A stretch of DNA of 64,000 nt from an uncultured Rickettsiales bacterium (GTDB lineage: Bacteria; Pseudomonadota; Alphaproteobacteria; Rickettsiales; RI-342): positions 382 through 64,381 of the forward strand of contig CAYSXY010000009.1 of the NCBI GenBank assembly GCA_964435165.1. Reading direction: 5' to 3'. Within the stretch, counting starts at the first letter, position 1. The number at the start of each line of letters is the position of its first letter. The notes beneath the pieces were generated by a model. It saw only the letters and a list, made by a program, of their open reading frames with translations, had not been told where the DNA came from and did no database searches. Below are positions 1-64,000 of this stretch, in pieces. The position numbers and the translations under genes are program-made.

Positions 1-175
1 GGCGCGGCTCTTCGACCACAATCGCCGTAACGCTGGCATCGGAACTAGGGGGGAGTGACGGCTGTGTCGCATCTGCTTCAGCCGTGTGCGATGTCTGACC
101 ATTTTGGACGTCCTCGCGGATTTCCAAGATCAGACCCAACAGGAACCGCTTCAGGATGTTACGGAACCACTTCAT
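1..175 (-). CDS. Hypothetical protein, 5' part only (runs off the window start)
   Basis: ATG at 175 preceded by AGGAGA (185-190, minus strand); frame open to the window edge (MKWFRNILKRFLLGLILEIREDVQ...). Not in the supplied ORF track. Confidence 0.55.
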   Translation of the reverse strand, partial: MKWFRNILKRFLLGLILEIREDVQNGQTSHTAEADATQPSLPPSSDASVTAIVVEEPR

Positions 176-498
176 TATAGCACTTCTCCTTCACTATACG
201 ATCGTCTTACAGTAGCGCGCCGAAGGCAGCGGCGGCTAAAGATACAAAAGAGAATGCCTGCCCGCATTCTCACGCATCCCGGTTGTCAGTGATGACGGTT
301 GGGTGCGATTTTAACTGGTGTGCCGGGCTGCGCCGCTGCCCCACAGATGGGGGCGCGTCGCGCACCGGCGAATCTTGTTGTGCTGCCAAATTGTCAATAA
401 GCCGATTTTATTTTATCATTTAAGTTTGAGGGAAATGTGACCGCCATATGACGTTTTGATTAACAACATAAAAAGCATTGATTTATAAGGATATATTT

Positions 499-843
499 AT
501 GGATGAAGTGACGATTTATCACAATCCGCGCTGTTCAAAATCGCGGCAGGCGCTGGCGCTGCTGGAAGAGCGCGGCATTACGCCGCAGGTGGTGCGTTAT
601 CTGGACAGCCCACCTTCTAAGGATGAGATTGCCGCATTGCTGGCGAAGCTGAGTGTGAGCCCGCGAGAGATGATGCGCACGACAGAAGCGGTGTATAAGG
701 AATTGGGCTTGAAGGACGCCGATGAGGCGGCGTTGATGGATGCGATGGCGGCACACCCAATCCTGATTGAGCGGCCTATCGTGGTGAAAGGAAACAAGGC
801 TGTTATCGCCCGGCCACCCGAAGCCCTGTTGAACCTGATATAA
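499..843 (+). CDS. arsC: ArsC family (glutaredoxin-dependent) arsenate reductase
   Basis: IYHNPRCSKSR active-site motif and HPILIERPIV motif; ATG at 499 preferred over TTG 478. Confidence 0.9.
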   Translation: MDEVTIYHNPRCSKSRQALALLEERGITPQVVRYLDSPPSKDEIAALLAKLSVSPREMMRTTEAVYKELGLKDADEAALMDAMAAHPILIERPIVVKGNKAVIARPPEALLNLI

Positions 844-871
844 AAAAACCGGACCCAATCGGGCCCGGCTT
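842..871 (-). terminator. Intrinsic terminator between convergent arsC and DUF2282 genes
   Basis: Minus strand GCCGGGCCC-GATT-GGGTCCGGT stem (two G-U pairs) followed by a T run. Confidence 0.65.
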
Positions 872-910
872 TCTATTGTTGCGCTTGTTATTTTAGCGCA
901 TCACAGCCGC

Positions 911-1198
911 TTATTCGTGGCTATGGTCGAGGTCGTGACCTTCCGTCACCGGCTCGGTATGGCCACCTACCAGGCGCTCGCAGGTGCCTTTGGGCAGTAA
1001 CAGCCATTCACCGCCATCGCCATCCACTTTGGCCTGGCCAGCGCAGCTATGCGTGCCGGCGGCATTGCCGCAGTCATTATGGCCGGCTTTCACCACACCA
1101 TAACATTTTTCCATATCAGCCGCCTGAGCCGTGGCAGCACCGCCAAGCGAGAGAACACCGGCGACAGCCGCCGCTGCCAGTTTTGTCGAATTACGCAT
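911..1198 (-). CDS. DUF2282 family secreted peptide (bufferin BufA1-like precursor)
   Basis: Sec signal peptide (…ATAQA↓A), then EKCYGV-K-G-NDC…HSCAGQ…W--LPKGTC with four Cys; His-rich tail EGHDLDHSHE; AGGGG RBS. Confidence 0.88.
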   Translation of the reverse strand: MRNSTKLAAAAVAGVLSLGGAATAQAADMEKCYGVVKAGHNDCGNAAGTHSCAGQAKVDGDGGEWLLLPKGTCERLVGGHTEPVTEGHDLDHSHE

Positions 1199-1330
1199 AG
1201 TTCATTCCCCTATATCGTTGCGTTATTCATTATGTACACAGGTATAGAAGCTTTCTCACCTCATGCCAGCATAATTGTTGGTACTCATCGATACCGCAAA
1301 TAGCCCGTGGAAAGCCTGTGTCTCACCCTA

Positions 1331-1356
1331 TTCGGCCAATGTGAAGGGAGGGTTAC
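1331..1356 (-). promoter_or_regulatory. ECF sigmaF (ECF16)-type promoter for the DUF2282 gene
   Basis: Minus strand GTAACC (1356-1351), exactly 16 nt, then CGAA (1334-1331); matches the Caulobacter sigmaF consensus GTAACC-N16-CGAA. Confidence 0.75.
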
Positions 1357-1467
1357 ATACTGTCCCGCATATTAATCATTTTGTAGTGCCTGCGGACTAT
1401 GGTGCAGATAGATGGCTGCACTAGCGGCTTTTGTAACTGTCTTGAACCAGCGATTGATAGTAACCTC

Positions 1468-3738
1468 ATGGCGAGTGATTCGGCATCCGGCGATTCCGAT
1501 TTTTCTGATGCGTTCAGCGCACCGGCAAAGACCGATGCGCCCGCCCAGCCACCGGCAGAGCAACAGCCGGGTGAAGTGCCGAGCGCCCCGCCACAGCAGC
1601 CAGCCGCCGCGCCGACATCCGCACACCAAGGCTCTCCGCAGGATAATAGTGGCTTTCAGCCCGGCATGGCCCCGGCACAGCCTCAAGCCAACGTAGCGCC
1701 ACAACAACCGACACCCCAAGCGCCGAGCGCTTCGCCACCAGAACTCACCGATTTTTCCAACCTTTCGCTCGCTGACCCTAACGAGACCATTGCTGCGCCT
1801 GCTGCGGCTCAACCTTCAGGACAGCCAGCAGCACAACAGAATGTGCCGCAACAGCCTCCCCCGCAACAGCCATCAGCACCTGAGCAGCAAGCTGCACCAC
1901 AAGCGCCAGCGCCGCAACAGGCATCTCCTCAGGCCGCTGCGCCACAGCCGGTTCCACAGAACCAACCGCAACCAGAAGCGCCAGCGTCCTCTTCACCTGA
2001 TAACGTAGCAGTGGATAAGGATGGTGACGGCGTTCCCAAGGCACCGACCGGCAGCAAACCGATGCGTATTGGTGAGCGGCTTATTGCAATGGGGCTTATT
2101 TCCGACGACCAACTGCAAGTTGCCCTGCAGGAACAAAAAAGCAGCCGCAAATTGCTGGGTGCCACGCTTGTCGATCTTGGCTTCATCACGGAAAGCACAC
2201 TGGCCGAGGTACTGGCAGAATCCGCCGGGGCTGAACGGTTTGACCCCAAAAGCGCGGTGCTGGACACAGCGCTCATCCGGAAGATACCGAAAGATGTGGC
2301 AACACGCCATAAGGTCATCGCCGCCGAGTTGAACCAGAACCGGCTGATTCTGGCGATGGCAGATGTCTATAACGTGCTGGCGCTTGACCAGGTGCGGCGG
2401 TACTTCCCCAAACAGATTCAGATGATCCCGGTATACTGTACCGAATCGGAAATTCTGGAACTGATCGACCAGTATTATGACTATGAGATGTCGATCGACG
2501 GGATTCTGGAAGAAATCGAGACCGGCATTCGCAACAATAAGGATGTGCTGGATGGCCAACAGGAAGGATATGTCAATCCAACGGTGCGTCTGGTCAACGC
2601 CATTTTGGTCGATGCGATTAAACTCGGTGCTTCGGATATTCACTTTGAGCCGGAGGGCAGTTTCCTCCGCCTGCGCTATCGGATTGACGGGATTATGCGC
2701 CAGGTGCGGAGTTTTCATAAAGATTACTGGTCGGCCATGTCAGTGCGGATCAAAATTATGTCGGGCATGAATATTGCCGAATCGCGCAATCCGCAGGATG
2801 GCCGTATCACCTATAATGTGATGGGACGCGAGGTGGATTTTCGTGTTGCCACCCACCCTACCGTTCATGGCGAGAATATCGTCATGCGCCTGCTGGACAA
2901 AGCCAAATCACTGGTACGGCTCGAACATCTGGGCTTTAGTGAACATAATATTCGCCTGTTGAAAAAACTGCTCAAACGGCCGGAAGGCATTGTGATTGTC
3001 ACCGGCCCGACCGGGAGTGGTAAAACCACCACGCTCTATTCCGTCCTGAGCTATATCAACTCCATGGATGTCAATATCATGACTCTGGAAGACCCGGTGG
3101 AATATCAACTGCCGCTGATTCGCCAAACGCATGTGCGGGAAAATACCGGGGCGGATTTTGTCAGCGGCATTCGCTCCCTGATGCGTCAGGACCCGGATAT
3201 CATCTTCATCGGTGAGGTGCGCGATGAAGACACTGCCCTGATGGCCGTACGCGCCGCCCTGACCGGCCACCAGGTCTACACGACACTGCACACCAATGAT
3301 GCGATGGGGGCAATTCCGCGCCTGATGGATATTGGCGTGCCGTCACATCTGCTCTCCGGCACGCTGATTTGTACATTGGCGCAACGACTGGCACGCAAAC
3401 TCTGTGAAAAATGCCGCAAGCCGCGTCTGGCAACACCGGAAGAATGCCAGATTCTGGGATTTGATGCCGATGATGCACCCACCATTTATGAACCAGCCGG
3501 CTGTGATGCCTGTAATAACACCGGATATAAGGGCCGAACGGCGATTCTGGAAATCATGCCGATCGACCGTGAAATGGATGAACTCATCGCCAAGGGAGCC
3601 ACACGCAACAGCATGATGGAAGCGTGCCTGGAAAGTGGCTTCGTGCGGATGATTGATGACGGCATCGCCAAGGTGGTGAGCGGTGTGACCGACCTTAATG
3701 AGCTCATCAGCACCATTGATATGACGGAGCGGTTGTAA
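1468..3738 (+). CDS. pilB: PilB/GspE family assembly ATPase with long P/Q/A-rich N-terminal extension
   Basis: MshEN-like RIGERLIAMGLI…L..AL.EQ…LLG segment, ASDIHFEP, Walker A GPTGSGKTT, RQDPDIIFIGEVRD, TLHTND, two CxxC pairs. Start uncertain (1399 or 1468). Confidence 0.88.
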   Translation: MASDSASGDSDFSDAFSAPAKTDAPAQPPAEQQPGEVPSAPPQQPAAAPTSAHQGSPQDNSGFQPGMAPAQPQANVAPQQPTPQAPSASPPELTDFSNLSLADPNETIAAPAAAQPSGQPAAQQNVPQQPPPQQPSAPEQQAAPQAPAPQQASPQAAAPQPVPQNQPQPEAPASSSPDNVAVDKDGDGVPKAPTGSKPMRIGERLIAMGLISDDQLQVALQEQKSSRKLLGATLVDLGFITESTLAEVLAESAGAERFDPKSAVLDTALIRKIPKDVATRHKVIAAELNQNRLILAMADVYNVLALDQVRRYFPKQIQMIPVYCTESEILELIDQYYDYEMSIDGILEEIETGIRNNKDVLDGQQEGYVNPTVRLVNAILVDAIKLGASDIHFEPEGSFLRLRYRIDGIMRQVRSFHKDYWSAMSVRIKIMSGMNIAESRNPQDGRITYNVMGREVDFRVATHPTVHGENIVMRLLDKAKSLVRLEHLGFSEHNIRLLKKLLKRPEGIVIVTGPTGSGKTTTLYSVLSYINSMDVNIMTLEDPVEYQLPLIRQTHVRENTGADFVSGIRSLMRQDPDIIFIGEVRDEDTALMAVRAALTGHQVYTTLHTNDAMGAIPRLMDIGVPSHLLSGTLICTLAQRLARKLCEKCRKPRLATPEECQILGFDADDAPTIYEPAGCDACNNTGYKGRTAILEIMPIDREMDELIAKGATRNSMMEACLESGFVRMIDDGIAKVVSGVTDLNELISTIDMTERL

Positions 3739-4940
3739 TGCCAGTCTATCGCTACAAAGCACTGAATGAATTTGGCAAGCGAGTGAAAGGGGAAATCACC
3801 GCGGCCAATGAGATTGATCTGGAAGAACGTCTGCGCGAAGTTGGCATCGACCTGATTGATTATAGTGAGGCGCAAGCGCGCAAGGCATCGCCCTTCAGCC
3901 GTATTCGCCTCAATGACATGATCGTGCTGTGTATGCATATGGAGCAGCTGGATCGGGCCGGTGTGCCGCTTTTAGAAGCGCTTGCCGATGTGCGGGATTC
4001 GTCCGAATCCGAAAAATTGCGCGACGTGTTGTCGGATGTGTATGAGTCGGTCAAAGGTGGAGATGTACTCTCCGAAGCCATGGCCAAGCACCCGAAAGTG
4101 TTTAACGAGGTGTTTGTCGGGCTGGTGGCTGCCGGGGAGCGTACCGGTAATCTCTCCACCACCTTTGCCCATTTGAACCACCACCTCAAATGGGTCTCCG
4201 ACATTCGACGTAAAATTCGCAAAGCAATGATTTATCCGGCCACCTTGCTCGTGGTGATTATCGCTGTGGTCACCGTGCTGATGCTGTATGTCGTGCCGAA
4301 ACTCACCGACTTTATGCTGTCGCAAGGTTTTGTCCTGCCGTTGCATACACGCATCCTGATTGCTGTGTCAGACTTTTTTGGTGAATACTGGCATCTGGTG
4401 TTGATTACACCACCTGTGTTTATCATCAGTTTGATGACACTGTATAAAATCATGCCGTGGTTTGCCTATAAATTTGATGCGTTTGTTCTCTGGTTCCCGG
4501 CCATCGGCACGACAGTGCAAAAAATTGATCTGGCACGCTTCACCCACTTTTTCGGCATTATGTTCCGCAGTGGAATCGATATTCTGGATTGTCTGGATGG
4601 CGGCCGTAAGGTGGTCAGTAATCTGGTGCTCAAAGATGCGATTGCAACCTTGCAACGCTCGGTCTCTGAGGGTAATTCCCTGACTGAATCGTTACGTATG
4701 TCCAACCAGTTTCCTCGCCTCGTCGTGCGTATGTTCAAGGTCGGAGAAGATAGTGGTAACATGGAAGAGGCATTGGAAAATATTAACTTCTTCTATGATC
4801 GTGAGGTGAATGATGCGGTGGATGGACTCATCAGTCTGATTCAACCGACGATGACGGCTCTGCTAGGCGGCATGGTGTTATGGGTGGTGGCCAGTGTCTT
4901 TGGGCCGCTTTACGAAACTTTCGGCAATATGAATTTCTGA
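3738..4940 (+). CDS. pilC: PilC/GspF inner-membrane platform protein
   Basis: Starts MPVYRYKA; two GspF repeats (AGERTGNL, VGEDSGNM); three TM segments; 1-nt overlap with pilB. Confidence 0.92.
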   Translation: MPVYRYKALNEFGKRVKGEITAANEIDLEERLREVGIDLIDYSEAQARKASPFSRIRLNDMIVLCMHMEQLDRAGVPLLEALADVRDSSESEKLRDVLSDVYESVKGGDVLSEAMAKHPKVFNEVFVGLVAAGERTGNLSTTFAHLNHHLKWVSDIRRKIRKAMIYPATLLVVIIAVVTVLMLYVVPKLTDFMLSQGFVLPLHTRILIAVSDFFGEYWHLVLITPPVFIISLMTLYKIMPWFAYKFDAFVLWFPAIGTTVQKIDLARFTHFFGIMFRSGIDILDCLDGGRKVVSNLVLKDAIATLQRSVSEGNSLTESLRMSNQFPRLVVRMFKVGEDSGNMEEALENINFFYDREVNDAVDGLISLIQPTMTALLGGMVLWVVASVFGPLYETFGNMNF

Positions 4941-4964
4941 TTCCATTTTTACGTCTCCACCGTG

Positions 4965-5155
4965 CTATCGCTCTCGCGATATGCTCTCATGAGATGAGCT
5001 CAGGGCTGCTAGTCCAATCTTTCGATTGCTCCCGCATTCGTCTTCTGACTCATGCATGGAGCACAGCTCAAGGCTGACTCGGAAGTTTTTGATGATCATC
5101 CCCGCTGCACTATCGCTTTCGCGATATGCTCGCATGAGATGAACTCAAGGCTGCT
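4965..5155. repeat. Two 46-bp direct repeats (4965-5010, 5110-5155), each with an internal hairpin
   Basis: ctatcgctYtcgcgatatgctcKcatgagatgaRctcaRggctgct, 42/46 identical; TATCGC-N4-GCGATA palindrome in each. Confidence 0.85.
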
Positions 5156-5277
5156 GGCCTCGTTTGCGGAGAAAGAATGTTGTGGTGCAGGGTTGCTAAA
5201 AAATTTAACCAAATTTCAAGCTGCGCTGCTTATTCTATATGGGTGGAGAAGTATTTTTAGCAGTAACATAGCACCCT

Positions 5278-6957
5278 ATGCAGAACCCGATTTCATCCGC
5301 TAAATCACGGCAATTTATCCTCTCCGTCGGGGATGAAGGGGCTATTTTACTGCATATGGATGGTCGACGTGTTCTCAAACGCATGTTTGCCTCATCTCCC
5401 AATCCTGAAGATACACGGCATTTCGACTCTTTACTTAAATCTGATGTGCTGGCGCCTATTTCCTTGCTGATCGATGTGATGGATCAGAACTACATGCAGC
5501 AATCGCTCCCGCCTGTGAGTTCGCTGAGTGTGAATAAGCTGATCAAACGCCGCATGGAGCGTGATTTTGCACCTGAAGATATTAAGGGCGCACTGCCTCT
5601 TGGACGTCATAAAGAAGGTCGGCGTGACTGGAATTATCTCTTTATTTCTGTGCCGAACACGCCGCCCGTTTCGGAATGGATCAGCTATGTCGCCGAAAAA
5701 CCGCATCGGCTGACCGGACTATATTTACTTCCCATTGAAGCGGTCTCGATGGTGGATGAGTTAACGCGAAGCGGTAAGAAAAAGAACACGCTGCCTTTCA
5801 AGACACCCAGCCGCAAAAAAACAAAGGCGGATAAGGCCGACGCCAATATACCGCCGGATGAAGGACAGGTTGCACGCTGGCATATTCTGGTCAGCCACCA
5901 GAAAGTCGGCGGCTTTCGACAAATTGTTATCAAAGACAGCCAGATTATCTTCACCCGGATGGCGCAACCCATTGGCGAGCCGACGCCAGAGGTGATTGCC
6001 GGGAATATCGAACAGGAACTGGCTAACACGACCGAATACCTCAAACGGCTGAGTTTCAACCCGTCAGATGGGCTGGATGTGACCATCGTGGTGGCCGATG
6101 AAATTAAACAGGCATTGAACGTGACCAATGCCAATGTTCGTGACATCAACCTCTTCTCCCCTCACGACGCAGCGACCCGACTCGGACTGATTAAAGCAAC
6201 CGAAGAAGGCGACCATTTTGGCGATGTGGTGCTGGCGGCTTATTTTGGCACGGTGCGCAAACACCCGCTCAAACTTTTCACCCCATATGTCGCCAAGCTC
6301 AACCAGTTTAATCAGGCGAAAAAGGCGGTGAAGGTCGCGGCCTCAATTCTGGTGCCATTGATTATTCTGGGTACGCTATCCAGCGGCTATAATATCTACT
6401 CCGTCTCACAAGATATTACTTTTGCCCAGGATAAGCTGAACGCATCGCGCCAGCGTTTTGAACATGTCAAAAAAGCCACTGCAGAGCTTCCACATGACAT
6501 GAATCGCATTGCCGACGTCGTCACACTCTACGAAAAACTGTCTGAACAGGATAAATCACCTCTCAATATGATCTCTACCTTTGCTCAGGCCATGGATGAG
6601 AACACGTTAGTGCAGTCATTTACCTGGCATGGCCCGTCACCCATTCTGGCACAACGGCCTATCAATTCCCGCCATGCGCAGGAAGGCATTTTTACACTGG
6701 AATTTCTCGACAGTATCTCCACGGTGGACGCGCTGGTCAAGCGTACCGATGGCTTTCGTCAACAGCTGGTCGGTGAATTTGATGGATATGTAATTAATGT
6801 ATCCGATCTACCTGGCACGATTAAGGAAAATGAGTTATTTGAAATTGATTTCGGTGAGGAACAAAAAGCAGATCCGCTCCTCGTCGAGGATGATATTCGT
6901 GTGACCGTCAGCGTTGCCGCTGCCTGGCCAGATGATGCTCAGCAGGGCAGGCGTTGA
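5278..6957 (+). CDS. Probable pilus alignment protein (PilM-like cytoplasmic part + TM + PilN-like periplasmic part)
   Basis: Follows pilB-pilC; about 350-aa soluble N-terminus, one TM (VAASILVPLIILGTL), then a coiled-coil region. Call rests on topology and context. Confidence 0.55.
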   Translation: MQNPISSAKSRQFILSVGDEGAILLHMDGRRVLKRMFASSPNPEDTRHFDSLLKSDVLAPISLLIDVMDQNYMQQSLPPVSSLSVNKLIKRRMERDFAPEDIKGALPLGRHKEGRRDWNYLFISVPNTPPVSEWISYVAEKPHRLTGLYLLPIEAVSMVDELTRSGKKKNTLPFKTPSRKKTKADKADANIPPDEGQVARWHILVSHQKVGGFRQIVIKDSQIIFTRMAQPIGEPTPEVIAGNIEQELANTTEYLKRLSFNPSDGLDVTIVVADEIKQALNVTNANVRDINLFSPHDAATRLGLIKATEEGDHFGDVVLAAYFGTVRKHPLKLFTPYVAKLNQFNQAKKAVKVAASILVPLIILGTLSSGYNIYSVSQDITFAQDKLNASRQRFEHVKKATAELPHDMNRIADVVTLYEKLSEQDKSPLNMISTFAQAMDENTLVQSFTWHGPSPILAQRPINSRHAQEGIFTLEFLDSISTVDALVKRTDGFRQQLVGEFDGYVINVSDLPGTIKENELFEIDFGEEQKADPLLVEDDIRVTVSVAAAWPDDAQQGRR

Positions 6958-6958
6958 T

Positions 6959-7606
6959 ATGAAAAAACTCGAACGCCTCAAATCTGATCTGATACGCCAG
7001 GGCATTATCTCCGGCGGTATCACGGCTGTGTTGTTAGGCGCCATGCTGTTTGTCATGTCGATTGAGCAGGAATATACGGATGAACGGCAGCTGCTCACCC
7101 GCCAGATCAATCAGGTAAATGCCGATATTCAGCAACTGGACAGCCGGTTCAAAAAAGCACGGCAATCCCTCGATTTGTATGAGCAGCTTCGAAGCAGCAG
7201 TGACAATGCGGACGAAGCCCTGAGCCGAAAAGAAATCACCGCCATTTTGAATATATTAAAAGATAAATATAAACTCAGCACCTTGACCTTGCGGATGACA
7301 CCGATGATCGAGCTGGCTGATCAGAAATATGTCACACCCACCACCAGCGTCGCCAAAACAGAACTTACCATGACCTTTTCCGGCATGACCGATGAATTAC
7401 TGCTGGGTTTTGTCAAAGATTTGCAGGAATTACTCCCGGGTTATTCACGTATTATTTTTCTGGAAATGGAGCGAACCGGCAGCATCGACAATCAATTCCT
7501 CATGGCCGTCAACCGCGAAACCTACCCGGCACTGGTACAAGGCGAAGTCACATTGCAATTGATGGGGCTTACGAAAAAACCCGTTGAGGATGCAACGCGT
7601 GGTTAG
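6959..7606 (+). CDS. Probable PilO/GspM-like protein
   Basis: N-terminal TM, coiled coil, C-terminal alpha/beta segment; ATG 2 nt after the previous stop. Confidence 0.5.
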   Translation: MKKLERLKSDLIRQGIISGGITAVLLGAMLFVMSIEQEYTDERQLLTRQINQVNADIQQLDSRFKKARQSLDLYEQLRSSSDNADEALSRKEITAILNILKDKYKLSTLTLRMTPMIELADQKYVTPTTSVAKTELTMTFSGMTDELLLGFVKDLQELLPGYSRIIFLEMERTGSIDNQFLMAVNRETYPALVQGEVTLQLMGLTKKPVEDATRG

Positions 7607-8726
7607 TCATTTACTTATTCGAACTCACTATGCCAGGCATCTGCTGACGGTAATGGCCTGCATCATCAGCATTGCCTCTCCATTGGCTGCGCAGGAGTCG
7701 CTCTCTTTGCGTGACGATCTGATGAACAGCATGAATCAACCCCCTGCCCAGCTACAACCAAAGACTGACACCACGGATACGGATAACGCCACCAACAATG
7801 CTGAACTTGCCGCACTGCCCGATGATGATGCGATGGGGGATGCGTTATCGAATGAGCCGGAATTATTGGCGCGGAGCAGCTGGCGCTCCTCTATTATGTT
7901 CAGCATTACTGACTTGAGAAAATTGCAGGATATTTTACTGGCTGTTGAAGAACGTAAGCGAATTCAACGAGAAATCGCTAAAGATTCAGGCAGACAAGGG
8001 CCCAGACCTGGCCCGGTAACACGCGAGGCGCCAACCCCACGCGAGGTGGTGGTGGATTATGAAGAGGATGGAACGCCTATTACCATCTCCGTTGATTCGC
8101 CGGAGGCGGAGGATCCCGAATATCTGCCATTTATTCAACAGATTCGTGAAGAGCTACAGGAACAGGAGCAGGTGCTCACACAGCGCCGCAGTGAACGCGC
8201 CCCCACGATTTATCTGAATTCCATTGTCTATGTCTCGGCGGATGATTGGGCCATCTGGATTAATGGCGAAAAATATAGCCCGAATATGCCAGCGACAGCC
8301 TTTACGATCGATAACGTGTCGGAACGGAAAGTCCGCTTATCATGGCAAACACTGGATCTGGACAGTACCTCGCCCGGCTGGCGTAGCGCCGTTGAAATGC
8401 AAGAGGGAAATATTGAAGTCAACGAGAATGCCGGTCTCGTCACTTTCACACTTTATCCGAATCAAACATTTATTGGTCGCTCGATGGAAATAATCGAAGG
8501 CCGCTCCATGACAGCTTCGCTGGATATGAATCGTAATGCAGCCGCTCGGCAGCCCGGACGTGCTTCACGCGATTCGGCAGCAGAAGCTGGTCAACCTGCT
8601 GGCGTCGAGGAAGATGCTTCTGCGGCTGACAACGGCGCTGCCACCACGCCACGCACTGACCGTGATCGGATGAACGATGCCATTGGTCTGTATCGGGATT
8701 TTTTCAAGGCCTTGCCTCAACGCTAA
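7590..8726 (+). CDS. Exported pilus/T2SS accessory protein (PilP/GspB/GspC-like beta domain)
   Basis: Signal peptide (…SPLAA↓QE); IYLNSIVY…WAIWINGE segment reminiscent of GspB/HR domains; overlaps the previous gene. Confidence 0.4.
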   Translation: MQRVVSHLLIRTHYARHLLTVMACIISIASPLAAQESLSLRDDLMNSMNQPPAQLQPKTDTTDTDNATNNAELAALPDDDAMGDALSNEPELLARSSWRSSIMFSITDLRKLQDILLAVEERKRIQREIAKDSGRQGPRPGPVTREAPTPREVVVDYEEDGTPITISVDSPEAEDPEYLPFIQQIREELQEQEQVLTQRRSERAPTIYLNSIVYVSADDWAIWINGEKYSPNMPATAFTIDNVSERKVRLSWQTLDLDSTSPGWRSAVEMQEGNIEVNENAGLVTFTLYPNQTFIGRSMEIIEGRSMTASLDMNRNAAARQPGRASRDSAAEAGQPAGVEEDASAADNGAATTPRTDRDRMNDAIGLYRDFFKALPQR

Positions 8727-8759
8727 TCCCTCGTCATAGTGATTACTGTTCTATACGTT

Positions 8760-8790
8760 CCGTAGGGAAAACGAACCCGGGTTTACCCGG
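8760..8790 (+). repeat. 31-bp palindromic repeat, second copy at 63399-63429 (minus)
   Basis: ccgtagggaaaacgaacccgggtttacccgg versus ccgcagggaaaacgactccaggtttacccgg, 27/31 identical. Confidence 0.8.
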
Positions 8791-8820
8791 AGAGTATGTA
8801 TTGAATCATAATGGACTGAT

Positions 8821-9555
8821 ATGGACGCCTCTCATACCCCTCCGCCGCTTGATGTTGAGCAGTTACATGTCACCCTGAATGGTCAGCCTATTCTCAACGA
8901 TATTACGCTGACGCTGCAAGATGGCGCCATCACTGGGCTCATCGGGCTCAATGGCATGGGCAAAACCACGTTGCTTAAGGCCGTGCTGGGGTTGATCCCC
9001 AGCCACACCGCGACTATTCGCCTGTACGGACAGGATGCACGGCAGCCAGAAAGCCGCCGACATGTGTGTTTCATCCCGGAGAAGTTTCAACCCTCTCCAC
9101 TCTTGACCGGTTACGATGTCGTTCGGCTGACCTTATCGCTCTATGGTCTGCCTTACGAAGACGATCGCGTGATGCGACTGCTGGATCAGTTTAGTCTCCC
9201 ACAGGCAGCCTATCGCGCCCCTATTAAACGATACTCTAAGGGCATGGTGCAAAAACTGGGACTGATTGCTGCTTTCGCCTCCGAACGGTCCTTACTCATC
9301 CTGGATGAACCGATGAGCGGGCTGGACCCATTGGCGCGCCAGCAAGTACGCCAGGCACTGATCGATTACCGTAATCGGGGACATAGCGTCTTGTTCAGCT
9401 CTCACCTGCTCGGTGATGTGGAATCACTCTGTGACGAGATCATCATTATACATGAAGGATGCCTTCGTTATGCGGGATCGGTTACTGCATTCCGAGCAAA
9501 AGCAGAAGATCAAGCAATGGAGGAACAGTTCCTCGCATCGTTGGAAACGGCTTAG
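8821..9555 (+). CDS. ABC transporter ATP-binding protein (ABC-2 type)
   Basis: Walker A GLNGMGKTT, signature YSKGM, Walker B LILDEP, SSH switch. Confidence 0.9.
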   Translation: MDASHTPPPLDVEQLHVTLNGQPILNDITLTLQDGAITGLIGLNGMGKTTLLKAVLGLIPSHTATIRLYGQDARQPESRRHVCFIPEKFQPSPLLTGYDVVRLTLSLYGLPYEDDRVMRLLDQFSLPQAAYRAPIKRYSKGMVQKLGLIAAFASERSLLILDEPMSGLDPLARQQVRQALIDYRNRGHSVLFSSHLLGDVESLCDEIIIIHEGCLRYAGSVTAFRAKAEDQAMEEQFLASLETA

Positions 9556-9582
9556 ATCGAAAGCTTTTCACGCTATCGCTTA

Positions 9583-9664
9583 TCTGACACATTTTTGGAT
9601 AGAAATGTGTCAGAAGGTTTGGGCGCCAATAAGGCGTGGCCCGCAGTCGCGGGCTGATAGCCAT
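9583..9664. repeat. Multi-hairpin intergenic element related to 51720-51796
   Basis: 12-bp stem 9583-9594/9603-9614; AATAAG; GCCCGC-AGTC-GCGGGC hairpin; TGATAGCCAT. Confidence 0.7.
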
Positions 9665-9693
9665 TTAGTATGTATGACTATCATGTTGAGGCC

Positions 9694-10254
9694 TCATACA
9701 CGTGAATGCCCCGGCACCCATAAGACATCCTGATGGCCATAGTGGTTACAACAGCGCGACATGACAAACAGGTGATCAGAGAGACGATTCAGATAACGTA
9801 AGGCTTCAGGGTTAATCGCCTCCGCTGCCCTCAACGCCGTCACTTCACGCTCGGCCCGGCGTGTAATGGTGCGGGCCAGGTGCAAATAGGCGGCGGCTGG
9901 CGACCCTCCCGGTAGCACAAAGGAATGAAGCGGCGCAAGCCGGGCATTCATCGCATCAATTTCTTTCTCCAACCGGTCGACCTGCTTCGCTGTGATGCGA
10001 AGTGCCTGCTCTGCATCAGCCAGTGGTGTGCTTAAATCAGCGCCTAAATCAAACAGATCATGCTGCACGGTTTCCAGCATGCCATCAACATTCGCCAATG
10101 TATGCAACCGAGCCACGCCTATGGCGGCATTAATTTCATCCACCGTGCCGTAAGCCGCGACCCGAAGATGATCCTTGCGCACCCGAGCGCCATCAGTGAG
10201 CGACGTTTCTCCTTCATCACCACCGCGCGTGTAAATGCGATCAAGTTTGACCAT
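9694..10254 (-). CDS. PduO-type cob(I)alamin adenosyltransferase
   Basis: RIYTRGGDEGET, YGTVDEIN, FVLPGG, RRAER and YLNRLSDHLF motifs. Confidence 0.93.
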   Translation of the reverse strand: MVKLDRIYTRGGDEGETSLTDGARVRKDHLRVAAYGTVDEINAAIGVARLHTLANVDGMLETVQHDLFDLGADLSTPLADAEQALRITAKQVDRLEKEIDAMNARLAPLHSFVLPGGSPAAAYLHLARTITRRAEREVTALRAAEAINPEALRYLNRLSDHLFVMSRCCNHYGHQDVLWVPGHSRV

Positions 10255-10445
10255 TATTGCCCCGCCAGCATGGCAGCACCGGCAATCAGAATAATCACCA
10301 ATGCCTGCAAGGCAACCCGGAGCGTCATCAGCTTGTTGCTATATTTTTCGTTGGCTTTTCCACCTTTCATCATCAAGATGACACCCACAAACACCACGAG
10401 CAGCGTGATGACCATTAACACCATGATAAATGTATTCATTACCAC
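10254..10445 (-). CDS. Twin-transmembrane-helix small protein (HIG1-like)
   Basis: Two TM helices around GG…N.KYSNKLM.LRV.LQ; usual position upstream of the adenosyltransferase in alphaproteobacteria. Confidence 0.85.
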   Translation of the reverse strand: MVMNTFIMVLMVITLLVVFVGVILMMKGGKANEKYSNKLMTLRVALQALVIILIAGAAMLAGQ

Positions 10446-10551
10446 TCCGTTGATTTACGTCAGAATTGCCTTGTGTCGATTCCGGGGAACTGTAGTCTAT
10501 CCGCCAAGAGAGTGAAACCTTAATTCAGACATCCTGACACTGGCGGTTACT

Positions 10552-11232
10552 ATGAACACATTCCCGGATCTTATTGGCCCTGAACTTTCGCCACGCAGTG
10601 GGGGCTCCCCTAAGCAGCTGGTGTTACTGCTCCATGGGCTCGGCGCCGATGGGAATGATTTGTTTCCCATTGCGCAGGAATTCGCTCCCTTCCTGCCTGA
10701 TGCACATTTTATCTCCCTGCAAGCGCCCTATCCCTGCGATATGGCCCCCATGGGTTATCAGTGGTTTTCATTGCAGGACCGTTCTGAAGAGACGCTTCGC
10801 AAAGAGGTAGGCACCATCGCCCCCGTGCTGGACCACTGTATTGATCAGCAATTGCAACGCTTTTCGCTGGATGACAGCAAACTGGCATTGCTGGGCTTTT
10901 CACAAGGGACGATGATGGCTCTCTTCACTTCCATTCGCCGCGCCCGGCCTTGTGCGGGAGTGTTGGGGTATTCCGGCCTGCTGATTGATGGTGATGGGTT
11001 GGATGCCGTCGTACAAAGCCGTCCACCGATCTGCCTGATTCATGGCGATGCTGATATGGTGGTGCCCTTTGAATGTACTCCGCTGGCGGCCAATGCGCTG
11101 AAGCAATCGGGTTTTACGGTGGATATCCATCGCTGCGAAGGGATTGGCCATGGTATTGATGCCAAAGGCCTAAAGCTTGGCATCGAATTCCTGACATCCT
11201 GCTACGGCATAGACCTCAGCGAAGCGGCCTAG
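10552..11232 (+). CDS. Phospholipase/carboxylesterase family alpha/beta hydrolase
   Basis: LLHGLGAD, GFSQG nucleophile elbow, HG.AD.VV, GHGI. Confidence 0.9.
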   Translation: MNTFPDLIGPELSPRSGGSPKQLVLLLHGLGADGNDLFPIAQEFAPFLPDAHFISLQAPYPCDMAPMGYQWFSLQDRSEETLRKEVGTIAPVLDHCIDQQLQRFSLDDSKLALLGFSQGTMMALFTSIRRARPCAGVLGYSGLLIDGDGLDAVVQSRPPICLIHGDADMVVPFECTPLAANALKQSGFTVDIHRCEGIGHGIDAKGLKLGIEFLTSCYGIDLSEAA

Positions 11233-12425
11233 CCAACCTCGTCGTCATGCTGGCCAAGCAACGGTGGTGCTGAGGGGGGGGCTAGTGTGGTCAGGGAATA
11301 GTTGATCGGGCTGCGCATCAGTGGAACATGCGATGCCGCGGGGTGAGCGGTCTGGACGATCATGCCACGCGCCGCCGTTTGTGGATGCTGCTGCGCCTCG
11401 GTGATTGTCAGCACCGGGCCGCAAGGAATGCCGGCATTGTCACACTGCACCAGCCACTCCTCAGCCGTGCGTGTCAGTAATGCTGCTTCCAGCAACGGTA
11501 ACAACTGACCACGATGTGCCACGCGCTGTGGATTTGTGGCAAAGCGCTCGTCTCCTGCCCACTCTGGATGTTGCAGCACCTCACATAATTTCCCAAACTG
11601 CCGATCATTGCCGACGGCAATGACAATCGGCCGATCAGCGGTATGACATAATTGATAGGGCACAATCATCGGGTGGCAATTGCCGATGCGTTCAGGCGGT
11701 GACCCGCTTAGCAGGCTTGCCATCCCCTGATTGGCCAGCATCGCCAACTGACAATCAAACAATGCCAGATCAATATGCTGTCCTTTGCCTGACGCCGGAT
11801 GGTCAGGCGTGTCACGGGCAATCAGCGCCCCCAATATCGCCTGCGTCGCTACCATACCTGTGTAAAGGTCTGCGATGGGAATGCCCACCCGCATCGGCTC
11901 GCCGCCCTCCTCATCCGGCGCACCGGTGATGCTCATCAGGCCTCCCATGGCCTGCATCATGTAATCATAGCCCGGTTTGTCTTTCAGCGGTCCTGTCTGG
12001 CCAAAGCCGGTAATGGAGCAATAGACCAGTCGCGGATTGACTGCGAGTAACTGCTCCGGCCCAAGCTGGTAACGCGCCAGCGTGCCGGGCAGAAAATTTT
12101 CTACCAGCACATCGGCCTTCAACGCCAGGCGGTGCAGACGCGCCTGACCTTCGACAGTGGTAATGTCTACGCAAATGGATTGTTTGCCACGATTTGCCGC
12201 CAGATAATAGCCCGACTCGCTCGTCGGCTCACCGGCCTCATCAGACAGGTAGGGCGGCCCCCAGCTTCGCGTATCATCCCCTCGCTCCGGACGCTCGACT
12301 TTGATGACCGTTGCACCGAGGTCCGCCAGATTTTGGGTCGCCCATGGCCCGGCTAATACCCGGCTCATATCCAGCACGGTAATGTGCGAGAGTGGCGGCA
12401 TCGATGTTTTATCGTCTTTCTTCAT
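11229..12425 (-). CDS. CaiB/BaiF family (class III) CoA-transferase
   Basis: VLDMSRVLAGP, LADLGA.VIKVE, NRGK.S, YCSITGFG, GYD motifs. Confidence 0.93.
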   Translation of the reverse strand: MKKDDKTSMPPLSHITVLDMSRVLAGPWATQNLADLGATVIKVERPERGDDTRSWGPPYLSDEAGEPTSESGYYLAANRGKQSICVDITTVEGQARLHRLALKADVLVENFLPGTLARYQLGPEQLLAVNPRLVYCSITGFGQTGPLKDKPGYDYMMQAMGGLMSITGAPDEEGGEPMRVGIPIADLYTGMVATQAILGALIARDTPDHPASGKGQHIDLALFDCQLAMLANQGMASLLSGSPPERIGNCHPMIVPYQLCHTADRPIVIAVGNDRQFGKLCEVLQHPEWAGDERFATNPQRVAHRGQLLPLLEAALLTRTAEEWLVQCDNAGIPCGPVLTITEAQQHPQTAARGMIVQTAHPAASHVPLMRSPINYSLTTLAPPSAPPLLGQHDDEVG

Positions 12426-13600
12426 GCGGCGCTCTGATCGTGCTTAGAGACAGCAGCCGTTGCCTGTTCTACCGATGATGATTGTGTTTCTTTTAACTCT
12501 GCTTCAGACGGTGCCTCTTCCTGCGACTCCTGCCGATGATCGGCTCCGATCGCATCGCTGATATGCGCAAAACCATCCTGCGCCAATTGCTCAGCGAGCT
12601 CTTCCTTAATACGCTCGACAACCCCAAAGCCTTGATAGACGAGCGCGGTGTACAGCTCGACCAGACTGGCCCCGGCGCGGATTTTACGATAGGCATCTGC
12701 ACCATCGGCAACCCCACCTACTCCCACCAGCGGAATTTTGCCCTCTGTCAGCTTATACATATCGCTCAATATGCAGGTCGACCATTCCATGAGTGGGGCA
12801 CCACTCAGGCCTCCTGCCTCTTTAGCGTGTATACTTTGCAGTGTATCAGGACGAGCCGTGGTCGTATTGGTGGCGATGATGCCGTCTATTTCATGAAATA
12901 AGGCTAACTCCGCGATATCATGCTTTGTGGTTTGGCTGATGTCCGGCGCAATTTTGAGCAGGAGCGGCACGGTTTTGCCGTGCGCTTTGGCCAACGCATT
13001 GCGCTCTTTCATGAGCAGCATCAGTAAATTGTCTAATTCTTTCCTGTCTTGCAGATCACGCAGACCCGGTGTGTTGGGCGATGAGACATTGACGACAATA
13101 CCATCTGCCAGTTCATAACACTGATTCATCACCGTCAGATAATCCGCCTCGGCTACCGTCGTGTGTTTATTCTTGCCGATATTCACCCATAATGGCCCGG
13201 GCAAGGCACCACGTGCACGCTCTTCGCGCAATCGTTCGCAGACGGTTGATGCACCGTCGCTGTTAAAGCCATAACGATTGATGACGGCCTGATCTTCCGC
13301 TAGCCGGAACACGCGGGGCCTGTCATTGCCAGGTTGCGCCTGCGGCGTCACCGTCCCCACCTCCAGAAAACCAAAACCCTGAGCAAATAAAGAGCGCACC
13401 GCCTCTCCCTGCTTATCAAAGCCGGCGGCCAGACCAAGTGGATTACTGAAAGTGCGATCCCACAGGCGCTGGGTCAATACGGAATAGGTTACCTCGACCG
13501 GCTCGGGAATCAGATCATGCTTCAGCGCCCAGATACCAACGGCATGTGCCGTCTCAGGCGGTAAAAAACGTATCATACGAAAAAGCAGCGCGGCCAGCAT
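12422..13600 (-). CDS. pyrD: Quinone-dependent dihydroorotate dehydrogenase
   Basis: NPLGLAAGFDK, INRYGFN, NVSSPNTPGLR, LKIAPD, TNTT, GGLSG. Confidence 0.95.
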   Translation of the reverse strand: MLAALLFRMIRFLPPETAHAVGIWALKHDLIPEPVEVTYSVLTQRLWDRTFSNPLGLAAGFDKQGEAVRSLFAQGFGFLEVGTVTPQAQPGNDRPRVFRLAEDQAVINRYGFNSDGASTVCERLREERARGALPGPLWVNIGKNKHTTVAEADYLTVMNQCYELADGIVVNVSSPNTPGLRDLQDRKELDNLLMLLMKERNALAKAHGKTVPLLLKIAPDISQTTKHDIAELALFHEIDGIIATNTTTARPDTLQSIHAKEAGGLSGAPLMEWSTCILSDMYKLTEGKIPLVGVGGVADGADAYRKIRAGASLVELYTALVYQGFGVVERIKEELAEQLAQDGFAHISDAIGADHRQESQEEAPSEAELKETQSSSVEQATAAVSKHDQSAA

Positions 13601-13815
13601 GTAAGCGCCCCATCATTTTTGTGAAGTCGATCTTTCGTTATGTAACCTAAAAGCTGCATTTGCGCTATGGCTTGTGCTTTTGAGAGGCGAAACAACCGTC
13701 TATCTACAAAATAAAGGGGTGCAGAAGTGACGCTATACGCATATAATGTAACGTGTGTATATGCGCGTTGACGTCCGGCCTGTAAGGACAGCGCGTCCCA
13801 CCCACCGGGAACGAC

Positions 13816-15504
13816 ATGCTGATGATGGCATCATTACAACAAAAACAGCACCGGGCGCTTTCTGGTTTTCGCTTTATTCAGGCGCGCCGCTCGTCTCTCT
13901 GCTATCTGTTTGTGTTTAGTGTGATGATACTGGCCATCAGTATCCTTCTGCCTGAACGCGCATATGCCCAAGATGTTACTGAGACCGGGTCAGGGGCACC
14001 GGTGATCACCCCCTCTATGCTGCGTGAGCAGTTTGGCGATGAGCCGGAGGATGATTTATTCGATTTTGAAGAAGATGACCCCTTGTTATTGGATGAGCCG
14101 GAGGAAGATCAGCAACGCCTGGATACGCTGCGTGATACTAGCATCCAACCTGTATCACCCACTCCTGCCGATAGCACAGCAACGGATATGCCGGACGTTC
14201 CATCACCGGAAGATGCTGTCACGGAAGCGACTGATATTGCACCGCAAGCGCCAAGGGCCGTTCCTTCCGTGCCTTCGCCGCCAGAGGATAGTGATACTAC
14301 GCCTACCCAGCCTGAAGTCGATATTCCCGATATACCCGTGACCGCTGATACACCGGTGGTTGCCCCAGACGATACTCCATCAGCGCCAACCGAGACGACA
14401 AGGATTGTTGCCCCCACTGTCATTCCGGCTATGCCTGACGCAGACCAGGCATATGTCCCTCCCTTATCTCACACATCGCAGACGGAAGCTCCTCCTCCCG
14501 ACACATCTGCAACTGTCCAATCATCGATGGATGATGATGCATTGATGGATTTATTCATGATCACTCCTGCGGATGAATCTCTTACCACCTCCATGCCCGA
14601 TCAAGCGCCGCACGTCCCATCCAGCTTGAATCCCTCCCCGTCACCTGCCGAGCCAGATCAACCATCTGCACCGGTGACTGGTAGAATGGCAGATGCCCCG
14701 ACTGAGCTATACATTGACCGTTCCGGCTCACATCCGTTTCTAAGCCCAGCGACACTGGATATCTTGCAACAATTGCCTTCCGGCCTATCCAGCATTGACG
14801 AAGAAGATCAGCAGAAGGGCCCAATTGCCATTCAACGCGGTGAATCGACTGAAGGGATGTTTCCGATTGAAGGCTATCAGGATGACAGCCCGGTAGGGAT
14901 GAGCATCTCCGTGTCAGATGATGATAAGAGCATCGAAACATTACTGGATCAGGCATATGAGGCGCTGATTTTTGGCCAGACCGAGAGCGCTATCCACATT
15001 TATAAAAATGTCCTGTTGCGCGAACCGGAACACCAATTGGCATTGTTTGGCCTGGCAACCTCTTACCAGCGCACCCGTCAGTTTACGCAGGCACGATTGG
15101 TCTATAATCGCCTATTCTCGCTCTATCCGGATTATCCGGAGGCACTGAATAACTTTCTCGCACTGGTCGCTGAGGAGGCGCCGGATGAAGCCCTGGCTGA
15201 AATGGAACGGCTGGAGAAGCGCAACCCCCATTTCAGTCCGATTCCTGCTCAGATGGGAATGGTTCATCTGCAAGTCGGGCATTTTGATTTAGCTGCGCGC
15301 AAGCTGGCCCGGGCGGTCAGCCTGTCACCGGAGAATTTATCCTATCGCTACAACCTTGCTATCGCCATGGATAAGCTGGGAGATAAAAAAGAAGCCGGAC
15401 GGCTCTACAAGCAAATTATTGATGCCGTGAATACTGGCATGCCGCCGCCGGCTCCCATTGAGGCAATTCAGGAAAGATTAACTTTTCTACGCGCTAATAG
15501 GTAG
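13816..15504 (+). CDS. Exported TPR protein with long acidic Pro/Thr-rich linker (possible pilus accessory factor)
   Basis: Signal-like segment (…RAYA↓Q), low-complexity D/P/T region, C-terminal TPR repeats (ALFGLA, ALNNF, YRYNLAIA); directly upstream of pilT. Confidence 0.7.
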   Translation: MLMMASLQQKQHRALSGFRFIQARRSSLCYLFVFSVMILAISILLPERAYAQDVTETGSGAPVITPSMLREQFGDEPEDDLFDFEEDDPLLLDEPEEDQQRLDTLRDTSIQPVSPTPADSTATDMPDVPSPEDAVTEATDIAPQAPRAVPSVPSPPEDSDTTPTQPEVDIPDIPVTADTPVVAPDDTPSAPTETTRIVAPTVIPAMPDADQAYVPPLSHTSQTEAPPPDTSATVQSSMDDDALMDLFMITPADESLTTSMPDQAPHVPSSLNPSPSPAEPDQPSAPVTGRMADAPTELYIDRSGSHPFLSPATLDILQQLPSGLSSIDEEDQQKGPIAIQRGESTEGMFPIEGYQDDSPVGMSISVSDDDKSIETLLDQAYEALIFGQTESAIHIYKNVLLREPEHQLALFGLATSYQRTRQFTQARLVYNRLFSLYPDYPEALNNFLALVAEEAPDEALAEMERLEKRNPHFSPIPAQMGMVHLQVGHFDLAARKLARAVSLSPENLSYRYNLAIAMDKLGDKKEAGRLYKQIIDAVNTGMPPPAPIEAIQERLTFLRANR

Positions 15505-15559
15505 ACGCAGCGGCAGGTACTGTGCTTGCCTCTCATCCCCCTGATTGCCGGAGACTCTC

Positions 15560-16666
15560 GTGGATATCACGGAACTGCTCAGTTTCAGCAAGCGTAATAA
15601 CGCCTCTGACCTTCATTTATCCGCCAGCAATCCGCCCTTAGTGCGCATTCATGGCGATATGCTGCCTATGAAAACGCCTCCGCTCAATGATGAGCAGGTC
15701 AAACAATTGCTTTATTCCATCATGACGGAACAGCAGCGTGCGATTTTCGAGCGCGAATTTGAAATCGATTTTGCGGTATCGTTCGGCGAAAATATGCGGT
15801 TTCGTGTGAATGTGTTTAACACCATCAACGGCCCGGCCGCCGTCTTGCGTGATATTCCCACGCGCGTCCTGACGCTTGATGAAATCAGCGCCCCCGACGT
15901 GCTGAAGCGCCTTGCCAGCTTGAATAAAGGATTAGTATTGGTGACCGGCCCGACCGGTAGTGGAAAATCAACCACGCTGGCGGCGATGGCGGATTACATC
16001 AATGCCAACTTTAATCATCATATTCTCACCGTCGAAGACCCGGTTGAGTTCGTACATACCTCTCAGCGCTCCCTGGTCAACCAGCGCGAAGTAGGCGGCA
16101 GCACCAAATCGTTCGCACAAGCCCTGAAAAGTGCGCTTCGTGAAGACCCTGACATTATCCTGGTCGGTGAGATGCGCGACCTGGAGACGATTCAACTGGC
16201 TTTGACAGCGGCGGAGACCGGCCACCTGGTTATGGGAACGCTGCATACCAACTCCGCACCGAAAACGATTGACCGTATTATTGATGTCTTTCCGGCCAAT
16301 GATAAAGAAATGATTCGCTCCATGCTCTCTGCCTCATTGGAAGCTGTCGTCACCCAGACATTGATGAAACGGGCTGATGGTAAAGGACGGATTGCGGCTC
16401 ACGAAATATTATTAGGGACCGGTGCCGTGCGTAATCTGATTCGTGAAGGTAAAATTCCGCAACTCTACTCCCTGATGCAAATGGGCTCTAAAAGCGGCAT
16501 GCAGACCATGAAAGATTCCGTTTATCGCCTGGTAAATGACGGATTGGTCACCGATGTGGCGGCCAAGGCAGCGCTGGCAACAAGCACCGACGATAATGAC
16601 AATGATACCGGATCACGCCACACCAATATGCAGCCACGACCGGCCGCGGGTGGTACCGGCTTTTAA
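15560..16666 (+). CDS. pilT: Type IV pilus retraction ATPase PilT
   Basis: GTG start giving MDITELL; ASDLHL, GPTGSGKSTT, ALREDPD, AVRNLIRE motif. Confidence 0.95.
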   Translation: MDITELLSFSKRNNASDLHLSASNPPLVRIHGDMLPMKTPPLNDEQVKQLLYSIMTEQQRAIFEREFEIDFAVSFGENMRFRVNVFNTINGPAAVLRDIPTRVLTLDEISAPDVLKRLASLNKGLVLVTGPTGSGKSTTLAAMADYINANFNHHILTVEDPVEFVHTSQRSLVNQREVGGSTKSFAQALKSALREDPDIILVGEMRDLETIQLALTAAETGHLVMGTLHTNSAPKTIDRIIDVFPANDKEMIRSMLSASLEAVVTQTLMKRADGKGRIAAHEILLGTGAVRNLIREGKIPQLYSLMQMGSKSGMQTMKDSVYRLVNDGLVTDVAAKAALATSTDDNDNDTGSRHTNMQPRPAAGGTGF

Positions 16667-16695
16667 TTCATTTAGGGAGATGACAGGATACACCG

Positions 16696-17838
16696 ATGTT
16701 AGACGCCAACAGCCCGATCGCTCCCCTGCTACAACACATGATCAGCAATGAAGCATCTGACTTATACTTAACGGTTGGCGCTCCTCCCTGCCTTCGCCTG
16801 AGTGATCGTATTCAACCCATTGGGGAGTCAGCCCTGACCGCGGAGGATATTCAGCACTATATCGACACCTTGCTCGATGATGAGAAGAAAAAGGAATTTG
16901 ACCAGGAGCTGGAACTGAATATGTCGCTCAACTGGGAGCAAAATGGTCGTTTTCGTGCCAATTTCTTCTGGCAGCAACAACGGCCTGGCATTGTCATTCG
17001 CCGTATCCATACCAAAATCCCGACAGTAGAAGAATTGCACCTGCCGGATGCGTATCAAAAACTCATTATGTTCCGTCGCGGCTTATCGATCATTGTTGGC
17101 ATGACCGGTTCCGGCAAATCAACCTCACTCGCCGCGATGCTGGGCTATCGCAATCACCATGGCTCGGGTCATATCATCACGATTGAAGACCCGATTGAAT
17201 ATGTCCACCCGCATCGGCACTGTATTTTCACTCAGCGTGAAATCGGGATTGATACAAATTCCTACGCCAATGCGCTTAAAAATGCCTTGCGTCAGCGCCC
17301 GGATGTGGTGCTGGTTGGCGAGATTCGTGATTATGAAGTGATGGAGCAATCACTGAATTTTGCCGAAAGCGGGCATCTGGTCGTGGCAACCTTGCATGCC
17401 AATAGTGCGAATCAGGCGATTGAGCGTATTATCAGCTTCTTTCCCGAAGAAAAACGCGCCCAGGTACGCAAACAGCTTGCAGCTAATTTGCGCGGCATCA
17501 TTGCCCAGCGCCTGTTACCGAACCGTCAGAACGGCCGCAGCCTGGCGATTGAGATTCTGCTGAATGAAGGGTCCATCTCACAACTGATCGAAGAGGGAAA
17601 AATCAAAGACATTAAAGAAATCATGGCGAAATCGCGCGGTCAGGGCATGCAAACCTTCGATCAATGCCTGTATGATTTATACACAGCCGGTCATATCAGT
17701 GAAGAAATCGCCCTGGCGGAAGCCGATAATCCGACCAATCTGTCGCTGCAATTCAAGCAATATCATACTACTGATGAAGGGCAGGCCCAGCGTGGCCATC
17801 TCAATGTTGGTATGTCCGGCTTTCAATCGACGGGTTGA
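16696..17838 (+). CDS. pilU: Type IV pilus retraction ATPase PilU
   Basis: ASDLYLTVGAPP, GMTGSGKSTS, TLHANSANQAIERIISFFP, GMQTFDQ; follows pilT. Confidence 0.9.
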   Translation: MLDANSPIAPLLQHMISNEASDLYLTVGAPPCLRLSDRIQPIGESALTAEDIQHYIDTLLDDEKKKEFDQELELNMSLNWEQNGRFRANFFWQQQRPGIVIRRIHTKIPTVEELHLPDAYQKLIMFRRGLSIIVGMTGSGKSTSLAAMLGYRNHHGSGHIITIEDPIEYVHPHRHCIFTQREIGIDTNSYANALKNALRQRPDVVLVGEIRDYEVMEQSLNFAESGHLVVATLHANSANQAIERIISFFPEEKRAQVRKQLAANLRGIIAQRLLPNRQNGRSLAIEILLNEGSISQLIEEGKIKDIKEIMAKSRGQGMQTFDQCLYDLYTAGHISEEIALAEADNPTNLSLQFKQYHTTDEGQAQRGHLNVGMSGFQSTG

Positions 17839-18227
17839 TCCATGCCTCTGACCAATCAGCCACGTGTTCAGTTCTCCAAAGGGGCGTTATTTTCCGCAAA
17901 GATGATCCGGGTGCGCATGCTTATTGTATCCTGAGTGGAAAGGTTGAATTAGCCAGTGGGTATGAATCACACCAGCATGTTATTGATCGGCCTGGTGAAG
18001 GCGGTGTGTTCGGCAAAATGGCTTTATTGGCAGGTAAAAAACGTCTGCTAACGGCCACTGCCCTGGCGGATACGGAATGCGCGGTCATCGATGAACTCTC
18101 CCTCCGCACGAAGATAAAGGAATCTTCACCGTTTATTCGTGCCTTACTCAACGTACTGACCCAGACCCTGATTCGGCTGCAGTCAGAGCGATCAGATCCG
18201 CCCACCACCCCATCCAATAAGGCGTGA
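17835..18227 (+). CDS. Stand-alone cyclic-nucleotide-binding (CAP-ED-like) domain protein, non-canonical pocket
   Basis: IFR.DDPG..AYCILSGKVE…G.VFGKMALL…R..TATA pattern; TTG start overlaps the pilU stop. Confidence 0.7.
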   Translation: MIHASDQSATCSVLQRGVIFRKDDPGAHAYCILSGKVELASGYESHQHVIDRPGEGGVFGKMALLAGKKRLLTATALADTECAVIDELSLRTKIKESSPFIRALLNVLTQTLIRLQSERSDPPTTPSNKA

Positions 18228-18315
18228 GCAACTTATTAGGGCTTGACCTCTTCTGATTCTGTGACAGAAAAGCGAATATTCGCTTTTTTGATATCAACTC
18301 ATTATCGGTCATCGC

Positions 18316-19617
18316 ATGAAAATTCTGTTCATCCATCCGAACATGCCGGGCCAGTTCAAACATTTGTGCCGTCATTTTGCTAAAGATCCGGCAAATCAGG
18401 TCGTTTTTTTGACGAAACCACGCCCACAAATCAACCTCAAGAATGTCCATAAGCTTGAATATGTGGTGCCGCGTGAGCCATCGGCTCACACGCACCGCTA
18501 TGTGCTCGGCTTTGAGCGCGCCGTGCTTCAGGGTCAAGAGGCTTACCGCATGTGTCGACAATTGAAGAAAGATGAAGGCTTTGTTCCGGACGTGATTGTG
18601 GCGCATCCTGGCTGGGGTGATACGTTATTTATCAAAGATGTCTATCCGGACACGCCAATACTGAGCTTTTTTGAGTTTTATTACAGCGCCTATGATGCGG
18701 ATGTGAATTTTGATCCGAATGAACCATGCAGTGAAGACGATATTGGCCGTATTCGGGTCAAAAACAGTACCAATATTTTCGCGCTTGAGCAGTCGGACTG
18801 GGGTATCAGCCCGACATTCTGGCAATATAGCCGTCATCCGGAGACCTATCGCCCGAAAATTTCCGTGATTCATGATGGGGTCGATACGGATTATTGCAAA
18901 CCGGGCGATCCGGACATGGAAATTGATTTTCGTGGCGTGAAACTCACGCCGAAGGATGAGGTAATTACCTATGTCGCGCGCAATTTTGAGCCCTATCGTG
19001 GCTTTCCCACCTTCATGCGTGCGGCGGCTGAAATCCTCAAGCGCCGTCCAAATGCACATATCGTGGCTGTCGGCGCCGATGGTGTAAGTTACGGCAAAGC
19101 GGCACCAAGCCATACAACCTACCGCAAAATGATGATGCAGGAGGTCAATTTTTGTGACCCGTCGCGCATCCATTTTTTCAACACGCAGCCTTACAATAAA
19201 CTAATGGCGCTGATTCAACTCTCCAGCGCCCATATTTACCTCACCTATCCCTTTGTATTGTCCTGGTCGATGGTCGAAGCGATGAGTTGTGGTGCGCTGG
19301 TGATTGGCTCGCGCACAGCACCGGTCGAAGAAGTGATCGATGATGGACGCAATGGTCTGCTGGTTGATTTCTTTGAGCCGAAAGAGATTGCTGACAAAGT
19401 GGATGAGATTTTTGCACATAAGGATCGCATGCAGCATCTGCGCGATGCCGCGCGCCAGACGGTGCTGGATCGTTATGCTCTGAAAACGCTGCTACCGCTC
19501 CATGCCTCGCTGGTGACGGATTTGGCCGATCGCAAAACACCGCCGCCAACAGCAGAGCGCATACGCAGCTTATATGCCCAGACCCAATCCGCTAAAGCAG
19601 AGGAGCTTGCAGCCTGA
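18316..19617 (+). CDS. GT4 family glycosyltransferase (Glyco_trans_4_3-type N-terminus)
   Basis: MKILFIHPNMPGQFKHL, HPGWGD, RNFEPYRGF, YLTYPFVLSWSMVEAMSCG. Confidence 0.9.
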   Translation: MKILFIHPNMPGQFKHLCRHFAKDPANQVVFLTKPRPQINLKNVHKLEYVVPREPSAHTHRYVLGFERAVLQGQEAYRMCRQLKKDEGFVPDVIVAHPGWGDTLFIKDVYPDTPILSFFEFYYSAYDADVNFDPNEPCSEDDIGRIRVKNSTNIFALEQSDWGISPTFWQYSRHPETYRPKISVIHDGVDTDYCKPGDPDMEIDFRGVKLTPKDEVITYVARNFEPYRGFPTFMRAAAEILKRRPNAHIVAVGADGVSYGKAAPSHTTYRKMMMQEVNFCDPSRIHFFNTQPYNKLMALIQLSSAHIYLTYPFVLSWSMVEAMSCGALVIGSRTAPVEEVIDDGRNGLLVDFFEPKEIADKVDEIFAHKDRMQHLRDAARQTVLDRYALKTLLPLHASLVTDLADRKTPPPTAERIRSLYAQTQSAKAEELAA

Positions 19618-20309
19618 TGCCTACTACCACCTCCTCATCCAGACCTGCACCTTCCCAAGGTAAAAAACGTGTGCTCTTTATTGAGCCGGGCAAGCCCGAT
19701 CCATCCAAGCTCCATCAGCTTTTTCAGGATACAGCGAAGTGGGACATCGCCTATGTTGATCGCAACACCGACCAGTTTAAACCGGATTTTATCGGCCATC
19801 TTCAGGATTTATCGGCTATCCCGGATGATTATGCCGATGCGCTCTGGTTCATCCAGAAACTGCAAACCGTTCGTCTGGAAAAACTGCCCGAGGTGCTGGC
19901 GACTTTCAAACGTATCCTCCGCCCCAATGGTCAGGTGGTGACGGTGTGCCCCGATGCATTCCTCGCTGCCGAGCATATTTATGAATATCGCATCATGGAG
20001 CCACTCAAAATCGGCGAGATTAGCCGCACGGTGCAGGATGTATTCTATGGAGCCGATGAGCCGTTCCACAATTGTTTTACGGCCGGATCACTCGGCAAAG
20101 CCTTTCTTCATGCGGGTTTTCGCAATATCCAGATTAGTCGGCAAAGCTTTAATCTGTGGATGGCTGCCACCTATGAACCTGCTTCTGTTACCAAAGATAG
20201 TGAGAAGATCCGTATTAATGACCATCATCAGGCCTATGATGGTCAAAAAGATGATTTGTCCGCCCCGCCAACACAATGGTCACCTTTAAACTTAAACCAG
20301 GCAGCGTGA
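19617..20309 (+). CDS. Class I SAM-methyltransferase-like protein, degenerate motif I
   Basis: PDFIG…DLSAIPD..AD…FKRILRPNG.V…CPD and H..CFT…L…..AGF pattern; IEPG where a GxG loop is expected. Confidence 0.6.
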   Translation: MPTTTSSSRPAPSQGKKRVLFIEPGKPDPSKLHQLFQDTAKWDIAYVDRNTDQFKPDFIGHLQDLSAIPDDYADALWFIQKLQTVRLEKLPEVLATFKRILRPNGQVVTVCPDAFLAAEHIYEYRIMEPLKIGEISRTVQDVFYGADEPFHNCFTAGSLGKAFLHAGFRNIQISRQSFNLWMAATYEPASVTKDSEKIRINDHHQAYDGQKDDLSAPPTQWSPLNLNQAA

Positions 20310-20398
20310 CGCTACATTGTCGCATCATGATGTTGTCCGGGATGACGTCTTCCATCATGGGCGCTGTGCTATGTGGTCAGATGCAGTGAGCATAATGG

Positions 20399-20413
20399 CT
20401 AAGCGAATCTTAA
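20399..20413. promoter_or_regulatory. Possible CtrA box (one mismatch) upstream of T1SS pair 1
   Basis: CTAA-gcgaatc-TTAA, 23 nt before the ATG at 20437. Confidence 0.3.
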
Positions 20414-20436
20414 ACATCGCGGATTATAGATAAGCT

Positions 20437-22152
20437 ATGTCATCGTCCCAGCCTAAAGCCCATTATCTGAACGACGTGTTCGCACGGGTCAAACGCGTGC
20501 TGCGTTTTGCTCTGTTATTCAGCCTGGCCAGCAACCTGCTGATGCTTGCCCTGCCGCTATACTCCCTGCAGGTGCTGGATCGCGTGTTATCCAGCCGTAG
20601 TTACGATACATTATTGGTCCTTAGTTTTATTGCGATATGCGCCTTTGTATTTTTTGGGTTGTTCCAGGCGGTGCGCCAGTTCATCGCCACGCGTATCGGT
20701 GAGTGGATCGACGCCAAGGTCGCGCCCGATATCTTTGAGCGCTCTATTCGCCTGGCAGCACAGCAGCAAGGAACGCAAGGCTCACAGAATATGCGTGACC
20801 TGGCTACTATTAAGGGCTTTCTCACCGGGCCGGGCTTTCAAACCGTAATGGATGCGCCCTGGGCACCGCTTTTTCTGCTGATCGTCTTCCTGATCAACCC
20901 GGTACTGGGCACTGTGACGATTGTCGGCGCTATTCTGCTGTTCTTTCTGGCTCTCATGACCGAATTTGCGACCAAGAAGGATACCATGCAGGCACAGCAG
21001 GAAAACCTGCATTGTTTGCAAATTAACGATACAGCCATTCGCAACGCCGAAGCCATTGAGGCAATGGGGATGATGCCGGGCCTGCGCAGTTCGTGGCAGA
21101 CATCAAATCAGCGCGTCAAACAATTGCAAGGCCAGGCGGCGAATCGCTATAACCTCATCACCGCCGCATCCAAAAGTCTGCGTATGCTTATTCAGATCGG
21201 CATTATGGGCGCCGGTGCCATTATGGCACTGAATAACCAACTCAGTATTGGTGGCATGATTGCCGCATCGATTCTCACCGGGCGAGCACTCGCCCCGTTT
21301 GATGCGGCCATTACCATCTGGAAGAATATTCTGGCCGCGCGCGACGCCTATCAACGGCTGAACACCTCACTATCCGCACAGACCATTCATCGGGGCACCC
21401 TTAACCTGCCAGCACCCAACGGCGCGTTAGCTGTTGAGAATGTTTTATTCCGCCCGCCTGGGCGTGATCACCTGGTGTTACGGAGTGTCAGTTTTCAACT
21501 CCATCCCGGTGATACGATGGGGCTGATCGGCGCCAGCGCCGCCGGCAAATCCACACTCGGAAAGTTGCTGGTCGGCATCTGGCCGGCCACATCCGGTCAT
21601 ATTCGTCTCGATGGGGTGGATGTCTATAAATGGAACCGCGAAGATGTCGGGCAGTATATCGGCTACCTGCCACAGGAAGTGGATTTGTTTGAAGGAACCA
21701 TCAAAGATAATATTGCCCGGATGCAGTCCGATGCGCCGATGAACAAGGTCATCGACGCGGCAAAAATGGCCCAGGTGCATGAATTCATTCTTGAATTCCC
21801 GGATGGGTATGAAACCGTGGTCGGTAGCGGCTTAGTCACCTTTTCTCCCGGGCAGAAGCAGCGCATTGCGCTGGCCCGCGCCTTATACGGCACTCCTAAA
21901 TTACTGGTGCTTGACGAGCCCAATTCCAACCTTGATGGTGATGGCGAACAGGCATTGATTCGTGCCCTGGAGGCGGCCAAAGCGCAACATATCACTACCA
22001 TCGTCATTGCGCATAAACCTTCGCTGGTCAATCATCTGGAAAAAGTGCTGGTATTGCGCGAAGGACGTGTGGAGATATTTGGGCCGCGCGATGATGTGCT
22101 CAAACGCTATGTCCGCCCGGTTCAGAATAAGGGAGGTGAACATGCCGCCTGA
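20437..22152 (+). CDS. Type I secretion ABC permease/ATPase, PrtD/AprD/RsaD family (copy 1)
   Basis: LYSLQVLDRVLSSRS.DTL, DAPWAP, Walker A GASAAGKST, GYLPQEVDLF.GT, LDEPNSNLD; signature variant FSPGQ. Confidence 0.93.
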   Translation: MSSSQPKAHYLNDVFARVKRVLRFALLFSLASNLLMLALPLYSLQVLDRVLSSRSYDTLLVLSFIAICAFVFFGLFQAVRQFIATRIGEWIDAKVAPDIFERSIRLAAQQQGTQGSQNMRDLATIKGFLTGPGFQTVMDAPWAPLFLLIVFLINPVLGTVTIVGAILLFFLALMTEFATKKDTMQAQQENLHCLQINDTAIRNAEAIEAMGMMPGLRSSWQTSNQRVKQLQGQAANRYNLITAASKSLRMLIQIGIMGAGAIMALNNQLSIGGMIAASILTGRALAPFDAAITIWKNILAARDAYQRLNTSLSAQTIHRGTLNLPAPNGALAVENVLFRPPGRDHLVLRSVSFQLHPGDTMGLIGASAAGKSTLGKLLVGIWPATSGHIRLDGVDVYKWNREDVGQYIGYLPQEVDLFEGTIKDNIARMQSDAPMNKVIDAAKMAQVHEFILEFPDGYETVVGSGLVTFSPGQKQRIALARALYGTPKLLVLDEPNSNLDGDGEQALIRALEAAKAQHITTIVIAHKPSLVNHLEKVLVLREGRVEIFGPRDDVLKRYVRPVQNKGGEHAA

Positions 22153-23548
22153 GCCCCGCCAAAAACATCAGGAGGAGTCCGCCGCCCCGGCATTTGTTCA
22201 GGGATGGCTGCAACGGCTGGATCGCTGGGCCTCGGTTATTCGTGGTTCGCAACCTATGGAAGCGGATGACCGGATCGCACGCGGACCGATTCGCTTTGGT
22301 CTCTACGCCTTCATCCTGATATTCGGCATCTTCGGCCTGTGGTCAGCGTTTGCTCCTCTGGACAGTGCGGCCATTGCCCCGGGCATCGTGGTGCTGGACT
22401 CTAACCGCAAACAGATACAGCATCTTGAGGGCGGTATTGTCGATGAGATACTGGTCACTGAAGGGCAGTTTGTCGATGCTGGCGACACATTGGTACGATT
22501 GAGTGAGACAGCAGCCAAAGCCCGGCTGGAACTGGTGAGCGGACAGCTGCATGCCGAGCGCGCCACCGCCGCACGGCTGGTAGCGGAGCGCGATGACGCA
22601 GGACGCATTGACTTTCCTCCGGATTTATTAAATTCCACTGACCCGGAATTGGCGGAAATCATTGAGAGCCAACGCCGCCTGTTCACGGTCCGGCAAGATG
22701 CGCTCAGCAGTAAAATCGGCGTTTTGAGCAAGCGCATTGAGCAATTCCGCGATGAGATTCGCGGCCTGCGCTCGCAAACCACCTCGACCGAAGACCAATT
22801 AGTACTCATCAAAGAAGAGGTGAGCGTGGTTGATAGCCTGCTCAAAAAAGGCAATGCCGTTAAACCACGCTTGCTGGCATTGCAACGTCAGCAGGCAGAG
22901 TTGGAAGGACGGCGCGGTGAATATCTGGCCATGATTGCCCGGGCCCAGCAAAGTATCACCCAAACCGATATCGAAATTCTGAATATACAGAATGAGCATC
23001 TGAAAGATCTGGTCGATCAGTTGCGTGAAACGCAAGAGCGTATCGCACAACTACAGGAGCAGCGCAATACTGCCAAAGACGTGCTGGACCGGCTGGTAGT
23101 GGTGGCACCACAAAGCGGTATTATTACCGGTATGAAAATTCATACCCAGGGCGGGGTGATTGCACCGGGTGAGACAGTGATGGAACTGGTGCCGCAAGAT
23201 GACAAGTTGATTATTGAAGCGCGTGTCTCACCACAGGATATTGATGTCGTCCATCAGGGGCTTGAAGCGCAGGTACGACTAACCGCGTTCAAAACACGTA
23301 AAATCCCTCCTGTGCGAGGTGATGTGATTTATGTCTCGGCTGATCGTTTCATCGACCCGCAAACCAATCAGGGATATTTTTTATCGCGCATTGAGATTGA
23401 TGAAGACGAACTGATGCGTCTGCAGGAAGTCGAACTCTACCCGGGCATGCCTGCCGATGTCTTAATCGTCACAGGGTCGCGTACGTTGTTGTCTTATTTG
23501 ATCGCGCCGATTACCGACAGTTTTTATCTCGCATTTCGCGAACAGTGA
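22142..23548 (+). CDS. HlyD family T1SS membrane fusion protein (copy 1)
   Basis: TM, NRKQIQHLEGGIV, coiled coil, GGVIAPGE, PGMPADVLI.TG.RT; GGAGG RBS before ATG 22142. Confidence 0.93.
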   Translation: MPPEPRQKHQEESAAPAFVQGWLQRLDRWASVIRGSQPMEADDRIARGPIRFGLYAFILIFGIFGLWSAFAPLDSAAIAPGIVVLDSNRKQIQHLEGGIVDEILVTEGQFVDAGDTLVRLSETAAKARLELVSGQLHAERATAARLVAERDDAGRIDFPPDLLNSTDPELAEIIESQRRLFTVRQDALSSKIGVLSKRIEQFRDEIRGLRSQTTSTEDQLVLIKEEVSVVDSLLKKGNAVKPRLLALQRQQAELEGRRGEYLAMIARAQQSITQTDIEILNIQNEHLKDLVDQLRETQERIAQLQEQRNTAKDVLDRLVVVAPQSGIITGMKIHTQGGVIAPGETVMELVPQDDKLIIEARVSPQDIDVVHQGLEAQVRLTAFKTRKIPPVRGDVIYVSADRFIDPQTNQGYFLSRIEIDEDELMRLQEVELYPGMPADVLIVTGSRTLLSYLIAPITDSFYLAFREQ

Positions 23549-23553
23549 TTTTA

Positions 23554-23575
23554 GGCTCTTGTGACGATTAATTTA
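23554..23575 (+). mobile_element. Solo terminal inverted repeat of the MITE family at 56848-57118
   Basis: TA followed by GGCTCTTGTGACGATTAATTTA, 19/22 identical to the MITE left end. Confidence 0.55.
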
Positions 23576-23609
23576 TTTCATGCGCTACCGCTTCGCTATT
23601 TGAGCGCTA

Positions 23610-25043
23610 TCAGGCACGGCCATAGGCATCTTCCAGCCTGACAATATCCTGTTCATCCAGTGCCGAGCCGCGTTGTAACTCAATGATGTGCAATTCTTCA
23701 TCTGCATCATTATAGATGCGATGCGTCGTCCCCGCCGGAATAAAGCAACTGTCTCCGGGATGTAACAGCTGTACTTCCTCACCGCGTTCCACCCGGGCCT
23801 GTCCTTTGGCGACCAGCCAATATTCACTGCGATTGCGATGATATTGACGCGAGGTACACTCGCCCGGCAGTAATACCAGTTTTTTCACCCGGTAGTCAGC
23901 GTGATAATCAAGCACACGCTGCCAGCCCCATGGCGAGGGTGGCAGTGCTTCGTCTGCTCCAGCCTGATCGTGATGACAGCGTTGCGTCATCACCTTCTGC
24001 GGGCTCTGATCTTTCGGCATCACCAGCATGCCACGTTCCGAGACAATAATGGCCAGATTATCCACGCCCTGCACCAAAACCGGCACCGTCTCGCTATGAA
24101 CATAATTGGCCGCTGCCTCATAAAAATGCGCCGTTCCATGCGCCACATTATTGTCGCTATCTTTATTCGCCATCTGATAATAGGCTTGCCACTGGCCCAT
24201 ATCCGTCCATGCAAAATGGCAAGGTAGCATGGCTCCCTTCTCCGTTTTCTCCATGATGGCTTTATCAAATGGGAGGGAAGGAATTTCAGCCCATGCTTCC
24301 GCGGCTAAATGCACATAGCGCCCTTCCGAAGTCGCCTCTGCAAGCGCCTCGCAGCACAGTCGATCGATATCCGGCGCGTAATGTTTTGCCTGCTCTATCA
24401 CCACATCACAGCGTGCAATAAAAAGGCCGCTATTCCAACAGGCGCCATCGGCAATATATTGCGCGGCATCCGCCTCATTCGGTTTTTCAATAAAATTCCG
24501 GATATGACTACCGTTACTGTTTGCGATCGGATCGCCTGGCACGATGTAACCATAATGCGTACTGGGGTGATCCGGCGCTATACCAAGCGTGGTAAGATAG
24601 CCATCGCGCGCCATGACAACCGCCTGCTCTAGCTGTTGATGAAATGATGCTGCATCGCTGATCCAGTGATCCGTCGGGCATATGGCCATGATGGCTGCCT
24701 CACCATAGCCGGCCGCCAGATAATGAGCGGCTGCAATGATTGAGGCCGCGGTGTTGCGCGACGCCGGTTCCATGACGCAGTGCCATCCTGGTGCATCATT
24801 TGACAATTGCAACTGCACATAGTGTTGATAGCGCTGGTGCGTCATCACCAATAATGTTTCATGCCCCTGCCATAGCTGAGCAGCACGTTGAAATAAGGAC
24901 GGCGCGGATGACGCATCTGTCTCCGCGTTTGATAAATGATGTACGGGCAAAAATTGTTTGGGACGCTTTGGTACAGAATGCGGCCAGAGTCGCGTTCCGC
25001 TTCCACCGGCGAGTAATACGGGGATAAGCGGGCTATCAGTCAT
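23610..25043 (-). CDS. manC: Mannose-1-phosphate guanylyltransferase / mannose-6-phosphate isomerase
   Basis: LAGGSGTRLWP.S…PKQF, EP.SRNTA, FIEKP, WNSG, C-terminal cupin (QYH..RSEYW) and DIVRLED.YGR. Confidence 0.92.
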   Translation of the reverse strand: MTDSPLIPVLLAGGSGTRLWPHSVPKRPKQFLPVHHLSNAETDASSAPSLFQRAAQLWQGHETLLVMTHQRYQHYVQLQLSNDAPGWHCVMEPASRNTAASIIAAAHYLAAGYGEAAIMAICPTDHWISDAASFHQQLEQAVVMARDGYLTTLGIAPDHPSTHYGYIVPGDPIANSNGSHIRNFIEKPNEADAAQYIADGACWNSGLFIARCDVVIEQAKHYAPDIDRLCCEALAEATSEGRYVHLAAEAWAEIPSLPFDKAIMEKTEKGAMLPCHFAWTDMGQWQAYYQMANKDSDNNVAHGTAHFYEAAANYVHSETVPVLVQGVDNLAIIVSERGMLVMPKDQSPQKVMTQRCHHDQAGADEALPPSPWGWQRVLDYHADYRVKKLVLLPGECTSRQYHRNRSEYWLVAKGQARVERGEEVQLLHPGDSCFIPAGTTHRIYNDADEELHIIELQRGSALDEQDIVRLEDAYGRA

Positions 25044-25046
25044 CTG

Positions 25047-25784
25047 TCACACCATGAATTTATCATCATCCTGCAGCACCATCGCCGGCTCCTGCATTGG
25101 CCTGACCGATTGTTGTCGTGCCATCATCGATAAATAAGGCCAACGCCCTTCTGCTAATTCACTGGTGGTAATCAGCGTCATTTCTTTGCCTTGGAGAAAC
25201 GCCGCCCACCGGTTGAATGGTACATCTCGTATTGCATCAAAGGTAAGAATATGGCCTGCCGGGATATTAGGCACGCCATGTGATTTGGGAGTCAAACAGC
25301 CCTCCTTCTCCAACACTTCCATCGCGTTGTGATAAGCTGTTGTTTTTTCCGTCAAGCTGGACAGTGCCTTGCCCAAATCCCTTACATGGTCAGCTAAATC
25401 GCCTTTCTCGTTCCAAAGCGGCAATGATGCATGGTCAGCGGTGAGTAAGCGGCTATGCTGATCTATGCATAGTACCTGCTGCGTTGCATCTATTTTCAGT
25501 AAGATGAATGGGTAGGCTTTCACAGCCGCCGGAATATACAGCCCCCGCCAGGCGCCTTTATCATCGACCAGATTATTCTTTACTCCGTCAGAAGAAAAAA
25601 TAGCGATAGGCATTATGCCGGAGGTATTCTTGACAAATAACACCGGGTATTCCTGCGCCGCCTGATAAAGTTCCGTCCAGAATAATGGAGCCCATAACAG
25701 ATGACTGGCAAAGCCATATCCTTCTTTTTTCTTCAACCCCAGATGGGCATGTGCCTCACGGCTAAGCGGCGTATACTGGTACAT
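25047..25784 (-). CDS. SapC family protein (copy 1)
   Basis: PL….H..L…..YGFA…..PL…E….A.EYPVLF…N.LVD..G.W…YIPA….YPF pattern; ATG 25784 preferred over 25850. Confidence 0.75.
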   Translation of the reverse strand: MYQYTPLSREAHAHLGLKKKEGYGFASHLLWAPLFWTELYQAAQEYPVLFVKNTSGIMPIAIFSSDGVKNNLVDDKGAWRGLYIPAAVKAYPFILLKIDATQQVLCIDQHSRLLTADHASLPLWNEKGDLADHVRDLGKALSSLTEKTTAYHNAMEVLEKEGCLTPKSHGVPNIPAGHILTFDAIRDVPFNRWAAFLQGKEMTLITTSELAEGRWPYLSMMARQQSVRPMQEPAMVLQDDDKFMV

Positions 25785-25955
25785 AAAGGCTGTATAATGG
25801 TCTTGTTTAGAATCAAATGAACAGGCATTGTATAACGTCGCAACACGCATGGGTGAGACGACTAACCGTTACTTTATATTAAGTATGCCTTTTCTTCCAG
25901 CAGCAACCTCACTATATTAGGGATGTTTTATCATCGATGTATGAGTCATATTCTT

Positions 25956-27053
25956 ATGCGAAGTTTTCTACCGCACGCGCTTGATCTTAATAATAAGCAT
26001 ATTCTGGTCACCGGAGGCACGGGCACCTTCGGCCAGGCGTTCGTCAAAAATGTGCTAAGCGATTACGCACCGGCCCGCCTGATCATTTATTCGCGTGATG
26101 AACTCAAGCAGTTCGATATGCAGCAGTCGCTTAAATCCTATCCGCATTATGACAGCTTGCGTTTTTTCATCGGTGATGTGCGTGACCGCGACCGCTTGAC
26201 CCTCGCCATGCGCGGCATTGATTATGTGATTCACGCAGCGGCCCTTAAACAAATCCCGGCTGCCGAATACAACCCGATGGAATGTTTGCGCACCAATGTG
26301 AACGGGGCAGAGAACATCGTGCGGGCGGCACTGGATAATCAGGTGAAGAAAGTGGTGGCGCTTTCCACGGACAAGGCGGCCAGTCCACTGAATCTGTACG
26401 GAGCCAGTAAATTGGCATCCGATAAGATTTTCGTCGCGGCCAACCATTTGAGCGGCAGCATCGGCACACGCTTTTCGGTCGTGCGTTATGGCAATGTGGT
26501 TGGTTCACGCGGCAGTGTGATTCCGTTTTTTCTCAAGCTAATGGCCGAAGATGCAGACCACCTGCCCATCACCGACAACCGTATGACACGTTTTTGGATC
26601 ACCCTGAAGCAGGGCGTGGCGTTCGTGCTGTCTTCGCTGGAGATGATGCGTGGCGGCGAGGTGTTTGTGCCGAAAATTCCCAGCATGCGCATTAACGATC
26701 TGGCGAGTATGATGGCACCTGATCTGCCTCAGCGTGTCGTCGGCATTCGCCCCGGCGAGAAATTGCATGAAATTATGATTACAGAAGATGATGCACGTTC
26801 GACCATTGAGTTGGATGATCGTTACATTATTGAACCGGCCTTCGCCTTCTGGCAGCGCGCTCCTTACCGCTCGGTCGAACCCGTGCCGGTGCCGGAGGAA
26901 GGCTTCAGCTATGCCAGTCACACTAACACCGAATGGCTGGATCATGCCGGTATGCGCCAGTTGCTGCTGGACTCGGATATTGTTCTACCCGGCTCTCATC
27001 ATACATCCCAAGCCTCATCCAAGAGCGCGGCAGCACCGCAGAAAGTTGCCTGA
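25956..27053 (+). CDS. pseB: UDP-N-acetylglucosamine 4,6-dehydratase (inverting), PseB/FlmA
   Basis: TGGTGTFG, YSRDELKQ, AALKQIPAAEYNP, STDKA, YGASK, RYGNVVGSRGSVIP, GIRPGEKLHE. Confidence 0.93.
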   Translation: MRSFLPHALDLNNKHILVTGGTGTFGQAFVKNVLSDYAPARLIIYSRDELKQFDMQQSLKSYPHYDSLRFFIGDVRDRDRLTLAMRGIDYVIHAAALKQIPAAEYNPMECLRTNVNGAENIVRAALDNQVKKVVALSTDKAASPLNLYGASKLASDKIFVAANHLSGSIGTRFSVVRYGNVVGSRGSVIPFFLKLMAEDADHLPITDNRMTRFWITLKQGVAFVLSSLEMMRGGEVFVPKIPSMRINDLASMMAPDLPQRVVGIRPGEKLHEIMITEDDARSTIELDDRYIIEPAFAFWQRAPYRSVEPVPVPEEGFSYASHTNTEWLDHAGMRQLLLDSDIVLPGSHHTSQASSKSAAAPQKVA

Positions 27054-28288
27054 TGCTGCCTTATGGCCGTCAGCTGATTGAAGAGGACGATATAGACGCT
27101 GTTGTTGAAGCGTTACGCAGTCCTTTCTTAACGACCGGGCCTGCGGTTGCCGCTTTCGAAGACGCATTGGCGGATGCGGTAGATGCTCCTTATGCCGTCG
27201 CCTGTTCCAGCGGCACGGCGGCCCTACACCTTGCCTGCATGGCGGTGGAACTTGGCACAGGCGATGCCGCCATTGTGCCTAGCATGACCTTTCTGGCCAC
27301 GGCCAATGCCGTGCGCTTTTGTGGGGCCGAAGTAGTGTTTGCTGATGTGTGCCCGCAGACCGGGCTAATGACCCCGGAGACATTGGAAGCCGCCCTTAAA
27401 CAGGCAAAACATCAAGGGTTACATGTAAAGGCTGCTTTCCCGGTTCATTTGAACGGACAGACGGCAGACTTGCCTGCTATTGGCGCTGTGGCTGCAAAAA
27501 ATGGACTGACACTCATTGAAGATGGGTGCCATGCGCTGGGCACGCAATATCATAATGGAACGAATGCGATGAGATCAGTTGGGGACTCTCGCATCAGCCA
27601 GATGACCTCCTTTTCGTTTCATCCGGTCAAAACCATCGCGATGGGTGAAGGTGGCGCCGTCACTACGCGCGATGCAGCCCTGGCAGAGCGCATGCGTCGT
27701 TTGCGTAATCATGGGATGGTGCGTACGGACGATCCAGCCTCTCTCTCCAGGCCGGACTATGGCACCGACGGGCAAGGGCATGTGATGCCTTGGTATTATG
27801 AAATGCCGGAGGTCGGGTATAATTACCGGGCCAGCGATATTCATTGTGCGCTGGGTCTGTCTCAATTACGTAAGCTTGCGCGTTTCAAACGCATCCGCCG
27901 AGCGCTGAAAGCACAGTATGATACGCTGCTCGCGCCGCTGGCGCCTGCGATTATTCCGGTTCCTCACCTGCCTTATTCGGAAGCGACCTACCATCTGTGT
28001 GCGGTGCATGTGGACTGGCAAGCGTTGGGAATGGAGCGCAGTGCCATGATGCAGCAGTTAATAGCAGCGGGCATCGGCACGCAGGTCCATTATATTCCGG
28101 TTCATCAACAACCTTATTATCGTGCCCGCTATGGCTCTTTGTCGCTGCCCGGGGCCGATGCCTACTACCACTCTATCCTCAGCCTTCCGCTGCATGTGGG
28201 CATGCAAGAGGAGGATGTCGCCCGGGTGGTCCATCAGCTAACTCAAATGCTCAAGCACGCCGATACCGCCGCGCTTGCCAGCGCCTGA
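27053..28288 (+). CDS. pseC: UDP-4-amino-4,6-dideoxy-N-acetyl-L-altrosamine transaminase, PseC/FlmB
   Basis: MLPYGRQ…FLTTGP, SSGTAALHLA, FSFHPVK PLP lysine, GEGG, GIGTQVHYIP; TGATG overlap with pseB. Confidence 0.9.
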   Translation: MLPYGRQLIEEDDIDAVVEALRSPFLTTGPAVAAFEDALADAVDAPYAVACSSGTAALHLACMAVELGTGDAAIVPSMTFLATANAVRFCGAEVVFADVCPQTGLMTPETLEAALKQAKHQGLHVKAAFPVHLNGQTADLPAIGAVAAKNGLTLIEDGCHALGTQYHNGTNAMRSVGDSRISQMTSFSFHPVKTIAMGEGGAVTTRDAALAERMRRLRNHGMVRTDDPASLSRPDYGTDGQGHVMPWYYEMPEVGYNYRASDIHCALGLSQLRKLARFKRIRRALKAQYDTLLAPLAPAIIPVPHLPYSEATYHLCAVHVDWQALGMERSAMMQQLIAAGIGTQVHYIPVHQQPYYRARYGSLSLPGADAYYHSILSLPLHVGMQEEDVARVVHQLTQMLKHADTAALASA

Positions 28289-28354
28289 CCGTCAAGTGCG
28301 GCATGCCTTGCATAATATGCGCTTCTGGCTTGGCCATTTGATGCTAAATAATGA

Positions 28355-29872
28355 TCACTCTTCGCGCATGGCGGTGCGCATGATTTTCGTCCAGGGCGAG
28401 ATTAAATAATCCAGTGCCGTACGTTCCCCGGCTTTAATCAGCACTTCGGCCGGCATGCCCGGTATCAGCACGGTATCCCCCAGCACGGCCATTTCTTCCG
28501 CCGGCACTTCCACCACCGCCCGGTAATATTGTTCGCCATCGCGCATTTCCAATGCATCGGCCGATAAAGTTTTGATGTAACCGCGCAGCAATGGAGCGGT
28601 ACGCAACGACAGTCCCGGCAGGCGAATTTCCGCCTCCATGCCTTTATGCACCGAATCAATGTCAATTGGAGAGATGCGCGCATCAACCACCAGTTTTTCA
28701 TTGTCGGGTACCACGCTGACAAAAGATCCGCCCGGTGCAATCACGCCGCCAATGGTATGGACATTGAGCCCCACCACCTGGCCATCGACCGGCGAGCGGA
28801 CAATAGTACGCTCCAGCGTATCCTGCGCTGCCTGCATGCGAGGCAGAATATCAGCAATGGCCGCACGCACTTCGCGCAGTTCATCAATCACCTTGCTGCG
28901 GAAATTTTGTTGAAACTGAATGATTTCGATTTCCGTCTGGCCGATTTGCACCTGTGCTTTGGAAATTTCAGCCACCAAGCGTGCCACCTCTCCTTTCAGG
29001 TCAGCAGCTGCCCGCTCCAATGCCAGCACCCGAGTGCGTGATGAAAAGCCCTTGGCCAGCAATTTGCGCAGGCCCTTCAGTTCATCTTCAATCAGTACCA
29101 TCTGTTCTTCAATGGATTCTTTCTGTCCCTGCATCCCACTAATCTGGTCTTGCAGCTGTGTCATCCGCTGACGCAATATTTCTTTTTGGTTCGCCAGCTC
29201 TTCCTGACGTGCCTTAAATAATTGTTGCTGGGCAATAATTGTGTTTTCCACCTCCGCATCATCGCGATTCTGCTGCAGGGCGTCGCCAATGACGATATCC
29301 TCGGCCCCATCTTTCTCTGCCAGCAGACGCGCTTCGGTTGCCAGCAATTCCACATAGCGGCGATGATGAATATCATAATTGGCTTTGGCACGCGTATCGT
29401 CGAGGCGGATGAGTACCTGCCCGTCTTTGACAAAATCACCATCTTTCACGGCAATTTCCTGGATGATACCGCCTTCCAGATGCTGAATGGTTTTACGATT
29501 CCCTTCCACTGAAATGGCGCCGAACGCATGCGTTCCTTTTGCTAAGGGCGCAAATGCCGCCCAGATGAAAAAACTACCGAATGCCAGAATAATCACTAAA
29601 TAGCCTGAGCGAATGGCACGGCGTACATCCATCACATCACGCGCCGACTCTCCCGCCAGGATATTTCTTCCCAGTAATTCGCGCACCAATCTGTGCCCAG
29701 AGAGACTCGCCTGCGCCGCAGAGCGGCGTATATCACGCCCCAACTGGCGGCGCGCTTCGGCAGAGCGCGTGGCCTCTTTTAATGCGTTCAAACCGGCCAT
29801 CATGCGTGTTATCGCCGCTGTCCCTGTCTGCTTCACATACTGAGAAAAACCTGTGCGTTTCAGTGTCGTCAT
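28355..29872 (-). CDS. HlyD family T1SS membrane fusion protein (copy 2)
   Basis: NRKTIQHLEGGII, GGVIAPG, PGMPAEVLIKAGERT; extended cytoplasmic N-terminus; ATG 29872 with AGGA RBS. Confidence 0.92.
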   Translation of the reverse strand: MTTLKRTGFSQYVKQTGTAAITRMMAGLNALKEATRSAEARRQLGRDIRRSAAQASLSGHRLVRELLGRNILAGESARDVMDVRRAIRSGYLVIILAFGSFFIWAAFAPLAKGTHAFGAISVEGNRKTIQHLEGGIIQEIAVKDGDFVKDGQVLIRLDDTRAKANYDIHHRRYVELLATEARLLAEKDGAEDIVIGDALQQNRDDAEVENTIIAQQQLFKARQEELANQKEILRQRMTQLQDQISGMQGQKESIEEQMVLIEDELKGLRKLLAKGFSSRTRVLALERAAADLKGEVARLVAEISKAQVQIGQTEIEIIQFQQNFRSKVIDELREVRAAIADILPRMQAAQDTLERTIVRSPVDGQVVGLNVHTIGGVIAPGGSFVSVVPDNEKLVVDARISPIDIDSVHKGMEAEIRLPGLSLRTAPLLRGYIKTLSADALEMRDGEQYYRAVVEVPAEEMAVLGDTVLIPGMPAEVLIKAGERTALDYLISPWTKIMRTAMREE

Positions 29873-29912
29873 GAAGAATCTTTCCTGTTTACAATCAATC
29901 GCGTAATGCGGC

Positions 29913-31667
29913 TCACACAGCCGGCGCCATGCTACGCATGGAGGTGACGTTGGTATTTGCCGCTTCCTCACCTTGTTTGACCGGCTGGGTCAAGGTGGGC
30001 AGCACCTGTTCTTTCAGACCAAACGCCACCGCCTGCCCTGCCTTGAGATAAAGCAATTTATTCATACTCTGAATGGTGCGTGGATTATGGGCAATCACCA
30101 CCACCGTCACGCCTTCTTGACGCAGATGCGCCAGCGCTGCTGCCAGGGCCTGCTCTCCCTGCTGATCGAGGTTTGAATTAGGCTCGTCCAGCACGATAAA
30201 AGCCGGGTCATTATACAATGCACGCGCCAGTCCGATCCATTGGCGCTGCCCACCTGATAATATGCCGCCCTGGCTGCGTATTTCCGTATCATAGCCTTGG
30301 GGCTGCTGAAGAATACGCTCATGCACGCCGGCCTTTTTCGCTGCGCGGACAATCGCTTCGTCATCGCGCTCGCCGAAACGGGCAATATTATCGGCAATGG
30401 TGCCATCAAACAGTTCGATATCCTGCGGCAGATAGCCGAGATACTGGCCTAAATCACGGTGATCCCAATTATAGACGTCTGCTCCGTCTAACCGCACATG
30501 CCCGGCTAGTGGCTTCCAGACGCCCACAAGCAAGCGCGCCAATGTGGATTTACCGGCACCGCTCGGGCCAATCACGCCCAGCCCATCGCCGGGCTCTAAC
30601 TCAAAGCTGACATTACGAATCGTATGGCGCTCCGCTGCGGGCGGCGCCGCCACCACCCCTTCCAACTGCAATGCCCCAACCGGGCGCGGCAGCCTGGTAA
30701 TTTTGCTTTCATCCTCTTCATTATGTGACAGCAGCTCCTGCAAATGCTGATAAGATTCACGGGCTGTGGCAAATCCGCGCCAGCCACCAATCACCATTTG
30801 AATCGGTGCGATCATTCGCATCATTAAGATGTTGGCAGCAAACATGACACCGGGCGTGACCGTGTGTTGCAGCGCCAGGTAACAGGCCGCCCCCAGCATA
30901 ACCACCTGCATAATAAAGCTGGAGGTTTTGACCATGGCATTGACCCGGCCCATTTTTTCCGATGCCAGCGTAAAATCATCCAGTGACTGGTCACGGTGAA
31001 GTGCCCAGCGCTTACGAATCCCTTCAAACATGCCCATCGCCGACAGCGCTTCCGCATTGCGCAAGCTTGTCTCGGCAAAATAGGTGGCTTTACGCATTTC
31101 CTCACCGCCGCTGAGCATTTGCGGGCGCGATTTCAACTCATTATACAAGCCCATTCCCAAGACGACGATCGTACCACACAGGGCAATGATGCCGAGCATG
31201 GGGTGGAGTAGGAAAATCGCGAGCAGGAAGATGGGAATAAATGGCACATCAAGGAATGAGACCATTCCCGAACCTGAGAAAAACTGACGGATCGCGTCGA
31301 TATCTCCCAGCCCCTGCACGCTGGCCGGACGTTTTAAGTTCAGCTTGAACAAGGCGCTGAAAGCCTTGGGCGACAAGACGCTGTCAATATGGCCACCCAG
31401 ACGCGACAAGACAATATGGCGGATACTGTCCAATATGCCCATAATGAGCAACAGGCCGAGCGTGATGACGGTCAGTGCAATCAGCGTGGACTCACTGCGG
31501 CTGGATAAGACGCGGTCAAATAGCTGCATCATATAGATCGGCACGACCAGCATCATCAGGTTGACGAAGAAACTGAACAGGCCCACTGACATAATCGGGC
31601 CGCGTATGCTCATAAGCAATTGTTTCAATTCTTGCTGGGCGCTATTCGCCGCTGGCTTCTGTACCAT
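29913..31667 (-). CDS. Type I secretion ABC permease/ATPase, PrtD/AprD/RsaD family (copy 2)
   Basis: IYMMQLFDRVLSSRS, GPSGAGKST, LSGGQRQ, LDEPNSNLD. Confidence 0.93.
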   Translation of the reverse strand: MVQKPAANSAQQELKQLLMSIRGPIMSVGLFSFFVNLMMLVVPIYMMQLFDRVLSSRSESTLIALTVITLGLLLIMGILDSIRHIVLSRLGGHIDSVLSPKAFSALFKLNLKRPASVQGLGDIDAIRQFFSGSGMVSFLDVPFIPIFLLAIFLLHPMLGIIALCGTIVVLGMGLYNELKSRPQMLSGGEEMRKATYFAETSLRNAEALSAMGMFEGIRKRWALHRDQSLDDFTLASEKMGRVNAMVKTSSFIMQVVMLGAACYLALQHTVTPGVMFAANILMMRMIAPIQMVIGGWRGFATARESYQHLQELLSHNEEDESKITRLPRPVGALQLEGVVAAPPAAERHTIRNVSFELEPGDGLGVIGPSGAGKSTLARLLVGVWKPLAGHVRLDGADVYNWDHRDLGQYLGYLPQDIELFDGTIADNIARFGERDDEAIVRAAKKAGVHERILQQPQGYDTEIRSQGGILSGGQRQWIGLARALYNDPAFIVLDEPNSNLDQQGEQALAAALAHLRQEGVTVVVIAHNPRTIQSMNKLLYLKAGQAVAFGLKEQVLPTLTQPVKQGEEAANTNVTSMRSMAPAV

Positions 31668-31766
31668 ATATCCTTGCCACGTTGATTGTTACTCCGAAAA
31701 ACCGCTGCGTGTGTGCTGTCTCAGCACTCTTTTTTTCCAAAGGCATCCTTTATGCATCTGTCGGCA

Positions 31767-32489
31767 TCAGTCGATCTTTATTTCTACCTCTTTTCGCACA
31801 GACAGCAAGATTTCTTTGCTGGTCGGCACAAAAAGCTCTGTTTGCCCAGATTCCAGCATTCTAATCATTTCTGAAAACGTCAAAATATCTAACACACTGT
31901 ATTCCTGTTTTTTGTTATGAGAGCGACGCCTTATCTCCGCTGCTGATACCGGCAATGATGCGCCGATGACCACATCAAGACACCCGCGCGTTTCTATCAA
32001 GGCGTAGGGCGTGAGAGATGTTGCCTGCTCCAGTTGCAATCCTGTTTCCTCATGTAGCTCAGTCGATAGCTGGCCTGCCAGTAGTTCGACTGCACTCGTG
32101 GGCTGGGCTTGCACCTCGACGCCACCGGAAGGCACAAGCTCCCAACACCCGGGATGCTGGGTCACATTGTCAGCGCGACGGCCACAAAGATAGCCATGCG
32201 GGGTTTCAATCACACCGCTCACAGCAAGCGCTAACGGTGCTGTACTTTCGGCAAACTCGTCGTGATGATAGCAGACCCACCAATCCGCATAGGCCATCGG
32301 CGCAATCACCAGCTTCTCAGCTGTGTAATGTCGTACCCCGTAAAGCCTGCCATTGGTCAGGCCAGGATGATGCCGTCTTGCTTCCTGCCAGCACTGATCC
32401 ATCGCCTTGCGCTGCGGAGATGACCCAGGCCGAATGGCGTCCGGTTGCACCGTCAATATGGGCCAGTCATTCAGTCGAGTCACTGCCAT
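31767..32489 (-). CDS. NUDIX-fold hydrolase
   Basis: GRRA..V…PG.WELVPSGGVE…ELHEETGL (Nudix box with Thr in place of Arg); overlaps the HAD gene. Confidence 0.75.
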   Translation of the reverse strand: MAVTRLNDWPILTVQPDAIRPGSSPQRKAMDQCWQEARRHHPGLTNGRLYGVRHYTAEKLVIAPMAYADWWVCYHHDEFAESTAPLALAVSGVIETPHGYLCGRRADNVTQHPGCWELVPSGGVEVQAQPTSAVELLAGQLSTELHEETGLQLEQATSLTPYALIETRGCLDVVIGASLPVSAAEIRRRSHNKKQEYSVLDILTFSEMIRMLESGQTELFVPTSKEILLSVRKEVEIKID

Positions 32490-33118
32490 AGCAGTGCCAA
32501 TTCATCAAAATGGTGCAAAGGCAGCACGACACCTGATTGTTCCCCTGCCGCACTGCCATAGGCATAAATGCGGGCAATACCGGCGTCCGTCGCGGCTGTA
32601 ATGCCTGCTGCAGAGTCTTCCACCGCCACCGCATCGCTGGCATTGCAATGCAACTGGGCGAGCGCTTGATGATAAGGCTCGGGGTGCGGCTTGCCATGGC
32701 TGACCATTTCGCCGTCGATAATGGCAGTGATATGCTCATGAAGCCGGTGGCGCGCAAGCCAGTCTTCCACCAATATGCGCGCCGATGACGTAACGACGGC
32801 GACCGCACATTTGCAGCTTGCGGCCTTCATAACGATTTGCTCTACACCGGCACTTGGCTGAGCCGTTGCATAGGCCTGGGCCACCTGTTGAAGATACGCC
32901 TGATGGAGCTGATCTTCTGACTGAGCAAGACGATAACGTTGCTTGAGCGTCGAGACAATGGCGCTGAGTGGCGGGCCATTGAGTTCGTCAAACTCGGCAT
33001 CACTGCCAGCAACACCGGCATGTGTGTGCAGAAACTGATGATAGGCACGGCGCATGGTCGGCAGCGTATCGGCCAGGGTGCCGTCAAAATCAAGCAGCAG
33101 CGCTTGTGGCGGCTTCAC
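32480..33118 (-). CDS. HAD-IA family phosphatase
   Basis: DFDGTLADT motif I, VVTSS motif II, GKPHPEPY, EDS.AG; GTG start at 33118 inside the synthase 3' end. Confidence 0.88.
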   Translation of the reverse strand: MKPPQALLLDFDGTLADTLPTMRRAYHQFLHTHAGVAGSDAEFDELNGPPLSAIVSTLKQRYRLAQSEDQLHQAYLQQVAQAYATAQPSAGVEQIVMKAASCKCAVAVVTSSARILVEDWLARHRLHEHITAIIDGEMVSHGKPHPEPYHQALAQLHCNASDAVAVEDSAAGITAATDAGIARIYAYGSAAGEQSGVVLPLHHFDELALLWQ

Positions 33119-34157
33119 GCTGCCAGTCCCCTTCGCCAATACCCTCTCCTGCGGCAATATTTCGCATCGCCCGGGATCCGCTGATCTGGTCGATAAATTG
33201 CGAATGTACGCCCTTGGATTGTTTGCCGGCACGTAATATATCGATATTCTTCCCTTCCTGCAGCACCTCCCCTTTTGTGATGGCGCATGTGGCCTGCACG
33301 GCACGCTGGGCAAAGCCATAGAGCTCCCGCTCTGCATCCTGCACCTGTTTGATACCGTCGCCCAACACCGCTTCGGTCGCACGGATAGCATCCACCATCG
33401 CCTTGAGCTCATCCGGTTCCACGGCGAAGGCATGATCCGGCCCGGGCAGACGGTTTTGTAAGGTATAGTGCTTCTCGATTACGGTTGCTCCCAACGCCAC
33501 GGCAGCGGCCGGGCCGTAGGTTGGGTGGCGGCTGTGATCGGAAAACCCTCCTGCCACGGAGAATCGCTCCATCAGCCAGGGAATCACCCGCAGGTTAAGC
33601 GTCTCCAGCGGCGCCGGATAGGCGGCCGTGCACTGCATGAGCGTTAAATCGGTACCACCCTCTGCTCGATAATGGTCAACCGCCCAGGCAATATCCGCCT
33701 CATCACTCCCCCCGGTTGACATAATGAGTGGTTTGCCGCTCGTTGCCACTGCTTCGATGAGCCGCCGATGCGTCAGTTCATAGGAGGCAATCTTGTGGCG
33801 CGATACGTAAGGATCGACCGCCGCAAAATCTGCCAGGCTGAACGGTGTGGTCATGAATTCCAACCCGCATTGCTGCGTGTAGTCCGCTAATTCCGGCACC
33901 ATCTCATAAGGCATAGATAGATCAGCGAAAATATCGTGAATATCTTCCTGAATGCCCGCATCGCTGAGATAATCGCTCTGGCCCGCTCCCGGCGCGTAGA
34001 CAGTCTCCGGCCGGTAGGTCTGAAATTTCACGGCATCCGCGCCCGCTTCTGCCGCCACTTCAATCAGTGCACGAGCCATCTCGCGATCACGCTTTGGCGT
34101 TCCCATGCGCCAGTTAGAACCAGCTTCAGCAATGATAAAAACATGGTGATGTGTCAT
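33090..34157 (-). CDS. Nonulosonic acid synthase (NeuB/PseI/SpsE family)
   Basis: FIIAEAG.N, GADAVKFQ, KIASYE, QCTAAYPAP, GFSDHS, IEKHYTL, GPDH; C-terminal SAF-like domain. Confidence 0.92.
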   Translation of the reverse strand: MTHHHVFIIAEAGSNWRMGTPKRDREMARALIEVAAEAGADAVKFQTYRPETVYAPGAGQSDYLSDAGIQEDIHDIFADLSMPYEMVPELADYTQQCGLEFMTTPFSLADFAAVDPYVSRHKIASYELTHRRLIEAVATSGKPLIMSTGGSDEADIAWAVDHYRAEGGTDLTLMQCTAAYPAPLETLNLRVIPWLMERFSVAGGFSDHSRHPTYGPAAAVALGATVIEKHYTLQNRLPGPDHAFAVEPDELKAMVDAIRATEAVLGDGIKQVQDAERELYGFAQRAVQATCAITKGEVLQEGKNIDILRAGKQSKGVHSQFIDQISGSRAMRNIAAGEGIGEGDWQREAATSAAA

Positions 34158-34176
34158 TTGTTTTCCTCTCTCTTAC

Positions 34177-34827
34177 TCATACATTAACCATTCTTGATGG
34201 CATGATGCAACGGGCGATCGCTTCCAACGCCAAGGGGGCGTATAGAGGGTAGAGTTGTTGCTTGATGATTTCCGCATAGTGCGATGCATCCATATGCTGC
34301 GGTTTGGGTGCGATATCCAGCCAGCACTGCGCAATAATTTCCCCTGCATCTACTTCCTCTACCATCTGGTGGGCGGTGATTGCCACGCGGCGTTCGCCGG
34401 CCTCAATCGCACGGCGCACCGGCTCAGCCCCGGCATAGCCCGGCAGCGCTCCACGATGCAGATTGATACAGCGATCAAATATGTTCAGCACGGCAGGAGA
34501 GACGATACCGCGCCAGGATAGCGATAAAAGCAGATGCGGAGCTGGTAGCGCCTCGGCGACGATATAATGTTCGAGTTTCGTATAATCCGGGTAGTCTAAT
34601 ATGGTGAGTGCAATCTTGTGCTCGTGGCATAGTGCACGGTATGCCGCTAATTCCGGTCGCTCCGCTCCCCCTTCAGTTTTTGGGGTGTTGCCATGTGTGT
34701 AAACATGGCGCAGTTCATATGTCGGCTGCTCCAGCAATGCTTTGAGGACCAGCAGGCCGGGCTCCCGCGCCAATAATGCCGTTAGATAGGTTGTCATGCG
34801 ATGCTCATTTACCCTTTTATCCAACAC
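34177..34827 (-). CDS. N-formyltransferase (formyl_trans_N family)
   Basis: INLH.G.LP.Y.GA.P and H.M.EEVDAGEII motifs; start may be 34797. Confidence 0.85.
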   Translation of the reverse strand: MLDKRVNEHRMTTYLTALLAREPGLLVLKALLEQPTYELRHVYTHGNTPKTEGGAERPELAAYRALCHEHKIALTILDYPDYTKLEHYIVAEALPAPHLLLSLSWRGIVSPAVLNIFDRCINLHRGALPGYAGAEPVRRAIEAGERRVAITAHQMVEEVDAGEIIAQCWLDIAPKPQHMDASHYAEIIKQQLYPLYAPLALEAIARCIMPSRMVNV

Positions 34828-34881
34828 ATACTGACATTATATAAGTAGCCTGATCTCATTTACCATCCTCTGCAGGCACTG

Positions 34882-35574
34882 ATGATTATTGCTATTATCC
34901 ATGGGCGCGGCGGCAGCAAGCGTATTCCGCGCAAAAATATCAAGCCATTTCACGGAAAGCCAATGATTGCCTACCCGCTGGAAGTGGCAGCGGCATCCGG
35001 CCTGTTTGATCGCATCATCGTCAGCACCGATGATGAGGAAATTGCGGCGATTGGCCGCGATTATGGAGCAGAGACACCGTATTTACGTCCGGAAGCGATG
35101 GCCGATGATCGCATCGGTACCGCCGAGGTACTTGCCTGGGATCTGGCTGAGCTAGGTGCCGAATCCGTTGATTATGTTTGTTGCATCTACGCAACGGCAC
35201 CATTCATCACCGCTGATGCCCTCACCCGTGGGCTGGAGACGATGCGTCAGTATGGATGTTCAACTGCCGTGCCGGTCACCACCTTTCCGTTCCCGATCTT
35301 TCGGGCATTGAAGACAACGGATGACGGTACGCTTGGCATGTTCTGGCCGGAACACCGCCTGACCCGCAGTCAGGACTTACCTGAGGCCTTGCACGATGCC
35401 GGTCAATTTTATTGGGTTAAACCGGCCATATTCCTGCACCAAAAGAATCTTTATGCTGAGGATACGCGCCCCATCCCGTTGGCTCGTCATCTGGTGCAGG
35501 ATCTGGATACGCTTGAAGACTGGCAGCGGGCAGAATATATGTATAAAGCGTTGAAAGAAAGTGGGGCATTATGA
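34882..35574 (+). CDS. pseF: Pseudaminic-acid-type cytidylyltransferase
   Basis: RGGSKRIPRKNIK.F.GKP, VSTDD.EI, CCIYATAP, RSQDLPEA.HDAGQFYW, VQDLDT.EDW. Confidence 0.88.
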   Translation: MIIAIIHGRGGSKRIPRKNIKPFHGKPMIAYPLEVAAASGLFDRIIVSTDDEEIAAIGRDYGAETPYLRPEAMADDRIGTAEVLAWDLAELGAESVDYVCCIYATAPFITADALTRGLETMRQYGCSTAVPVTTFPFPIFRALKTTDDGTLGMFWPEHRLTRSQDLPEALHDAGQFYWVKPAIFLHQKNLYAEDTRPIPLARHLVQDLDTLEDWQRAEYMYKALKESGAL

Positions 35575-36884
35575 GTCGTTTGGCTATTCAAGGGGGCGCG
35601 AAGGTTCGCAGCGAACCATTCCCGGCTTATCGTACGATTGGTCAGGAAGAGAAAGACGCTGTCACCCAGGTGCTCGATAGCGGCATTTTGAGCGCCTATC
35701 TCGGTTGCTGGCATGATAAGTTTATGGGTGGGCCTCAGATACGCGATCTGGAAGCAGAATGGGCAACATTCTTCGGCACAAATCACGCCATTGCCGTGAA
35801 CTCCAATACTTCCGGCCTCATCGCGGCGATGGGGGCCATCGGCCTGGAGCCAGGCGATGAGGTGATTGTCTCACCTTACAGCATGACCATTTCGGCCTCG
35901 GCCCCGCTTTTCTATGGCGGCATTCCCGTTTTTGCCGATGTGGAAGACCAGACCTTCTGCCTCGACCCGGAAAGCGTGGCGCGTGCCATCACGCCGCGCA
36001 CACGAGCGATCATCGGGGTCGATATTTTCGGTCACCCGATACAGGCAGGTTTACTTCGCGAACTGGCAGATAAGCATGACCTCTACCTGATTGAAGATTG
36101 TGCACAGGCGCCCGGCGCGACTCTCAGCGACAAGTATTGCGGAACATTAGGCCATATTGGCGTCTTTTCGCTCAACTATCACAAGCATATTCATTGCGGT
36201 GAAGGCGGCGTGGTGGTGACGAATGATGACGGCTTAGCCGAGCGCCTGCAGTTGATTCGCAATCATGCCGAGGCGGTGGTTGAAGCAAAGGGCGTGCATG
36301 ATCTGACAAATATGCTGGGCTATAATTTCCGTATGACGGAGATGGAAGCCGCCGTTGCACGATCTCAGCTGCGTAAATTGCCGTCCTTGCTGAAAAAGAG
36401 GCAGGAAAATTGCCACTATCTGGCGGAGAAGCTAGGTGAGATACCGGCAATCACACCGCCTCACATCCGCCCGGATGCTACCCATGCCTTTTACCTTCAG
36501 GCGTTCCGTTTTGATAGTGCAGAAGCTGGCATCGACCGCAACGGCTTTATCGATGCGGTCAAAGCCGAATTGCCCGTCATGAGACTGCGCGAAGAGGAAG
36601 GCGTGCTGATTGGCTGTGGTTATGTGAAACCGCTCTATTATCAGCCACTTTATCAAAAGCAACAGGCATTCGGGCGTGATGGATACCCATTTACCCTGGC
36701 TCAGGATCATGTGTCTTATGCAGCCAATCTCTGTCCGGTGGTCGAACGCTTGTGGCGGGAAGAGTTATTCACACTCGATCTGGCGCATAGTGACATGACA
36801 AAGCGCGACCTGGATGACATCGCCGCCGCCTTTCACAAAGTGTGGGAATATCGTCATCAGTTGCAACCAGCCCTCGCCGCCTGA
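35571..36884 (+). CDS. DegT/DnrJ/EryC1/StrS family sugar aminotransferase (second copy)
   Basis: LIEDCAQAPG, FSLNYHKHIHCGEGG, GYNFRMTE. Confidence 0.9.
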   Translation: MSRLAIQGGAKVRSEPFPAYRTIGQEEKDAVTQVLDSGILSAYLGCWHDKFMGGPQIRDLEAEWATFFGTNHAIAVNSNTSGLIAAMGAIGLEPGDEVIVSPYSMTISASAPLFYGGIPVFADVEDQTFCLDPESVARAITPRTRAIIGVDIFGHPIQAGLLRELADKHDLYLIEDCAQAPGATLSDKYCGTLGHIGVFSLNYHKHIHCGEGGVVVTNDDGLAERLQLIRNHAEAVVEAKGVHDLTNMLGYNFRMTEMEAAVARSQLRKLPSLLKKRQENCHYLAEKLGEIPAITPPHIRPDATHAFYLQAFRFDSAEAGIDRNGFIDAVKAELPVMRLREEEGVLIGCGYVKPLYYQPLYQKQQAFGRDGYPFTLAQDHVSYAANLCPVVERLWREELFTLDLAHSDMTKRDLDDIAAAFHKVWEYRHQLQPALAA

Positions 36885-36894
36885 GAGTGAGCAG

Positions 36895-37431
36895 ATGGGC
36901 ACGCCGATTCCTGAACAATGCTCTGAACGATTGCGCATCACACCGTTTACCCACCACCATTTGACGGAAGCGTATGTTGGCTGGATGAATGACCCGGAGA
37001 TTATGCGCTACAGCGAACAGCGTCATCGCCAGCATACGATGGAAAGCAACCAAGCCTATTTTGAAGCGATGCAGCAAGGGCCATCCGGCTTTTATGCTAT
37101 TATGGAGCAATTGAACGTGCCGGAGCGCCATATTGGCAATATGACCATTGCAATGAATCCACCCAATGGCATTGCTGATATCGCCATTATGATTGGTGCG
37201 GTGGACGCCCAAGGTCGCGGCTATGGTGCGGAAGCCTTCTCGCTGGTGCATGATGCACTCCTGGCACAGCCGGATATTCGCAAGGTCACCGCCGGCACGA
37301 TGGCGGTGAATGAGGCCATGATCCGGGTCGCCAAGCATGCGGGGATGAAAGAAGATGGGCGAAGAATAGGCCAATTCCTATTGGATGGGAAGGCGGTTGA
37401 CCTTGTCTATTTCGCCAGTTTTTCCTCATGA
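36895..37431 (+). CDS. GNAT (RimJ/RimL-type) N-acyltransferase
   Basis: Y..WMNDPE..RY, HIGN, IMIG…QGRGYG.EA, KVTAGT…N..M. Confidence 0.85.
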   Translation: MGTPIPEQCSERLRITPFTHHHLTEAYVGWMNDPEIMRYSEQRHRQHTMESNQAYFEAMQQGPSGFYAIMEQLNVPERHIGNMTIAMNPPNGIADIAIMIGAVDAQGRGYGAEAFSLVHDALLAQPDIRKVTAGTMAVNEAMIRVAKHAGMKEDGRRIGQFLLDGKAVDLVYFASFSS

Positions 37432-38417
37432 CTCCTCCCTACCGTGCCGCGGTTATCGGATTGGGTGCGATTGGCGCCACCCTGCCCTATATTCATAACC
37501 AATCTTCGCTCGACCATGCGCAGACACACGCCGCTACCTATCATCACCATCCCAAGGTGACATTGATGGGGGGCTATGATGACGACGCCTCTGCTTGCGC
37601 ACGTTTTTCCGATCACTGGCAGTTACCTGCCTATGATTCGCTGGATGCGATGCTTCATGAGAGGCCGCATATCGTCAGCATATGCTCCCCAGCCGCCTCG
37701 CACCCGGAGTTGCTGACGGCATGTATTGCAGCAGGAGTGCGGATGGTGTGGCTGGAAAAGCCACTGGCACCAACATTGACTGATGCTGAAGCCATGGCGC
37801 GCGCCGCTGAACAAGATTCAGTCACGGTGCTGGTTAATTTTTGCCGCCGGTATGCCCCCGCATATCGTGCGCTGCGCGAGATGGTAGGGCATCACACGCA
37901 TGGCACGCCGAAACATCTGACCATCACCTACTCACGTGGCTTGATGGAGAATGGATCGCATCTGTTGGATCAATTATGCTGGATGGCGGAAGATTCCGCC
38001 AGCTTAACCGTGTCACATGCCTGGGCAGGCAGCGACGCGCGCCATCCTTCCGCCTTATTGCACCTCACCCTACCGGACCATCAAATCGTGCCCGTGTCAC
38101 TGACGGGTATTGCCTCCATTGATTATCATACTCAGGAGCTGTTGCTCTATACTGATCGCGGACGTGTCGGCCTCTGTCAGCAAGGATATCACTGGCAGCA
38201 TGAACGCCGTATTGACAATCCAGACGCACCGGGTTTCTATCGGTTGAATCACTCGACGTCACCCGACGTCCCTACCGGATTTATCGGCTGCTTTGCTAAC
38301 GCCCTGGATGATTTGATCGCAGCGCATCAGGAGCAGCGCCTGCCGGTGAGCTCACTAAGCAGTGCTCTGGAAGGAATGCGACTGATGCAACAGATTCAGG
38401 AAACTTCAACAGCATGA
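37428..38417 (+). CDS. Gfo/Idh/MocA family oxidoreductase
   Basis: VIGLGAIG, ICSP…H, LEKPLA, VNF.RRY, NGSHLLD. Confidence 0.88.
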   Translation: MTPPYRAAVIGLGAIGATLPYIHNQSSLDHAQTHAATYHHHPKVTLMGGYDDDASACARFSDHWQLPAYDSLDAMLHERPHIVSICSPAASHPELLTACIAAGVRMVWLEKPLAPTLTDAEAMARAAEQDSVTVLVNFCRRYAPAYRALREMVGHHTHGTPKHLTITYSRGLMENGSHLLDQLCWMAEDSASLTVSHAWAGSDARHPSALLHLTLPDHQIVPVSLTGIASIDYHTQELLLYTDRGRVGLCQQGYHWQHERRIDNPDAPGFYRLNHSTSPDVPTGFIGCFANALDDLIAAHQEQRLPVSSLSSALEGMRLMQQIQETSTA

Positions 38418-39532
38418 CACACTCTTCCACCATCCTATGTATTGCATCTGATATTGGTGGCGCCCGTGCTATCGCTCCGGTAATTCCACGTATTGCTGAT
38501 TTGGGGATGCAGCCTGTTGTTGCGGTTCATGGCCCGCTTGCCGATGAAGCAGATACGACAGCAAAACGGCTGGTGATTGACGCATTGTCAGATAAAGCCG
38601 CATGGACAAACTTTTTGCAATCGCGCCGGGTTGATATGGTGCTGTTTGGCAGTGGCGTTGCAGATCGGTTACCCGTGCAGGTGGCAAAGTGGGCACAAGA
38701 GACCGGCATCCCTACGTTGTTTCTGCTGGATAACTGGATGAATTACCGCAGGCGCATGCAATTGCCGGATGGAACCGAACATATACCGGATATTTATGCC
38801 GTGATGGATCAACTCGCCTATGACGAGGCAAAAGCCGACGGTATTCGCGCCGCCAGCCTTCAGATTACCGGGCAGCCCGCGCTTGCCTCGCTTCAGGAAG
38901 TATTTGATCACTGCCAGCCTTTAAAGAGGCGTGGATTAGAACGGCAGCGACCGATCATCACCTTTATTGCCGAACCGGCAGCGGATGATCAGGGCCGTGA
39001 TGCCTCATCGCCTACTTTTCGCGGTTATACGGAATATACGGTTTTGTCCGCATTAGGATCCGCTCTATCGCGACTAGATAGAACAGTCACGCTGCGCATC
39101 GCGCCGCATCCGCGCCAGGATATCAATGACCTGCATCAGTTTTGTCAGCAAAACCTGCAGGATATCTTATGGGAATTAACCGCTGAAGGAGAAAATGGAA
39201 GAGAGGCAGTGCTGCATGGCGATGTTACGGTCGGTATGGCGTCAATTCTACTCTATGAAAGCTGGCTCTTTCACATACCTACCTTAAGTCTGCAGCCTAA
39301 TCTCTGCCAGCCTCATTTGGCGACGTTAGGTAAAAGACCTGGCCTACGCCTGGTGACCAGCGATGCGCTTGAGGCTGCCGAACAGACCACCGAGTGGCTC
39401 AACGAATCACTAACATCACCACGCTCCAACACACCGAGATCGGAGTTACAAACGCATGCAGAGGCCGGTGATGCCATTGCCAGGCTAATCGCACGTCATC
39501 TCGAGCGCGCCACCCGGTCGGCCTGTGCCTAA
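38414..39532 (+). CDS. Uncharacterised GT-B-fold protein (candidate CMP-nonulosonate or phospho-transferase)
   Basis: D.GGA, LDNW.NY..R, ITGQP, PHPR and VGMAS.LL.ES..F.IP.LS motifs resembling HP / S..L.E motifs of GT-B sialyl- and TagF-like transferases. Confidence 0.5.
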   Translation: MTHSSTILCIASDIGGARAIAPVIPRIADLGMQPVVAVHGPLADEADTTAKRLVIDALSDKAAWTNFLQSRRVDMVLFGSGVADRLPVQVAKWAQETGIPTLFLLDNWMNYRRRMQLPDGTEHIPDIYAVMDQLAYDEAKADGIRAASLQITGQPALASLQEVFDHCQPLKRRGLERQRPIITFIAEPAADDQGRDASSPTFRGYTEYTVLSALGSALSRLDRTVTLRIAPHPRQDINDLHQFCQQNLQDILWELTAEGENGREAVLHGDVTVGMASILLYESWLFHIPTLSLQPNLCQPHLATLGKRPGLRLVTSDALEAAEQTTEWLNESLTSPRSNTPRSELQTHAEAGDAIARLIARHLERATRSACA

Positions 39533-39539
39533 GGGTGAT

Positions 39540-40301
39540 TTAATCGTCAAACATGAATTGTATGTCATCGTCCTTCAGCATATCCAGTGCTTCGCCATAG
39601 ATTTGATCAACCGTTGAATGACGCTCCATCACCTGCTTTCCACGATGACGCATGGTATTGAGCTTAAACATCGACATATGTTGTGTATAGGCAAGCTCCA
39701 CCGCCCTGCTTTCGCGCAATTTTGCCAGTGCCGATTCATCAAGCTGCTTCAATTTTTGAATATTCGTTTTCCACAAATATGGCGTACCGGTGCTGTCATA
39801 GCGGCGGAAGTCATCCAGCAATTCATATTCCTGAAGTTGTTCAAATGCCTCTTCATATTGCTGGGAGGAGACATATAATGCGGTGAGGTAATCGCGAGTT
39901 TTCACCAGCACCTCACTCAGTTCCCGATCTTCTGTGAATAACGGAATGCCATGATGTGTTGATACGCGACGACTATCCGTATTGATGGCGAGCACACACC
40001 CATCCTGGCCATGCTTGACCGCTTTGAAGGGATAAAAACGAATCGCAGTGGGAATATAATGTGCCTGCCAGGCACCTTTGGTATCGATATAGCAATTGTC
40101 ATGTGGAACGGGTGAAAAACTCGCTGCCAAACACACCGTGCCAAAATAATTCATGAAAAAAAGCGGATATTCACGGGCCGCCCATAGATATTCGGCCGCC
40201 ATAATCGGCACCACATCGCAACTGGTAAAGTCGCCATAATGGGTAAGAGGGCTGACTTTTAAGTCCGCATGCAGTTGATAATTTATAGCTTCCAGCGGCA
40301 T
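39540..40301 (-). CDS. SapC family protein (copy 2)
   Basis: H..LK…..YG.F…..VPI…E…AAREYPLFF…N.YID..G.W…YIP.AIR.YPF; ATG 40301 is 4 nt after the maf stop. Confidence 0.78.
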   Translation of the reverse strand: MPLEAINYQLHADLKVSPLTHYGDFTSCDVVPIMAAEYLWAAREYPLFFMNYFGTVCLAASFSPVPHDNCYIDTKGAWQAHYIPTAIRFYPFKAVKHGQDGCVLAINTDSRRVSTHHGIPLFTEDRELSEVLVKTRDYLTALYVSSQQYEEAFEQLQEYELLDDFRRYDSTGTPYLWKTNIQKLKQLDESALAKLRESRAVELAYTQHMSMFKLNTMRHRGKQVMERHSTVDQIYGEALDMLKDDDIQFMFDD

Positions 40302-40305
40302 AAAA

Positions 40306-42333
40306 TTACGCAGCCAGTGGCTGCTTTTCCTCCAGATATTCTTCGAGCGCCAGACGCTCGGCCTCGTGTTGTTTCTCGAGCTCCTGCACACGTTGCTCTA
40401 CTGTCTCGGCATATTCAGTATCCGGCTCGTAGGCTTCTAAATCATCTAACAATGCATGCAGATCGTCTCGCAACTGATCCAGTTTGGCATGGAATTCTTC
40501 GCGAAAGATATGAGCCACTGCCTGCTTTTCATCCTCCGTATAGGCCCGGTTCATCATGAACTCAATGAAATAGGCCATGCCGACAATACTGCCGCGCAAC
40601 ATCATTTGCACCGGATGGCAAGCCTTGCCAAATGACATCAATTTCATCAATGGAACGACATAGTCTTTACGAATCAGTGTTTCTTCTGTGCTGGTAATGC
40701 GCTTTATCGAATCGAGAAACTTGTCACCCTGCATGCGAAATTTTGTTGCATCAAAGCGTGTTTTTGCCTGTTGGGCTGTATAATCATTAAAATGCTCGCG
40801 CACTTCGGCAAGCGCCTCATCCTTGTTCCATCCATGATCAATCGTGACCGTCTCCGGCAGTTTGGGGATAAAACCGTCAATAAAGGCTCCGTCACTACAG
40901 TTAAAATAATGCGGGTTTTTATGATTGTGGTTGATATGCGCCATGGCATATTGCGTCCAGGAAAATACCGGGGTCGAATGACAGGTGCCACCAAAATTAC
41001 CAGGCAATTGCACCGTGTATTTCACTTCTTTTTTGAATTTATCGTCGCGGTAATAGACGGTTTGTTTGGCGTGATGCACTTCCGGATCCATCGAGCCGCA
41101 ATCCACCCCAAAAAGATAGAGATTGGTGAATCCATAATGCATGGCAAAGGCCACCGCCGTATTTGTCACCGTCGGATCGCACCCGTTCAACACATCATTA
41201 CGGCCATGGGCAAACGCAATGTAGGTGTTCAAGCCCGGACGGAAGAAATAAATTCCTTCCTTAAAGAGGTCCATCAAACCGGGATAGGATGTGGCACTGG
41301 CCACCAGCGGCACATCGTGCAATGCATACGTGCTGACCAGCTTCTGATAGACATCAATCAATTCCTTACCGCGTTCCAGCAGCACCACGAAATCCGGTTT
41401 AATGCCGTTCGCCATTAACGGTTCCGCCGCCGTTCCTGCGGCGAGAATAATCGCCTTATCCTGATATTGCTTTATGGTTGGCAACGCCCGGTCGAGTGAC
41501 GGGCCAGACCCCACCACAAAGACGGGAAAATGGCGCGGCTTCGGGCTATAATTGACGGTTTTCGCATCACCGCGAATCAGGTTGGTATAGGTATTACGCA
41601 GATGTTCGACTTCATCGTCGAAAAATCCAACGCCTGCTATCATCGACGAGAAATCACGGCATAATTTAGACCATAGCTGGCTATAGGCTTCGCTGGCAAT
41701 GTCGAAATAGCATATCGCCTTATCGATGGAAACCAGGCTCATTTTCCATATTTTTTCGCGCATTGAAGAGAATAGCAACGTCTCATCATTGGCGATAATG
41801 ATTGAAATGGCGCCGCCGCGCGATTCCACTTCCTCGAACAATTCCTGCCAGTCAATGAGCTGGCTGGCATGGAACAGAAAATCCGGATTATTCTCCATGA
41901 TCAGCATGTGGCGACACCGGCTTTCCTGCGCCAGTGGCATCAAATGGTAACCACTGCCGATACCAAAGACGGCAACGATGTAGGCATCATTATTGCCGGA
42001 CACGGATTCCTGAGTTTTATTCTCAAAATGATCGCTGATGCGCTTGGATGATCGCTTGTAAAACTGCGAGCAGACCCTGTCCCCGACCAGATCTCGCATG
42101 ATGGTCAGGCGTTTTTGATTCTGCCAGTAATAGGCTAGACGCTCCTCATTATACTGCGCCGCCCCACCGCGATAGAGCCATTTGCCTTCGCGTTCGCGGA
42201 TATTGACATGCCCCGCCGGGTCAATGCCCACCTGACTGAGAGGGCGTGATGCCACAAGCTGCTGATAAATCGACGGGTGATGTTCTTCGAAATAAGCCAG
42301 ATTCTTATCGAATAATTCCTGATTATGCATCAT
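40306..42333 (-). CDS. Motility-accessory-factor (Maf/DUF115) nonulosonate glycosyltransferase
   Basis: LF.KNL.YF, FGIGSGYHL, GFFDDE, VGSGPSLD, GIKPDF…LER, PTVTN.A, YLFGVD.G, HH…TVY, NCSDGA.I.G. Confidence 0.88.
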   Translation of the reverse strand: MMHNQELFDKNLAYFEEHHPSIYQQLVASRPLSQVGIDPAGHVNIREREGKWLYRGGAAQYNEERLAYYWQNQKRLTIMRDLVGDRVCSQFYKRSSKRISDHFENKTQESVSGNNDAYIVAVFGIGSGYHLMPLAQESRCRHMLIMENNPDFLFHASQLIDWQELFEEVESRGGAISIIIANDETLLFSSMREKIWKMSLVSIDKAICYFDIASEAYSQLWSKLCRDFSSMIAGVGFFDDEVEHLRNTYTNLIRGDAKTVNYSPKPRHFPVFVVGSGPSLDRALPTIKQYQDKAIILAAGTAAEPLMANGIKPDFVVLLERGKELIDVYQKLVSTYALHDVPLVASATSYPGLMDLFKEGIYFFRPGLNTYIAFAHGRNDVLNGCDPTVTNTAVAFAMHYGFTNLYLFGVDCGSMDPEVHHAKQTVYYRDDKFKKEVKYTVQLPGNFGGTCHSTPVFSWTQYAMAHINHNHKNPHYFNCSDGAFIDGFIPKLPETVTIDHGWNKDEALAEVREHFNDYTAQQAKTRFDATKFRMQGDKFLDSIKRITSTEETLIRKDYVVPLMKLMSFGKACHPVQMMLRGSIVGMAYFIEFMMNRAYTEDEKQAVAHIFREEFHAKLDQLRDDLHALLDDLEAYEPDTEYAETVEQRVQELEKQHEAERLALEEYLEEKQPLAA

Positions 42334-42410
42334 TGGTACCGTATTTTCTCGCGATTATTATGCTTATTTTCAACTACACAATAGCCGGAATGGATGGCAA
42401 AGGGAATAGA

Positions 42411-44360
42411 TCACGCTACTTTAACATCTTCACATAAATTGTAGCGCTGAAGCATACCCATGACGCGGCCCAAATCAAAATCTTGTTCCGGCGCAGGACA
42501 GTCGAGCGCGGCATAAAATGGCTCAAGTGCGCTCCCAGGATCTTCCAACAGCAATCTGCCATCAATCTCAACCGCACGCGCGCCCACATGTTGCTTCAGA
42601 CGCTTGAATGCCTGCTTATTGAGGTTGATCATCGAGGTCAGCGCGTTTTCATCCGTCGCATAATCCATCCATTGTGCATAGCGATGATAGTCAGCATAAC
42701 GATGTCGCCGGGCAAGCACGGCATCATCTATGGTGATGTATACAAACAGCGCGTCCGGGAACAGGGTATCCAGCAAGAACCCATGCAAAAAGTTATCCCA
42801 TGACACATCAAGCATCGCTTCCGGCAACTCAGTGGTTCGATATCTAAACGACGTATAAAACCAGGAATGGCGAATCATCCGTGCGGTTGTCGCATCCAGC
42901 TCAGCAAGGCATTGCGGGTAGGAGTGCGGACTTTTTAACGCCTTGGGAATGCGGTGGACACATTCATTGGCCAAATTACTCGCGCCGTCACTCTTGATGC
43001 GCTCATCCTGAAGCAATAATTGCTCTAAATAATCGCTACCGGCCTGGGGCAATGACATGACAAACGCTCGCCGTATATGTGACTTATATTCATCTGCCTC
43101 TACCGCAAGCGGGGCGTCAAGATGCTTAGTGATATATTCGCAATGTTGAACAATGCGATTAGGTGCATAGACCTGTTTCTGCCGTGCAATGGTTTTATAT
43201 GATGATAGCAGTGCGGCCCGATCTTCAAAACCAATACGCAGCAAGTACCGCGCGGCCAGCATACGGGCCCGAACCGGCGAACATGGATCGTCAGTCAACT
43301 GCCGCAGTATCGCTTTATCGGCCTGCTCTATCCCCAGGGCTGCGGCAAGCACATAGGCCATGGCCGAATAGTCAGAGCATTGACGAATAATATCGGATGC
43401 CTCCTCATCACGCGCCTGAGATAATAAAAACCATATTAATTGCTCTGACGTTTCTAACTGCTGCGGGTGAAGACAGAGCACATTGCGCAAATCTGATTCA
43501 TACCAGACCTTATCTTTCTTATGCTGTTGAATAACGGCACGCGCCAGCAGCATGTATGGAGAATGCGGCGTAAATTTAGCCGTATCATCATAGATTTTCT
43601 GTGCTTCTACCAATTTGCCGGATTGCAACAGACGATTCACACCGAGATAAGTATGCAATTCCTTATTTTGGGCTGTCGGTTGCGCGATATCGAGAAAATA
43701 GTCTTCTAAAAATGCGCATTGCCTCGTGTCTATGGCATGCTGCACCAATGACCACATGTGGGACGGCAGCAATCTGTTTGGAGCGGCGGAAATAATCTCC
43801 CTAAGGTGTGATTGGCTTCGCTGCCTAACTGCCAGATATATCAACTGATAAATAATCGTCGTAGGCATGTTGGCCAATGTCGCCACATCCAGCGATTGCC
43901 ATAACCCTTCGGCAGTTTCATCCACGGCACTGATTTGATCATAGAGCAACTGTGACTGTGATATCGATATGTTGCGATCATCTTCATGCATCCGATCCTT
44001 GATATCAAAACGCTGCATTTGCACAGCAAGTGCCACCTCCATAGAATCCGGCAAACGCTGCATAGTGTCTATTTTGGCCAGTTGCTCGCGTACCGTTTCG
44101 GTAAAGGGCAGTGTATCCAACAATGCACACACCGTTCCAGTGTCGGTATCGGAAATAGACGAGCTATTGTTGATTAACGCACGCAGTAAGTGTTCATAGC
44201 TCAGAGTGTCATGCACCAATGCACCTGTATCTATCGCCATCAGGCCGGATGAAATATCCGGCTCGTTTATTATCTGCTCTTTCAGTTCTTTATGAAAGGC
44301 GCGGTAATTCCCGCCCTTGATGAGACTGACGATTTCTTGTTGAGAGGATGGTTGCTGCAT
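42411..44360 (-). CDS. Helical-repeat (TPR-like) protein with C-terminal sulfotransferase-like domain, degenerate
   Basis: FVMSLPQAGSDYLEQLL in place of FIVG.PRSGTTL.EQ.L; also …N.LH..LL..LFPDA.FV, YA.D…L and L.EDP…L segments. Confidence 0.55.
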   Translation of the reverse strand: MQQPSSQQEIVSLIKGGNYRAFHKELKEQIINEPDISSGLMAIDTGALVHDTLSYEHLLRALINNSSSISDTDTGTVCALLDTLPFTETVREQLAKIDTMQRLPDSMEVALAVQMQRFDIKDRMHEDDRNISISQSQLLYDQISAVDETAEGLWQSLDVATLANMPTTIIYQLIYLAVRQRSQSHLREIISAAPNRLLPSHMWSLVQHAIDTRQCAFLEDYFLDIAQPTAQNKELHTYLGVNRLLQSGKLVEAQKIYDDTAKFTPHSPYMLLARAVIQQHKKDKVWYESDLRNVLCLHPQQLETSEQLIWFLLSQARDEEASDIIRQCSDYSAMAYVLAAALGIEQADKAILRQLTDDPCSPVRARMLAARYLLRIGFEDRAALLSSYKTIARQKQVYAPNRIVQHCEYITKHLDAPLAVEADEYKSHIRRAFVMSLPQAGSDYLEQLLLQDERIKSDGASNLANECVHRIPKALKSPHSYPQCLAELDATTARMIRHSWFYTSFRYRTTELPEAMLDVSWDNFLHGFLLDTLFPDALFVYITIDDAVLARRHRYADYHRYAQWMDYATDENALTSMINLNKQAFKRLKQHVGARAVEIDGRLLLEDPGSALEPFYAALDCPAPEQDFDLGRVMGMLQRYNLCEDVKVA

Positions 44361-44411
44361 TGGCTCTTAAGATAAGAAGAATGATATTAAGGTTCTTTTT
44401 CTTTTACACAT

Positions 44412-44450
44412 AAAAAGAGGGGCTGCGCAAGCGCAGCCCCTCTCGTTTTT
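44412..44450. terminator. Strong intrinsic terminator after the RTX/S-layer-like gene
   Basis: Perfect inverted repeat AGAGGGGCTGCGC (44416-44428)/GCGCAGCCCCTCT (44431-44443) with A and T runs on the flanks. Confidence 0.88.
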
Positions 44451-44465
44451 TAAGGTATACGGATA

Positions 44466-47400
44466 TTATGATGCGAAGAAGAAAATATCCGTGTTTTGGA
44501 AGTCAAAGTCACCAACATTGATCAGGTTCACTTCCGCCAGTGCGCCGTCAGAGAACGCATTATTAGCGGTGTTTACACCTGAGAAGTTAGCAATCGCGAG
44601 GTAATACTCATTGTTGTAGAACAATTTAGCAAGTGCCACCACCTGACCACCGGTGTTACCGTTACCCATACCACCCGTTTGCAGTACACCATAACCACTG
44701 GCTGCGGTTGCATTCAGTGCCAGTACAAAGGCAGATACTGCCTGGCTTAAGGTGGATGAAGAGAACTGACGCAGAGCACCCGTAAATTGGACGCCTGTTC
44801 CAGCACCGGAGTAACCATTGAAACCCATGCTCGAACCTGCACCGACATCTGTCATCAGAACGTTCAAATCCTGACTGAAGGCAGCAGCAGTGAACAGCGC
44901 ACTCCAAAGGCCGGTACGAGACAGCACGATGCGGTCATCACCACTGTCCTGGAAGTCGGTAATACGATCAACCTGTGAGGCAACGTAGGTGTTTGAGTGA
45001 CCAAAGTCAGCCGATGCGCTGAACTTATAGTCATCATTACCCGTACCACCGGTCATCGTGTCTGTTCCAGCACCGCCGAGCAAGGTGTCATTACCTTGTC
45101 CACCGACCATGGAGTCAGTACCAGCACCAGCGACAATACTGTCGTTGAAACTCGAACCCGTGAAGGTGTCATTACCGGTATTATCGACGATGACAACACT
45201 ATCACCTGCTTCAAGATCCGACGTGTTGAAGTTGGACAGGTCAATGGTTTCATCCGCCACATTGGATTCGAAAAAGAACACACTATTATGTGCCGCACTC
45301 TCGGACAATGTGATGGACTGGCCAGTGACATCTGCACCGTCAATCCTCACGGTTGCACCGCCAGTGGTACGAATCACCTCGATATTCGAGATGGTACCGT
45401 CGGAGATGTCGAAGCTACCACTAGCTGCCAGGGTATCCGTACCCGTGCCACCATTGATCACCTCGGCTTCCGCGGCAGCAACGTCACCTCCCTGCAGGCT
45501 GATGATATCGTTACCACCACCGGCGAGCACGCTATCAACGCCATCATCGGTAAAGATGGTGTCATTACCGGAGCCACCAACAAAGGTATCGTTGAGATCG
45601 CCGCCATCAGCGGTCAGTTGAATATTGACCGTTGCATTAGCTGCCTGCACATTGATGGTTGAGCTATCCGCCTGATCGATCTGCAGCGCACGACTGTTAT
45701 CGGTTTGGTAGCCGCCCGTTACGGTAATCACAGCTGCTCCGGCGGCTGCTGCGTTTACAACCGTTTCAAAGCTGTTTACGCGAGAGCCGTCCAGCACCAG
45801 CGTGTTGCTGAGCGTACCTGTCAAAGTATCACCTGCAGCCGTGCTACTTTCACCACCAATCAGCGTGTCGCTGGCGTCAGTTGTGGCGTTGTAGGTGTAC
45901 TCATCGTTGTTGCCACCACCGTAGAAGTAGTCTGCGCCAGCACCACCGTTAGCGGAATCCTGACCAGCACCACCGACAACACTCACTGCATTATTCAACG
46001 CATCGGCGTTCACTACCATATGCGCACTAACACTCGTAAGCGCCGATGCATCGACGACAATCGTACCCGTTACGTCGGTCGTGTTATCATCATAGGTGGC
46101 GCCGAAGGTCATGGTTGTGGTTCCGGTTGCAGCCGAGCCAATGACAAAATGCTCAACACCCGCGATGTCACCGGCATTGCCCGTACCATCAAGCTCCGTA
46201 CCACCCGTCAGGTCAGCAATGATACCTGTTAAAGTATCGACGCCGGCACCACCTGACACGATATCCGCACCGTCAGTGAAGCCCTGAATCAGGTCGGAGC
46301 CGTCACCAGCAACAATGCTATCGCCAGCATCGCCACCGGAGAGCGTGTCGCCACCATCACCACCAACAAGGGTGTCTGCACCTGCGCCACCGGACAGAGA
46401 ATCATTACCATTGTTACCAATCAGGTAATCCGTCTCTGCGCCACCGGACATGGTGTCGCCGCCATCACCCGAGACCAGAAGGTCACGGCCCGTACCGCCC
46501 GAAAGGGTCGTGCCGGTTGTGGAGTTATTAAGCGCAAGGATGGATGTCGCAGAATCTGCGGAGTTTGTGATCGTTGCCTCGATCGCACCGAGGAATCCAT
46601 TAAGTGCTATGATATCCGAGGTTGGCTGAAACTCAACAGCAATGTTTGAGGTTCCCATGCCGGTCACCTCAAGCGTCACCGCATCATCCGTCGCGCCAGC
46701 ACCCTGCAGCGTTACGTTCAACGTATCAGTGCCCGTACTCAGGTCGTTTATCACGATTTCATCGCTGCCCGTTTTGTCCAGGACAACGTTGAAAGTGTCA
46801 TTACCCGCACCACCAGCGAGTGTTTCACCATCGCTTGTGGTCGTGCGATCACCATCCGAATTCGAGATCGCACCGCTAACGATACTGAATACATCGTCAC
46901 CCTCTTCACCGCTCAGCAAGTCATTGTCGCTGTCGGCACCACCGGTAAGGGTATCATTACCCGTACCGCCATAGAGTGAGTCAACGCTATCACCACCGGA
47001 AATCGAGTCATTACCGTCATTACCGTAGATGATTTTGTTGCCTGCACCGGCACCATTAATGGTATCAGCACCCAATCCGGCAAATACAGTATCAGCACCG
47101 TCACCGGTTGTGATGGTATCGTTACCAGAGTTTGAGTAAATCAGGTCGTCACCCGCACCGGCTGTGATCGTGTCAGCACCATCAGTCGCATCAACCGAGT
47201 CATTACCGCCGATGATCGTATCATTACCAGCACCCGTATCGATGATGTCATCACCACTGTTCCCGTAAATCAAATCTGCTTCGTCGCCGGAAGTAACAGA
47301 GTCGTTACCCGCACCTGCGAAGATGGTATCTTTGCCAGTTGTTGACGAAATGGTGTCGTTACCAGCATTACCATAAACAAGATTCGCACCGGCACCAGCC

Positions 47401-48317
47401 GTGATGCGATCCGCTTCATCCGTAGCATCCGCAACCGCGTTACCACCAAAGATCGTATCATTGCCCGCACCCGCAGTGATCGTATCAGCGCCGGAGTTAC
47501 CGTAGAGCAGGTTGTTATCCGCCGATGCATTGACCGTATCATTGCCAAGACCAGCAAAAATTGTGTCATTACCGCCGGTCGAAACGATGGTATCATTACC
47601 GGAGTTACCATAAACGAGGTCTGCACCCGCACCTGACAGAATGCTGTCCGATCCGTCCAGCGAATCAGCCGTCGAGTTACCACCAATAATGGTGTCGTTT
47701 CCAGCACCGCCAATAATGGTGTCATCACCCGAGTTACCCCAAAGCTGAGCCGTACCTTCACTGGCAGCAGATTCGTTATTCATCGAATCGTTACCCAAAC
47801 CACCGAAGACGGTTGCTACTTCACCGCTCGTATCAGCATCAACATTGATGATGTCATTTCCTGCGTTACCGTAGACGAGATCAGCACCGGTGCCGGCGTC
47901 GATTACATCGCCCGTATCGACGGAGTCAGATACGCCCGTACCACCAAAAATAATATCATTGCCGCTGCCGGTGGAAATATTGTCGCCACCACCAAGGCCG
48001 AGGACCTGATTGTTAGCCGTACTGGCACCGAGGTTGATCGTGTTACCAAGATCATCACCGGTTGTGCCCGCCACCGTATCACCAGCGTACAGACCGCTGC
48101 TAGTCGCCAGCGAAATATTGGCCGAAGCCAGTTGATTGAGTGTCAGCCCGGTAAAGGTCACCGCATCGGCGCCGACCGTGAAGGTCAGTGCACCATTTGC
48201 TTCGGTGACCGCCACCTGGCTAGCATTAACAGAAGAGCTGGAAATCGAGTCGCTTGCCGGATCAAACGCAATCGTCTGACCGTAGACATTCTCGAGAACA
48301 TAATTCGTATTAGCCAT
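44466..48317 (-). CDS. Large RTX (GGxGxD) Ca-binding T1SS substrate, probable S-layer/surface protein
   Basis: Dozens of GGxGND-type nonapeptides; no signal peptide; no Cys; G/D/T/S/A-rich; C-terminal DRITDF and …TDIFFFAS; strong GGT/AAC codon preference. Confidence 0.85.
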   Translation of the reverse strand: MANTNYVLENVYGQTIAFDPASDSISSSSVNASQVAVTEANGALTFTVGADAVTFTGLTLNQLASANISLATSSGLYAGDTVAGTTGDDLGNTINLGASTANNQVLGLGGGDNISTGSGNDIIFGGTGVSDSVDTGDVIDAGTGADLVYGNAGNDIINVDADTSGEVATVFGGLGNDSMNNESAASEGTAQLWGNSGDDTIIGGAGNDTIIGGNSTADSLDGSDSILSGAGADLVYGNSGNDTIVSTGGNDTIFAGLGNDTVNASADNNLLYGNSGADTITAGAGNDTIFGGNAVADATDEADRITAGAGANLVYGNAGNDTISSTTGKDTIFAGAGNDSVTSGDEADLIYGNSGDDIIDTGAGNDTIIGGNDSVDATDGADTITAGAGDDLIYSNSGNDTITTGDGADTVFAGLGADTINGAGAGNKIIYGNDGNDSISGGDSVDSLYGGTGNDTLTGGADSDNDLLSGEEGDDVFSIVSGAISNSDGDRTTTSDGETLAGGAGNDTFNVVLDKTGSDEIVINDLSTGTDTLNVTLQGAGATDDAVTLEVTGMGTSNIAVEFQPTSDIIALNGFLGAIEATITNSADSATSILALNNSTTGTTLSGGTGRDLLVSGDGGDTMSGGAETDYLIGNNGNDSLSGGAGADTLVGGDGGDTLSGGDAGDSIVAGDGSDLIQGFTDGADIVSGGAGVDTLTGIIADLTGGTELDGTGNAGDIAGVEHFVIGSAATGTTTMTFGATYDDNTTDVTGTIVVDASALTSVSAHMVVNADALNNAVSVVGGAGQDSANGGAGADYFYGGGNNDEYTYNATTDASDTLIGGESSTAAGDTLTGTLSNTLVLDGSRVNSFETVVNAAAAGAAVITVTGGYQTDNSRALQIDQADSSTINVQAANATVNIQLTADGGDLNDTFVGGSGNDTIFTDDGVDSVLAGGGNDIISLQGGDVAAAEAEVINGGTGTDTLAASGSFDISDGTISNIEVIRTTGGATVRIDGADVTGQSITLSESAAHNSVFFFESNVADETIDLSNFNTSDLEAGDSVVIVDNTGNDTFTGSSFNDSIVAGAGTDSMVGGQGNDTLLGGAGTDTMTGGTGNDDYKFSASADFGHSNTYVASQVDRITDFQDSGDDRIVLSRTGLWSALFTAAAFSQDLNVLMTDVGAGSSMGFNGYSGAGTGVQFTGALRQFSSSTLSQAVSAFVLALNATAASGYGVLQTGGMGNGNTGGQVVALAKLFYNNEYYLAIANFSGVNTANNAFSDGALAEVNLINVGDFDFQNTDIFFFAS

Positions 48318-48358
48318 TACCTGAAACCCCTATATAGCTAAATTAGTTATACCGTGAA

Positions 48359-48448
48359 TCGGCACAAAAGACGTGAGCAAAGTTGTTTCATCCATACTCA
48401 AGTCACTATGTGAATGCAAGGAAAATTCAGCGCGCATTCACATGCCGA
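48359..48448 (-). promoter_or_regulatory. Structured 5' leader of the RTX/S-layer-like gene
   Basis: 10-bp inverted repeat 48408-48417/48434-48443 nested inside TCGGCA (48359-48364)/TGCCGA (48443-48448). Confidence 0.5.
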
Positions 48449-48486
48449 ACCCATTGCTCATAGAGCTTGTGCTTAAGTGGGGTTCT

Positions 48487-48501
48487 TTAACATAACGTTA
48501 A
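48487..48501. promoter_or_regulatory. CtrA-type box
   Basis: Perfect TTAA-cataacg-TTAA about 170 nt upstream of the RTX gene start. Confidence 0.5.
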
Positions 48502-48507
48502 AAAACC

Positions 48508-49815
48508 TTACTTGCTCGCGGTGCAGCATTCTATGCCCGGCTTGATGGAAAAATCAACCATGCCGACGATCGGGACGTCATTATCCTTCGCGATGACCTC
48601 TATAGAGCAGGCGTCAACAATGCGGTGCAAAAAGCGATAACCTTCGCTGTCATGCGCACTGACACCCGCATTGACAAAATACTGCCCCGGCGCCAATGCG
48701 CAGGCAAACTCAAACCGCACGTCATAGCTCGTCCCTTCTTCGCATGCCGAGCCCAAGGCGGAGTGACTTCGCAAAATAGTGCCCCCGAGTTCCGTTCCGC
48801 CTTTGCTTTTAATGAGCATGCCGAATCCCGCATCTGCCACCTGTTGCGAAAACGTCACTCTGTAGCTGAAAAGATAACGCCGCCCCGTGTGCAGCAAACG
48901 CGCAACCTCGCCGTTTAGTTCTGTCACGCGAGCATTGGTGATGATTGCCCCTTCCGCATCATAGGCGATTGCATTGCCCCCCAGTCCGGTCATTCCATTT
49001 AGTTCATGACCCGACGCATCTTCGCCCCGCTTAATGGCCGCAAGCACGCGCTTTCGCTGCGATGGCTCGCAATGTAGTAGTCGCTGATATTGCGCCAGCA
49101 CCTGATTGGGCGCGCCGTCCATTAACAACTCCCCCATATCGAGCAGCAGGGCGCGATTGCACAGCTCCATCACCGCCTGGGCAGAGTGCGACACAAATAA
49201 TATGGTCGCCCCCTTATCGCGCATGTCACGAATACGCGCAAAGCAACGGCTTTGAAAGGCGGCATCCCCCACAGCCAGCGCCTCGTCGACAACAAATATA
49301 TCGGGCTGCACGGCCACGGCCACGGCAAAAGCCAGACGGACGACCATGCCGCTGGAATAGGTGTTGAGCGGTTGCTCCATAAATTCACCAATGCCGCTAA
49401 AGCGCACAATGCCCTCGAACGCTGCATCAATCTCGTCGCGCGACATGCCGAGCACGGTACCATAGAGCACAACATTCTCACGGCCGGTAAAATCAGGATT
49501 GAAGCCGGCCCCCAGTTCCAGCAGCGCAGAGATCCGCCCACTGGTATGAACAGTGCCGTGGCTGGGAGACAAGGTTCCGCAAATCATTTGCAGCAGCGTT
49601 GATTTGCCGGAACCGTTACGACCGACAATGCCAATGATTTCACCACGTGCCACGTCAAAACTGACGTCAATGACTGCCCTATATTCCGTATAAAGCGTGC
49701 GGTAGCGGCGTAGAAAAAACTGCCAGAGGCGATCCTGCGGTCGACGATAGAGGAGGTAGTCCTTGCCTATCCCCTTTACCGTCATGATCGCTTTATCCTG
49801 TTGGTCATAGGACAT
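48508..49815 (-). CDS. wzt: Polysaccharide ABC exporter ATPase Wzt with C-terminal carbohydrate-binding domain
   Basis: GRNGSGKST, ALLELGAGFNP.FTGREN, YSSGM..RLAFAVA, VDEALAVGD; Wzt_C-like beta domain. ATG 49815 preferred. Confidence 0.92.
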   Translation of the reverse strand: MSYDQQDKAIMTVKGIGKDYLLYRRPQDRLWQFFLRRYRTLYTEYRAVIDVSFDVARGEIIGIVGRNGSGKSTLLQMICGTLSPSHGTVHTSGRISALLELGAGFNPDFTGRENVVLYGTVLGMSRDEIDAAFEGIVRFSGIGEFMEQPLNTYSSGMVVRLAFAVAVAVQPDIFVVDEALAVGDAAFQSRCFARIRDMRDKGATILFVSHSAQAVMELCNRALLLDMGELLMDGAPNQVLAQYQRLLHCEPSQRKRVLAAIKRGEDASGHELNGMTGLGGNAIAYDAEGAIITNARVTELNGEVARLLHTGRRYLFSYRVTFSQQVADAGFGMLIKSKGGTELGGTILRSHSALGSACEEGTSYDVRFEFACALAPGQYFVNAGVSAHDSEGYRFLHRIVDACSIEVIAKDNDVPIVGMVDFSIKPGIECCTASK

Positions 49816-50614
49816 CAGCAAACCCCTTGCGCACCCGGCCAAACCACCAAAATGCCGCCAGCACAGCCATGACAGCCCCCGCACCATGTATGATTAACCA
49901 GTGTATCGGTGGGATCGCATGATGGAATAACGCATATCGCACTGTTTCGATCATGGGCGTGAGCGGGTTGAGCATCATCACATCACGCCACCCTTCCGGC
50001 ACGACGCTTAAAGGATAGAAGACAGGACTTAAAAACAACAGCGCCGTCGTTAATAATGCCGTAATCTGCCCGATATCGCGAAGATAGACGCCGAGCGATC
50101 CAAGTAACCACGCTGCCGCCGCCCCATAGCACATATAAATGACCAACAGTATCGGCAACCAGAGAACTGCCAGCGGCACAACCCCTTTGACGATAACCAT
50201 CGCAGCCAGCAGAATGGCAAATCCTATCACGCAGTGAAACAAGGCCGAGATGACCGGTACAAGCGGCAGCAACTCCAGCGGAAATACAACCTTCTTCACC
50301 AGATTGGGCTGTGCCAGCACCGAAGATGGGGTGCGCGTGAGTATTTCCGCCATCATCCCATGCACCAACAGGCCGCTAAACAGAATCATGGCAAAATGGA
50401 GCGTGCCTGCCCCCTCTGCATCATCTGTCATGGGAAATCGCACGGGAAAGATAATGCCAAACACAAGTCCGTAAATGATTAAGAGAAGTATCGGCGTTGC
50501 CAAGGCCCACCCCATCCCCAGCATACTCCCACGATATCTCCCCGTAATATCGCGTCGTACCAATTGCCAAAGCAGAGCGCGATGAGTCATCAATAAGGTT
50601 AGAAGTCGGCGCAT
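49805..50614 (-). CDS. wzm: Polysaccharide ABC exporter permease Wzm
   Basis: RRD…RYRGS.LG..W, NLVKKVVFP, YLRD, SPVFYP, LNP, GFADVL C-terminus. Confidence 0.93.
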   Translation of the reverse strand: MRRLLTLLMTHRALLWQLVRRDITGRYRGSMLGMGWALATPILLLIIYGLVFGIIFPVRFPMTDDAEGAGTLHFAMILFSGLLVHGMMAEILTRTPSSVLAQPNLVKKVVFPLELLPLVPVISALFHCVIGFAILLAAMVIVKGVVPLAVLWLPILLVIYMCYGAAAAWLLGSLGVYLRDIGQITALLTTALLFLSPVFYPLSVVPEGWRDVMMLNPLTPMIETVRYALFHHAIPPIHWLIIHGAGAVMAVLAAFWWFGRVRKGFADVL

Positions 50615-51552
50615 CAGTCAGTCGCAACAGAGGGTGAACGTTTTGCCAGCATCGCCTCGCGGTGGGCGATGTACAACGTACTGGCCAGAATCATACCTGC
50701 GCCGATAAAGGCAACGCCATCCAGCATATCGCCAAAGATGACATAGGCAATCAGCGCCGTGAATACCAGCCGCATGAAATCAAACGGCAAGAGAACGGTC
50801 ACGTCAGCTAATGAATATGCTTTTGTCAACCCGTATTGTACCAGCGTCGATGCTACGCCAATCGTGGCCAGTCCGACCCAACCTTCCAGATCAGGAGATT
50901 GCCAGACATAGATTCCCATGGGCGCCGACATGGGAATCATGAACAATGTCAGGAGCACCACGAGGGCAAAGGACGACTCCGTGCGGGAGAGCGGTTTGAT
51001 CAGAATAATACCGATTGCCGCGAAAAGCGAGGCAGATAGCGGGGCCAACGCTTCCCACCCGATTCCGTCAAATCCAGGGCGTATGACCACCATAACACCG
51101 ATGAAGCCCGCCACCACTGCCAATACTCGCCGCAGATGAATGGTCTCTCCCAGAAACATGACCGCCAGAATGGTGAGAAATAATGGCGTGGTATAGGTCA
51201 ACGCCACGGCATCAGGCACCGGCATGATCGACAATGCATAAAACCAGCAGCTCATGGAGAGAAAGGCACTGAGCGCGCGCAAGCCGTGCGTCTTCCAGCG
51301 GCGCGTTTTGAGCGCGGGCAGCCCCATCATCATCACCCAGGGCAGCAGGCAGATAAGGCTGAAAACATTGCGCATAAACACAATTTGCGGCGCGGGATAA
51401 TCGACCGATATGTAGCGAATCGTATTACTCATGACCGCAAAGGCCAGCCCATGCAGCAACATGAATCCGATACCGGCCAACACCGCCATCTGCGCTGTGA
51501 CCAACGGCGCACCGGCAAGAACAGGGGCAGACGGCTTTACTGGACGCGGCAT
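50614..51552 (-). CDS. DMT/EamA family transporter
   Basis: About ten TM segments in two EamA repeats; FLGE and IFGD motifs. Confidence 0.88.
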   Translation of the reverse strand: MPRPVKPSAPVLAGAPLVTAQMAVLAGIGFMLLHGLAFAVMSNTIRYISVDYPAPQIVFMRNVFSLICLLPWVMMMGLPALKTRRWKTHGLRALSAFLSMSCWFYALSIMPVPDAVALTYTTPLFLTILAVMFLGETIHLRRVLAVVAGFIGVMVVIRPGFDGIGWEALAPLSASLFAAIGIILIKPLSRTESSFALVVLLTLFMIPMSAPMGIYVWQSPDLEGWVGLATIGVASTLVQYGLTKAYSLADVTVLLPFDFMRLVFTALIAYVIFGDMLDGVAFIGAGMILASTLYIAHREAMLAKRSPSVATD

Positions 51553-51719
51553 AGGGTGATATGTGTGGCAAAGAGTATGACATTCATAACGCCGTACATA
51601 TCACTGGACAAGGAAAGTGCAAGGCTGCACCGCTGCAGTCAACTGTATGATAACGACAGGCTTGTCCCGTGGCAGCCTTTGGCAGTGGCGCATTCCCCCT
51701 CTTCCACCTATAGTTATTC

Positions 51720-51796
51720 ACATCGAAGACAGATGATCTTCGATGTCCTCGTGACGGGTTAATAAGCTTGGGTCGCAATCGCGACCTGATAGCCAT
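51720..51796. repeat. Multi-hairpin intergenic element related to 9583-9664
   Basis: 10-bp stem 51720-51729/51737-51746; AATAAG; GGTCGC-AATC-GCGACC hairpin; TGATAGCCAT. Confidence 0.7.
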
Positions 51797-51844
51797 CTCA
51801 TTTAGTGGTTAGATATTAGGTGAATGACTATATGATCGGAGATT

Positions 51845-54574
51845 ATGCCGGGTATTCATCATAAGCAGCTTATTTTTGACGGTGATGCGTTTGCAGCAGA
51901 GCTACAGGATCTGGCGCCACGCATGTCGCTCGATATTTCGTCGCAGGAAAGTGTGATTGCCGCGCCACTTCGTCAGACATATGATCACGGACGCAATGAA
52001 ATCGAGCAACGCTTCATGGCCTCGCTCGATGGACGCATTGATGCGGCAGAGCAAGCCTGGCTGATGGATATGTTGATCGGCAGCCTTTGCGAGCTTGCCG
52101 CCATACTGATCGATCGCCCTGGCACGCCTATTCCCATTGCCGTGGTTGCAGTCGGTGGCTATGGACGAGGTGAATTATCGCCTTATTCCGACATTGATTT
52201 ATTATTCCTCCACGCCCCACAGGATGAAGAACAAGGTGGCGCCATTGCGCGCTTTTTATTGCATCATCTGTGGCTACTCGGCATTCGCGTTGGACATGCG
52301 CTGCGCACGGTCGATGATTGCATCGCCATGGCACAGGATGATATCTCTATTCATACGGCATTGCTCGATGCCCGGCTCATTACCGGATTCGATACATTAT
52401 TCGAACAATTTCAGCGCCAGTTCCAGCATCAGATTGTCGAACGCTTCACCGGATCATTTATCACCGGTAAGCTTGCAGAACGTCATGAACGGCACCAGCG
52501 CCTCGGTGATTCTCGCTACATGCTTGAACCTAACATCAAAGAGGGGAAAGGCGGACTGAGAGATTTGCAAACACTGCGATGGATTGCGCAGCATACATTT
52601 CAGATCGATCATATGCATATATTGGTAAAACGCGGGCTGCTGACACGAAGTGAATACCAGAGCTATAGCAATGCGCGGGCTTTTTATTTCAAAATACGCG
52701 CCTGCATGCATTACGGCACACGGCGTGCTGAAGAAAAACTGACCTTCGATTTACAGCAAACATTGAGTCAGCAACTTCGCTATGACGACCAGGGTCATCA
52801 ACGCGGGGTTGAGCGCTTTATGAAACGCTATTTCCTGACTGCTCGAGAGATTGGCAACCTGACGCGTGTCCTTTGCACCATTCTGGAGGAAGAGCATTCC
52901 ACCAGTAGTCTTTTTCCTATTCCTTCATTTCTCAAACGTATGCGCAAGTTTGATGACTATATCGTGAAGGGAAGACGCCTGACATTTGCCTCAGATCAAG
53001 CGCTCGCCACCTCCCCTTCACAGTTTATCGGCATATTCCTATCGGCGCAGCAGCACGAGCTGGACATTCATCCTGAGGCGCTTCGCATGATTGGGCGCAA
53101 TCTGAAGTTGATCGATCGTTCCGTGCGTGACTCGGTGGAGACAAACCAATTATTCATGAACATCATCATGGATCGCGAGCATAATCCGGCGATTGCACTG
53201 AAACGTATGAATGAGGCTAATGTGCTGGGTAAGTTCATCCCGGATTTTGGGCGGATTGTCGGGCAAATGCAATTCGACATGTACCACTCGCTGACTGTCG
53301 ATGAACATACGCTCTATGCGATCAGCATTTTGCATGACATCGAGCAAGGCGCCCTTGCAGACGCACTTCCGGTTGCTTCCCAGTTAGTGGGCGAAATTAG
53401 CATGCGCCGGGCATTGTATATCGCCTTGTTACTTCACGACACGGCAAAGGGGAGAGGCGGAAATCACTCCGATATGGGGGCGACGATTGCCAGGCGATTA
53501 TGCCCGCGCCTCGGACTGAACCCGCATGAGACCGATACGGTCGCCTGGCTGGTTCAGCACCATTTGCTATTCACCCATACAGCGTTTAAGCGTGATATTC
53601 AGGATCCGGAAACCGTCTCCGGCTTTGTCGAGCATATTCAATCGCCCGAACGCTTAAAATTATTGTTGCTTCTGAGCGTTGCCGATATGCGCGCCGTTAG
53701 CCCAACCGTGTGGAATGAGTGGAAAGCGAGCCTGCTACGCGAGCTGTATAACCATGCGGCCGAACAGATGGGGGGCAGCGCCTACATTGCTGACCGGCAG
53801 CGGCGTGCCGTGCGCATGCGTTCCAGAATAGAATCGGATTTGGCTAACTGGTCTGCCGATGAGCGTGAACGGTACTTAACGCTGCCGCATGACAGTTTCT
53901 GGCTCGGCATGTCGTTCAAAAGGCATCAAAGCGCCGCTGCATTGATCTATCAGACATTGCAGGCTGACTATCCATTCTGCTTTCGATTTATTCACAATAG
54001 CCATAAGGCACTGACGGAATTGATGATTTGCAGCAGTTCACAACATGCTCTTTTCGCGCAAATTGCCGGTGGATGCGCCCTGTCCAATATCTCAGTCATT
54101 CATGCGAAAATTTTCACGCTGCCCATCGGCGTAACGTTATTGCAGTTTGATATTCAAACGCGGGAAGGGTTGCCGCTGCGTAGCGACAAACGTAAGGAAA
54201 AACTGATTGACGCGATTCGGGATTTGATTTCCCGTGAAACACCGCTCAACGAGGTTGCTCTGCCTCATAAAAAAGAACCGGGACGCACTCGAGTGTTTAA
54301 AGTACCGCCAACTGTGCTGATCGATAATCGCACCAGCCGTGACTACACGATCATTGAAGTTTCCGCACGCGACCGTATCGGACTGCTCTTTACCATTGCC
54401 AAGGCGTTAGCGGAATTAAAGCTGCTAGTCGCCACGTCTCATATCTCCACTTATGGCGAAAAAGCGGTCGATGTGTTTTACGTGCGTGATTTAACCGGGC
54501 AGAAAATAATTGAAGCGACAAAACTGGATCATATTCGCACCTCATTGCAATTTGCTGTGGAGCAGCATCAATAA
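51845..54574 (+). CDS. glnD: [Protein-PII] uridylyltransferase/uridylyl-removing enzyme
   Basis: AVGGYGRGEL.PYSDIDLL, EPNIKEGKGGLRD, QFDMYH..TVDEH, LLHD.AKGRGG.HS, two C-terminal ACT domains. Confidence 0.95.
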   Translation: MPGIHHKQLIFDGDAFAAELQDLAPRMSLDISSQESVIAAPLRQTYDHGRNEIEQRFMASLDGRIDAAEQAWLMDMLIGSLCELAAILIDRPGTPIPIAVVAVGGYGRGELSPYSDIDLLFLHAPQDEEQGGAIARFLLHHLWLLGIRVGHALRTVDDCIAMAQDDISIHTALLDARLITGFDTLFEQFQRQFQHQIVERFTGSFITGKLAERHERHQRLGDSRYMLEPNIKEGKGGLRDLQTLRWIAQHTFQIDHMHILVKRGLLTRSEYQSYSNARAFYFKIRACMHYGTRRAEEKLTFDLQQTLSQQLRYDDQGHQRGVERFMKRYFLTAREIGNLTRVLCTILEEEHSTSSLFPIPSFLKRMRKFDDYIVKGRRLTFASDQALATSPSQFIGIFLSAQQHELDIHPEALRMIGRNLKLIDRSVRDSVETNQLFMNIIMDREHNPAIALKRMNEANVLGKFIPDFGRIVGQMQFDMYHSLTVDEHTLYAISILHDIEQGALADALPVASQLVGEISMRRALYIALLLHDTAKGRGGNHSDMGATIARRLCPRLGLNPHETDTVAWLVQHHLLFTHTAFKRDIQDPETVSGFVEHIQSPERLKLLLLLSVADMRAVSPTVWNEWKASLLRELYNHAAEQMGGSAYIADRQRRAVRMRSRIESDLANWSADERERYLTLPHDSFWLGMSFKRHQSAAALIYQTLQADYPFCFRFIHNSHKALTELMICSSSQHALFAQIAGGCALSNISVIHAKIFTLPIGVTLLQFDIQTREGLPLRSDKRKEKLIDAIRDLISRETPLNEVALPHKKEPGRTRVFKVPPTVLIDNRTSRDYTIIEVSARDRIGLLFTIAKALAELKLLVATSHISTYGEKAVDVFYVRDLTGQKIIEATKLDHIRTSLQFAVEQHQ

Positions 54575-54669
54575 ACCATTGTTTTCAAATATTATATATT
54601 ATTGCAACGCAATAGCTTTTTCTTAAAAAACGTCCTAATTTTTTAACATTTGTATGCGATACTTAAGAT

Positions 54670-55578
54670 ATGGAAGATGAGCGAAAACCTAACAGGATAA
54701 CACAATTTATGATCACCATGCTTGGTACGGTTACCATGCTATATATGGGCGTCGCCGCCGGTATGTATTTCGCTCAACGTAACATTCTTTATCTGCCGCA
54801 TGTTGCACCGGCCTACCCGCGCGAGCATGCTGTCTCCGACATTGATGTGCTACGGCTACAAACGCCGGATGGCGAGAATCTGGTCGCATGGTATCGCGAA
54901 GCAGAACCGGGTTACCCGACTCTTCTTTATTTTCATGGCAATGCCGGCAGCCTGCTTGACCGCACCGACAAATTCAATCGCTTTGGGGATCGTGGGTTTG
55001 GCGTATTCGGTCTGAGCTGGCGCGGATATGGCGGCAGTAGTGGAAGCCCGACGGAACAGGGACTGTATGCGGATGGACGCACTGCGCTTGCCTTTATGAA
55101 AGAAGAGCTGGATATCAAACTGCAGCAGGTCATCGTCTACGGGGAATCACTCGGTACCGGCGTAGCTGTGCAGATGGGTACGGAATATGATTTAGGCGGT
55201 ATCGTCTTAGAAGCCCCTTACACGTCCATCGTCGATATTGGTCTGAAACGTTATCCCTTTCTGCCTGTTCGCCTGCTATTGAAGGATCATTTTGATTCCA
55301 TCAGCAAAATCGCGCATATTCGCGCGCCGTTGTTGATTCTGCATGGCGAGAGTGACAGTATTATCCCGGTGTCGCATGGTCGTACGCTGCTATCGCTGGC
55401 ACCCGAGCCCAAAGATGCCGTTTTCTTTGCAGATACGGATCATGTGAATTTCAATCTGGTCGCATTGCGTGACGCCGTGTTTGACTTTGCCTTTGCTAAT
55501 AATCTGATTACGGCGATACGCGCGGGAGCAAGCGATCCGCCAGCGCTTATTCCCCTTGCCAGCAACCGTGCATTATAA
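54670..55578 (+). CDS. Alpha/beta hydrolase (ABHD13/BEM46-like)
   Basis: N-terminal TM, YFHGNAG, RGYG.S.G.P.E.G, GESLG, HG..D.IIP..HG. Confidence 0.9.
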   Translation: MEDERKPNRITQFMITMLGTVTMLYMGVAAGMYFAQRNILYLPHVAPAYPREHAVSDIDVLRLQTPDGENLVAWYREAEPGYPTLLYFHGNAGSLLDRTDKFNRFGDRGFGVFGLSWRGYGGSSGSPTEQGLYADGRTALAFMKEELDIKLQQVIVYGESLGTGVAVQMGTEYDLGGIVLEAPYTSIVDIGLKRYPFLPVRLLLKDHFDSISKIAHIRAPLLILHGESDSIIPVSHGRTLLSLAPEPKDAVFFADTDHVNFNLVALRDAVFDFAFANNLITAIRAGASDPPALIPLASNRAL

Positions 55579-55593
55579 TTGAGGGAGTGAGGC

Positions 55594-56199
55594 ATGCGTA
55601 TTCTTGGTGGATCGTTAAAGGGTCGCCATTTACCTGTGATCGACGGTAGTGATATTCGCCCGACCTCCTCACGTGCCCGTGAAACATTATTTAATATGCT
55701 GGAACACCGCGCCCGAACAGATGATGCCTATCCTGCTTTATCAGGCGCATCGGTGGCCGATTTATGCTGCGGCAGCGGAGCCCTGGGCTTAGAGGCCTTA
55801 TCGCGTGGGGCGGCTCATGTCCTCTTTATCGACCGTTCCAAACATGCCTTAAAAGCCATTGAGTCAACCGCAAAGCAATTCGGTGTGCATTCGCAATGCT
55901 CGTTTCTCCATAGCGACATCCGGCGCCTGCCGGAAAAAGAGAAGCCGTGTGATTATCTATTGTGCGACCCACCTTACCGAGATGCCGCAGCGCTGTGGCA
56001 GCAACTCGGCGATATACTACCTACCAGTGGCTGGCTGCATGCCAACAGCGTCATGGTGATGGAAAGCGCCGCAAGCGAAGCGTTAGATACCCCACCTTTT
56101 GGCCGACTTGATACAGATCGCCGTGTGGGGGCTGCCAGATTATGGCTCTTCACCTGTGCAAGCCATCAATCGTCAACGCCTCAATTGACGGCTTGTTAA
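55594..56199 (+). CDS. rsmD: 16S rRNA (guanine(966)-N2)-methyltransferase
   Basis: MRI.GG..KGR, RPT..R.RE.LFN, DL..GSGALG.EALSRGA, DPPY. Confidence 0.9.
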   Translation: MRILGGSLKGRHLPVIDGSDIRPTSSRARETLFNMLEHRARTDDAYPALSGASVADLCCGSGALGLEALSRGAAHVLFIDRSKHALKAIESTAKQFGVHSQCSFLHSDIRRLPEKEKPCDYLLCDPPYRDAAALWQQLGDILPTSGWLHANSVMVMESAASEALDTPPFGRLDTDRRVGAARLWLFTCASHQSSTPQLTAC

Positions 56200-56276
56200 G
56201 AGAATGGCAGCATATCGTTAAAACACTAAATGTAGTAGCATGATGCAACAAATTATAGTATATTTAGAGTAAGAAA

Positions 56277-56831
56277 ATGGAGGGACCGGTGGCACGCGAC
56301 ATGTCTGGCCTGCAAACCTTGGTGTTGAATGCGGATTACCGGCCGCTCAGCATGTTTCCATTGTCCATCTGCTCATGGCAGGATGCCGTTAAAGCGATTG
56401 TGATGGGCCGTGTGAATATCGTCTCGGAATATGAGGTTCAAGCTCATTCACCGTCCACCACGATCAATATTCCGAGCGTTATTGCACTGAAGCGTTATAT
56501 TTCATCCGGACTGCGTAAGCCTGCATTGACACGCCATAATATCCTGCTGCGCGATTTATATTTATGCCAATATTGTGAGCAGCGTTTTTCGCCGCGCTCT
56601 CTCACATTGGATCATGTGGTGCCACGTTGTCATGGGGGTGAGACCAGTTGGCACAATCTTGTTGCCGCGTGCCACCCATGCAATACGCGCAAAGGCGACA
56701 AGCATCCCGGCAAAGAATTTCGCATGCCGCTGCAATTGCCGCATCGGCCGAGTGCGCGGCAATTACAGCGCAATGCGCGCGAACTGGCGACCTATAATTT
56801 CCATGAAAGCTGGGACGATTATTTAGAATAA
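56277..56831 (+). CDS. HNH endonuclease (McrA-like)
   Basis: LVLNADY.PL, RD…CQYC, TLDHV.PR..GG…W.NLV.AC..CN..KG. Confidence 0.92.
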   Translation: MEGPVARDMSGLQTLVLNADYRPLSMFPLSICSWQDAVKAIVMGRVNIVSEYEVQAHSPSTTINIPSVIALKRYISSGLRKPALTRHNILLRDLYLCQYCEQRFSPRSLTLDHVVPRCHGGETSWHNLVAACHPCNTRKGDKHPGKEFRMPLQLPHRPSARQLQRNARELATYNFHESWDDYLE

Positions 56832-56847
56832 TCGCGCGCCAGAGCTA

Positions 56848-57118
56848 GGCTCTTTTGAGGAATAATTTAATGTTTTGTTATGAGCAAAGATGTTCATCTC
56901 GCAAGGCAACGTGCGAAGAGAAATGTGGTTCATTTTTCAAGCGCGTTAACACAGCGAGGGGAAATCTTTTGCCACAACCTGAAAGGCCATGGCTGATCTT
57001 GTCGATGAACGGCAGAAAATATATTCTGATGATGGACTACATCACCATCAATATGCTCAATGTTCCTCCACGACATCAGTCTCATGGCAAAATCCTTAAA
57101 TGATTCCTCAACAGAGCC
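56848..57118. mobile_element. 271-bp MITE-like non-autonomous element
   Basis: 23-bp terminal inverted repeats GGCTCTKTTGAGGAATMATTTAA (21/23 match), TA on both flanks, no transposase. Confidence 0.8.
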
Positions 57119-57123
57119 TAATG

Positions 57124-57729
57124 CTACCAGATGGATAATCCCGCCGCTTCCAGCAAGTGACGTGTTTCAAATAGCGGAAGCCCGACGACATTGCTGTACG
57201 ACCCATCCAGGCGCTTGACCAGGCAGGCTCCTCGTCCCTGTATCGCATAACCACCGGCCTTGCCGTGCCACTCGCCATCGGCCAGATATCCGTTTATTTC
57301 CTGATCCGACAGTGATTTGAATTGCACCATCGTACTAACTAAGCGCTGCCAGATTCGGCCATCGGTATGATAGAGCGCCACGGCCGTCATCACACGATGG
57401 CGACGCCCGGACAGTAGTGAGAGACAGGCATGCGCTGTCTCTTCATCTTCCGCTTTCGGCAGGATGCGGCGGCCACAGGCCACAACCGTATCGGCTGCCA
57501 GCAATAGCGTATGGTCATGCGATGCCCGTATTGCTGGCCACAAAGCATCGGCTTTGCCCAGTGCAATGCGTCGTGCATAGATATGGGGCTGTTCATTCGT
57601 TTGTGGTGTTTCGTCTATATTGGCAGGCATCACCTTAGTTGGCTCAATGCCTATTTGCGCGAGCAATTGCTGCCGCCTGGGCGAGGCGGATGCCAGTATC
57701 AGTGATGGTGCGGTCTGCTGTTGTCTCAT
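57124..57729 (-). CDS. maf: Maf/YhdE nucleoside-triphosphate pyrophosphatase (unrelated to the Maf glycosyltransferase)
   Basis: LILASASPRR..LL, AADTVV, ILPK, GKAGGYAIQG, GSYSNVVGLP. Confidence 0.93.
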   Translation of the reverse strand: MRQQQTAPSLILASASPRRQQLLAQIGIEPTKVMPANIDETPQTNEQPHIYARRIALGKADALWPAIRASHDHTLLLAADTVVACGRRILPKAEDEETAHACLSLLSGRRHRVMTAVALYHTDGRIWQRLVSTMVQFKSLSDQEINGYLADGEWHGKAGGYAIQGRGACLVKRLDGSYSNVVGLPLFETRHLLEAAGLSIW

Positions 57730-57817
57730 AGCTCATGGGTATCCGAGCAACGACCCTCAGACAAGCCTTTACACTTGGAGGTAACGATTATGCATGTAAT
57801 GTAAGCTTGGCTGTGAT

Positions 57818-58039
57818 TTAGCTGGTATGGCGAAATTTGATCCGCCCTTTGGTCAGATCATATGGTGTCATTTCCACCGTGACTTTATCACCCTCTAATA
57901 CCCGGATACGGTTTTTGCGCATGCGGCCTGACGTATGCGCCAGCACTTCATGCCCATTTTCGAGCTTTACCCTGAACATCGCATTGGGCAGTTGTTCTTC
58001 CACCACACCGGGAAATTCAAGTAAATCTTCTTTGGGCAT
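57818..58039 (-). CDS. infA: Translation initiation factor IF-1
   Basis: [14 protein letters not shown]…[27 protein letters not shown]. Confidence 0.98.
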
Positions 58040-58190
58040 ATGATTAGGCTTCGTCGTTACTATTCTGTTGCTGTTTAGCGCAATAAGCTTAACAAACCCT
58101 TCCCAGAGGTGGGAAGAGCCGCACTCTTAGCGTTGTGCGAAGAGCCTGACAAGTAAATAATCCATTGACCGGTGCGCAATGCCACTGCCG

Positions 58191-58691
58191 TTATCTGAGG
58201 TGAAGGACGCAGATAAGTGTGAATAGACGCCGTGCCGTCTCAAAATTAAGCTGTATTTTTCCGGCGAGCATCTCGGCCAGGAGCTCTGACCCCTCATTAT
58301 GAATGCCACGACGCCCCATATCGATCGCTTCGACCTGCGATGTGTTACCGGATTTCGTGGCTTTATAGTAGCTATCGCAAATCAGAAAATAATCCTTAAT
58401 GGTCGAGCGAAAGGGGGCGACGGGCAGCACAATATCTAATTGTGCGTCATCGGCCACATCCGAGGTTACGTCAAATACAAGGCGATTATCACGGATGCTT
58501 AAAAACAGCGCATAAGGCCCGCCAAATACCGCGTGGCCATCTTCATTACACGGATAAAACTGGTTATCTTCCAATAAATCGGCAATCGCGACATTACGCT
58601 CATGCTCAATTTCAGGTGAACGACGTATAATCGAGCCTTCATCAAGCGTCAGATCACTGATGTAATGTTTTTCCTTGTAGTAGGCGTTCAT
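58191..58691 (-). CDS. UPF0262 family protein
   Basis: EHER.VAI.DL, KDYF.IC.SYY, EAIDMGRRG.HNEG, TARRLFTL. Confidence 0.92.
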   Translation of the reverse strand: MNAYYKEKHYISDLTLDEGSIIRRSPEIEHERNVAIADLLEDNQFYPCNEDGHAVFGGPYALFLSIRDNRLVFDVTSDVADDAQLDIVLPVAPFRSTIKDYFLICDSYYKATKSGNTSQVEAIDMGRRGIHNEGSELLAEMLAGKIQLNFETARRLFTLICVLHLR

Positions 58692-59989
58692 TCCTTCGTT
58701 CCACGCACAGTGACGGATAAGGCGTGCGCCTGCAACCCCTCTGCCTCAGCAATCAGGGCGGCCGCACGTCCAACCGTCGCAAGATGTTTCCTCTCACATT
58801 GCATAAAGGAACTACGCTTAAGAAAGTCATAAACCGACAGGCCGCTGGCATAAGCCGCGGCTCCGGAGGTTGGCAGCACATGGCTGGGACCCAACACATA
58901 ATCGCCCAGTGCTTCCGGTGTGTAACGCCCCAGGAAAACAGCTCCGGCATGGGTTATGTTTTTCATTAAATGCTGCGGTTCAGTCACCGCCAGTTCCAGA
59001 TGCTCGGGTGCCAGCCGGTCGATGAGAGGCGGAGCATCCCGCATGATATCCGCTACGACGATGATCGCCCCATTATCCGCCAGGCTGCGGCGAATCATCT
59101 CGGCGCGCGGCAATGTCTTCAATTGTGATTCCATCGCCTTTATCACCTGATTGGCGTAAGTCTCCTCCTCAACCACCAGAATGCTGGACGCCATGACATC
59201 ATGCTCGGCCTGCGACATCATATCCGCTGCTATCCAGTCTGGATCATTTTGACTATCGGCAACCACCAGCACTTCCGATGGGCCGGCGATGGTATCGATT
59301 CCTATGATGCCGAATAGCTGGCGTTTAGCCTCGGCGACATAGGCATTGCCGGGGCCGACCACCACTTTGACCGGCGGTATGGTGTCCGTGCCATAGGCAA
59401 AAGCGGCAACGGCCTGCGCACCGCCAATGCGGTAGATTTCTTCCACCCCACTAATGCGTGCAGCAACCAGCACGGCCGGATTCAAGACACCATCAGGTGA
59501 AGGCACCACCATGGCGATGCGCCGCACCCCCGCCACCTTCGCGGGAATCGCATTCATCAGCACCGAACTGGGATAGGCCGCCGTTCCCCCCGGCACGTAA
59601 AGCCCGACACTGTCGACCGCTGTCCAACGCGCGCCAAGCAGGATGCCTTCATCATCATGATAGCGCAGGTCCTGCGGCATCATGGCTTCGTGATAGCGTT
59701 GAATGCGCGTGGCCGCCAGCTTTAGTGCCTCTTCCACCTCAGGCGCAACAGATGCATTTGCAATCTCCTCTGCCGGTATACGCAGAGCATCCGGTGTGTA
59801 GCGCACCCTGTCAAACCGTTCGGTCAACTCGCAAAGCGCTGCGTCTCCCTCATGGCGAATCCTGGCGATAATCTCGCGCACAGTATTCATGATATCAGCA
59901 TTGCCTTGCTGACTTCGCGTCAAATAATGTGAAAGCCATTGCTCCATTGCATCGGAGCCTGCCTGAAACAAGGGGATGAGGCCCGTCAT
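58688..59989 (-). CDS. hisD: Histidinol dehydrogenase
   Basis: GLYVPGG.A.YPSSVLMN, GGAQA, GPGN.YV.EAK, IAGPSE, SQAEHD, APEHLE, GPSHVLPT. Confidence 0.96.
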   Translation of the reverse strand: MTGLIPLFQAGSDAMEQWLSHYLTRSQQGNADIMNTVREIIARIRHEGDAALCELTERFDRVRYTPDALRIPAEEIANASVAPEVEEALKLAATRIQRYHEAMMPQDLRYHDDEGILLGARWTAVDSVGLYVPGGTAAYPSSVLMNAIPAKVAGVRRIAMVVPSPDGVLNPAVLVAARISGVEEIYRIGGAQAVAAFAYGTDTIPPVKVVVGPGNAYVAEAKRQLFGIIGIDTIAGPSEVLVVADSQNDPDWIAADMMSQAEHDVMASSILVVEEETYANQVIKAMESQLKTLPRAEMIRRSLADNGAIIVVADIMRDAPPLIDRLAPEHLELAVTEPQHLMKNITHAGAVFLGRYTPEALGDYVLGPSHVLPTSGAAAYASGLSVYDFLKRSSFMQCERKHLATVGRAAALIAEAEGLQAHALSVTVRGTKE

Positions 59990-60699
59990 GCCGCCTCTCC
60001 TCCCACGGCCTCACGACACATGGCCAGTAATTGATTCAGTTCATGATTACGCGTTTTGAAGGCGGTACGGTTGATGATCAGTCGCGATGAAATATCGGCG
60101 ATACGTTCTTCTTCCTGCAATCCGTTTTCTTTAAGCGTTTGTCCCGTACTGACCAGGTCAACAATATGGCTCGACAAGCCAAGATTCGGCGCCAGTTCAA
60201 TTGCGCCGTTGAGTTTGATACATTCGGCCTGAATGCCTTTTTCAGCGAAATAGCGGCGCGTGATGTTGGGATATTTTGTTGCCACCCGCACATGACTCCA
60301 GCGCACCACATAATCTTTGCGTGCTTTTTTACGCGATGCCAGGGCCAGATGGCAGTGGCCGATATCCAAATCAAGCGGTGCATAGATGTCGGGATAATCA
60401 AATTCCATCAACACATCACTGCCGCATATACCAAGCTGCGCCGCGTTGAACGCGACATAGGTTGCAACATCAAAGCTACGCACCCGAATCAGTTCAATCT
60501 TTGGGTGGTTTGACGTAAAATGCAGGCGACGAGAATCACTGTCGAAAAATTCTGCTTCGGGTTTAAGATCCAGCCGCTCGAATACCGGCAGTAATTCATT
60601 CAGAATACGGCCTTTCGGCACGGCGATAATCAAGGGCTCTGTGAGTGATACTGTCACGAATGGCCTGCTTTGTTGATGATGACGATCATGTTTATGCAC
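59986..60699 (-). CDS. hisG: ATP phosphoribosyltransferase, short form
   Basis: IAVPKGR, VRSFDV.TYV, VATKYP, KLNGA.ELAP, IVDLVSTG.TL.ENGL; true start may be somewhat downstream of 60699. Confidence 0.93.
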   Translation of the reverse strand: MHKHDRHHQQSRPFVTVSLTEPLIIAVPKGRILNELLPVFERLDLKPEAEFFDSDSRRLHFTSNHPKIELIRVRSFDVATYVAFNAAQLGICGSDVLMEFDYPDIYAPLDLDIGHCHLALASRKKARKDYVVRWSHVRVATKYPNITRRYFAEKGIQAECIKLNGAIELAPNLGLSSHIVDLVSTGQTLKENGLQEEERIADISSRLIINRTAFKTRNHELNQLLAMCREAVGGEAA

Positions 60700-60742
60700 G
60701 CACGTTGGCGCGCTGGCGTTTATCTACCCTGATTATCGGGAT

Positions 60743-62023
60743 TTACGCAACACGCTTCACATCTGCGCCGATCATCGAGAGCTTTTCTTCCAGCCGCTCA
60801 TAACCACGATCCAGATGATAGATACGATTGATGATGGTCTCACCTTCTGCTGCCAGCCCCGCCAGCACCAGTGACATCGACGCACGCAGATCGGTCGCCA
60901 TCACCGGCGCGCCTTTAAAGCGCGGCACTCCCTTGATGGTGGCGACATTGCCGTGCAGGCTGATGTCGGCTCCCATACGCACCAACTCCGGCACATGCAT
61001 AAAGCGGTTTTCAAAAATCGTCTCCGTGATCACCGACGCCCCGTCGGCCAGACAGAGAGCCGCCATCAACTGTGCCTGCATATCCGTTGGAAAGCCGGGA
61101 TGTGGCTGTGTCATCACATTCACACCGTTCAGTCGGCCATCCAGCTTGGGAATCACAATGTCGTCGCCCTCTACCGTGCAAGTTAATCCAGCCTCATGGA
61201 GTTTTTCCAATAGCGCCGATAGATTTTCTGGCCGCGCGCCCACCAGGCGGCCATGCCCTCCGGTGATGGCGAAAGCCAGTAAATAGCTGCCGGCTTCAAT
61301 CCGGTCTGGCACCACTCCATGCTCCGCACCATGCAACTGGCCAACGCCGGTGATTTCCACCGTGCCGCGACCGATACCGTCTATTTTCGCTCCCATCGCC
61401 ACCAGGCACCGCGCCAGATCGGCCACTTCCGGTTCACGCGCCGCATTGTGCAGCACGGTAGTGCCCTTGGCGAGGCTGGCTGCCATCAACAGGTTTTCTG
61501 TGGCACCGACAGAGACCATATCAAATTGAATCTCTGCGCCCTCAAGCCCGTTGGGAGCGCTGGCTTCAATATAACCATCCTGTAAGGTAATGACCGCGCC
61601 CATTGCCTCCAGGGCTTTCAGGTGCTGGTCGATCGGCCTGGCCCCAATGGCACAGCCGCCGGGCAGTGAGACGCGCGCCTGCCCGGCACGCGCTAGTAAT
61701 GGGCCCAGCACCAGCACCGACGCCCGCATCTTCCTCACCAGGTCATAAGGTGCCGTATGGCTGGTAATCTCCGGTGTGTGCAGACGAAGAATATGGCCGG
61801 TATGGCCGTCCTCACCACTCTCTTCCATAGCAATAGTGGTGCCATGTTGCCCCAGCAGATTGGCCAGTGAGCTGATATCGGCAAGATGCGGCACGCGATG
61901 TAAGATGAGCGGCTCATGGGTGAGCAGCGTTGCCGCCATCAACGGCAGGGCTGCATTCTTCGCGCCGCTGATCTGCACTGTGCCTTCAAGCGGGCGACCG
62001 CCTTTGATGCTGAGTTTATCCAT
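60743..62023 (-). CDS. murA: UDP-N-acetylglucosamine 1-carboxyvinyltransferase
   Basis: [50 protein letters not shown]. Confidence 0.97.
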
Positions 62024-62041
62024 AACCCGATATAACGAACG

Positions 62042-62614
62042 CTAGGCCGCCGTTTTAACTTCCACATGCGGCAGGGTCACCCCTTGCTGGCGCATATATT
62101 TGCCTTTGCGGTCACCGTAGGATTGTTCACAGTCACTATCGGCTTTGAGGAAGAGGAACTGGCAAGCCCCTTCATTGGCGTAGATTTTCGCCGGTAGCGG
62201 CGTGGTGTTGGAAAATTCGAGCGTGACATGGCCTTCCCATTCCGGCTCCAATGGGGTGACATTGACAATAATACCGCAGCGCGCATAGGTGGATTTGCCA
62301 ACGCAAATCACCAGCATGTCCCGCGGAATGCGGAAATATTCAACCGTTCGCGCCAGGGCGAAGGAGTTGGGCGGAATGATACAGACATCCTCCTGCCGAT
62401 CGACAAACCCTTTTTGGGAAAAATTTTTCGGATCGACAATCGCCGAATCGACATTAGTGAAAATCTTGAACTCGTTGGCCACACGCGCATCGTAGCCATA
62501 GGACGATAGCCCGTAGGAAATCACCCCTTCGCGCTGCAAGCCATCGACGAAAGGCTCGATCATCCCGTGTTCCTGTGCCTGCGAACGAATCCAATGATCC
62601 GGCATCACCCCCAT
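62042..62614 (-). CDS. dcd: dCTP deaminase
   Basis: [33 protein letters not shown]; AGGAGG RBS before ATG 62614. Confidence 0.96.
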
Positions 62615-62713
62615 CTGCAACCCTCCTGCGGCTGTTTATTATTTGCGATAGGTTTAAACATCTAGCCTATTCGCCGTAGGAAGCAAACAATGATTAAGGT
62701 GTTTAGATAGTAT

Positions 62714-63064
62714 CTAGCGCCCGCGATATGCGCCGCCGCTGGTCGCCGTCATCGTCCAGCGCCGCATCGCCTCTTTTTTGCGCCCGCGAATTTTCTCTTT
62801 CATATTGACGGATTTGAGTTTCCAGAGCTGCTCTTCGCGCGAGCTGCGTTTGATGTTGCCGTCTTTATCACGCTCGCGCGGGCGGCTGCGGCGTGTGAGT
62901 GATTTGACCCGCGCTTCCTCACCGCGCTTGATTTCGCGATTTTCTGTCTCAGCGCGTCTTGCCAAGGCCATCATCAATTGAATCTTGCGATTCTTGAGGC
63001 GCTTCAGCGCCTTTTTCAGTGCCTTGCCGGACAGACCGCGCAGTAATTTTTTGGCATTAAACAC
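62714..63064 (-). CDS. Hypothetical, highly basic (K/R-rich) protein
   Basis: 116-aa ORF with GTG start 3 nt after the previous stop; co-oriented with the dcd-murA run. Confidence 0.6.
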   Translation of the reverse strand: MFNAKKLLRGLSGKALKKALKRLKNRKIQLMMALARRAETENREIKRGEEARVKSLTRRSRPRERDKDGNIKRSSREEQLWKLKSVNMKEKIRGRKKEAMRRWTMTATSGGAYRGR

Positions 63065-63067
63065 CGA

Positions 63068-63259
63068 TTAACCCGCGTGATTATCCGATGCTTTGCCTGC
63101 CGATTGCCCGTTATCAGCAGTGCCTTGCTGTTTGCGGCGTCGCAGATTGCGCCGGAGTGCTTCTGCCTGACGTGCTTTGCGCTGCCCGCCAGATGACATG
63201 TCAGACTCCGGTTTTTCAGGCGTTGCTGAAGATGGGGGCGTGTTTGATGTATCGTTCAT
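63068..63259 (-). CDS. Small basic hypothetical protein
   Basis: R..R.AEALR.NLRRRK.Q motif, typical of the small ORF found near murA and tRNA-Thr in alphaproteobacteria. Confidence 0.65.
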   Translation of the reverse strand: MNDTSNTPPSSATPEKPESDMSSGGQRKARQAEALRRNLRRRKQQGTADNGQSAGKASDNHAG

Positions 63260-63392
63260 GGGTTACTTCTCAGGCATGACGCATTCATGGGTCAAAGGAA
63301 AGATGTACCTTCACAGACCCACTTTGGTCTACATGCATAATGTTAATGATTGGCTATAGCGCTCGTTTTATCAGCAAAAAAAAGCAGTTATC

Positions 63393-63490
63393 CATATCCC
63401 GGGTAAACCTGGAGTCGTTTTCCCTGCGGGGCTACGAACGCTATGCGTTCGCCGTCCTGCTCCCGCAGTCCGGATACTCATTCACTCACG
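63393..63490. repeat. Composite palindromic repeat element
   Basis: Contains the 31-bp unit shared with 8760-8790, the hairpin CGAACGC-TAT-GCGTTCG (63435-63451), and TGCTCCCGCA…ACTCAT shared with about 5027-5053. Confidence 0.65.
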
Positions 63491-63615
63491 CCTAAAGGCC
63501 TTATGCTCTGTCCTGTAAAATGTATAGACCAGTTCCAGCCTGTTGAAAAGACTTGAGTCCAGGGCCGAAATGTGCCATGAAGCGCAACCCTAGCATATAT
63601 GCTGATCACATATGT

Positions 63616-63690
63616 GCCGCTGTAGCTCAGTGGTAGAGCGCGTCATTGGTAATGACGAGGTCCGCAGTTCAATCCTGCGCAGCGGCACCA
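63616..63690 (+). tRNA. tRNA-Thr (GGT)
   Basis: Acceptor stem GCCGCTG/CAGCGGC, D arm TAGCTCAGTGGTAGAGC, anticodon arm CGTCA-TTGGTAA-TGACG, T loop GTTCAAT, encoded CCA. Confidence 0.97.
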
Positions 63691-64000
63691 CTTATATTTG
63701 CGATCAGCTATATTTTCCAGACAATACACCGTTATGAATGTGCGCGACCGGAATACCCGGCAACGCACAGACGACCTATTCAGCCTCAGCAACCTTTATG
63801 GACATGGCCATATGACGCAGATCATAATTTTCGGCTTCGCTTGTTAACCCGATCGCCCTGTTTTTCATGTTTTTATTAACAATCGAATGGGACTAATCAC
63901 GCATCATCAGCATGCGCCGATCATTATTTCTATTTTTATTTCCTGACCGATCTTGATGCATAGCTCGGTAGGGCGGAATGTTTATCCAACGCGCAGGCTG

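Follow-up and report, generated by a model that had tools for sequence, protein, structure and literature searches.

The window, a 64-kb stretch of DNA from an uncultured Rickettsiales bacterium (genome G000), carries a Maf glycosyltransferase gene among genes for a large RTX protein, two T1SS pairs, two SapC family proteins and the synthesis of a pseudaminic acid (Pse) derivative (Table 1). Profile searches recovered every gene that a preliminary description of the region had listed, each at its reported place, and bore out its claim that flagellar genes are absent: none of the 47 ORFs scanned in the window matches a flagellar family. That list had omitted one gene, which lies between the RTX and Maf genes and encodes a 649-residue protein combining TPR and sulfotransferase-like sequence.

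Table 1. Genes and other features of the locus, by position in the window.
Feature	Position	Strand	Evidence and remarks
GT4 glycosyltransferase	18316..19617	+	Pfam Glyco_trans_4_3, Glycos_transf_1; ancestral flank, outside acquired block
Methyltransferase-like ORF	19617..20309	+	Weak: Pfam Methyltransf_23/11 below cut-offs; ancestral flank
T1SS ABC permease/ATPase 1 (ABC1), PrtD type, without C39 domain	20437..22152	+	TIGR01842 (PrtD), 675 bits versus cut-off 510; ancestral
T1SS membrane-fusion protein 1 (MFP1)	21962..23548	+	TIGR01843, 417.5 bits versus cut-off 208.65; match begins at residue 110; true start probably later than 21962; ancestral
ManC (GDP-mannose pyrophosphorylase / PMI)	23610..25043	-	TIGR01479, 374.4 bits versus 372.95; Pfam matches; opens acquired block
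SapC family protein 1	25047..25850	-	PF07277, E 6e-34; island-specific paralogue
PseB (inverting UDP-GlcNAc 4,6-dehydratase)	25923..27053	+	TIGR03589, 523 bits versus 408
PseC aminotransferase	26933..28288	+	TIGR03588, 470.5 bits versus 423.5; match begins at residue 41; start probably later than 26933
T1SS membrane-fusion protein 2 (MFP2)	28355..29971	-	TIGR01843, 406 bits; island-specific
T1SS ABC permease/ATPase 2 (ABC2), PrtD type	29913..31667	-	TIGR01842, 651 bits versus cut-off 510; island-specific
240-aa ORF	31767..32489	-	No Pfam match
HAD phosphatase	32480..33433	-	Pfam HAD_2, residues 113-289
NeuB/PseI-type nonulosonate synthase	33090..34157	-	PF03102, E 8e-78; below NeuB and PseI equivalog cut-offs
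Formyltransferase (tailoring)	34177..34827	-	Pfam Formyl_trans_N
PseF (CMP-pseudaminic acid synthetase)	34882..35574	+	TIGR03584, 291 bits versus 205.7
Tailoring genes: second DegT aminotransferase, GNAT, GFO/IDH/MocA oxidoreductase, 372-aa ORF	35571..39532	+	Pfam matches (first three)
SapC family protein 2	39540..40301	-	PF07277, E 9e-40; start codon 4 nt after Maf stop codon
Maf glycosyltransferase	40306..42333	-	Pfam Maf_flag10_N and MptE-like above cut-offs; Maf_C weak, below cut-off
TPR and degenerate sulfotransferase-fold protein, 649 aa	42411..44360	-	Sulfotransfer_3, 29.2 bits; TPR_15 below cut-off
Intrinsic terminator	44415..44444	-	Directly 3' of RTX stop; 13-bp stem, 9 GC pairs, then T run
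RTX protein, 1283 aa	44466..48317	-	14 HemolysinCabind stretches; candidate T1SS cargo and surface protein
Wzt (O-polysaccharide ABC ATPase, carbohydrate-binding Wzt_C domain)	48508..49887	-	Pfam ABC_tran, Wzt_C
Wzm (ABC-2 permease)	49805..50614	-	Pfam ABC2_membrane
EamA-type transporter	50614..51552	-	Pfam EamA; final gene of acquired block

The region had been described as one 32-kb island; its genes are all present, but positions 18316–23548, comprising the GT4 gene, the methyltransferase-like gene and T1SS pair 1 (20437–23548, plus strand), are ancestral to the family and lie outside the acquired block. Orthologues of ABC1, with 50–56% identity, occur in all four genomes of the same family, and those of MFP1 in relatives are 48–53% identical. 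Adjoining pair 1, G001 and G004 also encode orthologues of the GT4 protein (53–57% identity), and weak homologues of the methyltransferase-like ORF occupy such a place in G004 and G002. The acquired block itself (23610–51552, ca. 28 kb) adjoins this ancestral T1SS and is followed by GlnD at 51845; in G001, GlnD directly adjoins ABC1. Within the block, pair 2 (28355–31667, minus strand) is island-specific: ABC2 is 45% identical to both ABC proteins of a cluster in genome G384, described below, but just 36–40% identical to ABC1 and the ABC proteins of the relatives, and MFP2 is 40% identical to the Maf-linked MFP of G384.

The acquired genes encode a tailored Pse pathway. PseB, PseC and PseF exceed their equivalog cut-offs, PseB being 69% identical to that of the G384 cluster, and the NeuB-type synthase of the island is the only one in the genome. 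Because the HAD ORF runs into the NeuB gene, its translation probably begins around residue 100. The 372-residue ORF matches no Pfam or NCBIfam family and shows no similarity to the PseG-like ORF of G384. Of the SapC proteins, the second has a called product of 253 residues (31–283 of the ORF) and an AF2 model with pLDDT 92.7, whose fold finds no match among solved structures; the relatives have SapC of the housekeeping type only.

The RTX protein is acidic and Cys-free, with 20.8% Ser plus Thr, 11.3% Asp and 1.2% Lys plus Arg, and its similarity to PDB entries is limited to known RTX proteins, in the repeat blocks and adjoining sequence. High expression, as previously proposed, would fit the terminator and a spacer of 190 nt upstream of the gene, but codon usage shows no trace of it: with an ENC of 46.7 the gene ranks at the 29th percentile among 951 long ORFs, an unremarkable bias. 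The genome contains at least 10 RTX loci, one of them directly beside the flagellin gene.

The Maf protein, the sole Maf of its genome, matches the Maf of PDB 5MU5 over its full length (residues 4–643, E 1.5e-79); in NCBIfam it matches nothing but the PseD domain of flagellin modification, with a score well short of the cut-off. Phylogenetic trees place it as sister to the Maf of G384 (FastTree support 0.993 with 104 taxa; IQ-TREE UFBoot 100 with 50 taxa), to which it is about 30% identical; both sit on long branches, so that long-branch attraction is possible. P0003, a protein without genomic context, joins the two at 0.989 to form a small distinct clade, whose genomic instances are those of the window's genome and G384. 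According to the available part of a preprint (bioRxiv 10.1101/2023.12.03.569772), Mafs require a module that recognizes the acceptor, which can be a TPR domain or else an adaptor encoded in cis. Here the cis neighbours of Maf are SapC and the TPR protein. The latter appears to be a pseudo-enzyme: all 23 canonical relatives compared have the PAPS-loop motif PR[SA]G[ST][ST], where the window's protein has PQAGSD and its G384 homologue has PESG followed by a deletion, and the DK motif is lost from both as well. Besides the G384 protein, a 688-residue ORF at the same position, no homologue at E<=1e-5 emerged from 8,000 word-sharing candidates scored from a set of 5.8 billion proteins.

Genome G384, from another alphaproteobacterial family, has almost all of these parts together in a single cluster. 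Its order is GT4, DUF4214 protein, RTX/Calx-beta protein (1096 aa, 21% Ser plus Thr), ABC, MFP, sulfotransferase-like ORF, Maf, PseB, PseC, PseF, PseG-like, formyltransferase N and C, PIG-L, NeuB, methyltransferase, SapC, an ORF of no assigned family, second ABC and second MFP; from the RTX gene on, all lie on one strand save the ORF after SapC, and GT4 is on the opposite strand. The proteins shared with the window are 26–69% identical. A survey for co-occurrence of maf, sapC, RTX and T1SS genes, which the preliminary description had advised, returned, among the genomes and Maf loci covered, only the locus of G384 beyond the window. Among 401 sampled genomes, 86 contain SapC and 25 Maf; seven other genomes have both, within 15 kb of each other only in G384, whose cluster holds its single SapC. 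At 180 other Maf loci, flagellin occurs within 10 kb in 97 cases, and a T1SS ABC together with an RTX protein in one, again that of G384; T1SS ABC, MFP, RTX protein and SapC are absent from all 160 Maf loci of two contig collections. The linkage of Maf, RTX and T1SS genes is thus conserved around a sister Maf in another genome, though rare, and is not due to chance. The core of the acquired block is a recurring module, known from two genomic instances, that consists of an acidic, Ser/Thr-rich RTX protein, a PrtD/HlyD-type T1SS, a TPR pseudo-sulfotransferase, the distinct type of Maf, a formyl- and amino-tailored Pse pathway and SapC. RTX, T1SS and glycosylation genes often cluster in variable surface islands.

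The Maf substrate has to be considered in light of the remainder of the genome. Other contigs encode a full-length flagellin (553 residues, with a large central domain), FliD, FliS, FliK and FlhA, indicating a flagellated genome. The search for flagellins and further maf or flmG genes that had been suggested yielded this flagellin on another contig, no other Maf, and an FlmG-like protein at the flagellin locus. This protein, the only GT41 protein of the genome, carries N-terminal TPR repeats ahead of its C-terminal GT-B (GT41) domain, and its gene is flanked by fliK on one side and by fliS, fliD and flagellin on the other. Caulobacter FlmG likewise joins an N-terminal TPR region to a C-terminal GT-B domain, as set out in the accessible text of PMC7591256. 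The likeness is one of architecture; the protein is encoded outside the island, and its relatives are named O-GlcNAc transferase-like in databases. G384 has five flagellin genes, one Maf and one NeuB-type synthase, but neither of its two GT41-like genes was seen beside flagellar genes, which confines evidence for a division of labour between flagellin and RTX transferases to the window's genome. Since each carrier has just one Maf and one NeuB-type synthase, both in this cluster, the acceptor may be flagellin, alone or among others.

Glycosylation of the RTX cargo by Maf is nevertheless plausible and, though tentative, the likeliest account of how the module works. A cytoplasmic pathway would make a CMP-activated Pse derivative, which Maf would transfer to Ser/Thr residues of the still-unfolded RTX protein. 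Recognition of the acceptor may fall to the TPR protein with its degenerate sulfotransferase fold, and perhaps also to SapC, much as the Maf-1 TPR domain or the adaptor GlfM serves for flagellin; the island's T1SS would then export the modified cargo, which would fold with calcium on the surface. This account is favoured by the recurrence of the module in G384, the distinct Maf clade, the island-specific T1SS, the non-random linkage and the presence of a separate candidate transferase at the flagellin locus. The flagellated state of both carriers, the canonical, full-length character of the Maf, the small number of instances and the frequent gathering of such genes in variable surface islands argue against it. 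For SapC, a role as coupling factor had been proposed; what speaks for it is the presence of SapC in both clusters, but no solved structure resembles its fold, and SapC genes elsewhere show no linkage to T1SS genes. The earlier interpretation, in which flagellin-type glycosylation has been redirected to a T1SS cargo, therefore remains plausible and holds in part: the linkage recurs in G384, but flagellin is still a live target. The export of an anchoring polysaccharide that had been assigned to Wzm/Wzt is unsupported; neither protein turned up in the G384 cluster over its 36.5 kb, and both hence lie outside the conserved core.

A less likely alternative is that Maf acts only on the flagellin of the other contig, in line with every characterized case, and that flagellin-glycosylation genes simply travel with T1SS and RTX genes in a surface-structure island; the TPR pseudo-enzyme and SapC, if partners of Maf, would then be flagellin-specificity factors. 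The genome has the flagellin and flagellar export genes needed, its sole Maf and sole NeuB sit in the island, the Maf aligns end to end with that of 5MU5, and G384 has flagellins too. More than half of the related Maf loci have flagellin nearby, and many do not, so that the distance between Maf and flagellin is not unusual. Yet this alternative leaves unexplained why some dozen types of component, among them two pairs of T1SS genes, RTX and SapC, recur around a sister Maf in a distant genome at 26–69% identity. Moreover, T1SS, RTX and SapC genes are absent from the 160 loci in the contig collections, and a TPR-GT41 transferase already resides at the flagellin locus. It is improbable that the Pse derivative instead enters an O-antigen or capsule through Wzm/Wzt, with an unglycosylated RTX surface or S-layer protein binding that polysaccharide and Maf serving flagellin or another acceptor. 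Pse does occur in lipopolysaccharides and capsules, Caulobacter RsaA is anchored on O-antigen, and the block or its flank encodes Wzm, ManC, GT4 and a Wzt that carries a Wzt_C domain; however, no polysaccharide-type Pse-transferase was found, Maf is the block's sole candidate transferase, the lone GT4 is ancestral, and the G384 cluster lacks Wzm/Wzt over the span searched. Very improbable is an active sulfotransferase-like protein that uses an unusual donor to sulfate or otherwise modify the RTX cargo or its glycan, akin to the Xanthomonas rax system, where a neighbouring sulfotransferase sulfates a T1SS-exported peptide: the Sulfotransfer_3 match is just above its cut-off of 27 bits and the gene lies between those for cargo and Maf in both genomes, but neither protein keeps the PAPS-binding residues, which are substituted or missing, and the profile match ends at position 555 of 689.

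The locus shares features with several known systems. The characterized Mafs named in the available literature all act on flagellin. The window's protein shares their three-domain organization, and the island places a cytoplasmic CMP-Pse pathway and a cis-encoded candidate specificity factor beside it; by contrast, no flagellin is encoded in the 64-kb window, the Maf neighbours are RTX, T1SS, SapC and TPR pseudo-sulfotransferase genes, and the protein belongs to a separate clade with the sole other Maf of this context. Glycosylated RTX surface proteins exist in cyanobacteria, namely SwmA and oscillin, for which the accessible part of PMC3034196 names no glycosylation machinery; the window encodes a large RTX-type candidate with candidate machinery beside it. 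The locus further resembles the S-layer systems RsaA/RsaDE of Caulobacter and SapA/SapCDEF of Campylobacter fetus in its PrtD-type ABC and HlyD adaptor beside a large, acidic, Cys-free RTX protein, its SapC family gene and its adjoining O-polysaccharide export genes, and the RTX protein may likewise form an S-layer. Glycosylation is not known for RsaA or SapA; the window adds Maf and the Pse pathway. In HMW1C/HMW1 and with the AIDA-I and TibA heptosyltransferases, surface proteins are modified by a soluble transferase while still unfolded and not yet exported. The logic proposed here is the same, but those systems rely on type V secretion and also differ in their sugars and in the family of the transferase. 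The gene block suggests, without proving it, that this bacterium sugar-coats a secreted RTX protein before export, and the FlmG-like TPR-GT41 enzyme of its flagellin locus would probably draw on the same CMP-sugar pool.

All genes named for the island in the preliminary description were recovered by Pfam and NCBIfam scans of the window, and one that it had overlooked came to light, encoding a 649-aa TPR and sulfotransferase-like protein. On both sides the region is bordered by genes of type IV pili, namely those for PilC, a PilB-like ATPase (779 aa, with MshEN domain) and PilT and PilU paralogues; among them lie three ORFs without a Pfam match and a small cyclic-nucleotide-binding protein. An HNH endonuclease ORF of 184 aa is found among housekeeping genes downstream of GlnD.

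Features of the island and its surroundings, in window positions
Feature	Position	Strand	Domain match
Type IV pilus genes	1399-4940
ORFs without Pfam match (three)	5278-8726
Type IV pilus genes	15545-18227
GT4	18316-19617	+
Weak methyltransferase-like ORF	19617-20309	+
T1SS pair 1 (ABC1, MFP1)	20437-23548	+
ManC	23610-25043	-
SapC1	25047-25850	-	SapC domain PF07277, E 6e-34
PseB, PseC	25923-28288	+
T1SS pair 2 (MFP2, ABC2)	28355-31667	-
240-aa ORF without assigned function	31767-32489	-
HAD phosphatase	32480-33433	-
NeuB-type synthase	33090-34157	-	PF03102
Formyltransferase	34177-34827	-
PseF, second DegT, GNAT, GFO/IDH/MocA oxidoreductase, 372-aa ORF without assigned function	34882-39532	+
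SapC2	39540-40301	-	PF07277, E 9e-40
Maf	40306-42333	-
TPR + sulfotransferase-like protein, 649 aa	42411-44360	-
RTX protein, 1283 aa	44466-48317	-
Wzt, Wzm	48508-50614	-	PF01061 (ABC-2 permease), PF00005 + PF14524 (ATPase with Wzt_C)
EamA transporter	50614-51552	-
HNH endonuclease ORF	56277-56831

The window Maf matches PF20157 (Maf_flag10_N, 139.8 bits) and PF01973 (MptE-like, 120 bits), both above cut-off, and is homologous over its full length to 5MU5_A (residues 4-643 against 8-658, E 1.5e-79); the start codon of SapC2 lies 4 nt past the Maf stop. PseB, PseC and PseF each exceed the NCBIfam equivalog cut-offs, indicating that the sugar is a derivative of pseudaminic acid (Pse). The synthase is a divergent NeuB/PseI (243 bits for PseI and 267 for NeuB, against cut-offs of 340 and 400). 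For the PseH acetyltransferase step a GNAT protein is encoded, which has no NCBIfam match. No PseG-like match was found in the block, and its 372-aa ORF is dissimilar to the PseG-like ORF of a comparable cluster in G384, a genome of another alphaproteobacterial family.

Both ABC proteins of the window (571 and 584 aa) belong to the PrtD subfamily without C39 (TIGR01842, 675 and 651 bits against a cut-off of 510), and each is adjoined by an HlyD-family adaptor (TIGR01843, 417.5 and 406 bits against 208.65); no TolC-like outer-membrane channel is present among the window ORFs scanned. The RTX protein carries calcium-binding nonapeptide repeats (PF00353, 286 bits in 14 stretches; 23 repeat-like motifs by regular expression), with 20.8% Ser+Thr, 11.3% Asp, 1.2% Lys+Arg and no Cys. 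A PDB search with it returned known RTX proteins only (toxins, proteases, lipases, epimerases and an adhesin), and the similarity is confined to the repeat blocks and adjoining sequence of those proteins. The C-termini of the two cargo candidates, where a signal for export through the neighbouring T1SS would be expected, resemble each other, ending in DIFFFAS and DISFLASA. As for the signs of high expression ascribed to the RTX gene, a strong terminator does follow its stop codon (44444-44415) and a 190-nt spacer lies on its 5' side, but its codon usage is unremarkable, with an ENC of 46.7 that falls at the 29th percentile among 951 ORFs of at least 300 aa. The genome that carries the window, G000, holds at least 10 further RTX-protein loci, on contigs C3, C17, C22, C30, C35, C38, C39, C41, C47 and C66, a high number for a 2.3-Mb genome, and a third T1SS pair on C2.

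Comparison with the four other genomes of the family separates older from newer parts. Orthologues of ABC1 and MFP1 occur in all four (48-56% identity); the best matches to ABC2 and MFP2 are only 36-41% identical. In the relative G001, a stretch of no more than 16 kb contains GlnD, ABC1, MFP1, GT4, DHODH, PilT and PilU, partly rearranged and with no room for the block. None of the four has a Maf, and each has at most one SapC, of a housekeeping type also encoded on C14 of G000. On this comparison, the acquired block extends from ManC to EamA (23610-51552, ~28 kb).

Flagellin is the acceptor in every Maf case named in the literature surveyed. In G000 the two are unlinked, with Maf on C9 and the flagellin genes on C17 and C15. 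Relatives of the window Maf were found in 0 of 4 other family genomes, 0 of 200 other sampled genomes of the order and 24 of 400 other sampled genomes of the class, at no more than 32% identity; it is ~30% identical to Rhodospirillales Mafs. The closest Maf in a set of 5.8 billion clustered proteins, P0003 (39% identity), comes from a 4.4-kb contig, and a scan of genome contigs with an alignment of the Maf clade matched 241 stretches, none of them a relative. The usual setting of Maf was scored, with profiles and queries from G000 and a flagellin profile built from 6 flagellins, at 20 of the 32 non-self places in class genomes (~9-kb flanks), 80 metagenome loci and 80 loci of species-representative genomes. 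Flagellin lay within 10 kb of Maf at 97 of these 180 other loci (12/20, 41/80 and 44/80, respectively), and a PrtD-type ABC together with an RTX gene at 1/20, 0/80 and 0/80, the single case being G384. The co-occurrence of maf, sapC, RTX and T1SS genes, on whose conservation the preliminary description had turned, therefore recurs in G384 but nowhere else among the loci scored; that of G577, another class genome, has the adaptor gene only. SapC itself is encoded in 86 of 401 sampled class genomes, mostly in single copy, and Maf and SapC are both present in seven other genomes, linked in G384 only. The G577 Maf, of 1084 aa, adjoins a lone HlyD-type adaptor gene, and open frames of 1000-1219 aa for Maf in some class genomes (loci L045, L057 and L058, and places in G330) suggest fusions with extra domains.

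The two linked Mafs are also each other's relatives. In trees built on 329 columns shared with the N-terminal part of the G384 Maf, the window and G384 proteins are sisters both by FastTree (support 0.993, 104 sequences) and by IQ-TREE under LG+G4 (UFBoot 100, 50 sequences, namely the two Mafs and 48 taken at random from the 78 left after removing pairs above 80% identity). When 37 more database proteins are added (141 taxa), P0003 pairs with the window Maf (0.97) and the trio holds together (0.989). Both branches are long, so long-branch attraction may contribute to the pairing.

G384 is the sole genome of its order in the collection, and its cluster spans two contigs joined via the split Maf gene. 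It begins with a GT2-SBP fusion, a methyltransferase, an ORF, GT4 and a DUF4214 protein, followed by an RTX/Calx-beta protein of 1096 aa (21% Ser+Thr), an ABC and an MFP (45% identical to ABC2 and 40% to MFP2), a 688-aa homologue of the window sulfotransferase-like protein (E 1e-8), and then Maf. Beyond Maf come PseB (69%), PseC (50%), PseF (38%) and the PseG-like ORF; formyltransferase N and C parts, PIG-L, NeuB (33%) and a methyltransferase; and finally SapC, the only one in this genome, an ORF, a second ABC (44.5%) and a second MFP. Neither flagellin nor Wzm/Wzt was found in the 36.5 kb of the cluster. The comparison gives no support to the suggestion that Wzm/Wzt export an anchoring polysaccharide, nor to that of an S-layer, which the RTX protein fits by composition alone, being acidic, Cys-free and low in basic residues. 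In G384, the gene immediately upstream of RTX/Calx-beta is that of the DUF4214 protein (494 aa, L072 8602-10086), which the module may secrete as well. Neither chance nor the recent transfer of a block readily accounts for about a dozen kinds of parts that surround sister Mafs in both of these distant genomes with low identity between them; this conserved co-location points to one working system that would join Pse glycosylation to type I secretion.

The protein encoded beside Maf in both clusters has the marks of a degenerate enzyme. The window protein scores 29.2 bits against Sulfotransfer_3 (cut-off 27) and E 1.5e-21 against a profile of 23 relatives; profile matches of the window and G384 proteins both end at position 555 of 689. 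In sulfotransferases, the PR[SA]G[ST][ST] loop and the DK motif are read as PAPS-binding and catalytic elements. Both are kept in all 23 canonical relatives; the window protein has PQAGSD and DV in their place, and the G384 protein has PESG followed by a deletion, and DA. With both motifs replaced in both Maf-linked proteins, they look like sulfotransferase-fold proteins that would no longer bind PAPS. No homologue of the window protein at E<=1e-5 emerged among 8000 word-sharing candidates scored from a large protein set. The canonical TPR-sulfotransferase family, with matches in 30 of 401 class genomes (29 other than G000), was considered as a marker of the module and discarded: none of the 20 loci fetched from those 29 has T1SS, RTX, Maf, SapC or flagellin genes nearby, so the canonical family is unrelated to it. 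An LPK..g....YPe.la.ld stretch between the PAPS loop and DK is shared by the canonical family (L184-L203) and both degenerate proteins, and may be an acceptor-binding part.

In passages of bioRxiv 10.1101/2023.12.03.569772, Maf enzymes are described as needing an acceptor-recognition module, Shewanella Maf-1 using its own TPR domain and Maf-2 a cis-encoded adaptor, GlfM; the Maf-adjacent pseudo-enzyme matters for this reason. Between the genes neighbouring the window Maf there is no room for an ORF of GlfM size, and its cis neighbours are the putative TPR pseudo-enzyme and SapC2. For SapC, the one line of evidence for a part in the system is its presence in both clusters; the third SapC of G000 and its orthologues in relatives do not lie beside T1SS genes. 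AlphaFold models SapC2 with high confidence (pLDDT 92.7), as an alpha/beta N-terminal part and then a long C-terminal helix. Against solved structures, Foldseek found nothing at E<=0.001 (best 0.72) and VIA-align Z did not exceed 2.5; a PDB sequence search gave no match, and a literature search on SapC returned saposin C papers only. SapC as an enzyme, considered because of a possible likeness to cupins, drew no support from Foldseek, VIA-align or the PDB search. A predicted complex of Maf with SapC2 scored 0.01, a value obtained without controls that weighs neither way.

Flagellin has to be weighed as the acceptor. The G000 assembly (2.32 Mb, 111 contigs, 97.8% complete) encodes a flagellum, with a 553-aa flagellin on C17 adjoined by FliD, FliS and FliK, a second flagellin-family ORF on C15 and FlhA on C12. 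The island contains the only Maf and the only NeuB of this genome, so flagellin is a live candidate. That Maf modifies flagellin only would suit the finding that both carriers, G000 and G384, are flagellated and have one Maf each, but we consider it less likely than modification of the RTX cargo. Against flagellin stands that the C17 flagellin locus carries a candidate transferase of its own. This 663-aa protein, the only GT41 protein of G000, has TPRs at residues 41-205 and a GT41 match at 458-627; its gene lies between fliK and the fliS-fliD-flagellin genes, grouped with those for a DegT aminotransferase, a PhyH-type oxygenase and a methyltransferase. PMC7591256 describes FlmG, the pseudaminyltransferase of Caulobacter flagellin, as a protein whose N-terminal TPR region binds flagellin and whose C-terminal domain is of GT-B type. 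The C17 protein, encoded among flagellar genes, has this architecture. The one indirect sign of possible homology to FlmG itself is that the GT41 profile also matches the Caulobacter control genome; database relatives of the C17 protein are named O-GlcNAc-transferase-like. The preliminary description had seen no flagellar gene in the window; the genome as a whole holds flagellins, no further maf and one gene that is FlmG-like in architecture. Around the two GT41-like genes of G384, tblastn with G000 proteins, a search of low sensitivity, found no flagellar neighbours.

The gene order on C17 (L069 1884-19394) is FliK, TPR-GT41, methyltransferase, PhyH, ORF, DegT, FliS, FliD, a 138-aa ORF and flagellin, with a 1004-aa RTX protein encoded directly upstream. 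A good sigma-54 type site (GGCAC-N5-TTGC, by eye) lies upstream of flagellin, ~150 nt before the start codon, and a short GC-rich palindrome is repeated several times in the same upstream region. Loose matches to such sigma-54 type sites number 38 in the window against 49 expected, none of them upstream of the RTX or Maf units; the search for a promoter common to flagellin and the island does not separate the readings.

That the RTX protein is a cargo glycosylated with Pse has, in our estimate, somewhat less than an even chance. The simplest mechanism would be cytoplasmic O-pseudaminylation of the unfolded RTX cargo, followed by export. Glycosylated flagellin threads a narrow export channel, and export of a glycosylated RTX cargo would be physically comparable. 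To our knowledge, T1SS cargo is generally regarded as unmodified, toxin acylation excepted. Glycosylated RTX surface proteins nevertheless exist, SwmA and oscillin being cases according to passages of PMC3034196. More tentatively, this small Maf clade may have left flagellin and, aided by the putative TPR pseudo-enzyme and SapC, may add Pse in the cytoplasm to an RTX surface protein that then leaves by type I secretion.

Such a Maf-RTX-T1SS system is undescribed in the literature searched on Maf, RTX, T1SS and S-layer glycosylation. If an RTX cargo is indeed modified, it would be the first non-flagellin substrate of Maf and the system the first defined glycosylation machinery for T1SS cargo, so that a major family of bacterial O-glycosylation enzymes would be seen to act on a wider range of substrates. 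It would also give a genetic handle on a possible sugar source of glycosylated RTX surface proteins, for example in marine cyanobacteria, and a compact soluble system with which secreted proteins could be decorated with sialic-acid-like sugars. As a candidate acceptor adaptor, the degenerate sulfotransferase-fold protein would represent a new kind. Even with flagellin as the target, it would be new to find a distinct Maf clade in conserved company with SapC and a pseudo-enzyme.
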